Assembly: GCA_038087875.1 (NCBI GenBank)
Contig: CM075981.1
Coordinates: 992,001-1,056,000 of the forward strand
Reading direction: 5' to 3'
Length of the DNA stretch: 64,000 nt
From: Malacoraja senta
Taxonomy: Eukaryota
The position numbers and the translations under genes were made by a program. Position 1 is the first letter of the stretch; the number at the start of each line of letters is the position of its first letter. Under the pieces are notes generated by a model. It did not search any database. It was not told the origin of the DNA and was given only the letters and a program-made list of their open reading frames with translations. Shown piece after piece: positions 1-64,000 of the stretch.

Positions 1-2810
1 TCTCCTTTGACCCGCGGCCACCTGCTATTTCCGGCAGATTATTTATGTCTTCCTTAGTGAAGACGGAACCAAAGTAGTTATTCAATTGGTCCACCATATC
101 CTTGTTCCCCATGATCAATTCACCTGTTTCTGACTGCAAGGGACCTACATTTGTTTTAACTAATCTCTTTCTCTTCACATATCTATAAAAACTTTTGCAG
201 TCAGTTTTTATGTTCCCTGCCAGTTTCCTTTCATAATCTATTTTCCCTTTCCTAATTAAGCCCTTTGTCCTCCTCTGCTGGTCTCTGAATTTTTCCCAGT
301 CCTCTGGTATGCTGCTTTTTCTGGCTAATTTGTACGCATCATCTTTTGCTTTGATACTATCCCTGATTTCCCTTGTTATCCACGGATGCACTACCTTCCC
401 TGATTTATTCTTTTGCCAAACTGGGATGAACAATTTTTGTAGTTCATCCATGCAGTCTTTAAATGCCTTCCATTGCATATCCACCATCAACCCTTTTAGA
501 ACTAATTGCCAGTGAATCTTGGCCAATTCACGTCTCATACCCTCAAAGTTACCTTTCTTTAAGTTCAGAACCGTTGTTTCTGAATTAACAATGTCACTCT
601 CCATCATAATGAAGAACTCAACCATATTATGGTCACTCTTGCCCAAGGGGGCACGCACAACAAGACTGCTAACGAACCCTTCCTCATTACTCAATACCCA
701 GTCTAGAATAGCCTGCTCTCTCGTTGGTTCCTCTACATGTTGGTTTAGATAACTATCCTGCATACATTCCAAGAAATCCTCTTCCTCAGCACACCTGCCA
801 ATTTGATTCACCCAATCTATATGTGGATTGAAGTCACCCATTATAACTGTTTTGCCTTTGTTGCACGCATTTCTAATTTCCTGTTTGATGCCATCCCCAA
901 CTTCACTACTACTGCTAAGGTGGCCTGTATACAACACCTACCAGCGTTTTCTGCCCCTTAGTGTTTCGCAGCTCTACCCATACCGATTCGACATCCTCCA
1001 AGCTAATGTCCTTCCTTTCCACTGCGTTAATCTCTCTAACCAGCAACGCTACCCCACCTCCTTTTCCTTTCTCTCTATCCCTCCTGAATATTGAATATCC
1101 CTGGATGTTCAGCTCCCAGCCTTGGTCACCCTGGAGCCATGTCTCCGTGATCCCAACTATATCATAATCATTAATTGCTATCTGCACGTTCAACTCATCC
1201 ACCTTATTACGAATGCTCCTTGCATTCAGACACAAAGCCTTCAGGCTTGTTTTTACAACGCTCTTACCCCTTATACAATTATGTTGAAAAGTGGCTCTTT
1301 TTGATTTTTGCCCTGGATTTGTCTGCCTGCCACTTTTACTTTTCACCTTGCTACCTATTGCTTCCGCCCGCATTTTACACCCCTCTGTTTCTCTGCTCAC
1401 CCATTTAAGAACCCCACCACCTCTTATTCTCTGTTTATTAATGTTTTCTTCTTTCCCCCCTACATGTTGGGTCTGAGTGCTTTCCTTCTCTGCCTCCTGC
1501 CTCACACACTGTCTAATAGCATTCTCTATTTGAGTCCCTCTCCCCAACCATTCTACTTTAAAGACTCCCCAGTAGCCTTTGCAGATCTCCTCACCAGGAT
1601 ATCGGTCCCCCTCAGGTTCAAGTGCAACCCATCCTTTTTGTACAGGTCGAACCTTCCACAAAAGAGGTCCCAATGATCCAGAAATTTGAATCCCTGCCTT
1701 CTGCACCAGTCCTTCAGCCACGCATTTATCCTCCACCTCGCTCCTTTCCTACTCTCACTGTCGCGTGGCACAGGCAGTAATCCCGAGATTGTTACCTTTG
1801 CTGTCCTTCTCTTTAACTCCCCTCCTAACTCCCTAAATTCTCCTTTCAGGACCTCTTCTCTTTTTTTAACCTATGTCATTGGTACCTATATGTACCACGA
1901 CCTCGGGCTCCTCTCCCTGCCCTTTCAGGATATCTTGGACACGTTGAGACACATCACAGACCCTGGCACCAGGGAGGCAAACTACCATCCGGGTCTCCCG
2001 ACTGCGTCCACAGAATCGCCTGTCTGACCCCCTAACTATAGAGTCCCCTATTAGTATTGCCCTCCTCTTCTTTTCCTTACCCTTCTGAGCAACAGGGCCG
2101 GTCTCTATACCGGAGGCCCGGCCGTTGTCGCTACCCCCAGGTAGGCTGTCCACCCCAACAGTGCTCAAACAGGAGTACGTATTGTCAAGGTGTACAGCCA
2201 CCGGGGTACTCTCTCGTCCCTGCCTGTGCCCCTTGCCTCTCTCAACCGTGATCCACTTGCCTGCCTCCTGTGGTATTGGAGTGACCACATCCCTGTAACT
2301 CTTCTCAATGAGTTCCTCGCTCTCCCTGACCAGACGGAGGTCATCGAGCTGCTGCTCCAGGTTCCTAATACGGTCCATTAGGAGCCCCATCTCGATACAC
2401 CTGGCGCAGATGTGGACGTCTGGAGGGCTATCAGACTCCATGACTTCCCACATCTGACATCCAGAACAGTAAACTGCCCTGGCCCTCATACTCCCCTTAC
2501 CTAGGATACAATACAAAACAAACTGCTACAATACAAAACAAACTGCTACAATACAAAACAAACTGCTACAATACAAAACAAACTGCTACAATACAGTACA
2601 ATCAGCAGGGATCTGACTCCCAATCAGCTGCTCCCTCTTGTCTGCTTCCACCAATCAGCGGCTTCCTCAAGCCCACTTGTTTTTGAAGTGGAACTTGGAA
2701 CGTTGCCGATTTTGGCACTCTGTAAGGAACAAGCAAGCCCCGCGCTCCACTTTATCCCCTACCGCTCAGGTGTAGCTCCTCCCTCTGCGACAGCTCCAAC
2801 GGCTCTCAGG
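1..2810 (-). mobile_element. CR1-clade LINE, 5' portion (5' UTR, ORF1, start of ORF2 endonuclease), decayed; 3' end outside the window
   Basis: ORF1 pieces 1866-2516 and 1553-1771 show a Cys zinc-finger/coiled coil (CSGCQMW...CARC...LEQQLDDL) and an SGNH esterase (LIGDSIVR, VHIGTNDIG, DGLHL). The ORF2 APE start LCLNARSIRNK...GITETWL...GYSIFRRDR...VVYRPP is at about 915-1250. Stops and frameshifts are present. Confidence 0.92.
2507..2595. repeat. 20-bp tandem repeat (ATACAAAACAAACTGCTACA) x4 plus partial, in the CR1 5' UTR
   Basis: Exact copies at 2511, 2531, 2551 and 2571. Confidence 0.95.
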
Positions 2811-4860
2811 CCTCTGTTGGATTAATTATATATGTTGTATTAATTATATATGACATTAATTTCATATCCACTAAAAAATAATCAATTCTTGAATATGTTT
2901 TATGTACCGAAGAGTAAAACGAATATTCCCTTCCTGCTGGATTAGCAGATCTCCATACATCTGTTATATTAGTATTTTTTATATATGTATTTAGAAGTTC
3001 ACTAGTCTTAGATTTTAAATTACTCCTTCTTTGTTTTACTGATTTGTCTAAGTATGGATCTAAAACACAGTTAAAATCCCCACCTATTATCACATTTTTA
3101 TAATTAAACTCTAATATTATATCTATAATTTTATCAAAAAATTGAGGGTTATCAAAATTCGGAGCATAAATATTTACCATAGTTATTGGGGTAGCATAAA
3201 TTTCTCCCGAAACTATGATATACCTTCCCTCTTTATCTGATATAGTATTCTTTAATTTGAAAGAATTATGCATTAATCGAACATTTGTGTATATATATAA
3301 AATTATTTTCCCATGTAACCTTCGTAATTTTGAACATTAATTCCCGTTCCCACTCTTCTCTAAGTACCTCTGTCGATGATAGGTCTATATTTAAAATACT
3401 ATTATATAAATATGATATTAATTTCTGTGTCAGCCTTAATATTCATTGCTTCTTCCAGTAAATCAAAAGTTATTTTTTGATATCCTTGTATGTATTTCTT
3501 CATGAAATCGCAAATCTGAAGATATTTAAAATTTTGGTTATTTTTCAGTTTAAATTTTAATTGTAATTGTTGGAATGATAATAGATTTCCCATTTCATAC
3601 ATATCACTGGTCCTTTTAATTCCCATTCTTTCCCATTGGTTATATGTTTTATCAATAAGAGATGGTTTAAATAAAGGATTATTCGCTATTGACATTAACA
3701 ATGATAAATTTCTTCATTTTAGAGATAATTTTATTTGTTCCCAAATTCTTATTGTATCGTGTATAATTGGGTTCTTCTTATATATTGTGTTGTTCAGTTT
3801 TTTCGGGGAGAAGAGGATCGTTCCTATATTACAAGGAAAATAATCCTCTTTCTCCATTTTTATCCATTCTGTCTGTTGGGTAGAACTGTCCAACCAGTAA
3901 ATTATATTCTTAATATGCACTGCCCAATAGTAATACAAAAAATTCAGGACTGAAAGTCCCCCGACATCTTTTGGTTTACATAAGTATTTTTTTTTTATTC
4001 TGTGTGATCTATAATCCCAAATAAAATTAGTAATATTAGAGTCTAATTTAAAAAATATATATTTTGATATATATAATGGTATAGATTGAAATAGGTATAA
4101 TAATTGTGGTAGAAAGATCATTTTTATAGCGTTTATTCTATAGCGTATATAGCGTAATTACACCTATTAATGATAATGGGTTTTCCAAAATTTAATCAGC
4201 GTATTGAGTTTATTTAATAAAGGCATAAAATTAGCATTGAATAATGCTTTATATTTTCTAGTAATTTGAATACCCAAATATTTAAATTTTTCTGTTACAA
4301 TTTTAAAGGGGAACTTCAATAAGTGTGTAGATTCTTGAGGTTTTAACATCATGATTTCACTTTTATTCCAGTTTATTCTATATCCAGAAAAGGACCCAAA
4401 TTCCTCTATTAAATTTAATAAATTTGGTATGCTCGTTTGTGAATTTGTAATATATAGAAGTATATCGTCTGCATATAATGAAATTTTATTATTTGAGTCC
4501 CTAGTATTGTAACCCTGGATATTCGGATGAATTCTTATACTTTCAGCCAAGGGCTCTATCATAAGGGCAAATAGCAGGGGTGATAACGCACATCCCTGCC
4601 TATTGCCCCTTGATAATTGAAATTTTGGAGATAACATATTATTGGTTAACATTCTTGCCATCGGTTTATCATATAATAATTTTACCGAAGCAATAAAATT
4701 CTTTCCCATATTAAATTTTTGCAGTACTTTATATAAATACTGCCACTCTACCTGATCAAATGCTTTCTCTGCGTCCAGAGAAACAATTGATATATCTTCT
4801 TCCTCCGTTTTATGTGAGTACATTATATTAAACAGGCGTCTCAAATTATTAAATGAATGT
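2811..4860 (-). mobile_element. AT-rich L1-clade LINE ORF2 fragments (RT, C-terminal region, then endonuclease), decayed and rearranged
   Basis: RT motifs SLDAEKAFDQVEW, GNRQGCALSPLLF and LYADDILLY at 4167-4844. Post-RT LYLFQSIP...FIW...GGL at 3714-4121. Endonuclease NIYAPN, GGDFNCVLD and YSRIDYFLV at 2806-3273. Confidence 0.92.
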
Positions 4861-5672
4861 CCGTTTGATCAGGGTTTATCAATTTACTAATATATTTGCT
4901 TAATCTTCTTGCTAAAGTCTTTGCTAAAATGTTCTGGTCTGTATTTAAAAGTGATATAGCTCCACAACACTACCCAGAGGCCTGCCATTTACTCTGTAGG
5001 TCCTGCCCTTGTTCGACGTCCCAAAATGCAACACCTAACTCTTCTCTGTATTAAATTCCATCAACCGATGCTCCGCCCCCCAGGTCAATCGATCCAGATC
5101 CTGCTGCAATCATAGGGGTTATGTGGAGAAGGCAGGAGAATGGGGTTAGGAGGGAGAGATAGATGAGCCATGATTGAATGGTGGGGTAGACTTGATGGGC
5201 CGTATCACTTATGCCTGATGACCGTATTACCAAATATTCCTCACTCGTGCCAGGTTTTTGACTCTTTTCACCATTTTCATTACTCTAAGAACATTAATTT
5301 TTTGTTTGAAATGTGCTGAGAAAATTTGAAACTCGAGAGTTAATATGCAAGATCAGTGAGGTTTCATACCCAATGTCTTGCTGAATTCTTCCTCATTTAT
5401 GTTCCTCATAACGTTTCTACTTAAACGTTATTTTGCAATGAAGAGGAAGAGCTGAGCGAGTTACGTGTGACAATAAACTTAACTAGCTAATTAACTAACA
5501 AAAACCTTCAAAATGTAAATTAACAATTAGTGCTAAAAACATTTTTGATATAGTCTAGTCCTTGTGCAAAGTGCCAATATATGCTTGATTGTTATCATGG
5601 ACAAAAGAGGGATTGGAGGGGATGACTGTGGTGAAAAAGGTCCTTTATTAAGTTGGCTGCTATCTTGAGGCA

Positions 5673-5932
5673 GGGTGGCACAGTGACACAGCGGTAGAGT
5701 TGCTGCCAGACACCTGGGATCAATCCTGACTACGGAGATTGTACGTTCTCCCAGGGACCACGTGGGTTTTCTCTGGGTGCTCTGGTTTCCTCCCACATTC
5801 CAAAGACGTGCAGGTTAATTGGCTTCTTAAATTGTACCTAGTGTGCACGATAGAACTAGTGTATGGGTGATTGCTGGTCAGAGCGAACTTAGTGGGGCAA
5901 AGGGCATGTTTCCATGCTGTAACTAAACTAAA
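5673..5932 (+). mobile_element. HE1-like tRNA-derived V-SINE
   Basis: A-box-like TGACACAGCGGTAG head, central GTGGGTTTTCTC...TTTCCTCCCACA core and (AAACT)n tail. The same family recurs more than 20 times in the window. Confidence 0.8.
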
Positions 5933-6734
5933 CATGACAGGAACAAGCCCTCGGGCCAATAATGTCCCTGCCAAACATAATGCCAGGAACCAGGCCATCT
6001 CATAGATGAACTGAGGCCCAGGCCAATTTTAATTTCAGAATTTCAAGCAGAAGCCCCTCAATTTTAGATGTCCCCAAATCAAGATCCCTTTGAAGCAGAC
6101 AGGCATGAGGCCCATGCCAAATGGCACTCATTGCCCCCCCCCCCCCCCTCTGATAGGGCTTGACCTGAACAAACCCTTATCTGGCTGCACATAATCCATA
6201 TCCTTCCAGCCCTGCACCTCTATGTACTTATCTAAAAGTCTCTTACATCACACCCTCATGTTCATTTCCAACAGGTTTGAAGAAGCTGTTCCTGAAATTG
6301 GTGGAGTAGAATTTCAAGCTTTTATATCTTCTGCCTGGATGGGAGAGGGGAGAAGAGGGGTCGGCTGGGGTGAAAAAGGTCCTTAATTATGTTGTCTGCT
6401 TTCTTGAGGCATCGTGAGGTATAGATGGCTCAATGCAGTGCATCTATAGAATCTATACCATAGATAGGTGATGTTTCGGGTCGGGGCCCTTCTTCAGACC
6501 CGTCAAAATGTAGAAACAAGGAACCGAAGATACTGGTTTACACAAAAGACACAAAGTGCTGGAGTAACTCAGTGGGATAGACAGCATACCTGGAGAACAA
6601 ATAGACAAAATTAACTGCAAAAGCTGGTTGACAAAAAGAGCAAGCAGTTGTGTTTGCCTCACCACAGATAGAGCATTAATTAACTTGACACATTGCTCAA
6701 CAATTGACTTCCAAGAAGAACACAGTTTTGCAAA

Positions 6735-8078
6735 GTCAAGACCTCTGAAGTCATGAAGACATTCGAAAGGCTTGTGCTGGCCAAGCTGAAAAATATCACA
6801 AACTCCCTTCTGGATTCTCTGCAGTTTGCATATCGGGCCAATAGATCTGTGGATGATGCAGTCAACCTGGACCTGCACTTCATCCTACAGCACCTAGACC
6901 GCCAGGGGACCTATGCGAGGATCCTGTTTGTTGATTTTAGCTCTGTATTCTACACCATTGCGCCAGAGCTACTACACTCCAAACTTTCTGAGTTGACTGT
7001 GCCTGAACCCCATCTGTCGATGGATCACCAGCTTCCTGACAGACAGGAAGCAGCATGTGAGGCTGGGAAAACACATCTCGGACCCGCAAATGCTCAGCAT
7101 AGGAGCACCGCAAGGCTGCGTACTCTCTCCTCTCCTCTACTCTCTCTACACCAACGACTGCACCTCTACAGACACCTCTGTCAAGCTTCTGAAGTTTGCG
7201 GACGACTCAACCCTGATTGGACTGATCCAGGATGGGGAGGAATCTCCCTACAGACAGGAAGTATCACAGCTGGCGTCCTGGTGCCGTCGCAACAACCTAG
7301 AGCTCAATGCTCTTAAGACAGTGGAATTGCTTGTAGACTTTAGGAGAGCTCCCCCTCCCCTCACCCCACTCACCATCAACAACACCACAGTCACATCTGG
7401 AGTATTTTAAGTTCCTGGGAACCATCATCTCCAAGGACCTTAAGTGGGGGGCGACCATCGACTCCACAGTCAAAAAGGCACAACAGAGGATGTACTTCCT
7501 ACGGCAGCTGAGGAAGCACAATCTGCCACAGGCAATGATGGTCCAATTCTACACGGCCATCGTAGAGTCTGTTCTCACCTTCTCCATCATGGTCTGGTTT
7601 GGCTCAGCCACCAAGCACGACACCTGGAGGCTGCAGCGAATCGTCCGATCAGCAGAGAAGGTTATTGGTTGCAACCTTCCCTCCATTGATGAACTGTACA
7701 CTGCAAGGGTCACGAAGCGAGTGGGCAAGATCATCTCTGACCCCGCTCACCCTGGCCACAAACTCTTTGAATCACTTCCCTCTGGAAGGCGACTCCGGAT
7801 TGTCAAAGCTGCCACAGCCAGACATAAAAACAGTTTTTATCCACGAGTAGTTGCTCTACTCAACAGCCAAAAATCTGTATCCTCCCTTTGATCTGGTATT
7901 TTGTTGGTTCACATGCTTGATCAATGGTGTTTTATCATTAATGTTTTATTATTATTAATGTTTAGTGTTTTCTGAGTCATTCGTAACTGTTACTGTATGT
8001 CATGTTGTTACTTGTGGGCAGAGCACCAAGGCAAATTCCTTGCATGTGAATACTTGGTCAATAAACTTACTTACTTAT
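6735..8078 (+). mobile_element. Rex1/Babar-like LINE, 5'-truncated RT plus 3' UTR, frameshifted
   Basis: MKTFERLV...LQFAYRANRSVDDAV, GAPQGCVLSPLLYSLYTND, KFADD and HPGHKLF..LPSGRR are spread over three frames. Ends in AATAAA plus (ACTT)n. The same 3' UTR recurs at about 31080-31195 and 40440-40565. Confidence 0.85.
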
Positions 8079-9112
8079 TAAATTTGATCTTTATCTAAGC
8101 AAGATAATGAGAACAATTTTGTGATCAACACGTCCACACTATATAACATTAACAAACAATTGTTCCTTCCTATTTTTTCTAAGTTGCTTCATACGTTTGT
8201 TGTTTGGCCAATAAAATGTAATAATAAAAAATGTAACGCATTACATTATGTTTAAGAAAGAACTGCAGATGCTGGCAAAATCGAAGATGGACAAAAATGC
8301 AGGAGAAACTCAGCGGGTGAGGCAGCATCTATGGAGCGAAGGAATCGGCGACGTTTCGGGTCGAGACCCTTCTTCAGACTTATTTTATGGTCAGTATTGC
8401 AAGTGGCAATATAAACTGGAAGGTACAAAAACAAGGCTTCTGCAGAATGTTTAATAGCCAAGTTCCTTGAAAGTTCCTGAGCAGATTGGGAATCTGGTTG
8501 AAAAAATGAATTAACTCTGATACATAGAATATGAGTTTTTATGAAACTTTATGAAACATGCAAGAGCCAAAAAACTGCTCAAGGCACTCAATGCGTTAAG
8601 CGGAGTCTACAAGCTGAAATAAATTGTCAACATTTTGGGTCTAGACTGCACCAGGATACCTTCTTGCTTCAGATTCGAGCATCTACAGGTCTCGTGTACC
8701 TCCATTTATAAAAAATGAGTTTGGTCACAATTGTAGTCACCACTTTAGGAAGGTTGTGAAATTGTTAGAGAGGTCCAGAAGGGATTTAGAAAAAGTAACT
8801 TAGGAATGAAGGACTTTAGTCCGGTGGATAATTGATCTCCTGAGAACAGAGAAGGTTGCAAAGTGATCTGATGGAGATGTTTAAATCAAGGAAAAATACA
8901 AATGCCAAATGGAAGGCACAGTGGCATAGCGGTAGAGTTGCTGCCTTACAGCTACAGAGACCCAGGTTTGATCCTGGCAATGGGTGCTGTCTGCACTGAG
9001 TTTGTACGTTATCCCTCTAATCACGTGGGTTTCCTCCCATATTCCAAATACGTGCTGGTTTGTAGGTTTTAATATAACCCCAATGACCATATCTTTATAT
9101 TTTTAAATGGTT

Positions 9113-9321
9113 AAGAAGGAACTGCAGATGCTGGAAAATCAAAGGTAGACAAAAATGTTGGTGAAACTCAGCGGGTGAGGCAGCATCTATAGAGCGAAGG
9201 AAATAGGCGACGTTTCGGGTCGAGACCCTTCTTCAGTCTGAAGAAGGGTTTAGGCCCAAAACGTTGCCTATTTCCTTTGCTGCGTCACCCGCTGAGTTTC
9301 TCCAGCATTTTTGTCTACCTT
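9113..9321. repeat. Head-to-head palindromic pair of Penelope pseudo-LTR units
   Basis: Inverted arms meet at CCCTTCTTCAG-T-CTGAAGAAGGG, centred on 9237. Confidence 0.85.
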
Positions 9322-10021
9322 TGTTAATTGGTTATATGGTTAACTCATTGGTTATATGGTTAACTATGTTACATGTGACAATAAACTAAACTAACATACT
9401 AGGTTATTTGACTTCTGTAAATTGGCTCTAGTGTGTAAGATAGAACTAGTGTATGGGTGATTGTTGGTCGGCACAGACTCGGTGGGCCAAAGGGCCTGTT
9501 TCCGCACTGTAACTCTAAACATAAAAGTAAAAGTAGAACTAAAACTGACACAAAAATTAGTTTCTAGCTTAGCATAGATTCTAATAAATATATAAGGTTT
9601 GTGTACAACACATGGCCTGGAGAGAATGGATGTGAAGAGGATGTTTCCACTAGGAGATTTAGGACCAGAGGCCACAGCCCCAGAATAAAAGGACGTAATT
9701 TAGAAAGGGGATGAGGAGGAATTTCTTTAGTCAGAGGATGGTGAATCTGTGGAATTCATTGCCACAGAAGGCTGTGGAGGCCAAATCAATGAATATTTTT
9801 AATGCGGAAATTGATAGATTCTTGATTAGTACGGATGCCAGAGTTTATGGGAAGAAGGGAGGAGAAAAGGGTTGAGAGGGAAAGATAGGTCAGCCATGAT
9901 TGAATGGTGGAGTAGACTGGATGGGCCAAATGGGCTAATTCTGCTCCTATCACGTGAACTTATGAACATGAGTTTAAATATGTTTCTGATGTGGTCCTTT
10001 CAATAATGATGTATTTTCTAG

Positions 10022-10068
10022 AATCGAAAGGCAAGAGATCTCACAGAGAAGATAACAATGAAACCCAG
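10022..10068 (+). CDS. Gene A region: 47-nt juxtamembrane cytoplasmic exon, copy 1 (xSKGKRSHREDNNETQ)
   Basis: TTTTCTAG acceptor and GTAAGG donor. Same length, phase (1 to 0) and NNExQ ending as gene B exon 5 (33143-33189). Confidence 0.7.
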
Positions 10069-10874
10069 GTAAGGATGTGAAGTGTGAATTGTCTGAATGT
10101 TTGAGAATATATAAACTAATATTATGTAGCATAACACAGGCCATTCAGCCCCACTAGTCCACTTCAACGTTAATACTAAACACCAATCGCTATGCATCCT
10201 TCTTCATCAAACCCCATCAACATCAACAAGGGTGGGACAGCTGGTAGAGCTGCTGCCTCACAGCGCCAGAGACCCAGGTTCGATCCTGACCTCGGGTGCT
10301 GTCTGTGTGCAGTCTTTACATTCTCCCTGCGACCACGTTTCCTCCAGGTGCTCTGGTTTCCACCCACATCCCAAAGACGTGTGGGTTTGTAGGTTAATTG
10401 GCTTCTGCAAATTGCCCCGAGCTTTTCGAGATGAGAAAACGGGATAACATAACATAATTCTTTATGGCTCTATATCACTGAGGTTCGATTAAAAACATCT
10501 CAAAGATTTCCAATGAGGTAGATGAGAGGTCAGGACAGCACTGAAGCTGATGTGTGGGACATCTTTTACCCAGGGGATAAAATGTTCCTAAATTACATCA
10601 ACAATGCTCAGAATTGTCTTTCCCTTGTGATAACGCATCCTCAGTAAATGCCCCTCTGATCTCTCGGGGCGACACGGTGGCACAGTGTATGCCCCGAGGG
10701 ATCTGAGACCCTGGTTCGATCCTGACTATTGGTGCTGTCTGTACGAAATTTGTACATTTTCCCCGTGACCACGTGGATTTTCTCCAAGTTCTTCGGTTTT
10801 CTCCGACACTCCAAAAACGTAGAGGTTTGTAGGTTAATTGGCTCGGTAAATTGGTTAATTGGCTTGGGAACACG

Positions 10875-11075
10875 CGGTATCCACGAGGACTTAGGCCTTC
10901 CGTGAACGCTGGTCGCCGCGGGAGGTAGAGTGTTTTGTTGACAAAGATGGCGATATACTCATTTGATGATCGTTTGTTTGTAAATTGTCAACATGGGCAG
11001 TCTTGGATTGTGTTAATACTCTGTATGTTTGTTTTTATTTTTTGAATAAAAGTATTTGTATAATAATAAAAAAAC
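10875..11075 (+). mobile_element. Tx1/L1-like LINE 3' end with A-rich tail
   Basis: Encodes AFRERWSPREVECFVDKDGDILI*, followed by AATAAA and an A-rich tail. A homologous inverted copy lies at about 51025-51215. Confidence 0.6.
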
Positions 11076-11179
11076 ACCTTGGACTGCACTCAGGGCTGAG
11101 CTGCGGCCACAGAGTGCTAGAGTAACTTAACGGGTTAGGCTACATCTGTGCAGGGAATGAATAGGTGACATTTAGGGTC

Positions 11180-11975
11180 AAGTTCAAGTTCAAGTTCACA
11201 TTTATTGCCACACGCATCAATTATGGTACAGTTAAATGTTATTTTCCATGCAGCCACACAATCAAAAAGAGCACAATACACAATAGAATACAACTTGAAC
11301 ATCCACCACAGTGGAATCAACATTCTTCACTGTGATGGAAGGCAATAACGTTCAGTCAGTCCTCCTCCTTTGTTCATCCGTGGTCGGGGCCATGCAGCCG
11401 CCACTACGGACGGCCCGATGTACAGGCCCTCTCTTCAGGATGCTCGAAACTCCGACGTCGGGACAGACGGACACTCCGCGGCTTGGAGGTCCCGAATCGG
11501 CCGCTTCCTACCGGATGTTATATGCCGCAGGCCGGCGGTCGGAGCTCTTCTCCGGCGATCCCCGGCGAGGGATCCCAGACTCCGCTAGAAGCTCCGCAGA
11601 CCGCGGCTTCAGGATGTTATAATCCGCGGGCCAGAGATTGGAGCACTTCTTCTGGTGATCCCCGGCAAGGGATCGCCCGGCTCCGCGATGGAAAGTCCGC
11701 ACTGCGCCCGCTGCTGAAGCTCTGGGCCCAACTCCGGGGGAGGCCGCTCCAATCTAAGCTGTTAGCCCATGAGGGAGGGTGAAAATGCGACTAGGAGAAA
11801 AGTCACATTCCACCGAGATAAGTGACTGAAAAACGGTTTCCCCCCTATTCCGCGCCCCAACCTCCCCACCCCCCCCCCCCACCCCCACACATAAATACAC
11901 TAAATCACACTAAAAACAAAAAAGTCGAAAGGACGGACAGCTGCTAGCGAGGCTGCCGGCTCGCGTCGCCACCCG
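11180..11975 (-). mobile_element. GC-rich ~0.8-kb non-autonomous retroelement with (AACTTG)n tail
   Basis: Homologous end to end with 27438-28270 (+) and partly with 13865-14270 (-). Confidence 0.7.
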
Positions 11976-12202
11976 ATGGTCACAACCGTTCTTCAAATAG
12001 TATCTGTGTGGGAAGGAACTGCAGATGCTGGTTTAAACCGAAGATAGACACAAAATGCTGACGTAACTCAGAGGGACAGGCAGAGAGAAGGAATGGGTGA
12101 TGTTTCGGGTCGAGACCCTTCTTCAGACTATTCTATATTGCCCCTAAGTATTCAAAATTTATCACCTCATTTCTCTGCAATAAAAGAATCTGCCATATGT
12201 CT

Positions 12203-13480
12203 AGGAAGGAATTGCAGATGCTGGTTTCACCTAGACCACAGCTAACAAATGTTTTTATCCAGCCCACAGCTAACATGGTTTTAACCAAAACCACAGCTAA
12301 CAATAGTTTTTTTCATCTAGACCCCAGCTATTTACAATTTATATTAATGAGCTGGATGAGGGAATTGAAAGCAACATCTCCAAGTTTGCGGATGACACTA
12401 AGGTGGGGGGCAGTGTTAGCTGTGAGGAGGGTGCTAGGAGACTGCAAGGTGACTTGGATAGGCTGGGTGAGTGGGCAAATGTTTGGCAGATGCAGTATAA
12501 TGTGGATAAATGTGAGGTTATCCACTTTGGTGGCAAAAACGGGAAGGCAGACTATTATCTAAATGGTGGCCGATTAGGAAATGGGGTGATGCAGCGAGAC
12601 CTGGGTGTCATGGTACACCAGTCATTGAAAGTAGGCATGCAGGTGCAGCAGGCAGTGAAGAAAGCGAATGGTATGTTGGCTTTCATAGCAAGAGGATTTG
12701 AGTATAGGAGCAGGGAGGTTCTACTGCAGTTGTACAGGGTCTTGGTGAGACCACACCTGGAGTATTGCGTACAGTTTTGGTCTCCAAATCTGAGGAAGGA
12801 CATTATAGCCATAGAGGGAGTGCTGAGAAGGTTCACCAGACTGATTCCTGGGATGTCAGGACTTTCATATGAAGAAAGACTGGATAGACTTGGCTTATAC
12901 TCGCTAGAATTTAGGAGATTGAGAGGGGATCTTATAGAAACGTACAAAATTCTTATGGGGTTGGACAGGCTAGATGCAGGAAGATTGTTCCCGATGTTGG
13001 GGAAGTCCAGGACAAGGGGTCACAGCTTAAGGATAAGGGGGAAATCCTTTAAGACCGAGATGAGGAAAAACTTTTTCACACAGAGAGTGGTGAATCTCTG
13101 GAACTCTCTGCCACAGAGGGTAGTTGAGGCCAGTTCATTGGCTATATTTAAGAGGGAGTTAGATGTGGCCCTTGTGGCTAAGGGGATCAGGGGGTATGGA
13201 GAGAAGGCAGGTACGGAATACTGAGTTGGATGATCAGCCATGATCATATTGAATGGCGGTGCAGGCTCGAAGGGCCGAATGGCCTACTCCTGCACCTATT
13301 TTCTATGTATCTATGTATCTATTCATTTGTTCTATATCTCTCTATATCACCGTCTATATCTCTCGTTTCCCTTTCCCCTGACTCTCAGTCTGAAGGGTCT
13401 CAACCCAAAATATAATCTATTCCTTTTCTCCACAGATGCTGTCTGACCCGCTGAATAACTCCAGCTTTTTATGTCTACCT
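12203..13480 (+). mobile_element. Composite: Penelope 3' piece/pLTR containing a CR1 3' RT fragment (about 12320-13320)
   Basis: Flanked by the direct repeat TCTGCCATATGTCT (12189-12202 and 13481-13494). ORF 12403-13224 is the CR1 ORF2 C-terminus (RPHLEYCVQFWSP, RGDLIETYKI, FFTQRVVNLWNSLP). Confidence 0.85.
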
Positions 13481-14699
13481 TCTGCCATATGTCTGTCCAC
13501 TCCGCCACCAAGTCTATGTACTCCCGAAACTCAACAACATCCTGGATTGCAGTTCACAATGCTATTTCGTTTTGCATCATCAGCACATTTCAAACTTGTG
13601 ACTTGCAAGTCCAAGTCTAGGTCACTTATATCGATTTTTAAAAAGCCAACACCAGTCGATCTATTTACCTTCGTCCTGCTCAATAAACAGCCAATCACCC
13701 ATATTCCTCTGTAGTAGTGAGTCTGGGTCCCCTTTACCCTGACTCTGTCGGATGAAGGGTCTCGACCTAAAACATCACCTATTCCTTTTCTCCAGAGATG
13801 CTGTCTGACCCACTGTTACCCCAGTTTTCAGTGTCTTTCCTCTGTCGTATGATGCTTAATCATCTTCAAGGTTTCAAGGTCAGTTTACTGTCACATGTAC
13901 CAATTAAGGTACAGTGAAATTTGAGTTACCATACAGCCATACTAAGTGAAAAGCAACAAGACTCACAACCATATAAAAGTTAACATCAACATCCATCACA
14001 GTGGATTCCATATTCCTCACTGTGATGGAAGGCAATAAAGTTCAAGCTTCTTCCTCTTTGTTCTCCCGTGGTCGGGGCAGTCAAACCATCCACAGTCGGG
14101 GCAATCAAAGCCTCCGCAGCCGGTGATCGAAGTCCCCGTTGAGGTGATCGAAACTCCTGCATAGGGGCGGTTGAAACTCTCTCCGCTGCATGGATCTCCC
14201 GAGCCCATGGGACTCTTACCAGAGACCGCGGGCTTCACGATGTTAAAGTCCACAGGCCCGATCCATTTCAGATCCAAGACCTATTACAACAGGGTAAGAG
14301 GGAAAAGAGGAGGGAACCTCATTGAAACATCAAATAGTGAACGGCCTGGATACAGTGGATGTAGAATGGATGTTTCCACTAGTGGGACAGTCTAGGACCA
14401 GAGGTCATAACCTCAGAATTAAAGTACATTCCTTTAGGATGGAGATGAGGAAGAATTTCTTTTGTCAGAGGGTGTGGAATTTTTTGCCACAGAAGGCCGT
14501 GGAGGCCGTCAATAGATATTTTTAAGGCATAGATGGATAGATAGGTTCTTGATTAGTACTGGATTGTGGAGAGAAGGCATGAGAAAGAGATTAGGAGGGA
14601 GAGATAGATCAGCCATGATTGAATGGCGGAGTAGATGGATGGGCCGAATAGCATAATTCTGCTCCTATCACTTATGAGCTGATGAAAACCTGCTGGAGC

Positions 14700-15110
14700 A
14701 GATAAGGTAAGGACACAAAATGGTGGAGTAACTCAGCGGAACAAGCAGCATCTCTGGAGAGAAGGAACGTTTCAGGTCAAGACCCTTTTTCAGACTGATG
14801 TCAGGGGAGTAGGTAGTACACAGATAAAATGTAGTCGGAGACAGTAAGACTGGTCAAAGAATTGGGAATGGGGAGGGGATGGAGAGAGAGGGAAACCAAT
14901 GGCTACTTGAAGTTAGAGAAGTCAATGTTCATACCACTGGGGTGTAATTGCCCAAGTGAAATATGAGGTGCTGTTCCTCCAAATTGCGCTGGGCCTCACT
15001 CTGACAATGGAGGAGGCCCAGGACAGAAAGGTTAGTGTGGGAATGAGAGTGGTAGTTAAAGTGTTGAGCAACCGGGAGATCAGGTAGGTTTAGGCAGCTT
15101 TCGGGAGGGA
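14700..15110 (-). mobile_element. Penelope 3' fragment (end of GIY-YIG domain plus pLTR)
   Basis: LPDLPVAQHFNYHSHSHTNLSVLGLLHCQSEAQRNLEEQHLIF in ORF 14929-15243. Confidence 0.8.
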
Positions 15111-15519
15111 TGGGTAGAGCACAGGGAATATGATCCACTGTGAACAATATGTACAGTAACCAGAAAACAGGGCAGATTCTTGCTCCGTTCGTGCAAATAT
15201 ATTGCAGTACTTTTGGGGTTCTCCTAAATATAAGGTCTTGCACACAACACGTAGATGTTTCAGTGTGTTGGAAGGAACTGCAGATGCTGGTTTATACTGA
15301 AGATAAACACAAAATGCTCTAGCAATTCAGCGGGTCAGGGTGCATCACTGCCGAAAAGGAATAGTTGACGTTTCGAGTCGAGACCCTTCTTCAGACTGAG
15401 AGTCAGGGGAAAGGGAAACGAGCGATATAGAAGGTACAAAGAACAAATGAATGAAATATATGAATGAATGATGTTCAAACCTGTTCCTGATATGGCTCTA
15501 TCGACAACATATTTTCCAG

Positions 15520-15566
15520 AATCCAATTGCAATACATCACAAGGTGAAGACAACAATGAAATCCAG
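15520..15566 (+). CDS. Gene A: 47-nt juxtamembrane cytoplasmic exon, copy 2 (xSNCNTSQGEDNNEIQ)
   Basis: TTTTCCAG acceptor and GTAAAA donor, phase 1 to 0. Splices in frame to 15985. Confidence 0.8.
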
Positions 15567-15984
15567 GTAAAAATGTGAAATATAAATTCTCTGAGTGATG
15601 AAGAATATATAATATTGAATTATCTGTGTTTACACAGGCCATTTACCAACACCAGTCCACTCCAGCTAAGAGATCCATCGCAGAAACAGGATCTTCGGCC
15701 CACAGTGTCCACGCCGACCGGTGACCCCCGCACACTAACACTCTCCTACACACACTAGGGGCAATTTGCAATTATGCCAAACCAATTAACCTACAAACCT
15801 GTTGTAGACGCTGTCAGGCAGCAACTCTACCGCTGCTCCACCGTGCTGTGCTATCTTTGTGTTGTAAACAGCAGCCATGGCTTGTTCTGTACACTGAACA
15901 GTTCGAGACCTACTTTGTAATAGACATCTGTTGAGGACCTTTCAAATCTATTAGGTCGTAAAATTTGATTTTGTTACATTTTAG

Positions 15985-16260
15985 GAAATAGCAGTGTTGG
16001 AAGGAAACCACGTTGATGCAAATCTGCAGCAACTTGCAAAGATCAGGGCAGATGACCATTTGGATAACAATGAAGGTGAACGCACGTATGCAGTGGTGAA
16101 TTGTCAAAGGAAGTCGAGATCAAGGCAACATGTGGCTGAAAACGCTGTCGTCTACGCAGATGTCAATTTTCATCGCAACTACCCAAAGGGCACTCGGAAA
16201 CCCCACTCTCCTGGGACTCCAGAGAACCCCGAATCAATCTATGCCTCTGTTGTTTCTTAG
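15985..16260 (+). CDS. Gene A terminal exon: inhibitory-receptor cytoplasmic tail (EIAVLEG...VVYADV...SIYASVVS*)
   Basis: TTTTAG acceptor, phase 0, 91 aa to TAG. Colinear with gene B exon 6. ITIM-type motifs VVYADV and SIYASV. The upstream exons of gene A were not found in the window. Confidence 0.88.
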   Translation, partial: EIAVLEGNHVDANLQQLAKIRADDHLDNNEGERTYAVVNCQRKSRSRQHVAENAVVYADVNFHRNYPKGTRKPHSPGTPENPESIYASVVS

Positions 16261-18336
16261 GAGAGATTTTTAATTTGGTGTGAGTTTTTGGCAATACTTG
16301 ATTTACCACTCTGTTCAGATGACACTGCGTTAATCTGCTTTATACTTTGTCAAAGATGGACACAAAATGCTGGAGTACCTCAGCAGGTCAGGCATCATCT
16401 CTGGAGAAAATGGACAGGTGGCCTATGAGGTTGGGACCCTTCTTCAGATGGTCTGTAGAAAGGTCCTGACCCAAAATGGTACCAATCCATTTTCGCCAGA
16501 GATGTTTCTTGACCATCTGAGTTACTCCAGCATTTTGGGTTTGTCTTTGGTATAAACTGGCATCTTTTTATAGCTATACTTTGTGAAGCTCTTTCTGAGC
16601 GGTTTTGTTCAATTCATCAGGTGTCAGGGCTGATGGGGAGAAGGCATGAGAGTGGTGTTAGGAGGGAGAGGTAAATCAGCGATGATTCAATGGCGGAGTA
16701 GCCTTGATGGGCCAAATTGCCTGCTCCTATCACTAATGACCTTATGAATTCCACTCCCATCACCAATCTCTTGCATCCGCCAGTATAATGAATGAGCCTA
16801 GATCATGCATACAAATGATAAAATGGGACTGCTTCTCATTCCGATAATACCCACCCACAAATGCCCCAACCCTCCCATCATCATTCTTTGCGAGGGTCAG
16901 CCTAAGCACACCTCAACCCATTGTCTCCAGGCCAAAATATTGTGGGTTCAAGTCCGTTAAGGGGCTATGGATAAAGCAAGAAAATGGGTTCAAGTGGATA
17001 AGGTAGATAAGCCCAAGATGTAAAATGATCCTCAAGCCTGGGTAAGGGGCCTCTGAAACTTAGTCAAGACTGGATTTTACCTGCCTCAGTGACCAGTTGC
17101 AAATAAAATGATCTTACGTGAGCCCGTCCCTAGATACTGCCTAGCCATGGGGAAATGGGGAGAGGGAGGGAAGTAACAGCGTGGAACTGCAGAACTATTC
17201 ATAGCTTTTATAGCCTATTATAGTGCAAGAAGTAAGTCAAGTGTGTTTTATTGTCATACAGTATATACTTGCAGCAGCACAATAGAGCAATATACATGAA
17301 TTCGTTTATCTTTTGTACTCACTGAGAATGCAAGGTAGAGGTAGGGGAGGAAGGTAATGTAGATGTGGTTGTATGAAATGCACTGAATGCTTTGTATCTG
17401 AGGGCATCTGCCACAGGACATGTGTAACCAAAGTTGGCCAATTTGTAATTAAAATATTTTTTTCTGAAAACAAGCCCAGAGTCCACGTGAAATGTTCCCG
17501 TCTACAACGTCCCTCCCCAGTACATGAGCACACGACCTACGAGCACCTCAGTGCCAACTGGTAGAGTACATCAATGCCTGAACTGCAAATATCTGGGTGA
17601 GATCTGTAACCAAAAAGATTCAACCATCATGACCACAGAAACTACCCCACAAAAATTTCTGTAACTGAAGAAAGTTCGATTGAAAATGCTGGTCTTAGCA
17701 GCATTGCTACAGAATGTCTTCTCACCTCTAGAGGTACTCCGTTCGAAATATGCAAAGTTCTTACTGAGCAGGAGAGTGCAGGTGAAGGGATGAGGTTTTC
17801 CTTGGCTCAATTGTCCAGATGCAGTGAGGAGGGGTAAGTTGGGCCGAAGGGCCTGTTTCTGCGTTGTATGACTCTATGACTCCAATGCAATCTAGCCTGG
17901 GAACAATTGTTTCTTAGATATTAAAGGATCTATGGAAATAGAACTAGTACTGGATATTGACATGATGAAGGATAAGCTATTATTTCAATGCATGGTGTCG
18001 TTATGAAGGACCGAATGGGGCCTGACATATTTGTTCATTAATTTGTTCACCCTACAATGCACATTTATTTGTTTTGAACACATTTCCAATCAATGTACAA
18101 GCACATCAAAGGCCAACGTGCGATGGAATGAAACATTGAGAGTGAGCTGCATCTTGCTGTGGTTAACGTGCTTCCTGTTAATATGAGCAGTTGAGCAAAA
18201 CACAAAAAAAACACTTCAGTTGGTCAAACAGCATCTGTGAAAGGAAATGGACAGATGACATTTCAGGTCACGACCCTACCAGACTGGTGTTACTTTTCTC
18301 AGAATTTGACTCAGAAACCCACAAACATACAATGTT

Positions 18337-18534
18337 ACACAAAAATGCTGGAGAAACCCAACGGGTGCAGCAGCATCTATGGAGCGAAGGAAATAGGCAA
18401 CGTTCCGGGCCGAAATCCTTCTTCAGACCCGAAATGTTGCCTGTTTCCTTCGTTCCATAGATGCTGCTGCACCCGCTGAGTTTCTCCAGCATTTTTGTGT
18501 ACCTTCGATTTTCCAGCATCTGCAGTTCCTTCTT
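18337..18534. mobile_element. Palindromic Penelope pLTR unit with 14-bp TSD
   Basis: AAACATACAATGTT at 18323-18336 and 18535-18548. Confidence 0.8.
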
Positions 18535-18954
18535 AAACATACAATGTTCACTAGTTCATAAGTTCTAAGTGCAGAATTAGGCCTTTCGGCCCATCAAGTC
18601 CGCCATTCAATCATGGCTGATCTATCTTCTCCTGCCTTCTCCCCATAACCCCTGACACCCCCACTAATCAGGAATCTGTCAATCTCTGCCTAACAAATAT
18701 TCATTGACATGGCTTCCACAGTCGTCTGTTGAAATAAATTCCACAAATTCACCACCCTCTGACTAAAGAAATTTGGCCCATATCTCTGTAAACCTATCCT
18801 GTCCAGATTCCCTCAGGTTCCTATTAAATGTTTCCCCCTCACCTTAAACCTATGTCCTCTGGTTCTCAAGTATTCAGTAAGAACATGTAGACTATAAGAA
18901 TGTTCTCATATTCTCAGAGCACCTTGCACTGGCAGGACAGTGGGTTTCAGGTAG

Positions 18955-19210
18955 AACACAGTGGCACAGCGGTAGAGTTGCTGTCTTACAGCGCCTGAGA
19001 CCCAGGTACGATGCTGACTTCGGGTGCTGTCTGTATGGAGTTTGTATGTTCTCCCTGTGTCCGCATGGGTTTTCTCTGGGTGCTCCGGTTTCCTCCCACA
19101 TTCCAAAGACATACAGGTTTGTAGGTTAATTTGCACAGTAAATGGTATATGGGGTGAACACTGGTTGGCACGGTCTCAGTGGGCCGAAGAGCCTTTTTCC
19201 ATGCTGTATC
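18955..19210 (+). mobile_element. HE1-like SINE
   Basis: GTGGCACAGCGGTAGAG head, conserved core and GGGCCGAAG...CTGTATC 3' end. Another copy lies at about 19530-19797. Confidence 0.8.
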
Positions 19211-19214
19211 AATA

Positions 19215-19480
19215 AAGTTTTCTTGCCAATTGCACACTCCAGAAGTAGATGGATAACAGTTTTGTCCAGAGCACAGGTGCCTTGTGTAGCTCTGTGGTTG
19301 TGCAACACAATGCAACGCAAAAAGGTTCTGACTGGGGAGCCCTTCCCACCAACACACAAGGAAGGATGTTCACAGTCGGCTTGAAAAACCATCGGGGGGG
19401 AAGTACCATAGACTTAACTCTGTAGTTTGCTTGCCAGTTTGCAAGCATGCAGCTCCCATGCTGCTAACCAGGGTTCAATC
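19215..19480 (-). mobile_element. Tx1-like ORF2 C-terminal fragment, decayed
   Basis: SPVRTFL...C...TVIHLLLEC resembles the Tx1 Cys/His-rich C-terminus. Confidence 0.45.
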
Positions 19481-20025
19481 CTTGTTCTTGCCTGCAAGGT
19501 AAGTTGAAGGATATTTCAGACAATCACACGTTGGCACAGCAGGTAGAGCCGCTGCCTCACAGCATCTGAATCCTGGGTTCGAACCTGCCCTTGGGTGCTG
19601 TCTGTGTGGAGTTCGCACGTTCTCCGTGTGACCATGTTCGTTTCCTCCGGGTGCGCGGATTTCCTCCCACATCCCAAAGAGGTGTGGGTTTGTAGGTTAA
19701 TTGGCCCTCTGCAAATTGACCCTTGTGTGTAGGGAGTGGATGCGAAAGTGGTCGGTGTGGACTCGGTGATCCGCTGGGCCTTTTCCACGCTGTATCACTC
19801 TGTAAATGAGTTTACCGAGTGCAGTTTAGTGTGCATTCTGATATTTGGATGATAACTTACACGAGAGACCATTGGAACAGCCAACACACCGGATATGCAT
19901 TTCAGTAACAGATGGGATGAGACAGTGTGATGATAGAATAATACATGGGAGACTGTCTTGAATATGAGAAGGATCGTTAGCACAGGCCTTCAACCAAGAG
20001 GTAAATATAATCCAAGCTTTATGTA

Positions 20026-20169
20026 TAAGAAGGAACTGCAGATGCTGGTTTAAATCAAAGACAGACGCAAAATGCTGGAGTAACTCAGCAGGACAGGCAG
20101 CATCTCTGGAGATTCCTTCCCTCCAGAGTTGCTGCCTGTCCTGCTGAGTTACTCCAGCATTTTATGTCT
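20026..20169. mobile_element. Palindromic Penelope pLTR unit (ribozyme core deleted) with 16-bp TSD
   Basis: ATCCAAGCTTTATGTA at 20010-20025 and 20170-20185. Confidence 0.82.
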
Positions 20170-20402
20170 ATCCAAGCTTTATGTAGTCTGGTTTACTGGC
20201 ATTCCATAGAGCTGTACCTGCAGTAAGCATGCAATTAATTGCTGTGACATTTACAACACCAAGAGTGAATTTATGTTGAATTTAGCTTTTTGTATTGTTA
20301 TTTGCTTGTGATGCTGCTGTAAGTAAGATTTTCATTGTACCCGTGTCTCGCAGTATTTTGTGCACATCACAATAAATTTGGCTTGACTTGACTGTTCGGG
20401 GT

Positions 20403-20715
20403 GGGACAGTGGAGCAGTGGTAGAGCTGCTGCCTCACAGCGCCAGAGAGCTATAGTTGATCCTGACTACGGGTGCTGTCTGCAGAGTTTGTACGTTCTCC
20501 CTGTGACTGCATGGGTTTCCTCCGGGTGCTCCGGTTTCCTTCCACATCCCAAAGACGTACAGGTTTGTAGGTTGATTGACTTTGGTAAGAAAAATTGTAA
20601 ACTGTTTTTAAAGTGTAGGATAGTGCTAGTGTACGGGGTGATTGCTGGTCGGTGCGGACTCGGTGGGCCGAAGGGCCTGTTTCCACACTGTATCTCTAAA
20701 AGTAAAAAAACTAAA
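20403..20715 (+). mobile_element. HE1-like SINE, near full length
   Basis: tRNA-like head, V-domain core and CR1-like 3' end GGACTCGGTGGGCCGAAGGGCCTGTTTCC. Confidence 0.85.
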
Positions 20716-20983
20716 ATTAAAAGGCTGGACTATTTTCATCAATCATGGAAAATTGGATTACTTTTATTTTACACTCCAAAGACGTACAGGTATGTAGGTA
20801 AATTGACTTGGTAAATGTAAAAATTGTCCCTAGTGTGTGTAGGATAGTGTTAATAAGCGAGGATCGCTGATCGGCGCGGACTCGGTGGGCCGAAGGGCCT
20901 GTTTACTGAAGTAAACTGAACTAAATTTGTTGAATTTAACTGAGACAACTTCAAATTCTAAAGTTTCAGATTTTATCAGCAGT

Positions 20984-21101
20984 CTCATTCTGGTTTCACA
21001 ATCAGGCTTCCTGTTCCCTGCTACCTCATTCTTGATACATGTCATATTTGTCAGACCATTCAGTCTGAGGACTAAGAGCTGAGCAGCAGATCAGTGCTAA
21101 C
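20984..21101 (+). promoter_or_regulatory. Gene B proximal promoter/5' UTR, conserved with gene C
   Basis: GTTTCACAATCAGGyTTCCTGTT (20993-21015) and GGACTAAGAGCTGA (21069-21082) are shared with 40190-40212 and 40268-40281. They contain C/EBP-like TTTCACAAT and the ETS core TTCCTG. Confidence 0.6.
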
Positions 21102-21159
21102 ATGGTCTCCGTGGATAAAACTATGTGGATTACAATCCTTCTCATTTATTCCCAGCCTG
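21102..21159 (+). CDS. Gene B exon 1, signal peptide MVSVDKTMWITILLIYSQP
   Basis: AACATGG Kozak context, in-frame second ATG at 21123, phase-1 GTAAGT donor. Paralogous to 40299-40356. Confidence 0.88.
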
Positions 21160-24100
21160 GTAAGTAACAGCTTGATTTGGACGTTCATGTGACCCGACTC
21201 TACGGGAAGTACGAGATAGTCACAAAGTGCTGGAGTAAGTCAGCGGGTCAGACTGAAGAAAAGTCTCGACCGGAAACGTGACCCATACCTTCTATCCAGA
21301 GATGCTGCCTGTCCCTCTGAGTTACTCCAGCATTTTGTGTCTATCTTCGGTGTAAACCAGCATCTGCAGTTCCTTCCTTTACATGTGCTGGAAATACTTA
21401 GCAGGTGTGTCGAGAAAAATAGTTATCCTTTCAGATCAGAGATCCTTCGACCTAAAACCTCACTCAATCTCTCTCCCCACAGATGTGGCCTGATCACCTG
21501 ATTATTTTTTTGTTTTTCATGTTACCAAAGACCTGGGTTCGATCCTGACTAAGGGGTCTGTCTGTACGGAGTTTGTACTTTCTCCCTGTGACCGCAAGAG
21601 TTTTCTCCCAGTGCTCAGGTTTCCTCCAACATCCCAAAGACGCACAGGTTTGTGGGTTAATTGGCCTCTATAAATAGGGAATATGGACTATGTAAATTAT
21701 CCCAAGTGTGTAAGATACTAGGTCAGCATGGACACGTTGGGCCGAAGGGCCAGGTTCCATGCTCTACCTTAAACTAAAGTAAACTAAACTAAAGTAACAG
21801 TGTCAAAGTGCAAAGGGACCCTTTCTATTTATAAAATATTGTTTTATTGCTTGCTTGCACTCACTAACAGCAGCCAAGCAATAATGCCAAAACAATTGTC
21901 TCCATTTTACAACACTTCCTCTTATTTAAAGTTCAGATATTAAATTGTTTGACTTCTCAGTTCCTCTTGGGCTGAGGCTTAATCTTGCAATAAGTAGACA
22001 TTTCCTTCTTGTTCTTGGACTTCAACCATGCATATTTGTCAAAGTCATCAGCATGCCATATTAATAATTTCTTGCGACCAAGTTATTTTTTTCAAATGTT
22101 ATTACTGATGCTCAGATGCATGAGCGAAGGCCAACATTGACTGTCTTCATTCACCAGATCATTTCAGGTAATCTAGGATCATTGCTTTACTAGTTTAGTT
22201 TAGTCCAATGAAGCCCAATTATTGATCGTTCAAGGGTGTAAATAGGAGGTCAGGACTGCGCTCTAGCTAGTGAGAGGATGGGTCAGTTGCCTGATAACAG
22301 TTGGGAAGAAAACTGCCTCTGAATCTAGAGCATTGGGTTCAGTTTCTGTACCTCGTGCCCAATGGTAGACAGGTAAAGAAGGAGTGACTGGGATGAAACT
22401 GGTCCATGATTATGCTGGTGGCCTGTAATGGTCAGCTGGATGGTTGACAGGGAGGAGAAGGCTTTTGACCCCAGGGCGGATATGGATGGACAAATCAGTA
22501 GGGCAGAAAAGTGGCAAAGACAGTTTAATCCAGAGAAGTGAGATCAAAATAAAGACATTAATAAATCGATGTTGAGGGAGTGTGGAGGAACAGAAGGACA
22601 TTGAAGAATATTCTCACAGCTCATTAAATGCAACATGACAATTAGTTACTTTAGAGATACAGCCTGGAACAGGCCCTTCGGTCCACCATTTCGAAGCCGA
22701 CCAGCGACTAGTTCTATCCTACACCCTTGGGGTAATGTACAGAAGCCAATTAACTTACAAACCTACTCATCTTTGGATTGTGGGAGGAAACTGGAGCACC
22801 CAGGGGAAACCCATGCGGTCACAGGGAGAGCGCACAAATTCCATACAGACAGCACCTGTAGACAGGATCAAACCCGGGTCTTTGGCGCTGTAAGGCAGCC
22901 ACCCTTCTGCTGTGCCACTGTGCTGCCCAACTAGTGTAAACAGTTAGGACCAAATAACTGCAGGTGCTGGTTTGTACCAAATATAGAAACAAAGTGCTGG
23001 AGTAACTTAGAAGGGTGTCTGAAGAAGGGTCCCAATCCCGAAACGTCACGCATTCTATTTCTCCAGACATGCTGCCTGACCCGCTGAGTTGCACCAGCAC
23101 CTTGTGTCTATCTTTAGTGTGAAGAGGTGCTTCATGGTCAGCGTGGACTCGGTGGGCCAAAGGGCGTGTTTCCATGCTGTATTTTTCAATCAATTCAATC
23201 AATAAAAAAAAGTCTTATGATCATTGAATTCTCCAATTTTTCATTGCACACCCCTACCCTCTCTCACTTTTCTGTGCCGGCCCCACCCAGATGTGCAGCC
23301 ATTTAACCCATGCATCTTCCTCCCTTCCCCCCTGTCCCCTACCAAATATACCCCTCCCTCTGCCTTTACATTTCGCTTCACTTCTCTCGTTATCTGACAA
23401 CCTTTTGACTGCTTTTCACCTCCAGTCTTTGTCCACCCATGAACAAATCAAAATTCCCCCCTCAGCTGTCTCCACCAAACACTTGTTATGCTGCCTGTCC
23501 TGCTGAGTTACTCCAGCATTTTGTGTCTACCTTCCACCTGTCACTTGCCAGGCTTTATCCCATCTCCACCTCTCTTCCAGCTTTCCCCACCCTATTTTAA
23601 TCAGGCTGAAGAAGGGTCCCAACCCGACACGTCACGTGTCCATTCCCTCCACAGATGCTGCCAGATCTGCTGAGTTACATCGGCACTTTGTGTTTGACTC
23701 AAGGGTAAGTGAATGTCCAGACACGGGTTGGACCATTCGGCCTATCGTTGGTTAGGGGAAGAGTGGGTGAGCCAGCAAACGCTGTGTTAAGTATTAAAGA
23801 AGGAACTGCAGATGCTGGAAAATCGAAGGTACACAAAAATGCTGGAGAAACTCAGCGGGTGCAGCAGCATCTATGGAGCGAAGGAAATAGGCAATGTTTC
23901 GGGCCGAAACCCTTCTTCAGACTGATAGGGGGTGGGGAGATGAAAGGAAAAAAGGAAAAGCGGCAGAGGAGGAGCCAGAGGGCTGGGGGAGGGGAGGAGA
24001 CAACCAGAGGGCTGATGAAGGGGAGGGGCCAGCAACGGCTAGCAGAGTTGGGAGAATTCAATGTTCATGCCCCAAGGATGTAGACTGCCCAAGCGGAATA

Positions 24101-27100
24101 TGCGGTGCATTTCCTCCAATTTCCGGTGTTGCTCGCTGTGCCCATGGAGGAGACGCAGGACAGAGAGGTCAGATACGGAATGGGAGGGGGAGTTGAAGTG
24201 CTGAGCCACCGGGAGGTCAGGTAGGTTATTGCGGACCGACCGGAGGTGTTCGGCAAAACGATCGCCAAGCCTCCGCTTGGTCTCACCGATGTAGATCAGC
24301 TGACATCTAGAGCAGCGGATGCAAGAGATGAGGTTGGAGGAGATGCAGGTGAACCTCTGTCGCACCTGGAACGACGGCTTGGGTCCTTGAATGGAATCGA
24401 GGGGGGAGGTGAAGGGACAAGTGTTGCATCTCTTGCGGTTGCAAGGGAAAGTACCCGGGGAGGGGGTGGTACGGGAGGGAAGGGAAGAATTGACAAGGGA
24501 GTTACGGAGGGAGCGGTCTTTGCGGAAGGCAGACATGGGAGGAGATGGGAAGATGTGGCGAGTGGTGGGGTCACGTTGGAGGTGGCGAAACTGACGGAGG
24601 ATCACTTGTTGTATGTGACGGCAGGTGGGATGAAAGGTGAGGACGAGGGGGACACTGCCCGTGTTGTGAGTGGGGGGATGGGGAGAGAGAGCAGTGTTGC
24701 GGGGTATGGCAGAGACCCTGGTGCGAGCCTCATCTATGGTGGAGGAGGGGAACCCCCGTTCCCTGAAGAATGAGGACATTTTGGATGCCCTGGTGTGGAA
24801 CGCCTCATCCTGGGAGCAGATGCGGCGTAGACGGAGGAATTGAGAGTGGGGGATGGAGTCCTTACAGGAAGCAGGGTGGGAAGAAGTGTAGTCCAGATAG
24901 CCATGGGAGTCAGTAGGTTTGTAGTGGATGTCGGTATGAAGTCTATCACCTGCGATGGAGATAGTGAGGTCAAGGAATGGTAGGGAAGTGTCGGAAATGG
25001 TCCAGGTGTATTTGAGTGCCGGATGGAAGTTGGTGGTGAAGCGGTTGAAGTTAGTCAGTTGTGTGTGGGTGCAGGAGGTGGCACCAAAACAGTCATCGAT
25101 GTAGCGGAGGTAGAAGTCGGGGATGGGGCCCTGGTACGTATTGAACAAGGATTGTTCTATGTACCCGACAAACAGGCAGGCGTAGCTGGGGCCCATGCGT
25201 GTGCCCATAGCTACGCCTTGTATTTGGAGGAAATGGGAGGAGTCAAATGAGAAGTTATTGAGGGCAAGGACCAGCTCCGCTAGTGGGAGGAGGGTGTCAG
25301 TGGCCGGGTATAGGTTGCTTCTTCGGTCGAGGAAAAACCGGAGGGCTTCGAGACCATCCTGGTGGGGGATGGAGGTGTGCAATGACTGGATGTCCATGGT
25401 GAAGATGAGGGGGTGAGGGCCTAGAGAGTGGAATACGCGCAGATGACGGAGAGTGTCAGAGGTGTCTTGAACATAGGTAGGGAGGGATTTAACCAAGGGG
25501 GATAGGATGGAGTCGAGGTAGGCGGAGATGAGTTCGGTGGGGCACGAACAGGCAGAGACAATCGGTCTACCGGGACAGTCAGATTTGTGGATTTTGGGGA
25601 GAAGGTAAAATCGGGCCTTGCGGGGCTGGGGAACGATGAGGTTGGAGGCTCGGTCGGGCAAGGCGTGGGAGTGGATGAAGTCGGTGATGGTGCTGGAGAT
25701 GGTGGCCTGGTGCTCGTTAGTGGGGTCATGGTCCAGCGTTATGTAGGAGGAGGTGTCCGAGAGTTGGCGCGTGGCCTCAGCTTTGTAGAGATCGACGCGC
25801 CAGACTACCACGGCACCTCCCTTGTCGGCGGGTTTGATAACCCAATCTAGGTTGTTGCGGAGTGAGTCGATGGCAGTGCGTTCAGGGGGGGAGAGATTGG
25901 AGTGAGACAGGGGAGTGGAGAAGTTGAGGCGGTTGATGTCACGGCGGCAGATTTTGATGAAGAGTTCTAAAGCCGGAAGGCTACGAGGGGGGTTCCACGA
26001 GGAGGGGGTGCGTTGGTGATGGGGAAAAGGGTCATCAGTGGGGGGCGAGGACTCCTTCCCATGGAAGTGCGCTGTGAGGCGGAGGCGACGGTAGAAGCGT
26101 TCCAAGCCAAGGAGGGCGCGGAACTCATTGAGGTGGGGACGGAGGGGGGCAAAGGTAAGAACTCTGCTGTGGACAGACCGTTCGATGTCGGAGAGGGGGA
26201 GGTCGGGGGGGGGGGGGTGGTGAACACCCAGCAGGGATGGGGTTTGGGGCCGGAGGAAGGCAGGTGGGTGGAATGGGGACAAGGCGATGTGTGGTGGGGG
26301 GGTGGTGGTGGGTGTTGGGGGGGGGGTGGGTGGTCAGAGGGTGGGGGGGTGAGAGGGCTGTAGTGTGGGTGGGGAAGAGAAGGGGTCCCATAGTTGGAGA
26401 AGGATGGGGAACTAACACTGAGGTAACCAGAAATAGGCAGACTAGCGCTAGGACCCAGTGGAGTGAAACCCAGGAGGGTGGGAGTGAGCAGCGTGGAGGC
26501 TTCAGGCCCAGTACACAGACCAGTCTGCAGGTGAGGCGACGGCTGCGGGCTGCTGGAGGGAGGTTCAGTGGCGAGGGTCGGCGGACCCGACGGTAGGAGT
26601 CCTCGAGCAGTGGAGTCGGGGTCGGCGGGGCTAGTAGATTTGTGTTAAGTAGATTTGTCCTGTACATTTTCTGAAGATTTTTCCTCTCAGTTTCAGGTGG
26701 ACTGTGGGCAAAGAAATATGTAGGAGGAGTTGTGGGAACAAATATCACAATCGATTGTCACTATAATGCACGGTACCGCTCACACATTAAATACTGGTGT
26801 CATGGGTGGACTATCGCGTGTTCAATTGTAGTGAAAACAAATGGGCAACGCGGACGGAGCGGAAGAGTGTCAATCACAGATAACCAGACACAAGGAATAT
26901 TTACTGTGACTGTGGAGGGTCTTTACTATGGAGATACAGGATGGTACAGATGTGGAATTACTACACCTGGCGTTGATACATTGTTTAACGTTCATCTCCA
27001 AGTATCTGAAGGTACGTTTTACATTTATACCAAGCCAATTAACCGGTAAACCTGTACGTTTTTGGAGTGTGGGAGGAAACCGAAGTTTTCAGAGAAAACC

Positions 27101-30100
27101 CACGCAGGTCACGGGGAGAATCTACAAACTCCAGACAGACAAGGCCCCGTGGTCATGGTCGAACCCGGGTCCCTGGCGCTGTAAGGCAGCAATTCTACAG
27201 CTGTACCACCGTGCTGCCCTAAATGATGTACCAAAGGGATCAGTGCCGGGATCACAATGCTGTTTGGCCGAATTCTGTTCTTACCCCTCCTGGGAGTTTA
27301 CAGATGACGCCCCTGGATCTTGAATAATGACGAAACGGCAAACAGGGAATTGTCTTTTATTGTGTAGGAAAGAAGTGCAGATGCTGGTTTAATCGAAGAT
27401 AGACACAAAATCTGTAGAGAAGATAGATGCGTCACTGGGTGGCGCCGAGATGGCAGCCTCGCCAAATCCTGTGTGTTATTTCAACATTTTTGTTATTTTT
27501 ACTGTTTCAAAAATATATGTTTTAATGTTTCTCGGTATCTTTTTATGTTGTGTGGTGTGGGAGGGGGGAATAGGGGGAAACCGTTTTCAGTCACTTACCG
27601 AGACGGAGATGTGATCTTTCCCCGTGTCACGTCTCCGTCCCCTCCCCGCGGCCTAACAACTGGATGGATGTGGCCTTTCCTGGAGACCGGCCTGGAGCTT
27701 CAAGCCTCCAGCGCGAGGCGGACTTTAACATCGCGGAGCTGCGATCCTTTGCTGAGGATCGCTGTGGAAGTGCCCCGACCGTGGGGCTTGTGGACTTTAA
27801 CACCGTGAAGCCGCGGTCTCCAGTGAGAAAAGGCCGATTTAAAAAGTTTAAAAAAAAATAAGTTGTACACGAAACGTATTATGTTGCATATCATGATTAA
27901 GATGTATGTACATTGCTTCTAATAAAAAATAAATAAATAAATAAATAAAAGAAAAGGCCGACTTGGGAGCTCCATGACGCGGAGTGTTTCCGTTCTGCCC
28001 CGACGCCGGAGTCTCCATCATCCCGACGAGAGGGCTTGAACATCGGGCCGTCGGCAGAGGCAGTGCTGAGGGTTCAAGGACAAAGGAGGAAGATGACTGA
28101 ACTTTGTTGCCTTCCATCACAGTGAGCCATGATGATTCCACTGTGGTGGATGTTTATGTTAAAACTATTGTGTATTACGTTATTTTTTTCAACTTGTATG
28201 GCTGTATGATAACTCAAATATCACTGTACCTTAATTGGTGCACGTGACAATAAATGTGAACTTGAACTTGAAATGCTGGAGTAACTCAGCGGCACAGGCA
28301 GCATTCTGGAGGGAAGGAATGGGTGACGTTTCGGCCCGAGACCCATCGTCAGACCCGAAACTTCACCCATTCCTTCTCTCCAGAGATGCTGCCTGCCCCG
28401 CTGGGTTACTCCAGCATATTTTGTCTATCTTTAATCGACTTTTATTTCCTTTTCTCAACAGTACCTAAATCTAATTCTGTATCGTCAACACCAGTAGCAT
28501 TTACTTCAACTACAAAAGTAACATCCGAAAACAATCATCAGAAAACCCCTGCGCCCGGTTTCGATAACAGGTATAATTTTCACTTGCTCAAGTTTTGATT
28601 GGCCTTGCTTTTCAATTTGAGAGGTGGAGACACAAGGAACTGTTGAAACACACATAGATACATAGATAGATAGACAATAGGTGCAGGAGTAGGCCATTCA
28701 GCCCTTCGAGCCAGCACTGCCATTCAATGTGATCATGGCTGATCATCCACAATTAGTACCCCGTTCCTGCCTTGTCCCCATATCTATTGATTCCGCTAGC
28801 CCTAAGAACTCTATCTAACTCTCTTTTGAATTTATCCAGTGAATCGGCCTGCACTGCCTTCTGAGGCAAAGAATTCCACAACTCTCTGGGTGAAAAGGTT
28901 TTCCTCATCTCAGTTCTAAATGGGCTACCCCTTATTCTTAAAATGTGACCCCTGGTTCCGGACTCCCCCAACATCGGGAACATGTTTCCTGCATCTCGCG
29001 TGTCCAATCCCTTTGTTAAACTTGGTAGGATATTGACACCCACCACTAGCCACATCTTCCCATCTCCACCCCTTTCTGCTTTCTGCAGAGACCGTTCCCT
29101 CCGCATCTCCCTGGTTAACTCATCCCTTTCCACCCAAACCACCCCTCCCCGGGTATTTCACCTGCAACTGCAGGAGATGCAATATCTGTCCATATACCTC
29201 CCCCCTCGAATCCATCCAAGGACCCTGACTGTCGTTTCAGGTGAGGCAGAGGTTCACTTCCAGCTCCTCATCTACAGTTGCAGGTGTGGACTCCTATATA
29301 TCGGCAAGAACAAGCGCATGCTTGGCGATCGTTTCACTGAACTCCTTCGCTCAGTCCGCCTAAACCTACCTGATCGCCCGGTGGTAAACACTTTAACTCC
29401 CCCTCCCATTCCCACGCTTAAATTTCTGTCCTGGGCCTCCTCCTTTATCAGAATGAGGCCCAGCGCAAATTAGGGGCAACAGCACCTCATATTGGGCAGT
29501 TTACACCCCAGCTGTAAGAATATTGACTTCTCCAACTACAAGTATTCCTTGCTTTCCCTGACTCTCCATCCCACTCCCTTTCCAGTACTCCGACCAGTCT
29601 GACTGTGCCCAATTATATTGTATCTTTGTTTACTTTGTTGTTACCGTCTCCCAGCTAACAATGATCTATTCTACATTTTCCTTGATCTCCACCCCCTTTG
29701 TTTCATTTTCACACCTTACACTTCCTTATTTCTGTATCTCCTCCCCGAAGAAGGGTCTCTATCCCAAACGTCATCCACTCCTTCTCTCCAGAGATGCTGC
29801 CTGTCCCGCTGAGTTACTCCAGCATTTTGTGTCTATCTTCGGTTTAAACCAGCATCTGTAGTTCCTTCCTACACTTATTGACTGTCCACTGGTTTTGAAC
29901 AAGGGGTGTTTCCTTTGTAAATCTGTAAGCTGTGAGTATTTGTAAACCAATCGGCAGATATATCTACCACTGACAATGCCACTGGCCAGATCTCATACAC
30001 AATTAGTTTAGTTTTATTTTAGTTTAGAGATACAGCATGGAAACAAATCCTTCGTTCCTCCGAGTCCACGCTGTCCATCGATCACCCTTTCATATTAGAT

Positions 30101-33100
30101 CTATGTTATCTTGCTTTTTCATCCACTCGCTACAAATTAAGGGCAATCTACCAAGGCCAATTAACCCACAACCCCGCATGTCTTTCTGATGTGGGAGGAA
30201 ACCGGAGCGCCTGGAGGAAACCCACCATCACAGGGAGAATATGAAAACTCCTTACAGCCAGCATCTGTAGTCTAGTTTGAACCTGGGTCTCTGGTGCTGT
30301 AAGGCAGCAAATCTATGCTGCGCTACTGTTGGGTTGAGTTGGGTTTATTCTTTATCCAGCATCACAATCGTTGGTCGTTATCGCACTGCTGTTTGTGGAA
30401 CTTGCTGCGGGCAGATTGGCTTTGGTGTTTACCACATTACAGCAATGTCTGCACTCCATTCACTGGGCTTGACTTATCCTGAGCTCATGAAAGATACCTT
30501 GCAGATGTTAGACTTTTGTTCTTTACCAAAGGATAGGAATCAATGATGAAACAAGAGTAACCTTTTTGCTTTCTCTGTCCCATAGACACATAATTATGCT
30601 CAGCATTGCTGGAGTTCTTCTCGTCCTGCTCTTTGCTGGTCTACTTTGGTGCCTAAAGCGTAGACAAAGGAGTGAGTTTCTATGTTTCCTTCATCCTTTC
30701 ATGATGTATGTGATCATTTCTTGCAGAGAGAGATACAGCACGGAAACAGGCCCTTTGGCACACCGAGTTCATGCTGACTATCAACCACCTGTTTACTCTA
30801 GTCGTACAATAATCTTATCGGGTCTGAAGAAGGGTCCCGGCCTGAAATGTCACCCACCCTATTCATCCAGAGATGCTGCCTGATCCACTGAGTTATTACT
30901 TTGTATCTATCTTTGGTGTAAACTAGCATTCTTAACAGTCATGAAGAAGGGTTTCGGCCTGAAACGTTGCCTATTTCCTTCGCTCCATAGATGCTGCTGC
31001 ACCCGCTGAGTTTCTCCAGCATTTTTGTGTACCTTCGATTTTCCAGCATCTGCAGTTCCTTCTTAAACACTTCTTAACAGTCATTCCTAACTGTCACTGT
31101 TTGTCGTTGTCACTTGCGGAGTGGGCGGAGCACCAAGGCAAAATCCTTGTTTGTGAATCATTGGCCAATAAACTTATTCATTCATTCGTTCATCTGCAGG
31201 TCCTTTCTACACACTAATCTTATCCAACTTTGTTCTCTCCATGTTGTTATCAATTCCCCCAAGATTCTACCCCTCACCTATACACTAGGGGCAATTTACA
31301 GTGGGCAATTAACCTACAGACGTGCATGTCTTTAGGATGTAGGGGGAAACCGGAGCACCCGGAGGTAACCCACGCAGTCACGGGGAGAACAGGCAAGACT
31401 CGAGGTGAGGATTGAACCCGAGTCTCTGGCACTGTGAGGCAGCAGCTCTACAGGCTGTGGTACTGTGCCACCCTATGTTAAGAGATTGTAGTCGGTTCTT
31501 GATAACCAAGACCCAGAGTTGAGGTGTTTTTATTTAGTTATATGTAGCACAGAAGAACAATGTAACTGCCAGGTGACAAGGGTAATATTTAATAGGAACC
31601 TGAGGGGCAATGTTTTGGAACCTCAGGGGGAACGTTTTGGAACGAGCTGCCAGAGGAGGTAGTTGAGGCAAGTCCTACAACAACATTTAAAATACATTTG
31701 GACAGGTACATGAATAGGAATAGTTTGTGTGGGAAGGAACTGCAGATGCTGGTTGAAACCGAAGAGAAACACAAACAGCTGGAGTAACTCAGCGGGTCAG
31801 ACGGCATCTCTGGAGAAAAAGAATAGGCGAGTTCTCGACTCCAAACGTCACCTATTCCTTTTCTCCAGAGATGCTGTCTGACCCACTGAGATACTCCAGC
31901 TTTTTGTGTATATCTTCAATAGGAATGGTTTAGTGGGATAGGGGCCAAAAGTGAGCAGGTTGGGCTAGTGTAGATTGAGCAATTTGGTTGGCATGGGCAA
32001 GGTGGGGCAAAGGGCTGCTTTCTATGCTGTTTGAGTCTTAGTTCGAGTCCATGGCACAAGAACTAAGATAAGAGGTTAATGAGACGTGAGATTTACTTGC
32101 ACCCCACCATCCCAGTTATCAAAAACTGGACCATGGCAAATTAGCTAAGATAAACACATAATGCTGGAGTAACAGCAGGTCAGGTGGCATCACTGGAGAA
32201 AAAAGAATGGTGAAGTATCGGGTTGGGATCCTTCTTCAGTCTGAGTTACTCCACCAGTTTGTGCCTATCTTCGGTAAATATCAGCATCTTCAGTTCCTTT
32301 CGACACATCTCAGTAAATTAGCTGTTGTGTTTGAAAGTGTGGATTAGGATTTCTCAATAATCTGCCGTAGTTCGTTATATACAGCACCGGGCCTGTACTC
32401 ACTGGAGTTTAGAAGGATGAGGTGAACCTCATTGAAACTTACCAAATAGTGAAAGGCCGAGATAGAACGGATGTGGAGAGGTTGTTCCCACTAGTGGGAG
32501 AGACTAGGACCAGAGGGCACAGCCTCAGAATAAAAGGGTGTATCTTTAGAAATGAGTGGAGGATGAATTTCTTTAGCCAGAGGGTGGTGAATCTGTGGAA
32601 TTTATTGTCACAGACAGCTGTGGAGATCAAGTCATTGAGTATTTTTAAAAGCATAGATTGACGGGTTCTTGATTAATGGGCTAATCAATCGTGGGTGATC
32701 ACATTTTCCCTCTCCATTCTCCCCTTAAACGTTGGTCCCTATTAATCAAGAAGAGTCCTTTCTGATCCTTTTTGAACTTTCAGTACAGTAACCTGACCAG
32801 AATTGTGCTGCTTGCAGCAATTTGGGCTTGTGGTGCCCCTGTGGTTCTCATGAATAAAAGTATAGGAAGGAACTGCAGATGTTGGATATACACCAAAGAC
32901 AGATTGAAGATGCTGGAGTAAATCAGCAGGACAGGCATCTCTGGAGAGAACGGTCTGAAGAAGGGTCTCAACCTGAAACGTCATCCATTTCTTCTCTCCG
33001 GAGATGCTGCCTGTCCCGCTGAGTTACTCCAGCATTTTGTGTCCATCTTCGGTTTAAACCAGCATCTGCAGTTCCTTCCGACTCTACATGTTTAAAAATG

Positions 33101-34051
33101 TTTCTGACATGCTCCTTTCAATGTTAACATTGTGTTTTCCAGAATCAGAGGGGAACAAACCTCCCAGAGCATCTAACAATGAAATGCAGGTAAAGACGGC
33201 AAAGTATGAATTCACCGTGTATTTGAGAACTTACAAAATTCTGTAATTCAACCTCACTAATCTGCTTCAATGGTTCTATGGTTCCTTTATCATCAAATGC
33301 ATCAAGGTGCATCAAGGTTATTTTATGCATACAGATCGGATGATTATTTCAAAGGAACGGAGTACTAATTGTGGATGATCAGCCATGATCACATACACAG
33401 CAGCTCGTTCCATACACCCACCACACTTTGTGTAGAAAGTTACCCCTCGGGTTCCTATTAAATCTTTCCCCCCTCATCATAAACCTATATCATCTGGTTC
33501 TCGATTCTTCTACTCTGGGCAAAAGGCTCTGTGCGTCTACCCTATCTTTTCCTCTCATGATTTTGTACACCTCTATCAGATCACCCCTCATCATCCTGCG
33601 CTCCAAGCGTCCTGGCCTGCTCAACCTCTCCCTATAGCTCAGGCCCACGAGTCTGGGCAACATCCTTGCAAATCTTCTCTGCACCCTTTCCAACTTGACA
33701 GCATCTTTCCTATAACATGGTGACTAAAACTGAACACTAATCATCAGACTTGGATTCTCTTTTGTATTTCAGGAATTACCAGCAGGAAAAGGGAGCACAG
33801 TTTATGCAACACTGTCGGACATTCAAAGCAACAAGGAAGCTGCCCATTGTTCTAATCAACATCAAACTGTGTATGCAGGAGTGCAATTTCAAAGCAAATC
33901 GACAGGGTCTCACTCCAGTACTGGGGAGGACAATGTCACCTACTCAGAAGTTACATCTCAAAGCGTCAGCCAAATTGCCCGTCAGAAAGCTCCTTCTCCT
34001 CACAATCCACAGAACACTGTGCAGAGTATTTATGCCACTGTGACTTCTTAG
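21102..34051 (+). CDS. Gene B (spliced, 6 exons): CD300/pIgR-like (MDIR-like) single-V-domain inhibitory receptor, 299 aa (292 aa from the second ATG)
   Basis: Exons 21102-21159, 26691-27011, 28462-28570, 30586-30671, 33143-33189 and 33773-34051. All introns are GT-AG with compatible phases (1,1,2,1,0). The total is 900 nt with no internal stop. Confidence 0.9.
22640..22930 (-). mobile_element. HE1-like SINE
   Basis: Reverse complement of the SINE consensus seen elsewhere in the window. Confidence 0.8.
23794..26640 (-). mobile_element. Penelope-like retroelement (RT plus GIY-YIG endonuclease), near full length, antisense in gene B intron 1
   Basis: Uninterrupted 747-codon ORF at 24039-26282 with KPADKGGAVVVW, PGRPIVS, GVAMGTRMGPSYA, YLRYIDD and CSRC..IYIGETKRRLGDRFAEH. 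The 3' pLTR is at 23794-24040. TSD TGTGTTAAGTA at 23783-23793 and 26641-26651. Confidence 0.95.
23893..23920 (-). ncRNA. Minimal type I hammerhead-ribozyme-like core in the Penelope pLTR
   Basis: Minus strand reads CUGAAGA-A-GGGU[UUCG]GCCC-GAAAC-AUU. Core and helix II are present, but the helix III palindrome is ACAU rather than ACGU in this copy. Confidence 0.6.
26691..27011 (+). CDS. Gene B exon 2, V-type Ig domain of the CD300/pIgR/TREM type
   Basis: CCTCTCAG acceptor and GTACGT donor, 321 nt, phase 1-1. Contains TIDCHY, KYWC...C (second Cys pair), RVSITD, FTVTV and DTGWYRC. Confidence 0.95.
27438..28270 (+). mobile_element. GC-rich ~0.8-kb non-autonomous retroelement with TGACAATAAA-(AACTTG)n tail
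   Basis: Homologous to 11180-11975 (-). The 3' terminal TCACTGTACC...GTGACAATAAA resembles the LINE tail at about 39160-39205. Confidence 0.7.
28462..28570 (+). CDS. Gene B exon 3, Ser/Thr/Pro-rich stalk (VPKSNSVSSTPVAFTSTTKVTSENNHQKTPAPGFDNR)
   Basis: CTCAACAG acceptor and GTATAA donor, phase 1 to 2, in frame with both flanking exons. Confidence 0.82.
28665..29010 (-). mobile_element. CR1 3' end
   Basis: Reverse complement of the CR1 C-terminus and tail seen at 13000-13320. Similar pieces lie at about 9620-9965, 14340-14680, 32385-32680, 33430-33730, 43200-43440, 44350-44735 and 53060-53300. Confidence 0.8.
29030..29875 (+). mobile_element. Penelope 3' fragment (decayed GIY-YIG plus pLTR)
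   Basis: HIFPSPPLSAFCRDRSLR...CRCGLLYIG...LGDRF, followed by the pLTR. Confidence 0.82.
30586..30671 (+). CDS. Gene B exon 4, transmembrane helix (RHIIMLSIAGVLLVLLFAGLLWCLKRRQR)
   Basis: CCCATAG acceptor and GTGAGT donor, phase 2 to 1. About 21 uncharged hydrophobic residues followed by a basic stop-transfer sequence. Confidence 0.92.
30943..31070 (+). mobile_element. Solo ~128-nt Penelope pLTR unit with 14-bp TSD
   Basis: TTCTTAACAGTCAT at 30929-30942 and 31071-31084. Confidence 0.82.
33143..33189 (+). CDS. Gene B exon 5 (KSEGNKPPRASNNEMQ)
   Basis: TTTTCCAG acceptor and GTAAAG donor, 47 nt, phase 1 to 0. Confidence 0.88.
33773..34051 (+). CDS. Gene B exon 6, cytoplasmic tail with TVYATL, TVYAGV, VTYSEV and SIYATV
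   Basis: TATTTCAG acceptor, phase 0, 92 aa to TAG. ITSM/ITIM consensus motifs. Confidence 0.92.
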   Translation, partial: ELPAGKGSTVYATLSDIQSNKEAAHCSNQHQTVYAGVQFQSKSTGSHSSTGEDNVTYSEVTSQSVSQIARQKAPSPHNPQNTVQSIYATVTS

Positions 34052-34244
34052 ATAAACCATTGAGTAATTGATTGATTGATTGGTACTTTATTACCACATG
34101 TGACATGTCACGGTGATAATTATTTTGTTTTGCGTACCATAAACAAGGTATACAAAGAGTCACTATGTATCGGGCGCCGACAGTTACAAACTATTCATTA
34201 CAGTCCCTATTGGTCCCCCTTTGTTCTTGGCTCCCCCACCCACC

Positions 34245-34438
34245 CCAACCCCACGCCATGTCCCCCTTTGTTAACATACCCCCACCCCACGCCACGCCAT
34301 GTCCTCCTTTGTTAAAACACCCCCACCCCACTCCATGTCCCCCTTTGTTAACACCCCCCCACTCCATGTCCCCCTTTGTTAACACACCCCCACCCCATGC
34401 CATGTCCCCCTTTGTTAACACACCCCCACCCCACGCCA
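34245..34438. repeat. C-rich minisatellite, about 5 copies of CCATGTCCCCCTTTGTTAACA(C)nACCCCAC
   Basis: Units of about 30-38 nt are visible directly, starting about 200 nt after the gene B stop. Confidence 0.9.
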
Positions 34439-35905
34439 GGTCCGCTATGTTCTCGGCAGCCCCCTACCTGGACCAGTGCTGTTTGTTGCCCCATCTTTAT
34501 GCCATGGTTGCATTGAGGTTCCTCTGCTGTAATCAACACATCTGCTTACTTTGAAGAAGGGTCTCTATCTGCAATGTCACCAATTCCATCTCTTAAGAGA
34601 TGCTGCCTGACCCACTATGTTATTCCAGAACTTTTTCTCTTTTTTTTTGCAAACCAGCTTCTGCAGTTCCTCATTTTTCCACTCCCTTCCTTGTTACCAA
34701 TGATCAGCAATTGCCATTAAATTTCTGAATCTGGGTCAGCTATGCAAATAGCAGCCATTTTGCTCAATGCATTGAATGATGCAGTCTCCTTCCTCACACC
34801 CATCCCCAACATAGACTGAGAGGAGTTATGTTACAGTGCAAACATCTTCTCTCTACAACTAAAGGTTGTGGGTTCAAATCTCATCGCAGCACCTGAGCAA
34901 GTAACCCACCTGAACACTTGAGTGCAGAATGAGCGAGTGTATCGATCTACAAAGGCACCTCCTGCATCACAGGAGACACGAAAAAAAAGGAAACAAAAGT
35001 TGGAGATGGCAAATATTGCATATTGAAGATAATGAATGTGTACTTGCGCAGAGAATGTTTCTGCTTCCAGGAAAAGCCACGCTGAGATAATGTTGAATAT
35101 TGAGATTAATAAAACACAATAAAGCTTTTTTTTTCTCTTCACTTGTGATAATTTTTTACTCGAGAGTTAAGGGTGTTTTATTGTCATATGTCCCGAAATA
35201 GAACAATGACATTCTTACTTGCAGCAGCACAACGGGTTTGTAAACATAGTTTGAGTCAGTTTCAGTTTAGTTTATTGTCACGTGTACTGAGGTACAGTGA
35301 AAAGGTTTTGTTGCGTGCTAACCAGTCAGCAGAAAGACAATACATGCTTACAATTGAACCATTACAGTGTATAGATACATGATAAGGGAATAACGTTCAG
35401 TGCTAGGTTAAGCCAGCAAGTGCTCAATGGATAAAATAACAAGCAAACAAAACAATGTTCAACGAATTAATAAAAATAGTGCCTATTGGGATCCATATTC
35501 AAACCACTCCAAAAGTCCTGGGTTATGAGCTGCATGACAGGGTGAGCTGTGAAGAGGATATAGAGGGTCATTGTGGAATGCAGTTTTGTTAAGTGAATGC
35601 AGAAGGATGTGGGAAATGCAACATATGAGACAAGAGGTGAAGAAAGCAGAAATGCTGACCGGTTTTATAAACGGCAAGAGATTGAAAGGTCTTCATGTTT
35701 AGTTTAGAGATACAAATTGGAATCAGGCCCTTTGGTTCACCGAGTCCGCACCACCAGCAATTAACACTACCCTACACACATTTGGGACAATTTATAATTT
35801 TACCAAGCCAATTATCCTGCACCTGTACGTCGTTGAGGAAAGGAGGAAACCGGAGATCTCGAATAAAATCCCATGTGGTCACGGGGAGTACGTACATACT
35901 CTATA

Positions 35906-36780
35906 GGGAGGTTTCACGGCAGTCGGGTCACGACCCATGACCCGTACTGTTGCTACGCTACGCCAAGTGGAGTACACGCGATGAACTGCAGGTAAGCATT
36001 TACCATTGTTTCCAACGTAGCGGGCCCGTTAAAACCCGCCGAAATTGTCCATTTTTGAGCTGTAAATAATTATGGAAATCGGGATAAGCGTGAGAGACAT
36101 TTATCCTACTTCAGAATTCAAAAAGTGAGGAGAAATGACGGTAGATTGAAGCGAGAGCTGAAGAGACAAACACAGCCAAAGTGCTTGGCGAACATTGGCC
36201 GTTTGCTCACTGCATTTCATCAACTAACGTATTATTTGTGTTTTTTCTTCATTCCTTTGGCATCCAAAAAGTTTCAGAAGGGATAAATCTGGCTGTAAAA
36301 TTTTAATATTGCCCATGGTTCTCAAGTGGGTTTTTACATACAAAAAGAAAACGCCTCTGAAGCAAAATTTACAACCAGATTTATCACGTGAGACTTTTTA
36401 GATACCAAAGGAATCAAGAAAAAAACCAAATAATGCCTTACCGTTAATGAAATACAGTGAGCAAACGCATTTTGCCAATATTTTCAATTCCGATATCTGC
36501 ACGGCCAATGTTCACCAAGCACTTTAGCTGTTGTTGTCCCTTCAGCTGTCGCTTCACTTTTGGAATTCTGAAGTTGGGTACATGTCTCTCACACTTACCC
36601 CGACTTCCACAATTTTTTACAGCGGAAAAAAAATCAACATTTTGGCGGTTTTTAACAGGTAGGAAAGTACGCGTTTCTAGCATTAATAACATATACCGGA
36701 AGTTACGGATGTCCTCCAGATGGATTGAGCGGCTCCGTGCGTCAAGCCCTATGACCCAGTGACCTTACGTGCAACCCCCC
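35906..36780. mobile_element. MITE-like non-autonomous DNA transposon with long internal palindrome, nested in an HE1-like SINE
   Basis: Terminal inverted repeats GGGAGGTTTCACG / CGTGCAACCCCCC match at 11 of 13 positions. TATA flanks both ends. Internal inverted arms at about 36028-36304 and 36364-36656. SINE halves at about 35695-35905 and 36781-36875. Confidence 0.8.
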
Positions 36781-38564
36781 TATACAGACGGCACCCGTAG
36801 TCGGGATCAAACCTGGGTCTTTGGCGCTGTAGGCGTTGTAAGGCAGCAACTCCACCGCTGCGCCACCGTGCTGTGGAGCAGAAGGGCCCAGATATCCATG
36901 TACATGAATCATGTACATAGACATGCACACAGAACTAATACAAAGGTGATAGGTGGTCAGCATAGTGGGCCAAAGAGCCAGTTTCAACACTGTATTTAAA
37001 CTAAACTAAAAATTCAGCAGTCTGTAGTCTGAAGAAGAAGGGTCTTGACCCAAAACATCACCTATTCCTTTTCTCCAGAGATGCTGCCTGACAAGCTGAG
37101 TTACTCCAGCTATTTGTGGCTAATTTTGAGGAGATTCTACTGCTTGTGCATCTGCCTCACAGCTCTAGTCGTCTGGGTCGAATTCCAAACTTCATTGCTT
37201 TCTGTGTTAAATTTGCATGTTCTCCCTGTGACAAATTTGCATTGTTATCACCTGGATTCTCCAGTGTCCTCCCACATCCCAGAGCATGCTAGGTGGTAGG
37301 ATAACTGGCAACTGTAACATGCAAGACAATAGGTGAAGGGATGTAGGATGGGGACAGATGAATGGGAAATCTCCCAAAGCTGGTAAGGAATCGATGGGCC
37401 AAATGGGCTCAATATATTAACAGGGTTTGACAGGGTAGCTGCAGGGATGAAGCTTCTCCTGTTTATAAGGTGCATTTGACCCAAAATATGAGGTCAGTCA
37501 TTCAAGAATGGGACAAGAAGCCTCTTTTTACAAAGAACATGGTGAATCCTTGAAGTTCTCACCAGGAGGCCATCGAGGCTCAATCACAATAAAAATCTAT
37601 ATTTTTATTAGAAATTATAGGAAACAAGGGATATGGAATCAGTTCCCAAAGTGGTGCTGTGTCAGCCATGATGCATTGAGTGGCGGAGTAGATACAAAGG
37701 GCCAAATGATCTACTGAAGATGGACACAAAGTGTTGGAGTAACTTTGCAGGTCAGGCAGTATTTCTGGAGATAAAGGATAGGTGACATTTCTGGTCGAGA
37801 CCCTTCTTCAGACTATACTCTTGCTTTATGTTGTGTTCAAACTATGAGCACTGCATGGTATGATTGTTGGCACAGTGCTGTTATCTTAGTTGAATGTTGT
37901 TTCGAACAATAAAGGAAGTTAGATTAGGTGCTCTGTTTTGTTAACAGCAATACAGAGAAGAAGCCCCCATAGCCTACAAGTTGACAGCTTTTTCTCCATC
38001 ATCCTGTGGCACAGTGGCGCAGCTGGTAGAGCTGCTGCCTCACATCGCCAGAGACCCAGGATCCATAAATCTCTCAGCTACATTGTCCGACATGATCTCA
38101 CTCTCATAAATGCACATGACCCTGTCCCAATTGCTTGCTAAGATCATATAAACTTTTCCTTGAAAAAATTAACGGAAGTGAGATGCTGAAATAATCTATT
38201 TTGTATTTCCCATGCGGAGTGTCTCACTTCTCTGTTTTTCTTTCTGAGAAAATATATTGAAGGCGTTCAAAACACGTTTCCTCCCAGAGATCCTTACTAA
38301 TTGAACGTGCCGAACCTAATGAGTATTGAACTCAGACACAATCATTTGATGACCGCTATTAGTTCTTTACTGATTGCTTGTCCAATCGTACATCTACTGT
38401 ACCAGGGCCAAGACACAACTCCAAGCGATGCTTTCAAGTGGTTAGTAATTCTTATCGCCACACAGGCTGACTTTAAGGGCAGCAATCTGCCTTGAAATAG
38501 ATTAAAGTGAGATATAATGAATTCATTATTTTCTTTGTCCTTTATTAACACAGTGTCCGATTGT

Positions 38565-39205
38565 ATACCAATCTCCCTTCCATTGACTCCATCTACACTA
38601 CACGTTGCCTTGGCAACGCCTCCAGCATAATCAGGGATGAGTCACACCCTGGACACTCCCTCTTCTCCCCTCTCCCATCAGCCAAGAGGTACAGACATGT
38701 AAAAACGCATATCTCCAGATTCAGGGTCAGTTTCTTCCCAGCAGTTATCAGGAAACTGATAGAGGTTCTAACCTCCCATCTACCTCAATGTAGACAGTCA
38801 GACTATCTTTACCCGGTCTTCACTGGACTTTATCTTGCATTAAATGTTATTCACTTTATCCTGTATCTGTACACTGTGGATGGCTGTTAGTAATCATGCA
38901 TAGGTAGGCAAAAGCGGTGGTGAAACTCAGCAGGTGAGGGAGCATCTATGGAGCGAATGAATAGGTGACGTTTCGGGTCCCGACCCAGGGTCTCGACCCA
39001 AAACGTCGCCTATTCCTTCACTCCATAGATGTTGCCTCACCCGCTGAGTTTCTCCAGCATTTTTGTCTACCTTCGATTTTTCCAGCATCTGGAGTTCTTT
39101 CTTAAACAGTAATCATGCATAGTCTTTCTGTTGACTGGAGAGCATGCAACAAAAAGCTTCTCACTGTACCTTGGTACACGTGACGATAAACTAAACTAAA
39201 CTAAA
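38565..39205 (+). mobile_element. Rex1-like LINE 3' fragment interrupted by a palindromic pLTR unit (38904-39107, 15-bp TSD)
   Basis: LPSIDSIY...SHPGHSLFSPLPS..RYR...SFFPAVIR. TSD AGTAATCATGCATAG at 38889-38903 and 39108-39122. (AAACT)n tail. Confidence 0.8.
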
Positions 39206-39434
39206 CTTGCCAACTGGACTGTGAATGACATCCTGGCCAAAGGTTTTGTGAAATGAACAAGACATTTTTAAAAACTTACAATGTTGTTGAGGTTTAGTCT
39301 GAAATCCAATCCCCCTTCCAACCAGTAAGGCTTGCTGGGGAAGTCTAACTTTTGGCAATTGTGGGTCAGGTTTATACTGGGTTACTTAGCTGGTTGCGAG
39401 AATCAAACTTGGAATGAAGCAAAACCCCTCAGGA

Positions 39435-39728
39435 ACAGTGGTGCAGCGGTAGAGCTGCCATCTCACAGCGCCAGAGACCTGGATTTGATCCTGACATCAT
39501 GCGCTGCCAGTGTGGAATTTGCATGTTCTCCCTGCAACAGTCGGGTTCTCTCCAGGTGCTCTGGTTTCCTCCTACATCCCAAATATGTACAGGTTTGTAG
39601 GTTCATTAGCATCTGTAAATTTCCCCCAGTGTGTAGAATGTGAAAATGGGATAACATTGAACTACAATGGTGTAGAATTGGTTGGCCCAAAGGGACTGTT
39701 TCCATGCTGTATCGCTAAACAAAACTAA
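39435..39728 (+). mobile_element. HE1-like SINE
   Basis: Matches the SINE consensus. Further copies at about 10232, 10664, 27035(-), 30005(-), 31260(-), 42003(-), 42705, 46730, 50374, 52615(-) and 55965(-). Confidence 0.8.
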
Positions 39729-40298
39729 ATCGGCCACCATTAACAAGCTCCAGACATGAGATGAGACTCGCCTTGAGATCAAAGTCCAGGCCAGGATCAC
39801 ACCCATCACAGTTCAGAACAAATCCCGCCCACATCGGCATGTCTTGCCCACCACAAGTTGCCCGCCAATGAGCCATTCCTTGTCCAAGGGTGATCAGAGA
39901 GATGGGAGTGGGTCTGTGCTACCTGTCCTGAAGACCTCTGTAGCCAACATGCAGCATAGACATGGTGGTCCTCTCTCAACTACAGAAAGAGATGATTCCA
40001 CAGGTGTTGGCACAATCCCTTCTGACGTTGTCCAGTTATCTGGACCTCGTACGTTCATGAGTCATGGGAGGAGCATGGAGTCATAGGGTAACTGCATTCT
40101 ATCATATGATGAAAATTCACTATAGATTCATGCAATTATTTATTCCCAGGGAGAACTTCTAGCTGTTTGTCATCAATTGGCTCACTCTTGTTTCACAATC
40201 AGGTTTCCTGTTGCTTTCTTCATCATTTATATTGTAACATTTATTTTCGATGGGCATTTAGTTCTCTGGACTAAGAGCTGAACGATAAACGGCCCAGC

Positions 40299-40356
40299 AT
40301 GGGGTCTGCATCTAAAACGATGTTGGTGCCAATTCTTCTCATTTGTTTCTTGCCCG
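40299..40356 (+). CDS. Gene C leader exon L1, signal peptide MGSASKTMLVPILLICFLP
   Basis: AGCATGG Kozak context, second ATG at 40320, phase-1 GTGAGT donor. Same length and promoter motifs as gene B exon 1. Confidence 0.85.
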
Positions 40357-43300
40357 GTGAGTAACATTCAGAATTGGACATTCTGATAATTAGTATTAGT
40401 TTGCGCGTTATGCTGTTTCCATTGCCGAGATGAAGTGTTATTAATGTTTAATGTTTTATGTATCATTCCTAACTGTCACTATGTCATGTTGTCACTTGCG
40501 GGCGGAGCACCAAGGCAAATTCCTTGTATGTGAATACTTGGCCAATAGACTTATTCATTCATTCAGATCGTTAAAAATGTGTAGACACGTAAAGATGCAA
40601 AATGTTCAGCACATAATAATATGACCAGTATTGGAATATAGTCTCGTAAATACCTTCCCTCTGTAACACGGTACTACACAAATCATCACAATGTATCCAA
40701 TGTATACTTCAAATAGCCCTTGCTTTACCTTTGTCTCCATCACCTCCTCCTTCCAAGTTCTCCCACCAGTCTTACTGTCTCTGACTACATTCTATCTCTG
40801 TCCTGCCCACTCCCCTGACATCAGTCTGAAGAAGGGTCTCCACCCGAAACGCCACCCATTCCTTCTCTCCAGAGATGCTGCCTGTCCCGCTGATTTACTC
40901 CAGCATTAGTGTCAACCAGCGACATGATTATTGATTTCTCTAACTGCAAGGAACCCTTGCATTCCCTCTCTCTCCGTCCCTCCCCCACCCTAGTCTTCTT
41001 GCTAATTTCACCGTTTTTTATTCCTTCGTTATCACCTCATCCCCAGCAACAATGGACCATTGTGGACTCCACCTTTCTTGAGTTATAGATGCAGGCTCTG
41101 CATTGTTCTGAGGGCTGGATTTACTTATAACCTTGACAAGCTTAAGCTTAGGGCCTCGAGATCTAGGGGGGGGGGGGGGGGGGGGCTCGCAGAGCCGGAT
41201 TCACCACTAGTTGAAGCCTAGGGCCTCAAAATCTAGGGGGCTGCGGCCAAGGCAGGACACCTGCCGTTCAATTCTGGGCAGGCCGCCCATTCTATCTCTC
41301 TCTCTGTGTCACTCTCCGTCTCCGCCCGCCATCCGTATCTGTGTCCGGGCCGCCGGGACTCCGCTCTCCGCTCGCTCCTCATCTGCCGTCACGGCCGGCC
41401 TCCTTGCACATGCGCACTGCTACGGCCAGCACATTCTCCCCCTTGCACATGCGCACAACCACGGCCAGCACATCATTAGCCGCCCTGCGCATGCGCACTG
41501 TGATGGCGCTGGGCACTTTCCCCCAACCCAAAACGTCACCTATCCATGTTCTCTGGAGATGCTGCCTGGCCCATTGAGTTACTCCAGCATTATATGCCTG
41601 TTTTTGAGAAATAGGAAGTTGTGAGGTTGATAAGAAGATTTGAACACCAGTGTAAATATTTTGAAACCAAATCATTGACTCTACACGTTAGGGTTGTTAT
41701 GACTATGCAGGGTGGGTTATCAGATCTGTGAAGTGTGGAGAACCATGGTCAAGTCCAAATCCACCCACATGTCACAGTGCCAGGGTGAAGGGTGAGTGGG
41801 GCAGAGCAGGGCGGGGCACTGGCACCAGAGTTAAACTCATAGTCATATAGCACAGAAACAGGCCCTTCTTCCCAACTTGACCATGCTGACCAAACTGCTT
41901 ACCTACACTAGGTACACAAAAATGCTGGAGAAACTCAGCGGGTGCAGCAGCATCTATGGAGCGAAGGAAATAGGCAACGTTTCAGGCCGAAACCCTTCTT
42001 CACTAGTTTAGTTTAGAGATACAGCATGGAAACTGGCCCTTCAGCTCACCGAGTCCGCACCAAACAGCAATCCCCATGCATTAACACTATCCTACACGCA
42101 ATAGGGACTATTTACACCTGTTCCAAGCCAACTAACCTACAAACCTATACGTTTTTGGATTGTGCGAGGAAACTGAAGATCTCGGAGAAAACCCAGGGGG
42201 AGAACGTATAAACTCTACAGACAGCACCCGTAGTCGGGATCAAACCCGACTGTAAGCGCTGTAAGGCAGCAGCTCTACCACTGCGCCATGGAGCCGCCCT
42301 AGTCAACGTACCAGTTGCCCGCGTTTGACCCATCTCCTTTTTATTCTGCCATATATTGGTAAACATCCAGTTTTCAACCTCAGTCAGGAAGTAGTGTCTC
42401 GGCCGGAAAACAAACATGCACTTTTTGCCTCCACAGATGCTGCCCGACCCGTTGAGTTTTTCAGGTGTTCTGCCTATTGTTCCAGATTCTAGTACATACA
42501 ATCTCCTTTGTCTTCTCCTTCACACAACCCTAATCCTACCTCAACAATGTTATCTCACAGAAGCTGAAGGGTACATGGAAGGAGCATGTCCAGAGGAGGT
42601 AGTGGAGACAGGTACTATTAACAACATTTAAAAGCACTAGGACATGGTACGTAGATACGAAAGGTTTGTACGGACAGGGGTCAAACGAAGGCCTGATTTT
42701 TATGGTTGCGAAGCCGTAGAGTTGTTGCCTTACATTGCATAACGGCGCCAGATACCCGGGTTCGATCCTGGCTACAGGTGCTTGTCTGTACATAGTCTGT
42801 ACTTTCTCACAGTGACCTGCGTGGCTTTTCTCCGAGAACTTCAGTTTCCTCCCACACTCCAAAGACGTACAGTTTTGTAGGTTAATTGGATTGATGGAAA
42901 TGTAAAAATTTGTGTTAAAGTGCGGGGATCACTGGATTGTGCGGACTCGGTGGGCTGGAGGGCCTGTTTCCGCACTGTATCTCTAAACTAAACTAAACTA
43001 AAGAGGGACTAGCGTACATGGGACATCTTGATCGGCATAGGGCAAGCTGCTTCCATGCTGTATCACTCTATGATTTCATGAATCGCATCCTCAAACTAAG
43101 CTTTACCCAGTCTCCAATGCTCAAGTATTTGAATTGTCCTTCGAGGAGTTTATCTGGTGATGTGAGTGGACTTATCTGATCGTGTTTGTCAATAAACAAT
43201 AGACAATAGGTGTAGGAGTAGGCCATTTGGCCCTTCGAGCCAGCACCGCCATTCAATGTGATCATGGCAGATCATCCACAATCAGTACCCCGTTCCTGCC

Positions 43301-44009
43301 TTATCGCCATATCCCTTGACTCCGCTAACTTTAAGAGCCCTATTTAGCTCTCTCTTGAAAGTATCCAGAGAACCGTCCTCCACCACTCTCTGAGGCAGAG
43401 AATTCCACAGACTAACAACTTTCTGTGTGAAAGTGTTTCCTCATCTCCGTTCCGTTGGTGTCTTATTTCTCCTGCGTAACGTTTCAACACATGAGAAGCT
43501 GAGGAAGGCTGGACAAATTAGTGACGCGCATTTTGAGGTGGGTAAACAGATCACAAGTTCACACGTTCCAGGAGTAGAATTTGGCCATTCAGCCCATAGA
43601 GTCTACTCCGCCATTCAAACATGGCTGATGTCTGCCTCTTAAACCCATACAAGTTCAGACACAGTGTGCCCGCATTTGGGGAAGGGGGTTGAGGGTGTGG
43701 GTAAGAGAATGTTTGCAGTGGTGGACAGAGCGCCAGTGAAGTGGGCAAACGTCACCAGGATGAAGCAAAGCTTCGAGGAGATGCTCCAATCCAGGCAACT
43801 GGAGAGCATTGCAGCCCACTCCTGATAGGTGCATTGTCGGTGGTGAGGAGGCTGGGGGTGGTGGCAAATGAGTCACCAAGTTATTCTTGAACCACTGTAA
43901 AGTCGTTTCCTGAGTAAACGGAAATTGCCTGTTTGACTTCTGTTGTGAATGAGGAAGAGGACAACTCAAACGCAGTGCAGGGACCAAACCGATCCAACGT
44001 AGCCAAGAC

Positions 44010-44106
44010 ATGGTGGTGGGACAGGGAGAATTCACCCACCAGAAACGGCCCAGATCCAGGGGAACAGTCGCTCTGCTGGTTCTTGTCGCTTTTGATCTCA
44101 TACCAG
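44010..44106 (+). CDS. Candidate second leader exon L2, MVVGQGEFTHQKRPRSRGTVALLVLVAFDLIP
   Basis: GACATGG Kozak context, basic n-region plus hydrophobic h-region. Ends Pro plus a phase-1 G and a GTAAAT donor, as the other leaders do. In frame with V exon 54038. Confidence 0.55.
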
Positions 44107-45094
44107 GTAAATCGTTGTTTTACAAAATGCTCTGTTCTTTAGAATTATTTACTGGTGCCTTGAATTATTTGTAACCAAGGACGTCTGTCTCTGTACTGTG
44201 TGGGGAGCTGATGATAAATTGCTCAACACTCGTTAGTTCCTGTAGAGACTTCCATCAGCGGTTGTTGTCGTGTTGTGTGCAGCCAAATTGCACACAGCTA
44301 GCTCCCCGTGGAGAAGGGAGATAACTACCTAAAGCTTGCCTTGTGGACCTCACTGAAACTTACCGAATAGTGAAAGGCCTGGATAGAGTGGATGGGGTGA
44401 GGATGTTTCCACTAGTCGGATAGTCTAGGACCAGAGGTCGCAGCCTCAGAATTAAAGGACATTCCTTTAGGAAGGAGATGAGGAGGAATTTATTTAGTCA
44501 GAAGGTGGTGAAACTGTGGAATTCATTGTCGCAGAATGCTGTGGAGGCCGTCAATAGATATTTCATAGGCAGAGATAGATAGATTCTTGATCAGTACTGG
44601 TGTCAGGAGTCCTGGGGAGAAGGAAGGAGGATTGAGTTGAGAGGGAAAGGTAGATCAGTCATGATTGAATGGAGGAGTAGACTTGATGGGCAAAATTACA
44701 TAATTCTGCTCCTAATGTACTAATGAACTTATGATCTGTTCTTCAGAATTATTTACTAGCACCTTGAATTATTTTGAGCCACAGAGCAGACTACTGGGCT
44801 ACGCGCTGCTCAAGATAAAGTGCTTGCACACTTGTTCTTTCCTGCACTAATGACTTGTTGTGATGCTGTGCGCAGTCAAATGGCACACCGCTAACTCCCT
44901 GTAGAAAATGACCCGACAGCTGGCCTTGTTGATTATGGGTGTAGGGGTAACTCTTGCCCTCAGAACAGAGAGTTTGCTCCACTATTCTGGTGCAAACTAT
45001 CTCCAGGTGAACTTTCTCAGTGACTTGACAGCAGATCAGCTAAATGCTTTACCCCTTGCATATCTCTTGACTTCCTCCATCCCTGACTCTTGGT

Positions 45095-45122
45095 CTGAAG
45101 AAGGGTCTCGACCTGAAACGTC
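45095..45122 (+). ncRNA. Minimal hammerhead-ribozyme-like core, sense strand in the gene C intron
   Basis: UGGU-CUGAAGA-A-GGGUC[UC]GACCU-GAAAC-GUC-ACC. Core intact, ACGU palindrome present, 3-bp helix I. Confidence 0.6.
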
Positions 45123-46958
45123 ACCCATTGCTTCTCTCGAGAGATGAAGCCTGACCCGCTGCGTTACTCCAGCATTTTGTGTCTATCAAAGACACAAGGC
45201 ACTCCCTCCACGCACTGCAATGGGAAATGTTGAACCTAAACCTTAGCACATTCAAAGGAAAAACCTGTGAAAGCAAGCCATTGGGAACAAGCGGGCATCT
45301 CAAATGAGTAAGCACCAGAGTGACTGTCCAATTTCGCATTTGGAGAAGTTGTGGTAATCTCTCCCTTGTGAGAAAAACCAGCTGCCTTACAGACTCTGCT
45401 GCTCGAGCTGTTCTTCACACTGTGCTTTCCCCTGCATCTGAGTTCTCCTTCAAGGCATTTGTCTTGTGGCTTGTGAGCGGACCTGGACTGATCTGATGAT
45501 GTGTCTCCACCCCAGCTCCTGAATCTGCAGAGTTTCACATTTGTTAGAGTCATAGAGTGATACAGTGTGGAAATAGGCCCTTCGGCTCAACTTGCCCTCA
45601 ACTGCCTATTTCCTTCGCACCATAGATGCTGCTGCTCCCGCTGAGTTTCTCCAGCATTTTTGTGTACCTGGGATTTTCCAGCATCTGCAGTTCCTTCTTG
45701 AACATCTCTTGACTCTTGACTTGGACTTAAGCATAAAAGGGTTCTTGGGGAAAAAAAGAGGTACCTTAAATTTAGTTGTGTCTGTTTGGGTAACTATGGT
45801 AGGGTGAAGACTATTCCATGCTTTAATTGTGCGGGGGAACTCCATGGAGCAGCCAGCAACTCTGGATAGAAGAAATTGGGTGAAGTTTCGGGTAGAGTTT
45901 CTTTAGACTCCCTCGGGTTTAAGTGTTTTTAGTTTAATTTAAAGATACAGCGTGGAAACAGGCCCTTCGGCCCACCGAGTCCACGCCAACCACCGATCAC
46001 CCATACGCTAGTTCTATCCCACACATTAGCGGAGTAAGTCAAGGGTCAAGAGTGTTTTGTTCTCTCACGTCCCAATTGGAACAATGAAATCCTTACTTGC
46101 AGCAGCACAACAGAATATGTAAACATAGTACTCTGTAAACAATGTTTTAAACGAGAAAACAGAACGGTGTATATTTATATATGAATATATAACTATATAT
46201 ATATGTGTGTGTGTTTAATATATATACCCACACACACATACACACAATTTCCCTCCTGGGATTAATAAAGTTGTATCGTATAGTATTGTGTGTGTAGGAA
46301 GGAACTGCAGATGCTGGTTTAAACTGAAGATAGACACAAAAAGCTGGCGTAACTCAACAGGTCAGACAGAATCTCTGGACAAAAGGAAAATATTACATTT
46401 TGTGTTTGGTCTGAAATAGGTTCCTGCACACCTTTGGGATGTGGAAGGAAACAAGAGCACCCGGAGAAAACCCATGCGATCAAAGGGAAAAGGAGCAAAC
46501 TCCATACAGACAGCACCCATATTCAGGATCAATTCTGGGTCTCTGGCACTTTTAGGCAGCAACTTAATGGCCAATGTACTGCCCCATAGTCTTGAACTGA
46601 ATTAAAACATACAGTAGCTGTAAAGGGGGACATAGCGTCACTTGGAGATTTAAAACTGAAAATGGATATTTTCATTTTTTTAGTAACCAAAGTTATCAAA
46701 GTATAATTTTTTGTGTGTTGGAAAAGTAAATATAGTGGCACAGCTGGTAGATTTGCTGCCTCACACGCCAGAGATCTGTGTTCGATCCTGTCCTCGGGCA
46801 CTGTCTGTGTTGAATTTGCACATTCTCCCTGCAAGCGTGTGGGTTTCCTCCCACATCCCAAAGATGCATTGGCTTTGTAGGTTAACTTGTCTCTGTAAAA
46901 TTGCCCTGAATGTGTAAGGAGTGGGTGAGGAAAGTGGGATAACAGAACTTGTGTGAAT

Positions 46959-48130
46959 GGGTAGACAAAAATGCTGGAGAAACTCAGCAGGTGAAGCAGC
47001 ATCTATGGAGCGAAGGAAATAGGGGACGTTTCGGGTCGAGACCCTTCTTCAGACTGATGTGAGGGTGAGGGGGATGGGAAGAAGAAAGGAAGAGTTGGAG
47101 ACAGTGGGCTGAGGGAAAGCTGGGAAGGGGAGGAGAAAGCAGGGATTACCTGAAATTGAAGAAGTCAATGTTCATACCGCTGGGGTGTAAACTGCCCAAG
47201 CAAAATATGAGGTGCTGCTCCTCCAGTTTACGGTGGGCCTCACTCTGGCCATGAAAGAGGCCCAGGACAGAATGGTCAGATTCGTAATGGGAGGGGGAGT
47301 TGAAGTGCTGAGCCACCGGGAGATCAGGTTGGTTATTGCGGACCGAGCGGACGTGTTGGGCGAAGCGATCGCCAAGCCTACGCTTGGTCTCACCGACGTA
47401 GAGCAGCTGACACGTAGGGCAGTGGATGCAATAGATGAGGTTGGAGGAGGTGCAGGTGAACCTCTGCCGCACCTGGAAAGACTGCTTGGGTCTTTGAATG
47501 AAGGAGGGAGGTAAAGTGACAAGTGTAGCATTTCCTGCGGTTGCAAGGGAAAGTGCCAGGAGAGGGGGTGGTTTGGGTGGGAAGGGATGAACTGATCATG
47601 GAGTTACGGAGGAAGCGGTCTCTGCGGAAAGCCAACAGGGGAGGGGATGGGAAGATGTGGCCAGTGGTGGGATCCCATTGGTAGACAAAAAAGCTGGAGA
47701 AAATCAGTGGGTAAGGCAGCATCTATGGAGCGAAGGAATAGACGATGTTTCGGGTCGAGATCATTCTTCAGACTGATGTCAGGGGGGGGGGGGGGAGACA
47801 CGAAAAAAAAAGGAAGAGGCGGAGACAGTAGGCTTTGGGAGAGCTGGGAATGGGAGGGGAGGAGGGAGAAAGCAAGGACTACCTGAAATTAGAGAAGCCA
47901 ATGTTCATACCGCTGGGGTGTAAACTACCCAAGCAAATATGGGGTGCTGCTCCTCCAATATGTGGCGGGCCTCGCTCTGGCCATGGAGGAGGCCCAGGGC
48001 AGAAAGGTCGGATTTGGAATGGGAGGGGGAGTTGAAGTGTTGAGCTACCGGGAGATCAGGTTGGTTATTGCGAACTAAGTGGAGGTGTTGTGCGAAGCGA
48101 TCGCCAAGCCTGCATTTGGTCTCACCGAGG
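46959..48130 (-). mobile_element. Two tandem Penelope 3' fragments (46959-47680 and 47681-48130)
   Basis: SNLIYCIHCPTCQLLYVGETKRRLGDRF in ORF 47146-47472. Each unit ends in a pLTR, and the hammerhead core is intact at 47025-47052. Confidence 0.88.
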
Positions 48131-49469
48131 TTGATCATACGCTGGATAATCCAACCACATTTTTGTTTGGATGTGGAAAGAAATAATAGAAATTGCATTC
48201 ATTGCAATGTGTTAAAAGAGTTGAGATACTGTATTATAATTTTGCTGCATGTCATTGTGGTATATATCATGTCTTGATTGGTGAATATGTTTAGTTTGTG
48301 ACTTTATTCGAAGCAGAAATAATATGTGAATGCTTCATTGAGCATAAGTCCGACTGGTAACTACGCACTTCGTCCAAGCACATTATCGCACGCGTCATGC
48401 AAGCCGTCTTAAACGACCAGCTAAACTGTCATTTGGCAACGTAAAAGTTGCCAAGTTTGCCCGGCTGACTACAGAGAAAAAAAATTAAGTGAGAGCCCTG
48501 CAAGGTGTATAATATTTTTGACACTGTCATAGGCCTTTCTTACATATGCTGTCACAACGCACTGTAGTCTCTAAACAACTCTTCAGTAATTTGCCTTGCC
48601 CTCCATTTCAGAATAATAGTGTTTTAAGCCAATAACTCGACACTAGCACTTGCAACAAATAAATAAATAAAAAGCGCAGCTTTCCAGCCCCTTATCTCAT
48701 TGGCCACACTCGGCTGCACATCGGTGTCAATCTGGTGGACCATCTTCCTCTAGTCATGGGGGTGGGGGATTGGGAGGGGCCTCACAAGTGGAAAAGCTTA
48801 GGGCCTTTCTTCATCTAAATCCGGCCCTGGTTGTTCTGTACTTTCCCATACCTCTAGTTTCCCCCTCCCTGACACAGTCTGATGAAGGGTCTCGACCCAA
48901 AATGATTCCTATTCAAATTTCTCCAGAGATGCTGCCTGACCCGCTGAGTTACTCCAGCATTTTGTGTTTATCCGAGACTATGATTGATTGTGAAATAAGC
49001 AAAATGGGAGTTTATTTTTATAAAGTTCATCTAAGTAATAGCTTCAAAGTGTAGTTGCTCCCATTCCATTTTGTAAACACTTTTACAGTTTCCTAGTTCT
49101 TATTAAAAGCTGTTGTGGAATAACATTGTCTCCACATAGGTTCTCTCCAAATTATACTACACCGATTATTTAAGATACGATGTATGAAAAATAAAATGGC
49201 TCCAGATCATGGATGAAGAAATAAAATGAGGAACTTGACAGCTTCAACAGCATTTTCAACATTAATAATCATTATTCATATATCATATATATGGTCTATG
49301 GTATATAGGCACACTGAACTTTTATCTCCTGTTCTGTATTATGTTTACATATTCTGTTGTGCTGTAGCAAGCAAGAATATCATTGTCCTATCTGAGACAC
49401 ATGACAATAAAACTCTTGACCCTTGACTCTTTTACCATTCTAAGCTAATCTTGCTGTAGTCCACGGTAA

Positions 49470-49980
49470 ACATAGAAACATAGAAAATAGGTGCAGGAGT
49501 AGGCCATTCGAGCCTGCACCGCCATTCAATATGATCATGGCTGATCATCTAACTCAGTATCCTGTACCTGCTTTCTCTCCATACCCTCTGATCCCTTTAG
49601 CCACAAGGGCCACATCTAACTCCCTCTTAAATGTAGCCAATGAACTGGCCTCAACTACCTTCTGTAGTAGAGAGTTCCAGAGATTCATCACTCTCTGTGT
49701 GAAAAATGTTTTCCTCATCTTGGTCCTAAAAGATTTCCCCCTTATCCTTAAACTGTGACCCCTTGTTCTGGACTTTCCCAACATCGGGAACAATCTTCCT
49801 GCATCTAGCCTGTCCAAACCCTTAAGAATTTTGTACATTTCTATAAGATCCCCCCTCAATCTTCTAAATTCTAGCGAGTACAAACCGAGTCTATCCAGTC
49901 TTTCTTCATATGAAAGTCCTGACATCCCAGGAATCAGTCTGGTGAACCTTCTCTGTACTCCCTCTATGGCAAGAATGTCT
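49470..49980 (-). mobile_element. CR1 3' fragment
   Basis: ORF 49554-49925 is nearly identical to the C-terminus of ORF 12403-13224. Confidence 0.9.
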
Positions 49981-51365
49981 TATGTTTGGTAACCCTTCTG
50001 TCCCCTTTGTCAAATGCAACTTCTGCCAATGTCACTGATTATCAAAGCCATAATTTATGGTCTTGAACTCAATGTCTTTCTGGGCCATTACAGGCAGCCA
50101 ATTAGTGGTCACACATTTTGGTGGGTGTGGAAGGTGGGGGAGGGAGGGGGGGATGGGGCTGAGGCAGGGGCAGGTAGGTGACAGGTACACCCGGAGAAAG
50201 TGAGGGATGATGGGAGGAAGATGAGGAGGGGGGAGATTTGAGACTAGAGGCCAGTATGTGGTAGGGGAAAAGTACAAGGGAATAAACAGGTTCAAATGAA
50301 TTAGATGGAGATATCTGATGGTGAGTAGACTTACCGAGCAACAATACATCCAACACTACCACACTCTCTCTGTGGGCAGCACGGTGGCGCAGGGGTAGAG
50401 TTGCTGCCACACAGCTCCAGATACCCAGGTTCGATCTTGACTACAGGTGCTGTCTGAACGGAGTTTGTACGTTCTCCCTGTGACCATGTGGGTTTTTTCC
50501 GCATGCTCCGATTTCCTCCCACACTCCAAAGACGTGCAGGTTTGTAGGATAATTGACTTCACTAAAAATGTACATCGTCCTTAGTATGTGTAGTGGGATA
50601 GAGTTAGCTAGCTAGCGTGGACTTGATGGGCAGAAGATCCTGTTTCTGCGCTGTATCTTGAAAGTAAAGTGTAAAGTCAGTTCTTCAAGGCAGATTCATC
50701 CTAGATCTCTGTAGTGGAAAGAAACCCTAGAATGTACTGACCCGGGTGGGGGGAAGTACAGTCATGGCTGGTCCAACAATGACAATGACTGCACTTCAGA
50801 CTAAAATCAATGGGGAACAAGGGCTGAAAAGGGCCATGCATGGAGAGGGAGCGCAAATTCGTGGATGATCAAGGAGGCTTCCCCTCCCCTGCCATTACCA
50901 CCCCCCCCCCACCACCATCCCTCTCTGCCAGCTTTCCCCTTCCTACTAAAGTTTGCCTGGATAAAGGTCCTGACCCGAAACGTCACCTGCCCATTCCCTC
51001 CACAGATGCTGCCTGATCTGCTGAGTAACACTTTTTAAAAATACAAATACTATTACTCAGAAACAAAACAAACATACAAAAAAAAGTAACACGATCAAAA
51101 CTGCCCTTTGTAGCATTTTACAAAACAACAGCCATCAATTTAAAAATAACGTGGTCATCATCGGTATTACATTCGACCTCCCGCGGTGACCAGCGTTCAC
51201 GCAAGGCGTCCAAAGTCGCTGAGTTACACCGGGACTTTGTGATTAGCGCAAGGGTAAGTGAATGTCCAGACATGGGTTGGACCATTCATCGTTGGTTTGG
51301 GCAAGAGAGGGTGGGCCAGCAAACGCTGTGATAAGTGGATTTGTTCCTGTACATTTTCCTCTCAA

Positions 51366-52951
51366 TTTCAGGTGCACTGTTGGCAAAGCAATATACAAGA
51401 GGATTTGTGGGATGAGCGATCACAATCGATTGTCATTTTGGAGATGAGTAGCGCTCACACACAAAATACTGATGTCTTTGGAGGAGTCAGTTTAAGAAGG
51501 AACTGCAGATGCTGGAAAGTCGAAGGTAGACAAAAATGCTGTAGAAACTCAGCGGGTGAGGCAGCATCCAGGGGGCGAAGGAAATAGGCGACGTTTCGGG
51601 TCGAGACCCTTCTTCATACTGATGTGGGGTGGGGGGACGCGAACAAGAAAGGAAGAGGAGGAGACAGTGGGCTGTGGGAGAGCTGGGAATGGGAGGGGAA
51701 AGAGGGAAAAAGCGGGACTACCTGAAATTGGAGAAGTCAATGTTCATACCGCTGGGGTGAAAACCACCCAAGCGAAATGTGAGGTGCTGCTTCTCCAATT
51801 TACAGTGGGCCTCACTCTGGCCATGGAGGAGGCCCAGGAAAGAAAGTTCAGATTCTTAATGGGAGGGGTAGTTGAAGTGCTGATCCACCGGGACATCAGG
51901 TTGGTTATTTCGAACCGAGCAGAGGTGTTAGGTGAAGCGATCGGCAAACCTACGCTTGGTCTCGCCGACGTAGAGCAGCTGACACCGAGAGCAGAGGATG
52001 TAATAGATGAGGTTGGAGGAAGTGCAGGTGAACCTCTACCGCACCTGGAAAGACTGCTTAGGTCCTTGGATGGAGTCAAGGGGAGAGACAAGTGTAGCAT
52101 TTTGCTGCGGTTGCAAGGGAAAGTACCAGGGGAGGGGGTGGTTTGGGTGGGAAGGGACAAATTGACCAGGGAGTTACAGAGGGAACGGTCTCAGCAGAAA
52201 TCGGAAAGGGGAGGAGATGGGAAGATGTGGCCAGTGGTGGGATCCCATTGGAGGTGGCGAAAATGTCGGAGGATTATCTGGTGTATGTGACGGCTGGTCG
52301 GGTGGAAGGTGCGGACAACGGGGACTCTGCCCTTGTTATGTGGGGGGGGGGGTGGGGAGTGAGAGCAGAGTTACGTATAGAAGAGACCCTGGTGAGAGCC
52401 TCATCTATAGTAGAAGAGGGGAACCCCCGTTCCCAAAAGAATGATGACATCTCTGATGGTTGGAGGAGCCCACCTCCAACTGGGCAGTTTACACCCCAGC
52501 AGTATGAACATTGACTTCTACAATATCAGGTAGTCCGCTATCTCCTTCTTTCCCCTACCCTTCCCAACTCTCCCACAGCCCACTGTCTCCGCCTCTTTCT
52601 TTCTTCTACCCAGCACGAAACAGGCCCTTCTGCCCTCCATGTCCACCAGCGATCCCCGCACATTAACACCATCCCACACCCACTCTGGACAATTTTTACA
52701 TTTTTTACCAAGCCAATTAACCTACAAACATGCACGTCTTTGGAATGTGGGAGGAAACCGAAGATCTCTGAGAAAACCCACGCAGGTCACGGGGAGAACG
52801 TACAAACTCCGTACAGACAGCACCCGTAATAAGGATCGAACCCAGGTCTCTGGCGCTGCATTCGTTGCAAGTCAGCAACTCCACCGCTGCACCACCGTGA
52901 CTGCCCAAACAAATGGGCAACATGGACGGAGTGGAAGAGTGTCAATGACAG
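51366..52951 (+). pseudogene. Dead partial V exon (51366-~51492 and ~52907-52951), split by Penelope and SINE insertions
   Basis: Acceptor mutated (CTCAA instead of CTCAG). Reads SGALLAKQYTRGFVG*AITIDCHFGDE*RSHTKY*C (three stops) and resumes as TNGQHGRSGRVSMT. Confidence 0.88.
51493..52610 (-). mobile_element. Penelope 3' fragment with an inverted pLTR-side piece at its 5' end (about 52465-52610)
   Basis: SNPSKDL...SSALGVSCSTSARP frames of the GIY-YIG region. 52465-52610 is the reverse complement of about 51650-51780. Confidence 0.82.
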
Positions 52952-54037
52952 CTCAAGGGTAACCCAGACACGGGTGGGACCATTCGGCCCATCGTTGGTT
53001 AGTGGAAGAGTTGGTGGGCAGCAAACGCTGTGTTAAGTACTTACTGGGAGAAACCGATATGCATCGTTAGGCCGTTTAGGTCTGAGATCAGGAAAAACTT
53101 TTTGACCCAGAGAGTTGTGAATCTGTAGATTCTCTGTCACAGAAGGCAGTGGTTGTTTTCAAGAGCTCGAAGGGCTAACGAAATCAAGGGATATGGGGAA
53201 AAAGATGGAACTGATTTTAGATGATCAGCCACGGTCATATTGAATGGCGGTGCTGGCTCGAAGGGCCGAATGGCCTACTCCTGCGCCTATGTTTCTATGT
53301 ATCCAGTTGGGAGTGCGCGGTGGTGGGCACAGGGAAGATGGGGGGGGGGGTGGTGGGGTGGAGCGAGCTCTGTCCTTCCATTCACAACTGCTAGATTTTC
53401 TGGGAAGCCACCAACCGACACTAAGACCGGGAGATGCCGCTCCCAGCAGCGTGACGAGCGATAGACGAGGAAACGCCAGCAATGCTGAGGGGACAGAAGA
53501 GACAATGTTGGTTTGGAAGATAGATACTAAATACTGGAGTAACTCAGCTGATCAGACAGCATCTATGGAGCTAAGGAATAGGTGCCATTTCGAGATCTAG
53601 ATCCTACTACAGACCGAGAGTCAGGGGAAAGGGAAACTGAGAGATATAGACGGTTGTGTAGAGAGAAATAGAGCAAATGAATTAAATATATGCAAAAAGT
53701 AAAAATGATAAAAGAAGTATGCCATTGCTGTGTAGTAAGTGAGAACTAGTTACAGACAACGAGATTCAACAAGAAGTTGGTACGACTCATGTGGGGGGGG
53801 GAGATGGAGAGAGAGGGGATGCAAGGGTTACTTGAAGTTAGATAAATCAACATAACATACCATTGGGGTGTAATCCACTGAAGGGAAATATGAGATGCTG
53901 TTTCCTACCACTAGGTTGGAGATGGCAGAGACGTTTCCAATTGTAACGAGGGCGTCCATTCAGGTGAATGTTGTCCTGATCATTCCGAATATGCACCCGA
54001 TTCCTCGTGTTCATTTTCAGCTGATTTGTCCTCTCAG

Positions 54038-54358
54038 TTTCAGGTGCGGTGTGGGGAAAGACATATGTAGGAGGAGTTGTGGGAAGAGCGGTCACGGTTG
54101 ATTGTCACTATGAAGCAGAGTACCGCTCACGCCCAAAATACTGGTGTCACGGGTGGACTCGCCAGTGTGGAGTTTTATTGGAAACAAATGGGCAACACGG
54201 ACGGAGAGGAAGAGCGTCAATCACAGATAACCCGACACGAGGAATATTTACTGTGACTTTGGAGGATCTTCGCTCTGGAGATACAGGATGGTACAGCTGT
54301 GGAATTGCTGCACTTGCCTTGGATCCATTGTTTAACGTTCATCTCCAAGTATCTGACG
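54038..54358 (+). CDS. Gene C V-type Ig exon (CD300/pIgR/MDIR-like)
   Basis: CCTCTCAG acceptor and GTACGT donor, 321 nt, phase 1-1. Contains TVDCHY, KYWC...C and DTGWYSC. 71/107 aa identical to the gene B V domain. Confidence 0.94.
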
Positions 54359-55123
54359 GTACGTTTCTCAGCGATTGACGACGTCTCCACTGAAAAGCCT
54401 GATCCATGTTTTCTCCGGGAAGGGTCAGGGCAGCACCGATATCCCGAGGCTCCGCAGCAGTGCAGAGACCTGCGGGAGCGGGCGGGGGTCGGGAAACTCA
54501 CTCGTGTTGCTCTCACCCATTGCGGGTTCTGTCCCACTGAGCGGCCACCCACTTCAAGTGGGATGCTCAGCACATATCCCTGCCTCTGAACTGTGTTAAA
54601 TGTTACCCTGTTAGAGGTTTGAGTTCCCACTCAAACTAATAATCCGACGGGAACAGATCAGTGAGAAACAAGTCGTCTGGTCTGAATATCTGGAGAATCA
54701 TAAACAGGGAATCAGTCCCGTGAGTTCAACAGACTGAGTTCAATCCTCCAGGGGCAGGCCAGCACACCCCGCCCCCACCTCAGGGATCACACACTCCCTC
54801 CCCACCCAGCGGTCTCTCTCTCTCTCTCCCTCTGTCCCGTCAATGCGCCCACCCCGATATCAGCACCAATGGGTTCCCTTCCGGTTGCAGGTCACTTAAT
54901 CCAAGCGCAACTATAGCCTCTCTCTATACCCACCCGAACATTGGACAGATGTACGACACGTGAACAAAACCATGAGTGCTGGAAGAACTTAGCGGGTCAG
55001 GTAGCATCTGTGGAGGGAATGGACAAAACCAACTCGAGTCATGACCCTCCTTCAGACAGACGGAATAAGGGAGGAGAAAGCTGGAATTGAGAGATGGGAA
55101 CGACACCTAGGGGGGAGGGGGGG

Positions 55124-55126
<3 letters not shown>

Positions 55127-55170
<44 letters not shown>
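55127..55170. repeat. (GA)n microsatellite
   Basis: Read directly. Confidence 0.95.
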
Positions 55171-55174
<4 letters not shown>

Positions 55175-55536
55175 ATATATATGCGGGCGGGGGGGGGGGG
55201 GCGATAGTGAGGTATTGTTTGAAATCCTGAATACAATGTTCATACCGTTGCGTTGTCCGATTGTCAGGGGGAATATAAGGTGCTGTTTCTCTTTCAAAAT
55301 CGTTTTGGCAATGGAGATAAAGGGTGGAATGGGAATTGGAAGGGGACTTAAACGATTAGCAACCAGGATGTCCAGGCTCGCTTTTGTAAAGGCCGAGGTC
55401 ATATTGCGAGCACCGAAGGCAGGGGACGAGGTTCGCGTGTACCTCTTCAAAAGTCGAGGTACAAGGGTGCCAGAATGGGAGAGTCTTTTATTTTCAGATG
55501 TTGACTTTGTATCCATTGTTTGCTCCTTTCCCACAG

Positions 55537-55839
55537 AACCTGTGTCTGTTCCTGTGCTTGAATTACTGTCACCAGCCAATGTCTCCTGTGTCGGAATGAC
55601 AGTGTCCTGTAAGTCTGAGCGGGGATCTCTTCCCATTAGCTACACCTGGTATGAAAATACCTCAAAGATATCAAATAGCAATAACCTGGATCTACGTTGT
55701 CAATCCTTCAAACACCAACGCCAACAATATTACTGCAAAGCCTCAAATAATCGTGGGACAAAGTCCAGTGAAATGGTTACCGTGGCAGTGTCCAACTCCG
55801 GAGAGAATTGCAGTTGTGTGATGCATTTCGGTAACAATG
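55537..55839 (+). CDS. Gene C C2-type Ig exon, Cys-rich
   Basis: CCCACAG acceptor and GTAAGT donor, 303 nt, phase 1-1. EPVSVPVL...VSCKSERGSLPISYTWY...YYCKASN pattern. Confidence 0.9.
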
Positions 55840-56367
55840 GTAAGTGCTGGAGTGAATGACTGAATCGCCAGTTTGATTCCTGGGATGTTTTAGTGTTACG
55901 GGGAAAGATGGATTGGGATGATTCTGAAGACCCCACAAGATTCTACCTCCAGTCACGCAAGTTTACTTTAGAGATACAGCATAGAAACAGGCCATTCGGC
56001 CCACCGAGATAGTGCCAACCAACAACCACCCGCACACCAATTCCATCAAACACCCTAAGGACAATTAACACAAGCTAATTAACCTACAAACATTTGGTAT
56101 TTGTGGGAAGAACCGGAGAAAACACACGTGATTATTTGGAGAACGCATAAACTCCGTCACAGACAGCACCCGTAGACAGGATCGAACCCGGGTCTCTGGC
56201 GATGTAGGGCAGCAACTCTACCGCTGCGCCACCGAGCCGCCTTCAAAATATAATTCCCATTAGGACATTTCAATATTCTTTGCCGATCGATCTGTTTTCT
56301 TGTTACTATGGCAGCTCAGAAAGCCAGATACGAGCGGGCGGGAGCCAGTGACAGTGTGCAATTGGTT

Positions 56368-56567
56368 NNNNNNNNNNNNNNNNNNNNNNNNNNNNNNNNN
56401 NNNNNNNNNNNNNNNNNNNNNNNNNNNNNNNNNNNNNNNNNNNNNNNNNNNNNNNNNNNNNNNNNNNNNNNNNNNNNNNNNNNNNNNNNNNNNNNNNNNN
56501 NNNNNNNNNNNNNNNNNNNNNNNNNNNNNNNNNNNNNNNNNNNNNNNNNNNNNNNNNNNNNNNNNNN
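56368..56567. other. Assembly gap, exactly 200 N
   Basis: Read directly. The round size suggests a placeholder scaffold join. Confidence 0.99.
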
Positions 56568-57148
56568 CAAGTCTACTCTCCTCCATTCAATCATGACTGA
56601 TCTACCATTCCCTCTCAACTCAATCCTCCTTCCTTCTCCCCAGGACTCCTGACACCAGTACTGATCAAGAATCTATCTATCTCTGCCTATGAAATATCTA
56701 TTGACGGCCTCCACAGCATTCTGCGGCAATGAATTCCACAGTTTCACCACCTTCTGACTAAATAAATTCCTCCTCATCTCCTTCCTAAAGGAATGTCCTT
56801 TAATTCTGAGGCTGCGACCTCTGGTCCTAGACTATCCGACTAGTGGAAACATCCTCACCCCATCCACTCTATCCAGGCCTTTCACTATTCGGTAAGTTTC
56901 AGTGAGGTCCACAAGGCAAGCTTTAGGTAGTTATCTCCCTTCTCTACGGGGAGCTAGCTGTGTGCAATTTGGCTGCACACAACACGACAACAACCGCTGA
57001 TGGAAGTCTCTACAGGAACTAACGAGTGTTGAGCAATTTATCATCAGCTCCCCACACAGTACAGAGACAGACGTCCTTGGTTACAAATAATTCAAGGCAC
57101 CAGTAAATAATTCTAAAGAACAGAGCATATTGTAAAACAATGATTTAC

Positions 57149-57245
57149 CTGGTATGAGATCAAAAGCGACAAGAACCAGCAGAGCGACTGTTCCCCTGGA
57201 TCTGGGCCGTTTCTGGTGGGTGAATTCTCCCTGTCCCACCGCCAT
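57149..57245 (-). CDS. Inverted copy of candidate leader L2 (MAVGQGEF...AFDLIP)
   Basis: Mirror of 44010-44106 with a V2A change. Donor intact. Confidence 0.5.
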
Positions 57246-60200
57246 GTCTTGGCTACGTTGGATCGGTTTGGTCCCTGCACTGCGTTTGAGTTGTCCTCTT
57301 CCTCATTCACAACAGAAGTCAAACAGGCAATTTCCGTTTACTCAGGAAACGACTTTACAGTGGTTCAAGAATAAATTGGTGACTCATTTGCCACCACCCC
57401 CAGCCTCCTCACCACCGACAATGCACCTATCAGGAGTGGGCTGCAATGCTCTCCAGTTGCCTGGATTGGAGCATCTCCTCGAAGCTTTGCTTCATCCTGG
57501 TGACGTTTGCCCACTTCACTGGCGCTCTGTCCACCACTGCAAACATTCTCTTACCCACACCCTCAACCCCCTTCCCCAAATGCGGGCACACTGTGTCTGA
57601 ACTTGTATGGGTTTAAGAGGCAGACATCAGCCATGTTTGAATGGCGGAGTAGACTCTATGGGCTGAATGGCCAAATTCTACTCCTGGAACGTGTGAACTT
57701 GTGATCTGTTTACCCACCTCAAAATGCGCGTCACTAATTTGTCCAGCCTTCCTCAGCTTCTCATGTGTTGAAACGTTACGCAGGAGAAATAAGACACCAA
57801 CGGAACGGAGATGAGGAAACACTTTTTCACACAGAAAGTTGTTAGTCTGTGGAATTCTCTGCCTCAGAGAGTGGTGGAGGACGGTTCTCTGGATACTTTC
57901 AAGAGAGAGCTAAATAGGGCTCTTAAAGTTAGCGGAGTCAAGTGATATGGCGATAAGGCAGGAACGGGGTACTGATTGTGGATGATCTGCCATGATCACA
58001 TTGAATGGCGGTGCTGGCTCGAAGGGCCAAATGGCCTACTCCTACACCTATTGTCTATTGTTTATTGACAAACGCGATCAGATAAGTCCACTCACATCAC
58101 CAGATAAACTCCTCGAAGGACAATTCAAATACTTGAGCATTGGAGACTGGGTAAAGCTTAGTTTGAAGATGCGATTCATGAAATCATAGAGTGATACAGC
58201 ATGGAAGCAGCTTGCCGTATGCCGATCAAGATGTCCCATGTACGCTAGTCCCTCTTTAGTTTAGTTTAGTTTAGAGATACAGTGCGGAAACAGGCCCTCC
58301 GGCCCACCGAGTCCGCACAATCCAGTGATCCCCGCACTTTAACACAAATTTTTACATTTCCATCAATCCAATTAACCTACAAAACTGTACGTCTTTGGAG
58401 TGTGGGAGGAAACTGAAGTTCTCGGAGAAAACCCACGCAGGTCACTGTGAGAAAGTACAGACTATGTACAGACAAGCACCTGTAGCCAGGATCGAACCCG
58501 GGTATCTGGCGCCGTTATGCAATGTAAGGCAACAACTCTACGGCTTCGCAACCGTAAAAATCAGGCCTTTGTTTGACCCCTGTCCGTACAAACCTTTCGT
58601 ATCTACGTACCATGTCCTAGTGCTTTTAAATGTTGTTAATAGTACCTGTCTCCACTACCTCCTCTGGACATGCTCCTTCCATGTACCCTTCAGCTTCTGT
58701 GAGATAACATTGTTGAGGTAGGATTAGGGTTGTGTGAAGGAGAAGACAAAGGAGATTGTATGTACTAGAATCTGGAACAATAGGCAGAACACCTGAAAAA
58801 CTCAACGGGTCGGGCAGCATCTGTGGAGGCAAAAAGTGCATGTTTGTTTTCCGGCCGAGACACTACTTCCTGACTGAGGTTGAAAACTGGGATGTTTACC
58901 AATATATGGCAGAATAAAAAGGAGATGGGTCAAACGCGGGCAACTGGTACTAGTTGACTAGGGCGGCTCCATGGCGCAGTGGTAGAGCTGCTGCCTTACA
59001 GCGCTTACAGTCGGGTTTGATCCCGACTACGGGTGCTGTCTGTATGGAGTTTATACGTTCTCCCCCTGGATTTTCTCCGAGATCTTCAGTTTCCTCGCAC
59101 AATCCAAAAACGTATAGGTTTGTAGGTTAGTTGGCTTGGAACAGGTGTAAATAGTCCCTATTGCGTGTAGGATAGTGTTAATGCATGGGGATTGCTGTTT
59201 GGTGCGGACTCGGTGAGCTGAAGGGCCAGTTTCCATGCTGTATCTCTAAACTAAACTAGTGAAGAAGGGTTCGGCCCGAAACGTTGCCTATTTCCTTCGC
59301 TCCATAGATGCTGCTGCACCCGCTGAGTTTCTCCAGCATTTTTGTGTACCTAGTGTAGGTAAGCAGTTTGGTCAGCATGGTCAAGTTGGGAAGAAGGGCC
59401 TGTTTCTGTGCTATATGACTATGAGTTTAACTCTGGTGCCAGTGCCCCGCCCTGCTCTGCCCCACTCACCCTTCACCCTGGCACTGTGACATGTGGGTGG
59501 ATTTGGACTTGACCATGGTTCTCCACATTTCACAGATCTGATAACCCACCTGCATAGTCATAACAACCCTAACCTGTAGAGTCAATGATTTGGTTTCAAA
59601 ATATTTTACACTGGTGTTCAAATCTTCTTATCAACCTCACAACTTCCTATTTCTCAAAAACAGACATATAATGCTGGAGTAACTCAATGGGCCAGGCAGC
59701 ATCTCCAGAGAACATGGATAGGTGACGTTTTGGGTTGGGGGAAAGTGCCCAGCGCCATCACAGTGCGCATGCGCAGGGCGGCTAATGATGTGCTGGCCGT
59801 GGTTTTGCACATGTGCAAGGGGGAGGATGTGCTGGCCGTAGCAGTGCGCATGTGCAAGGAGGCCGGCCGTGACGGCAGATGAGGAGCGAGCGGAGAGCGG
59901 AGTCCCGGCGGCCGGACACAGATACGGATGGCGGGCGGAGACGGAGAGTGACACAGAGAGAGAGATAGAATGGGCGGCCTGCCCAGAATTGAACGGCAGG
60001 TGTCCTGCCTTGGCCGCAGCCCCCTAGATTTTGAGGCCCTAGGCTTCAACTAGTGGTGAATCCGGCTCTGCGAGCCCCCCCCCCCCCCTAGATCTCGAGG
60101 CCCTAAGCTTAAGCTTGTCAAGGTTATAAGTAAATCCAGCCCTCAGAACAATGCAGAGCCTGCATCTATAACTCAAGAAAGGTGGAGTCCACAATGGTCC

Positions 60201-60897
60201 ATTGTTGCTGGGGATGAGGTGATAACGAAGGAATAAAAAATGGTGAAATTAGCAAGAAGACTAGGGTGGGGGACGGACGGAGAGAGAGGGAATGCAAGGG
60301 TTCCTTGCAGTTAGAGAAATCAATAATCATGTCGCTGGTTGACACTAATTCTGGAGTAAATCAGCGGGACAGGCAGCATCTCTGGAGAGAAGGAATGGGT
60401 GGCGTTTCGGGTCGAGACCCTTCTTCAGACTGATGTCAGGGGAGTGGGCAGGACAGAGATAGAATGTAGTCAGAGACAGTAAGACTGGTGGGAGAACTTG
60501 GAAGGAGGAGGTGATGAAGACAAAGGTAAAGCAAGGGCTATTTGAAGTACACATTGGATACATTGTGATGATTTGTGTAGTACCATGTTACAGAGCGAGG
60601 GTGTTTACGAGACTATATTCCAATACTGGTCATATTATTATGTGCTGAACATTTTGCATCTTTACGTGTCTACACATTTTAACGATCTGAATGAATGAAT
60701 AAGTCTATTGGCCAAGTATTCACATACAAGGAATTTGCCTTGGTGCTCCGCCAGCAAGTGACAACATGGACATAGTGACAGTTAGGAATGATACATAAAA
60801 CATTAAACATTAATAACACTTCATCTCGGCAATGGAAACAGCATAACGCGCAAACTAATACTAATTATCAGAATGTCCAATTCTGAATGTTACTCAC

Positions 60898-60955
60898 CGG
60901 GCAAGAAACAAATGAGAAGAATTGGCACCAACATCGTTTTAGATGCAGACCCCAT
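60898..60955 (-). CDS. Inverted copy of leader exon L1 (MGSASKTMLVPILLICFLP)
   Basis: Mirror of 40299-40356 with intact donor and promoter motifs. Its downstream exons would lie in or beyond the gap. Confidence 0.75.
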
Positions 60956-63900
60956 GCTGGGCCGTTTATCGTTCAGCTCTTAGTCCAGAGAACTAAATGC
61001 CCATCGAAAAGAAATGTTACAATATAAATGATGAAGAAAGCAACAGGAAACCTGATTGTGAAACAAGAGTGAGCCAATTGATGACAAACAGCTAGAAGTT
61101 CTCCCTGGGAATAAATAATTGCATGAATCTATAGTGAATTTTCATCATATGATAGAATGCAGTTACCCTATGACTCCATGCTCCTCCCATGACTCATGAA
61201 CGTACGAGGTCCAGATAACTGGACAACGTCAGAAGGGATTGTGCCAACACCTGTGGAATCATCTCTTTCTGTAGTTGAGAGAGGACCACCATGTCTATGC
61301 TGCATGTTGGCTACAGAGGTCTTCAGGACAGGTAGCACAGACCCACTCCCATCTCTGTGATCACCCTTGGACAAGGAATGGCTCATTGGCGGGCAACTTG
61401 TGGTGGGCAAGACATGCCGATGTGGGCGGGATTTGTTCTGAACTGTGATGGGTGTGATCCTGGCCTGGACTTTGATCTCAAGGCGAGTCTCATCTCATGT
61501 CTGGAGCTTGTTAATGGTGGGCGATTTAGTTTTGTTTAGCGATACAGCATGTTAACAGTCGCTTTGGGCCAACCAATTCTACACCTTTGTAGTTCAATGT
61601 GATCCCATTTTCACATTCTACACACTGGGGGAAATTTACAGATGCTAATGAACCTACAAACCTGTACATATTTGGGATGTAGGAGGAAACCAGAGCACCT
61701 GGAGAGAACCCGACTGTTGCAGGGAGAACATGCAAACTTCACACTGGCAGCGCATGATGTCAGGATCAAATCCAGGTCTCTGGCGCTGTGAGATGGCAGC
61801 TCTACCGCTGCACCACTGTTCCTGAGGGGTTTTGCTTCATTCCAAGTTTGATTCTCGCAACCAGCTAAGTAACCCAGTATAAACCTGACCCACAATTGCC
61901 AAAAGTTAGACTTCCCCAGCAAGCCTTACTGGTTGGAAGGGGGATTGGTTTTCAGACTAAACCTCAACAACATTGTAAGTTTTTAAAAATGTCTTGTTCA
62001 TTTCACAAAACCTTTGGCCAGGATGTCATTCACAGTCCAGTTGGCAAGTTTAGTTTAGTTTAGTTTATCGTCACGTGTACCAAGGTACAGTGAGAAGCTT
62101 TTTGTTGCATGCTCTCCAATCAACAGAAAGACTATGCATGATTACTGTTTAAGAAAGAACTCCAGATGCTGGAAAAATCGAAGGTAGACAAAAATGCTGG
62201 AGAAACTCAGCGGGTGAGGCAACATCTATGGAGTGAAGGAATAGGCGACGTTTTGGGTCGAGACCCTGGGTCGGGACCCGAAACGTCACCTATTCATTCG
62301 CTCCATAGATGCTCCCTCACCTGCTGAGTTTCACCACCGCTTTTGCCTACCTATGCATGATTACTAACAGCCATCCACAGTGTACAGATACAGGATAAAG
62401 TGAATAACATTTAATGCAAGATAAAGTCCAGTGAAGACCGGGTAAAGATAGTCTGACTGTCTACATTGAGGTAGATGGGAGGTTAGAACCTCTATCAGTT
62501 TCCTGATAACTGCTGGGAAGAAACTGACCCTGAATCTGGAGATATGCGTTTTTACATGTCTGTACCTCTTGGCTGATGGGAGAGGGGAGAAGAGGGAGTG
62601 TCCAGGGTGTGACTCATCCCTGATTATGCTGGAGGCGTTGCCAAGGCAACGTGTAGTGTAGATGGAGTCAATGGAAGGGAGATTGGTATACAATCAGACA
62701 CTGTGTTAATAAAGGACAAAGAAAATAATGAATTCATTATATCTCACTTTAATCTATTTCAAGGCAGATTGCTGCCCTTAAAGTCAGCCTGTGTGGCGAT
62801 AAGAATTACTAACCACTTGAAAGCATCGCTTGGAGTTGTGTCTTGGCCCTGGTACAGTAGATGTACGATTGGACAAGCAATCAGTAAAGAACTAATAGCG
62901 GTCATCAAATGATTGTGTCTGAGTTCAATACTCATTAGGTTCGGCACGTTCAATTAGTAAGGATCTCTGGGAGGAAACGTGTTTTGAACGCCTTCAATAT
63001 ATTTTCTCAGAAAGAAAAACAGAGAAGTGAGACACTCCGCATGGGAAATACAAAATAGATTATTTCAGCATCTCACTTCCGTTAATTTTTTCAAGGAAAA
63101 GTTTATATGATCTTAGCAAGCAATTGGGACAGGGTCATGTGCATTTATGAGAGTGAGATCATGTCGGACAATGTAGCTGAGAGATTTATGGATCCTGGGT
63201 CTCTGGCGATGTGAGGCAGCAGCTCTACCAGCTGCGCCACTGTGCCACAGGATGATGGAGAAAAAGCTGTCAACTTGTAGGCTATGGGGGCTTCTTCTCT
63301 GTATTGCTGTTAACAAAACAGAGCACCTAATCTAACTTCCTTTATTGTTCGAAACAACATTCAACTAAGATAACAGCACTGTGCCAACAATCATACCATG
63401 CAGTGCTCATAGTTTGAACACAACATAAAGCAAGAGTATAGTCTGAAGAAGGGTCTCGACCAGAAATGTCACCTATCCTTTATCTCCAGAAATACTGCCT
63501 GACCTGCAAAGTTACTCCAACACTTTGTGTCCATCTTCAGTAGATCATTTGGCCCTTTGTATCTACTCCGCCACTCAATGCATCATGGCTGACACAGCAC
63601 CACTTTGGGAACTGATTCCATATCCCTTGTTTCCTATAATTTCTAATAAAAATATAGATTTTTATTGTGATTGAGCCTCGATGGCCTCCTGGTGAGAACT
63701 TCAAGGATTCACCATGTTCTTTGTAAAAAGAGGCTTCTTGTCCCATTCTTGAATGACTGACCTCATATTTTGGGTCAAATGCACCTTATAAACAGGAGAA
63801 GCTTCATCCCTGCAGCTACCCTGTCAAACCCTGTTAATATATTGAGCCCATTAGGCCCATCGATTCCTTACCAGCTTTGGGAGATTACCCATTCATCTGT

Positions 63901-64000
63901 CCCCATCCTACATCCCTTCACCTATTGTCTTGCATGTTACAGTTGCCAGTTATCCTACCACCTAGCATGCTCTGGGATGTGGGAGGACACTGGAGAATCC

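Follow-up and report, generated by a model that had tools for sequence, protein, structure and literature searches.

A stretch of Malacoraja senta DNA as a probable piece of a skate MDIR gene cluster

The window, that is the whole 64,000-nt stretch of Malacoraja senta DNA that was analyzed, contains three neighboring genes or gene fragments of the modular domain immune-type receptor (MDIR) family, which lie on the same strand within 46 kb (Table 1). Only gene B is complete; gene A is truncated by the window edge and gene C by an assembly gap. MDIRs are innate immune receptors that were reportedly first described from skates in 2006. Their ectodomain holds a variable number of Ig modules, a CD300/pIgR/TREM-like V domain being found with or without further Ig domains (PMC3031540). 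Both the multigene cluster and the variable number of modules typical of the family are found here, the latter in that gene B contains one V domain and gene C a V domain and an FCRL-like C2 domain. Exon joins were judged by their splice signals, by reading frame, and by likeness to gene models that are themselves computer predictions, and ITIMs were called with the pattern (S/I/V/L)xYxx(I/V/L). The introns of the cluster are strewn with Penelope-like elements and SINEs.

Table 1. Features of the window and their positions (TM, transmembrane).
Feature	Position	Strand	Remarks
Gene A, distal 47-nt cytoplasmic exon (A1)	10022-10068	+	Phase 1 to 0, AG/GT borders
Gene A, proximal 47-nt exon (A2)	15520-15566	+	AG/GT borders
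Gene A, tail exon with stop	15985-16260	+	ITIMs VVYADV and SIYASV, degenerate YAVV
Gene B, complete, six exons	21102-34051	+	Closed 299-codon frame
Gene B exon 1, start codon and leader peptide	21102-21159	+	Phase 1, GT donor
Penelope-like retroelement	23794-26640	-	Inserted ~50 nt upstream of gene B V exon
Gene B exon 2, V-set Ig domain, four Cys	26691-27011	+	Pfam V-set E 4.3e-11
Gene B exon 3, Ser/Thr-rich stalk	28462-28570	+	Ends in phase 2, AG/GT borders
Gene B exon 4, uncharged TM helix, then KRRQR	30586-30671	+	Frame closes across exon
Gene B exon 5, 47-nt cytoplasmic exon	33143-33189	+	Aligned with A1 and A2, AG/GT borders
Gene B exon 6, tail with TVYATL, TVYAGV, VTYSEV, SIYATV and stop	33773-34051	+	
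Inverted duplication, left arm	37254-44685	+	Arm and both flanks collinear with Rhinoraja L001
Gene C exon 1, leader	40299-40356	+	95% identical to Rhinoraja P0010 leader
V pseudo-exon, 5' part, three in-frame stops	51335-51475	+	
V pseudo-exon, middle fragment	52894-52950	+	3' half absent
Gene C V-set exon	54038-54358	+	Pfam V-set E 2.9e-10, AG/GT borders
Gene C C2-type Ig exon	55537-55839	+	Phase 1-1, AG/GT borders, Pfam Ig_2 E 9e-7
200-N assembly gap	56368-56567		Ends gene C as assembled
Inverted duplication, right (inverted) arm	56568-64000	-	99.06% identical; starts at gap inside repeat copy, runs off window end

Gene A is represented in the window by two 47-nt exons and a tail exon only, and no leader, V, or TM exons of this gene were found there. 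The distal copy A1, when used alone, is in frame with the tail exon, while A2 encodes SNCNTSQGEDNNEIQ, for which the MDIR3 counterpart is SNCNTSHGEENNEIQ. By tblastn, the tail exon is 79% identical to residues 611-701 of MDIR3 from the clearnose skate (Rostroraja, or Raja, eglanteria) and 82% identical to Amblyraja P0175. Based on these matches, gene A is probably a multi-Ig inhibitory receptor gene of the MDIR3 type that reaches into the window with its 3' end only, its Ig and TM exons lying upstream.

The six exons of gene B join into one closed frame with AG/GT at each splice junction, which bears out the V-stalk-TM-ITIM tail order given in a preliminary description of this DNA. Its leader is 79% identical to the leaders of Leucoraja P0001 and Amblyraja P0011, and its stalk is 57-62% identical to those of P0001 and P0008. 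In other skates, the V-stalk module of gene B is attached to Arg-TM anchors. The TM and tail are 83% identical to Rhinoraja P0026, a gene model which is a fusion of two neighboring genes, and gene B as a whole is colinear with the C-terminal part of the Rhinoraja longicauda gene model XP_078277136.1 (74% identity over 288 aa). Immediately upstream of the V exon, the Penelope-like element contains a 747-aa ORF (24039-26282) with RT and GIY-YIG motifs (IYIGET...EH); its Pfam RVT_1 match has an E-value of 2.4e-5, below the gathering score. The sequences that flank this element, 23717-23793 on one side and those from 26641 on the other, adjoin each other in the V unit of gene C.

From its sequence, gene B is apparently an intact gene for a predicted type I membrane protein of 299 aa. 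The product would comprise a signal peptide, a CD300/pIgR-type V domain with an extra C-C' disulfide (Cys at positions 23, 37, 44, and 88), followed by the Ser/Thr-rich stalk, a TM free of charged residues, and a tail. The tail contains two ITIMs (VTYSEV and SIYATV) and two Thr-type motifs, of which TVYAGV fits the ITSM pattern and TVYATL is ITIM-like. One of the four tyrosine motifs is not kept in Rhinoraja, where it reads VTCSDV, and the tail as a whole is ~32-37% identical to that of MDIR2. If gene B works like CD300A/CD300LF and other receptors with ITIMs, its V domain would bind a ligand, and the tail tyrosines, once phosphorylated, would recruit SH2 phosphatases and thereby damp leukocyte activation.

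In gene C, the C2 exon lies 1.18 kb downstream of the V exon and follows it directly, as previously described, and its end was found where it had been placed before. The V exon shares 80% identity with the V of MDIR2 and 80.6% with Leucoraja P0188; for the C2 exon, the corresponding values are 82.5% (Amblyraja P0175), 80% (P0188), and 71% (MDIR2). The best match of this C2 among solved structures is FCRL5. The V pseudo-exon upstream is split by transposon insertions, and its 5' part is followed by a Penelope-like fragment (51491-52458); the middle fragment has a counterpart in an old V fragment upstream of the Rhinoraja V exon. The Rhinoraja locus L001 is collinear with positions 36926-54673 of the window. 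No stalk, TM, or tail exon was found anywhere in the window after the C2; the stalk and TM are probably missing because the assembly breaks at the gap of 200 N, on the far side of which a nearly identical contig has been attached in inverted orientation. The two arms of the resulting 7.4-kb duplication are 49 substitutions and 12 indels apart, and the right arm contains a second copy of the gene C leader (60955-60898, minus strand). The pseudo-exon, the gap, and the inverted copy with its second leader had been overlooked before. Gene C, read as a leader, a dead V remnant, a V domain, and an FCRL-like C2, is probably the 5' part of a neighboring receptor. Solely from synteny with the Rhinoraja ortholog, we infer that its 3' end would be of the activating (Arg-TM) type; the full-length proteins with the highest identity to it, P0188 and MDIR2, are inhibitory.

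It had been proposed that the three paralogs share leader, promoter, V, and tail templates, and this holds in part. The leader exons of genes B and C together with ~120 nt upstream are 69% identical over ~205 nt, in conserved blocks, and the V exons of these genes share 84% of their DNA over 368 nt and 67% of their protein sequence. For the 47-nt and tail exons, alignment showed that gene A resembles gene B; including flanks, the DNA of A1 is 72.5% identical to A2 and 73% to the 47-nt exon of gene B. No single set is common to all three genes, since the window lacks the leader, V, and TM of gene A and the stalk, TM, and tail of gene C. The signaling ends that are present are both inhibitory: in gene B, the TM lacks charged residues and the tail carries VTYSEV and SIYATV alongside TVYATL and TVYAGV, and gene A carries VVYADV and SIYASV. 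As no Arg-TM (activating) exon was found within the window either, a pairing of activating and inhibitory forms is not visible inside it.

A different view of gene B is that it is not one gene, its leader, V, and stalk giving a secreted or truncated product and its TM, 47-nt, and tail exons being a relic of another, decayed receptor. A secreted V-stalk product is conceivable because the Leucoraja P0001 model ends by read-through of the stalk donor (RYNFHLLKF), and the identical nine residues are encoded in the window intron; moreover, in other skates the stalk type of gene B joins an Arg-TM exon with no ITIM tail (P0008). However, the phase-2 end of the gene B stalk fits the TM exon and the entire frame of 299 codons closes, and the Rhinoraja model has the identical order of V, stalk, TM, 47-nt exon, and tail. 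Nor would a decayed remnant be expected to keep all four downstream exons whole and with canonical splice sites, as is the case here. A division of gene B into two is considered quite improbable. For gene C, it could be argued that the gene is dead or fragmentary, reduced to its leader, a broken V, and a V-C2 pair left alone with no membrane anchor, and that the 7.4-kb inverted duplication is a real rearrangement which removed the 3' end. This would agree with the lack of any stalk, TM, or tail exon past the C2 in the window and with the pseudo-exon in the first intron, and the substitutions and indels between the arms could mean a real recent duplication. Against this, the V and C2 exons are both intact and keep their splice phases, and the left arm together with its two flanks runs collinear with Rhinoraja. 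The right arm starts precisely at the gap, within a copy of a repeat that on the left arm extends to ~44734, so that the arm is limited on its inner side by the end of a contig rather than by a breakpoint. A genuine loss of the 3' end is regarded as rather unlikely; the inverted copy of the gene C leader region is probably an assembly artifact.

The placement of the genes among known receptors was examined through their V domains. Clearnose-skate MDIR proteins were retrieved from UniRef by name (MDIR2, P0187; MDIR3, P0177; MDIR5, P0191), and the V-domain tree included these together with bony-vertebrate pIgR-like V domains. Both window V domains were found in one chondrichthyan clade with all MDIR2, MDIR3, and MDIR5 V domains (SH-aLRT 97), apart from those of bony-vertebrate pIgR-like proteins. 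The V of gene C groups with Leucoraja P0188 and the V2 of Amblyraja P0175 (SH-aLRT 85), with the MDIR2 V among its nearest entries, and the V of gene B belongs to a nine-member clade (SH-aLRT 96). Together with identities of 71-80% between window exons and clearnose-skate MDIR2 or MDIR3, this supports the MDIR identity that had been suggested. It is extremely improbable that the genes are instead skate orthologs of pIgR or mammalian CD300. Their relatives in other skates and rays do bear the generic names anticipated in the preliminary description ('polymeric immunoglobulin receptor-like' and 'CMRF35-like molecule'), and among solved structures (PDB) the nearest to the window V domains are pIgR, the top match by summed score, and CD300LF/CD300A (E 2.7e-18 and 1.2e-16, respectively, for the V of gene B), then NKp44, TREM2, and FCMR. 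However, the pIgR score sums five V domains, and per domain CD300LF and CD300A outscore the lone pIgR D1. Moreover, the window genes have one V, or a V and an FCRL-like C2, not four or five tandem V domains, and their V domains also stand apart from the Leucoraja pIgR-like protein P0040.

Taken as a whole, the stretch is very probably a piece of a large skate MDIR cluster, in which A would be a gene of the MDIR3 type seen at its 3' end, B an apparently intact inhibitory receptor, and C the 5' part of a neighboring receptor. The three genes are added members of the known MDIR family and no new kind of receptor. Tandem duplication and the shuffling of exons (modules) probably produced the genes of the cluster. 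It is further possible, and proposed here only tentatively, that gene B and its Rhinoraja ortholog represent a single-V, ITIM-tailed form unlike MDIR2, 3, and 5, and that gene C and P0010 differ by gain or loss of a C2 module between close species. The comparison of forms covers the MDIR2, MDIR3, and MDIR5 cDNAs. If true, these two points would exceed plain MDIR membership; an orthologous locus with an intact FCRL-like C2 in one skate and none in Rhinoraja would be a module change caught between close species.

Among known systems, MDIR3 (P0177, 701 aa, V-V-C2-V-C2-TM-tail) and the Amblyraja radiata 'pIgR-like' protein P0175 are the counterparts of gene A, whose 47-nt and tail exons are 79-82% identical to theirs and keep the ITIMs VVYADV and SIYASV. 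In MDIR3 the first ITIM is ITYAVV, whereas gene A has RTYAVV; gene A also differs from both proteins in its two tandem copies of the 47-nt exon, and is known here from its 3' end alone. Clearnose-skate MDIR2 (P0187, 416 aa) shares with gene C the order of V then C2 and the junction between them (VSD followed by E..SVPVL), but its stalk, TM, and ITIM tail are absent from gene C as assembled. With gene B it shares the layout of TM, 47-nt exon, and tail, the tails having been aligned through the Rhinoraja ortholog, although gene B has no C2 domain. The positional ortholog of gene C is Rhinoraja longicauda CMRF35-like molecule 5 (P0010, locus L001), in which promoter, leader (95% aa identity), old V fragment, and V exon occur in the same order; there the V is followed by a stalk and an Arg-TM exon without a C2, whereas gene C has the C2 and no visible 3' end. 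pIgR consists of tandem V-like domains only, five in mammals and two in teleosts. It was rejected as a model for these genes, gene B having one V and gene C a V and then a C2, both apart from the bony-vertebrate pIgR-like V domains. Mammalian CD300A and CD300LF, members of a group whose ligands are lipids, resemble gene B in having a single V domain with four Cys, then a stalk and a TM, and several ITIMs in the tail. A second, C-C' disulfide as in CD300 is likewise predicted for gene B, whose inner Cys pair aligns with that of pIgR D1. This likeness implies no claim of orthology, and the skate family differs from CD300 in adding FCRL-like C2 modules and multi-V forms.

The three same-strand genes in the window (A, B, and C) add new members to an already known family, the MDIRs (modular domain immune-type receptors), with assembly damage at gene C. 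The window is vertebrate DNA rich in transposons, with one 200-N gap at 56368-56567. Protein-versus-DNA searches with two open V-like frames located two intact plus-strand V-set exons at ~26.7 kb and ~54.05 kb, a broken V exon (51335-51475 and 52894-52950), and an additional Ig exon at ~55.55 kb. Pfam assigned the intact exons to V-set, with E-values of 4e-11 and 3e-10, and the ~55.55-kb exon to Ig_2/Ig_3, making it C2-like. On self-comparison, copies of SINE, LINE, or Penelope-like type made up most of the repeats. Same-strand matches at low copy number, those on which the preliminary description drew, were a V unit (26652-27019 versus 53999-54366, 84% identity), a leader with promoter (20984-21186 versus 40181-40383, 69% identity), and a 47-nt exon plus flanking sequence (9968-10166, 15468-15664, and 33090-33237). 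Further matches at 18810-18875/33444-33510 and 7952-8069/31079-31176/40438-40553 have neither open frame nor splice context and were ruled out as shared exons; one of them falls within the first intron of gene C. The exon joins in the gene models rest on splice signals, reading frame, and homology. Three sequencing runs contain 20-49% of sampled words from 26600-28700.

Exons of the three MDIR genes in the window
Feature	Coordinates	Strand	Remark
Gene A 47-nt exon, distal (A1)	10022-10068	+	
Gene A 47-nt exon, proximal (A2)	15520-15566	+	near match to MDIR3 sequence
Gene A tail exon	15985-16260	+	
Gene B exon 1	21102-21159	+	start codon and leader
Gene B exon 2	26691-27011	+	V domain
Gene B exon 3	28462-28570	+	stalk
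Gene B exon 4	30586-30671	+	TM
Gene B exon 5	33143-33189	+	47-nt cytoplasmic exon
Gene B exon 6	33773-34051	+	tail and stop
Gene C leader	40299-40356	+	95% identical to Rhinoraja P0010 leader
Gene C V exon	54038-54358	+	phase 1-1, AG/GT
Gene C C2 exon	55537-55839	+	phase 1-1, AG/GT

Sequence searches retrieved elasmobranch proteins only, labelled 'CMRF35-like', 'pIgR-like', 'FcR-like', or uncharacterised. Among them were the named MDIR2, MDIR3, and MDIR5 of the clearnose skate (Rostroraja eglanteria), the three compared here out of the original five, with MDIR1 and MDIR4 outside the comparison. The family description was taken from the named sequences and the literature (PMC3031540). In a tree of 75 V domains, all chondrichthyan MDIR-type V domains, including those of genes B and C (V_B and V_C), formed one clade (SH-aLRT 97); a distinct Leucoraja pIgR-like protein fell outside it, as did the pIgR-like V domains of turtle, bichir, and conger. 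V_C clusters with the V domain of a Leucoraja protein (P0188) and the second V domain of an Amblyraja radiata 'pIgR-like' protein (P0175), and its nearest rows include the MDIR2 V domain. The clade containing V_B (SH-aLRT 96) otherwise consists of domains that are joined to Arg-TM anchors or stand within multi-domain inhibitory proteins. Mammalian CD300, TREM, and FCMR were compared by PDB E-values instead; the solved structures ranked in the order pIgR (its score being summed over domains), CD300LF, CD300A, a CD300 relative, NKp44, TREM2, TIM, and FCMR. Among the four V-domain cysteines is a second pair, aligned with the additional cysteine pair found in pIgR D1. The V domains did not fall outside the CD300/pIgR/MDIR group, the outcome that the preliminary description had named as refuting, and its reading of the locus as MDIR was right.

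Gene B has six exons with AG/GT at each splice junction, and joined they form a closed frame of 900 nt (299 codons). Its TM segment has zero charged residues and its tail carries the motifs TVYATL, TVYAGV, VTYSEV, and SIYATV. The model is colinear with the C-terminal part of a Rhinoraja longicauda protein (P0026, XP_078277136.1) at 74% identity over 288 aa, rising to 83% across TM and tail. Judged by its exons and motifs, gene B is one clean example of a predicted inhibitory single-V MDIR member. P0026 is itself a fusion model in which an MDIR3-type TM exon runs directly into the V exon of the next gene, and therefore the A-then-B gene order is also found in R. longicauda; a genomic locus look-up for P0026 returned no record. 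Reading on past the gene B stalk donor (28571-28598) gives YNFHLLKF and then a stop, exactly as at the C-terminus of a Leucoraja erinacea gene model (P0001). This may represent a conserved secreted isoform or merely a conserved intron start. Intron 1 holds a 2.85-kb Penelope-like element (RT and GIY-YIG) just 5' of the V exon. This family was recognized by a weak RT match and a GIY-YIG endonuclease motif; the copy has a 747-aa open frame at 24039-26282 (minus strand) and lies ~50 nt upstream of the V exon. Fragments of the family lie at 14704-15090, 29039-29578, 46957-48137, and 51491-52458, one of which splits the V pseudo-exon.

Only the 3' end of gene A is in the window, where two tandem copies of the 47-nt exon lie 5' of a single tail exon. 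Compared with the MDIR3 C-terminus of the clearnose skate the tail shows 79% identity, and with Amblyraja P0175 82%. The reading frame is preserved with one 47-nt exon, whichever of the two is used; with both it shifts and meets a stop after 17 codons, and their joint use is predicted to give a tail without ITIMs. A relaxed tblastn search of the window found no gene A leader, V/Ig exon, or MDIR3-type TM exon. The proposed layout of three paralogs proved largely real, for the two V exons, the C2 exon, gene B, and the tail exons alike in A and B; it did not hold for a leader, Ig, or TM exon of gene A within the window. LINE-type reverse transcriptase and endonuclease frames (915-4844, minus; 6453-7891, plus) fill the 10 kb upstream of A1, which may be why the TM exon lies outside the window.

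In gene C the V and C2 exons join as VSD|EPVSVPVL, the same junction as in MDIR2 and many annotated relatives. Identity to MDIR2 is 80% for the V exon and 71% for the C2 exon; the latter is 80-82.5% identical to Leucoraja and Amblyraja proteins, and its best solved-structure match is FCRL5. Between leader and V exon lies the V pseudo-exon, which contains three stops, is interrupted by a Penelope-like fragment and a SINE, and lacks its 3' half. Conserved blocks stand 5' of the start codons in genes B and C (20990-21100 and 40190-40295; TTTCACAATCAGG.TTCCTGTT and GGACTAAGAGCTGA) and also in a Rhinoraja locus (L001, 9890-9995); they are candidate shared promoter elements, whose TTCC cores would fit ETS-type sites. 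L001 encodes the R. longicauda CMRF35-like molecule 5 (P0010) and is collinear with 36926-54673 of the window, in the same order of upstream DNA, promoter and leader, old V fragment, and V exon. This collinear locus continues to an Arg-TM exon, and gene C therefore has an activating-type gene as its positional orthologue. No exon was found between the C2 exon and the gap, and relaxed tblastn found no stalk exon for gene C or Arg-TM exon anywhere in the window; the 3' end of gene C was most likely lost at the gap. Some 8 kb downstream of the P0010 gene, L001 contains a divergent V exon (26326-26682) with the YWC...C pattern of the window V domains and ~35% identity to them, probably part of another receptor subfamily adjoining the MDIR cluster.

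The sequence next to the gap calls for caution. The segment 37254-44685 is repeated inverted at 56568-64000 (7.4 kb, 99.06% identity, 49 substitutions, 12 small indels), and the right arm, which reaches the window end, holds a second gene C promoter with an identical leader on the minus strand (60955-60898) and no V exon downstream of it. This may be a real recent inverted duplication. However, the right arm begins exactly at the gap, within a repeat copy whose continuation lies on the left arm, and synteny with Rhinoraja belongs to the left arm; an assembly artefact is therefore favoured, and the inverted copy is rather likely a misjoined or haplotype contig. Neither this copy nor the gene C 3' end should be read as biology before the assembly is checked.

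The genes show domain layouts, ITIM-type motifs, and an uncharged TM. By analogy with what is established for ITIM receptors, CD300A and CD300LF among them, the V domain would bind ligand, a Src kinase would phosphorylate the tail tyrosines, and the phosphorylated tail would recruit SHP-1, SHP-2, or SHIP and damp activation. Synteny suggests that gene C may be an activating partner, with a putative Arg-TM paired with an ITAM adaptor.

MDIRs were first described from cDNAs, and to our knowledge genomic views of their module layout are still few. The window yields exon-level maps for three neighbouring genes, adding detail on a known family and raising no new question. The P0010 gene of Rhinoraja passes from its V exon to a stalk exon and then an Arg-TM exon with no C2 exon, whereas in gene C a C2 exon follows the V. 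As read from the two genomes, these skates differ by a C2 module at one locus, a difference that would illustrate how exons are shuffled in a receptor family evolving by birth and death.

Follow-up and report, generated by a model that had tools for sequence, protein, structure and literature searches.

The V domain of skate modular domain immune-type receptors is probably under recurrent diversifying selection

Two V exons of the skate Malacoraja senta, belonging to genes here called B and C, raise the question of why so many of their residues differ when almost no silent difference separates them. Both lie in a stretch of 64,000 nucleotides (GCA_038087875.1, contig CM075981.1, positions 992,001 to 1,056,000; hereafter the window). 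A sequence-only reading of the window had counted 36 replaced residues and two silent codons, and had offered pathogen-driven diversification of the binding face or framework homogenisation by gene conversion as the cause. The six peptides that it quoted were all found at the claimed positions on the + strand. The V exon of gene B is located at 26691..27011 (+) and is in phase 1 at both ends; that of gene C is located at 54038..54358 (+) and belongs to the same V subfamily. When they were read in frame from 26690 and 54037, 108 gap-free codons were obtained. Seventy codons are identical, two differ silently (codon 20, ACA/ACG; codon 38, CAT/CAC) and 36 change the residue. The counts of 36 and two were reproduced codon by codon, and the earlier figure of 71 same-residue codons in 107 became 72 in 108, the gap being a split end codon. 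The two exons share 66.7% amino-acid and 84% nucleotide identity, with 51 nucleotide differences distributed 20/20/11 by codon position. As the earlier reading had remarked, multi-nucleotide codon changes are frequent: 11 of the 38 changed codons carry two or three differences. Its claim that the changes cluster in CDR-equivalent loops also held, because 14 of 25 residues differ in the set made up of CDR1, CDR3 and the CC' loop together with the beginning of C', compared with 22 of 83 elsewhere (P=0.007). Several of the differences are conservative I/V/L swaps within strands.

The excess of replacements was then expressed as a rate. With the NG86 method, dN was 0.209 and dS was 0.082 (S=77.5, N=246.5, Sd=6, Nd=45), giving an omega of 2.56. 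The YN00 and maximum-likelihood (ML) values were 2.24 and 3.05, and the range over methods was 2.2-3.4. Therefore, dN stays above dS even when the third-position changes within altered codons are included. The pairwise GY94 likelihood-ratio test (LRT) of omega=1 against a free omega gave p=0.004-0.009, and the replacement excess was also seen with Fisher's test (p=0.016) and with the bootstrap (Z=2.9).

The exons of gene B all lie on the + strand. Its leader (signal peptide) exon is at 21102..21158 (MVSVDKTMWITILLIYSQP); it showed 79% identity by tblastn to the P0043/P0053 leader and is syntenic with the L002 and L004 loci. V exon B matched Pfam V-set (E=4.6e-11), and its AG acceptor and GT donor are present in the sequence. 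It is followed by a stalk exon at 28482..28577 (limits approximate; tblastn to residues 135-163 of P0043, also to P0002) and a transmembrane exon at 30566..30670 (limits approximate; IIMLSIAGVLLVLLFAGLLWCLKRRQR), the latter located from the list of open reading frames (ORFs) and by tblastn to residues 711-762 of P0002. A short cytoplasmic exon at 33142..33189 (approximate; ESEGNKPPRASNNEMQ) was found by tblastn to P0002, and the cytoplasmic tail exon at 33767..34051, which ends in a stop, is 83% identical to the P0002 C-terminus. The transmembrane helix has zero charged residues. By-eye comparison with the consensus assigned VTYSEV and SIYATV of the tail to ITIMs, and TVYATL and TVYAGV to ITSM-like motifs. 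The gene B product would consist of a leader, a single V domain, a stalk, an uncharged transmembrane helix and an ITIM/ITSM tail, and is predicted to be an inhibitory receptor of the CD300a/CD300lf kind. V exon C also matched Pfam V-set (E=3.1e-10). The next exon of gene C, at 55536..55838 (+), codes for a second Ig domain of the Ig_2/C2-like type (Pfam Ig_2, E=1.5e-6) and is 80-82% identical to P0053 and P0178. The gene C product may have the same kind of V domain and then a C2-like Ig domain. A leader exon belonging to gene C was searched for and not found in this assembly. Its 3' exons are missing from the assembly, which is interrupted there by a gap behind the Ig2 exon and by a 7.4-kb inverted duplication.

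The window is syntenic with a cluster of pIgR-like/CMRF35-like genes in Amblyraja, Leucoraja and Rhinoraja. Non-coding identity of the window was 88-93% to Amblyraja L004, Leucoraja L001/L002 and Rhinoraja L003, and the flanks match clusters on Amblyraja CM021389.1 and Leucoraja CM054030.1 at the same 88-93%. The matches include MDIR2 and MDIR5 (MDIR, modular domain immune-type receptor) of Rostroraja eglanteria, the clearnose skate. V exon C showed 80-81% identity with both Leucoraja P0178 and MDIR2 of the clearnose skate (P0182), and MDIR5 (P0160) also matches. Identity to named MDIRs, the syntenic location, and an ITIM with an uncharged helix in the inhibitory member were all found. By sequence and position, B and C are assigned to the skate MDIR cluster as two of its genes, which other annotations call 'polymeric immunoglobulin receptor-like' or 'CMRF35-like'. 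The MDIR system is of the same organism group and family, with a large multigene cluster, mixed domain architectures and members with ITIMs. MDIRs have been described as skate receptors resembling CD300, TREM and pIgR (PMC3031540), and the description of the clearnose skate MDIRs is cited there as 2006, Immunogenetics 58:362. Among solved structures, the best sequence matches are to pIgR (profile E=4e-89, five domains), and databases label the skate proteins 'pIgR-like'. However, this label is based on similarity. In gene B, one V domain is combined with an inhibitory tail, and in gene C a V domain with a C2-like domain. Neither has the two to five tandem V domains of a bona fide pIgR, which also has a transcytosis tail and binds polymeric Ig.

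The fold of V domain B was modelled with AlphaFold (pLDDT 95). The model contains strands A, A', B, C, C', C'', D, E, F and G. Its best Foldseek match was mouse CD300lf, with a TM score of 0.94, an rmsd of 1.2 Å and 36% identity. The Foldseek scores against the PDB were 0.92-0.94 for CD300lf, 0.92 for human CD300f/IREM-1, 0.84 for CD300a, 0.80-0.85 for pIgR D1 and 0.82 for TREM2. In the alignment of 58 sequences, C23, W36, D82, G84, Y86 and C88 are conserved. Both B and C carry the cysteines of a C-C' disulfide, C37 and C44, which are nearly invariant in the family and align with those of pIgR D1. The canonical B-F disulfide, the W and DxGxYxC core motifs, the second disulfide (KYWC...C) and the nearest structures all agree with a V-set domain of the CD300/pIgR type. 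In CD300lf, phosphocholine and the norovirus P domain are bound in a cleft that lies between CDR3 and the CC' loop and has the equivalent Cys36-Cys44 disulfide as its floor (PMC6166816).

Selection was examined with codon data from this window and three other skates, in sets of seven syntenic V exons and 16 V exons. Omega was above 1 in 21 of 21 pairwise comparisons among the seven syntenic exons (range 1.1-3.4). Their M0 omega was 2.26, and 2dlnL for M1a/M2a was 45. For the 16 exons, the M0 omega was 1.55 (p=0.002 against omega=1), and 2dlnL was 74.4 for M1a/M2a, 78.7 for M7/M8 and 73.7 for M8a/M8. These site models favour a selected class, which takes in 29% of sites with an omega of 4.3; the M7/M8 comparison among them had been proposed in the earlier reading as a check. 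In both sets, the site models placed 25-30% of V-exon sites at omega <0.1. Our own codon ML code was used, and its M0 likelihood agrees with that of IQ-TREE. M7 and M8 were fitted with branch lengths proportional to those of M0; the M1a and M2a likelihoods were equal under free or proportional lengths. Single-branch tests were weak, with an omega of 3.1 (p=0.07) on the B terminal branch and 2.0 (p=0.35) on the C terminal branch.

The flanking introns here serve as a clean neutral yardstick. Between gene B V exon orthologs, dN was 0.15-0.16, twice the flanking-intron divergence of 0.066-0.081. In proportions of differences, pN was 0.139-0.147 and the introns gave 0.063-0.077 (p=6e-4 and 3e-5 by Fisher's test), and pS did not differ from the intron value. 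For the C orthologs, pN was 0.095-0.110 against 0.082-0.084 in introns, and this was not significant (p=0.12-0.25). Over a neutral divergence of about 6.6-8%, 24-28% of the residues of V-exon orthologs differ. As controls, the ITIM tail exon of gene B gave an omega of 0.33-0.39 against its orthologs, and the Ig2 exon of gene C gave 0.4-1.1. Taken together, the B versus C pair, the syntenic orthologs and the site models on seven and 16 exons agree with diversifying selection, as proposed at the outset. The skate V domain is probably under recurrent diversifying selection, with the ITIM tail and the fold-defining residues conserved. About 30-40% of V-domain codons would take replacements at four to six times the silent rate.

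Selected sites are over-represented in three elements, CDR1, the CC' loop and CDR3 (9 of 25 residues versus 11 of 83 elsewhere, P=0.015). These loops hold nine of the 20 selected sites, and the other 11 fall outside a cleft of the CD300lf type, when sites are mapped onto CD300lf at the level of loops. The other sites are in A/A' (5, 9, 10, 12), in G (98, 100, 102), between C'' and D (54, 60) and in the E-F turn (79, 80). On the G and A' strands, the selected sites are interleaved with residues of the conserved core (V11, G13 and L103) and with the hydrophobic residues F99, V101 and V105. Therefore, these selected sites are taken to point outward, burial and spatial clustering being judged from strand periodicity and conservation alone. 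The selected positions appear to concentrate on the CC' loop and CDR3 and to extend to CDR1 and to outward-facing residues of the A' and G strands. This surface may bind a ligand. The selection, as we infer from the analysis, may be driven by changing ligands, such as lipids of microbes or of altered self, or by proteins with which pathogens exploit the receptor.

Three other explanations of the replacement excess were considered. Gene conversion may produce a mosaic without positive selection, in which the framework is homogenised and divergent patches are copied from distant or dead family members. Several observations are in its favour. The B/C homology takes in, besides the exon, about 38 bp on the upstream side and 6-8 bp on the downstream side, the differences are clustered (13 adjacent pairs versus 7.8 expected), and loop motifs are found again in paralogs, such as TTPG/PGVD in L007:7137 and L006:11892. 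With 10 informative sites per window the PHI test gave p=0.009, and with another window size 0.084; site-model LRTs can be inflated by recombination. Conversion of Ig domains is also described for primate CD300A/CD300C (PMC12447643). However, conversion only redistributes variation, and with an omega of 1.55 over the pool of 16 exons, the replacement excess must originate within the family. Moreover, syntenic orthologs, whose flanks are 88-93% identical, have dN above both dS and intron divergence. The dS of paralogs within a species (0.074-0.091) is not below that between species (0.065-0.127, mean about 0.094), and diagnostic residues of the B clade and the C clade persist across species. 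In a GENECONV-like scan, no pair was significant after correction, and B-C reached p=0.069 uncorrected. Conversion without selection is thus improbable as the source of the excess.

The replacements could also be neutral if B, C or both were dying genes with relaxed constraint. Some 40 bp upstream of the acceptor of V exon B there is a retroelement, gene C is without an identified leader or 3' exons in this assembly, and B and C are separated by a stretch that contains a dead V exon. Nevertheless, relaxed constraint predicts an omega near 1 and not 2-3, and omega=1 is rejected for the pair and for the family. The B and C exons retain open frames, splice sites and C23, W36, C37, C44, D82, Y86 and C88, a quarter or more of the sites (25-30%) are held at omega <0.1, and orthologs annotated as genes in other skates have the same pattern. 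Such decay is very unlikely. An artefact of mutation is equally hard to accept. Tandem mutations or a local bias can mimic a replacement excess in single-step codon models, and multi-nucleotide mutations are a known source of false positives in codon tests. The 11 of 38 changed codons with two or three differences and the excess of adjacent differing bases (P=0.03) are in its favour. Yet the codons with a single difference still comprise 25 replacements versus two silent changes (binomial P=0.01-0.03), the excess is limited to the V exon and is not seen in the tail exon of the same gene, and multi-hit codons are expected where 30-40% of codons evolve fast. Recurrent diversifying selection is the reading retained.

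The exon-limited homology of B and C has its own history. Outside the exon, homology is confined to the short upstream and downstream stubs, and the same was seen in three species. The alignment of the B and C flanks was made with the retroelement insertion removed from B and was repeated in Amblyraja and Leucoraja. The acceptor-side stub of B at 26652..26690 (+) is homologous to 53999-54037 of C, with eight differences in 39 bp (counted by eye; blastn, MAFFT). The introns around the shared exon are unrelated; therefore, the exon spread between genes of different architecture as a module, by exon-scale conversion or shuffling, ahead of the divergence of these skates. The dS of B versus C is not below that of paralogs across species, for which the values are given above, and orthologs gave 0.040-0.081. 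Its low value is mostly due to the slow neutral rate of skates, since ortholog introns differ by only 6.6-8.9%. As a second cause, the coalescence of the V exon copies would be deeper than the species split by a factor of only about 1.3-1.5. B and C each group with their own orthologs. Neither the within-species silent-site likeness nor the shared tracts of concerted evolution were seen, and PHI alone was weakly positive. As for the framework homogenisation by conversion suggested earlier, it stands as an old event in view of the exon-limited homology, but not as a recent one, since no tract survives correction. A stronger proposal is that the V exon is a self-contained 321-bp cassette with about 40 bp of acceptor-side intron, copied between receptor genes, after which its CC'/CDR3 pocket diversifies fast. 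The cluster would then be a repertoire of pockets for lipids or pathogens, encoded in the germline and held at the level of the population. Its variants would come from a targeted process (templated patch conversion from live or dead V exons, or germline tandem-base hypermutation) and not from ordinary point mutation with selection. This proposal as a whole is considered quite improbable.

Among known systems, mammalian CD300 receptors (CD300lf/CLM-1, the inhibitory CD300a and paired activating members) have the V fold and the extra C-C' disulfide found here. The layout of gene B, in which a single V domain is followed by stalk, transmembrane helix and ITIM tail, is shared with this mammalian family. 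An Asp of CDR3, D96, is kept in B and C and CD300lf has a metal-binding Asp98, a likeness at the level of the loop only. The skate family differs in being an independent expansion in which the V domain is combined with other Ig domains. The PIGRL, DICP, NILT and SITR families of teleosts form lineage-specific clusters, whose receptors are activating, inhibitory or soluble and have V domains resembling those of CD300 (PMC3031540). These CD300/pIgR-like families are independent expansions of bony fish, likened to the skate genes by description.

Cartilaginous fish are the oldest living vertebrates having antibody-based immunity. To our knowledge, their innate Ig-type receptor clusters have barely been studied. 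The MDIR description of Cannon et al. in 2006 was reportedly based on cDNA and BAC clones and dealt with family structure and phylogeny. The comparison of orthologs with introns, the site models and the exon-limited homology are results of this analysis. They indicate that the skate MDIR V domain has probably undergone strong and repeated adaptive change, in part on the pocket with which the mammalian homolog binds lipids and a virus. Concrete residues and gene pairs are thereby supplied for probing what MDIRs recognise. It is well known that ligand-binding domains evolve rapidly in immune receptors that are paired or form multigene families. Therefore, no new kind of system is seen here; the diversifying selection is real and is an instance of a pattern already known for receptor families.

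Some features around the two genes can be added. An exact 122-nt contig from low-coverage run X1 spans the intron-exon junction at 26676-26797, so this run is DNA and not RNA. The dead V exon is split into a 5' part at 51354..51476 (+), with three in-frame stops, and a middle part at 52882..52950 (+), both found by tblastn, with retroelement and SINE sequence between them (blastn repeats). It is syntenic with the intact Rhinoraja V exon L003:13017, which had been a candidate B ortholog and was ruled out by this synteny. The retroelement upstream of V exon B is a lineage-specific insertion in the intron, at 23794..26640 on the - strand. It has an intact RT ORF of 747 aa at 24039-26282, with a weak RVT_1 match and a GIY-YIG-like motif in the translation. 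The site is empty in Amblyraja and Leucoraja, and the insertion is marked by an 11-bp target-site duplication, TGTGTTAAGTA.

The V-set exons of receptor genes B and C (V-B and V-C) are located on the + strand at 26691-27011 and 54038-54358, respectively, and both have phase-1 splice sites, AG at the acceptor and GT at the donor. In-frame reading starting at 26690 and 54037 gives 108 gap-free codons, of which 70 are the same in both exons, 36 encode a different residue and 2 differ only silently (ACA/ACG at codon 20 and CAT/CAC at codon 38). The replacement and silent-only codons were thus counted correctly in the sequence-only reading, and its six quoted peptides were matched exactly in place on the + strand. 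The 51 nucleotide differences fall on the three codon positions as 20/20/11, and 11 changed codons carry 2-3 differences each. Silent steps inside multiply changed codons were included in the pairwise tests. The Nei-Gojobori method (S = 77.5, N = 246.5, Sd = 6, Nd = 45) gave a dN of 0.209, a dS of 0.082 and an omega of 2.56; omega was 2.24 by YN00 and 3.05 by Goldman-Yang ML. An omega of 1 was rejected (p = 0.004-0.009) by our own pairwise GY94 likelihood under three codon-frequency settings, and the counts gave a Fisher p of 0.016 and a codon-bootstrap Z of 2.9. The earlier claim that dN exceeds dS therefore holds with third-position changes in altered codons counted. The excess is independent of multi-hit codons because the single-difference codons comprise 25 replacement and 2 silent changes (P = 0.01-0.03). 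Contigs from public DNA runs, whose source is this organism or one close to it, carry other letters at 26741, 26803, 26814 and 26888 in V-B, which could be alleles or paralog reads; at codon 38, the T>C change at 26803 would match the silent state of gene C.

Both exons encode Pfam V-set domains, with 2,445 relatives among 1.8 billion protein representatives searched. The closest are skate, ray and sawfish proteins, labelled 'polymeric immunoglobulin receptor-like' or 'CMRF35-like molecule' or left uncharacterised. MDIRs 2 and 5 (modular domain immune-type receptors) of clearnose skate are among them, and V-C is 80% identical to MDIR2. MDIRs are a skate multigene family, CD300-, TREM- and pIgR-like (PMC3031540, citing Cannon et al. 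2006). The gene B model was assembled from exon hits. Besides V-B, matches were obtained for a leader (21102-21158), a stalk (about 28482-28577), an uncharged transmembrane exon (about 30566-30670) and a short cytoplasmic exon (about 33142-33189), and the tail exon (33767-34051) contains VTYSEV and SIYATV of ITIM consensus and ITSM-like TVYATL and TVYAGV. From its single V domain, uncharged transmembrane exon and ITIM/ITSM-like tail, gene B is predicted to be a single-V inhibitory receptor of the kind represented by CD300a/CD300lf. V-B has two N-glycosylation sequons (N18 and N65) that are absent from V-C, and is less acidic. The tail exon of the neighbouring gene A (15985-16257) is related to that of gene B; both are ITIM-type and end ...SIYA(S/T)V(V/T)S, with tail omega against relatives of about 0.8-1.1 for gene A and 0.33-0.39 for gene B.

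The window comes from a skate genome and is collinear with the cluster on Amblyraja radiata CM021389.1 (locus L004), Leucoraja erinacea CM054030.1 (L001 and L002) and in Rhinoraja longicauda (L003), with non-coding identity of 88-93% over many kilobases. Syntenic orthologs were found for V-B (L004:14062 and L002:14388) and V-C (L001:12485 and L004:40201). Their flanking introns are 6.3-8.4% different (JC 0.066-0.089), and the silent divergence of the V exons, 0.048-0.081, equals the intron value within error. Therefore, silent sites are under no unusual constraint, and dS is low because neutral change is slow. B orthologs have a dN of 0.153-0.164 and C orthologs one of 0.102-0.119. Replacement differences make up a proportion of 0.139-0.147 between B orthologs, above the intron value (p = 6e-4 and 3e-5); the excess for C orthologs is small and not significant. 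Omega is above 1 in all 21 pairwise comparisons of the seven syntenic V exons. In control exons of the same genes, it is 0.33-0.39 (B tail) and 0.4-1.1 (C2-like Ig exon, Ig2, of gene C). The Amblyraja gene model P0053 (L004 10001-45653) joins the B-ortholog V exon to the C-ortholog Ig2 exon across about 28 kb, a junction that reflects either mis-annotation of the cluster or splicing, long-range or alternative, between adjacent receptor genes.

Site models were fitted to 16 intact V exons of the subfamily, collected across the window and seven loci, using our own codon-likelihood program, whose M0 likelihood (-2137.411) equals that of IQ-TREE to three decimals. M0 gave an omega of 1.55, and omega = 1 was rejected (p = 0.002). 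The M7 versus M8 comparison proposed earlier favoured M8 (2dlnL = 78.7), with 74.4 for M1a/M2a and 73.7 for M8a/M8; 29% of sites were assigned an omega of 4.3 and 25% an omega of 0.085. The seven syntenic exons alone gave an M0 omega of 2.26 and an M1a/M2a 2dlnL of 45. The PHI test was weakly positive (p = 0.009 and 0.084 for two window sizes) and some mosaicism in the wider V family is likely, which tempers the site-model p-values. For the terminal branches, the tests were weak, with an omega of 3.1 for B (p = 0.07) and of 2.0 for C (p = 0.35). Posterior probability exceeded 0.9 at sites 5, 9, 10, 12, 28, 40, 42, 43, 45, 54, 60, 79, 80, 91, 92, 93, 95, 98, 100 and 102.

The predicted model of the V-B domain (pLDDT 95, 58-sequence alignment) best matched mouse CD300lf among solved structures (TM 0.92-0.94, rmsd 1.2 A, 36% identity), followed by human CD300f, CD300a, pIgR D1 and TREM2. 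By the model strands, the variable stretches lie in the B-C loop (CDR1; residues 26-33), the C-C' loop closed by Cys37-Cys44 (39-44) and the F-G loop (CDR3; 91-96). The cleft that CD300lf forms between its CC' loop and CDR3 receives both the head group of phosphocholine and the P domain of norovirus; the disulfide equivalent to Cys37-Cys44 is its floor, and CDR1 is more distal (PMC6166816). The proposed concentration of changes in CDR-equivalent loops stood in part. V-B/V-C differences occupy 14 of 25 residues in CDR1, CC' with the start of C', and CDR3, versus 22 of 83 elsewhere (P = 0.007), and selected sites occupy 9 of 25 versus 11 of 83 (P = 0.015); however, 11 of the 20 selected sites thus lie outside these loops. 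Sites 98, 100 and 102 (G strand) and 10 and 12 (A' strand) alternate with conserved core residues and would therefore be predicted to point outward on a shared sheet, exposure and clustering here being deduced rather than taken from coordinates.

Framework homogenisation by gene conversion had been offered as another reading. B and C align over the exon and little beyond it: about 38 bp on the upstream intron side, with 8 differences in 39, and 6-8 bp on the downstream side, also after removal of a retroelement from the B intron. The limits are equally narrow when the B-like genes of Amblyraja and Leucoraja are compared with the C-like ones. Had a whole gene been duplicated at a dS depth of about 0.08-0.10, alignable introns would remain, given the roughly 92% identity of ortholog introns. 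As B and C have none, the alignments indicate that, before these skates diverged, the exon must have moved between genes as a copied module or been homogenised on its own. Old exon-scale exchange is thus retained from that reading. There is no sign that it is ongoing: B and C each cluster with their own orthologs, within-species paralog dS is not below cross-species dS, and a GENECONV-like scan found no significant pair after correction (B-C, p = 0.069 uncorrected). Moreover, neither the replacement excess of the pooled family nor that between syntenic orthologs can be generated by conversion alone.

Relaxed constraint would predict an omega near 1 and loss of frame or core residues, and neither is seen in V-B and V-C. 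Decay at this locus is exemplified, unlike these two, by a dead V exon (51354-51476 and 52882-52950) that has three stops in frame and is interrupted by SINE and retroelement sequence. It is syntenic with the intact exon L003:13017 of the Rhinoraja 'CMRF35-like molecule 5' (P0174) and represents a gene lost in this lineage and kept in a related skate. Multi-nucleotide mutation as the source of the excess is answered by the single-difference codons, which still show it, and by the normal tail exon of gene B. Chance is unlikely because the pairwise, ortholog-versus-intron and site-model tests agree. These tests support the diversifying selection proposed earlier, and the best explanation is that the CD300-type V domain found in the skate MDIR cluster has undergone recurrent diversifying selection, on top of its old spread between genes at the scale of the exon. 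The phenomenon and the kind of receptor are known; the skate MDIR case is a new, well-supported instance.

The retroelement (2.85 kb, 23794-26640, - strand) is a lineage-specific insertion, about 40 bp upstream of the V-B acceptor. It lies between copies of an 11-bp target-site duplication, TGTGTTAAGTA; Amblyraja and Leucoraja have the site without the element, so the insertion is recent and the element may still be active. A weak RVT_1 match and a GIY-YIG-like motif in its intact RT ORF (24039-26282, 747 aa) make it look Penelope-like. Gene C continues to its Ig2 exon (55536-55838), beyond which a 200-N assembly gap (56368-56567) and an inverted duplicate follow, so that the gene is incomplete in this assembly; a leader exon belonging to gene C was searched for and not found. 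The inverted duplication (37254-44685 versus 64000-56568; 7.4 kb, 99.06% identity) abuts the gap, extends to the window end and severs gene C after Ig2. It doubles leader exons (40299-40355 and 60955-60899; 44010-44114 and 57245-57141), and could be a recent real inversion-duplication or a misassembly. A C-rich 36-bp tandem repeat of 5.6 copies (34241-34443) lies just downstream of the last exon of gene B, and a (GA)22 microsatellite (55127-55170) lies between the V and Ig2 exons of gene C.
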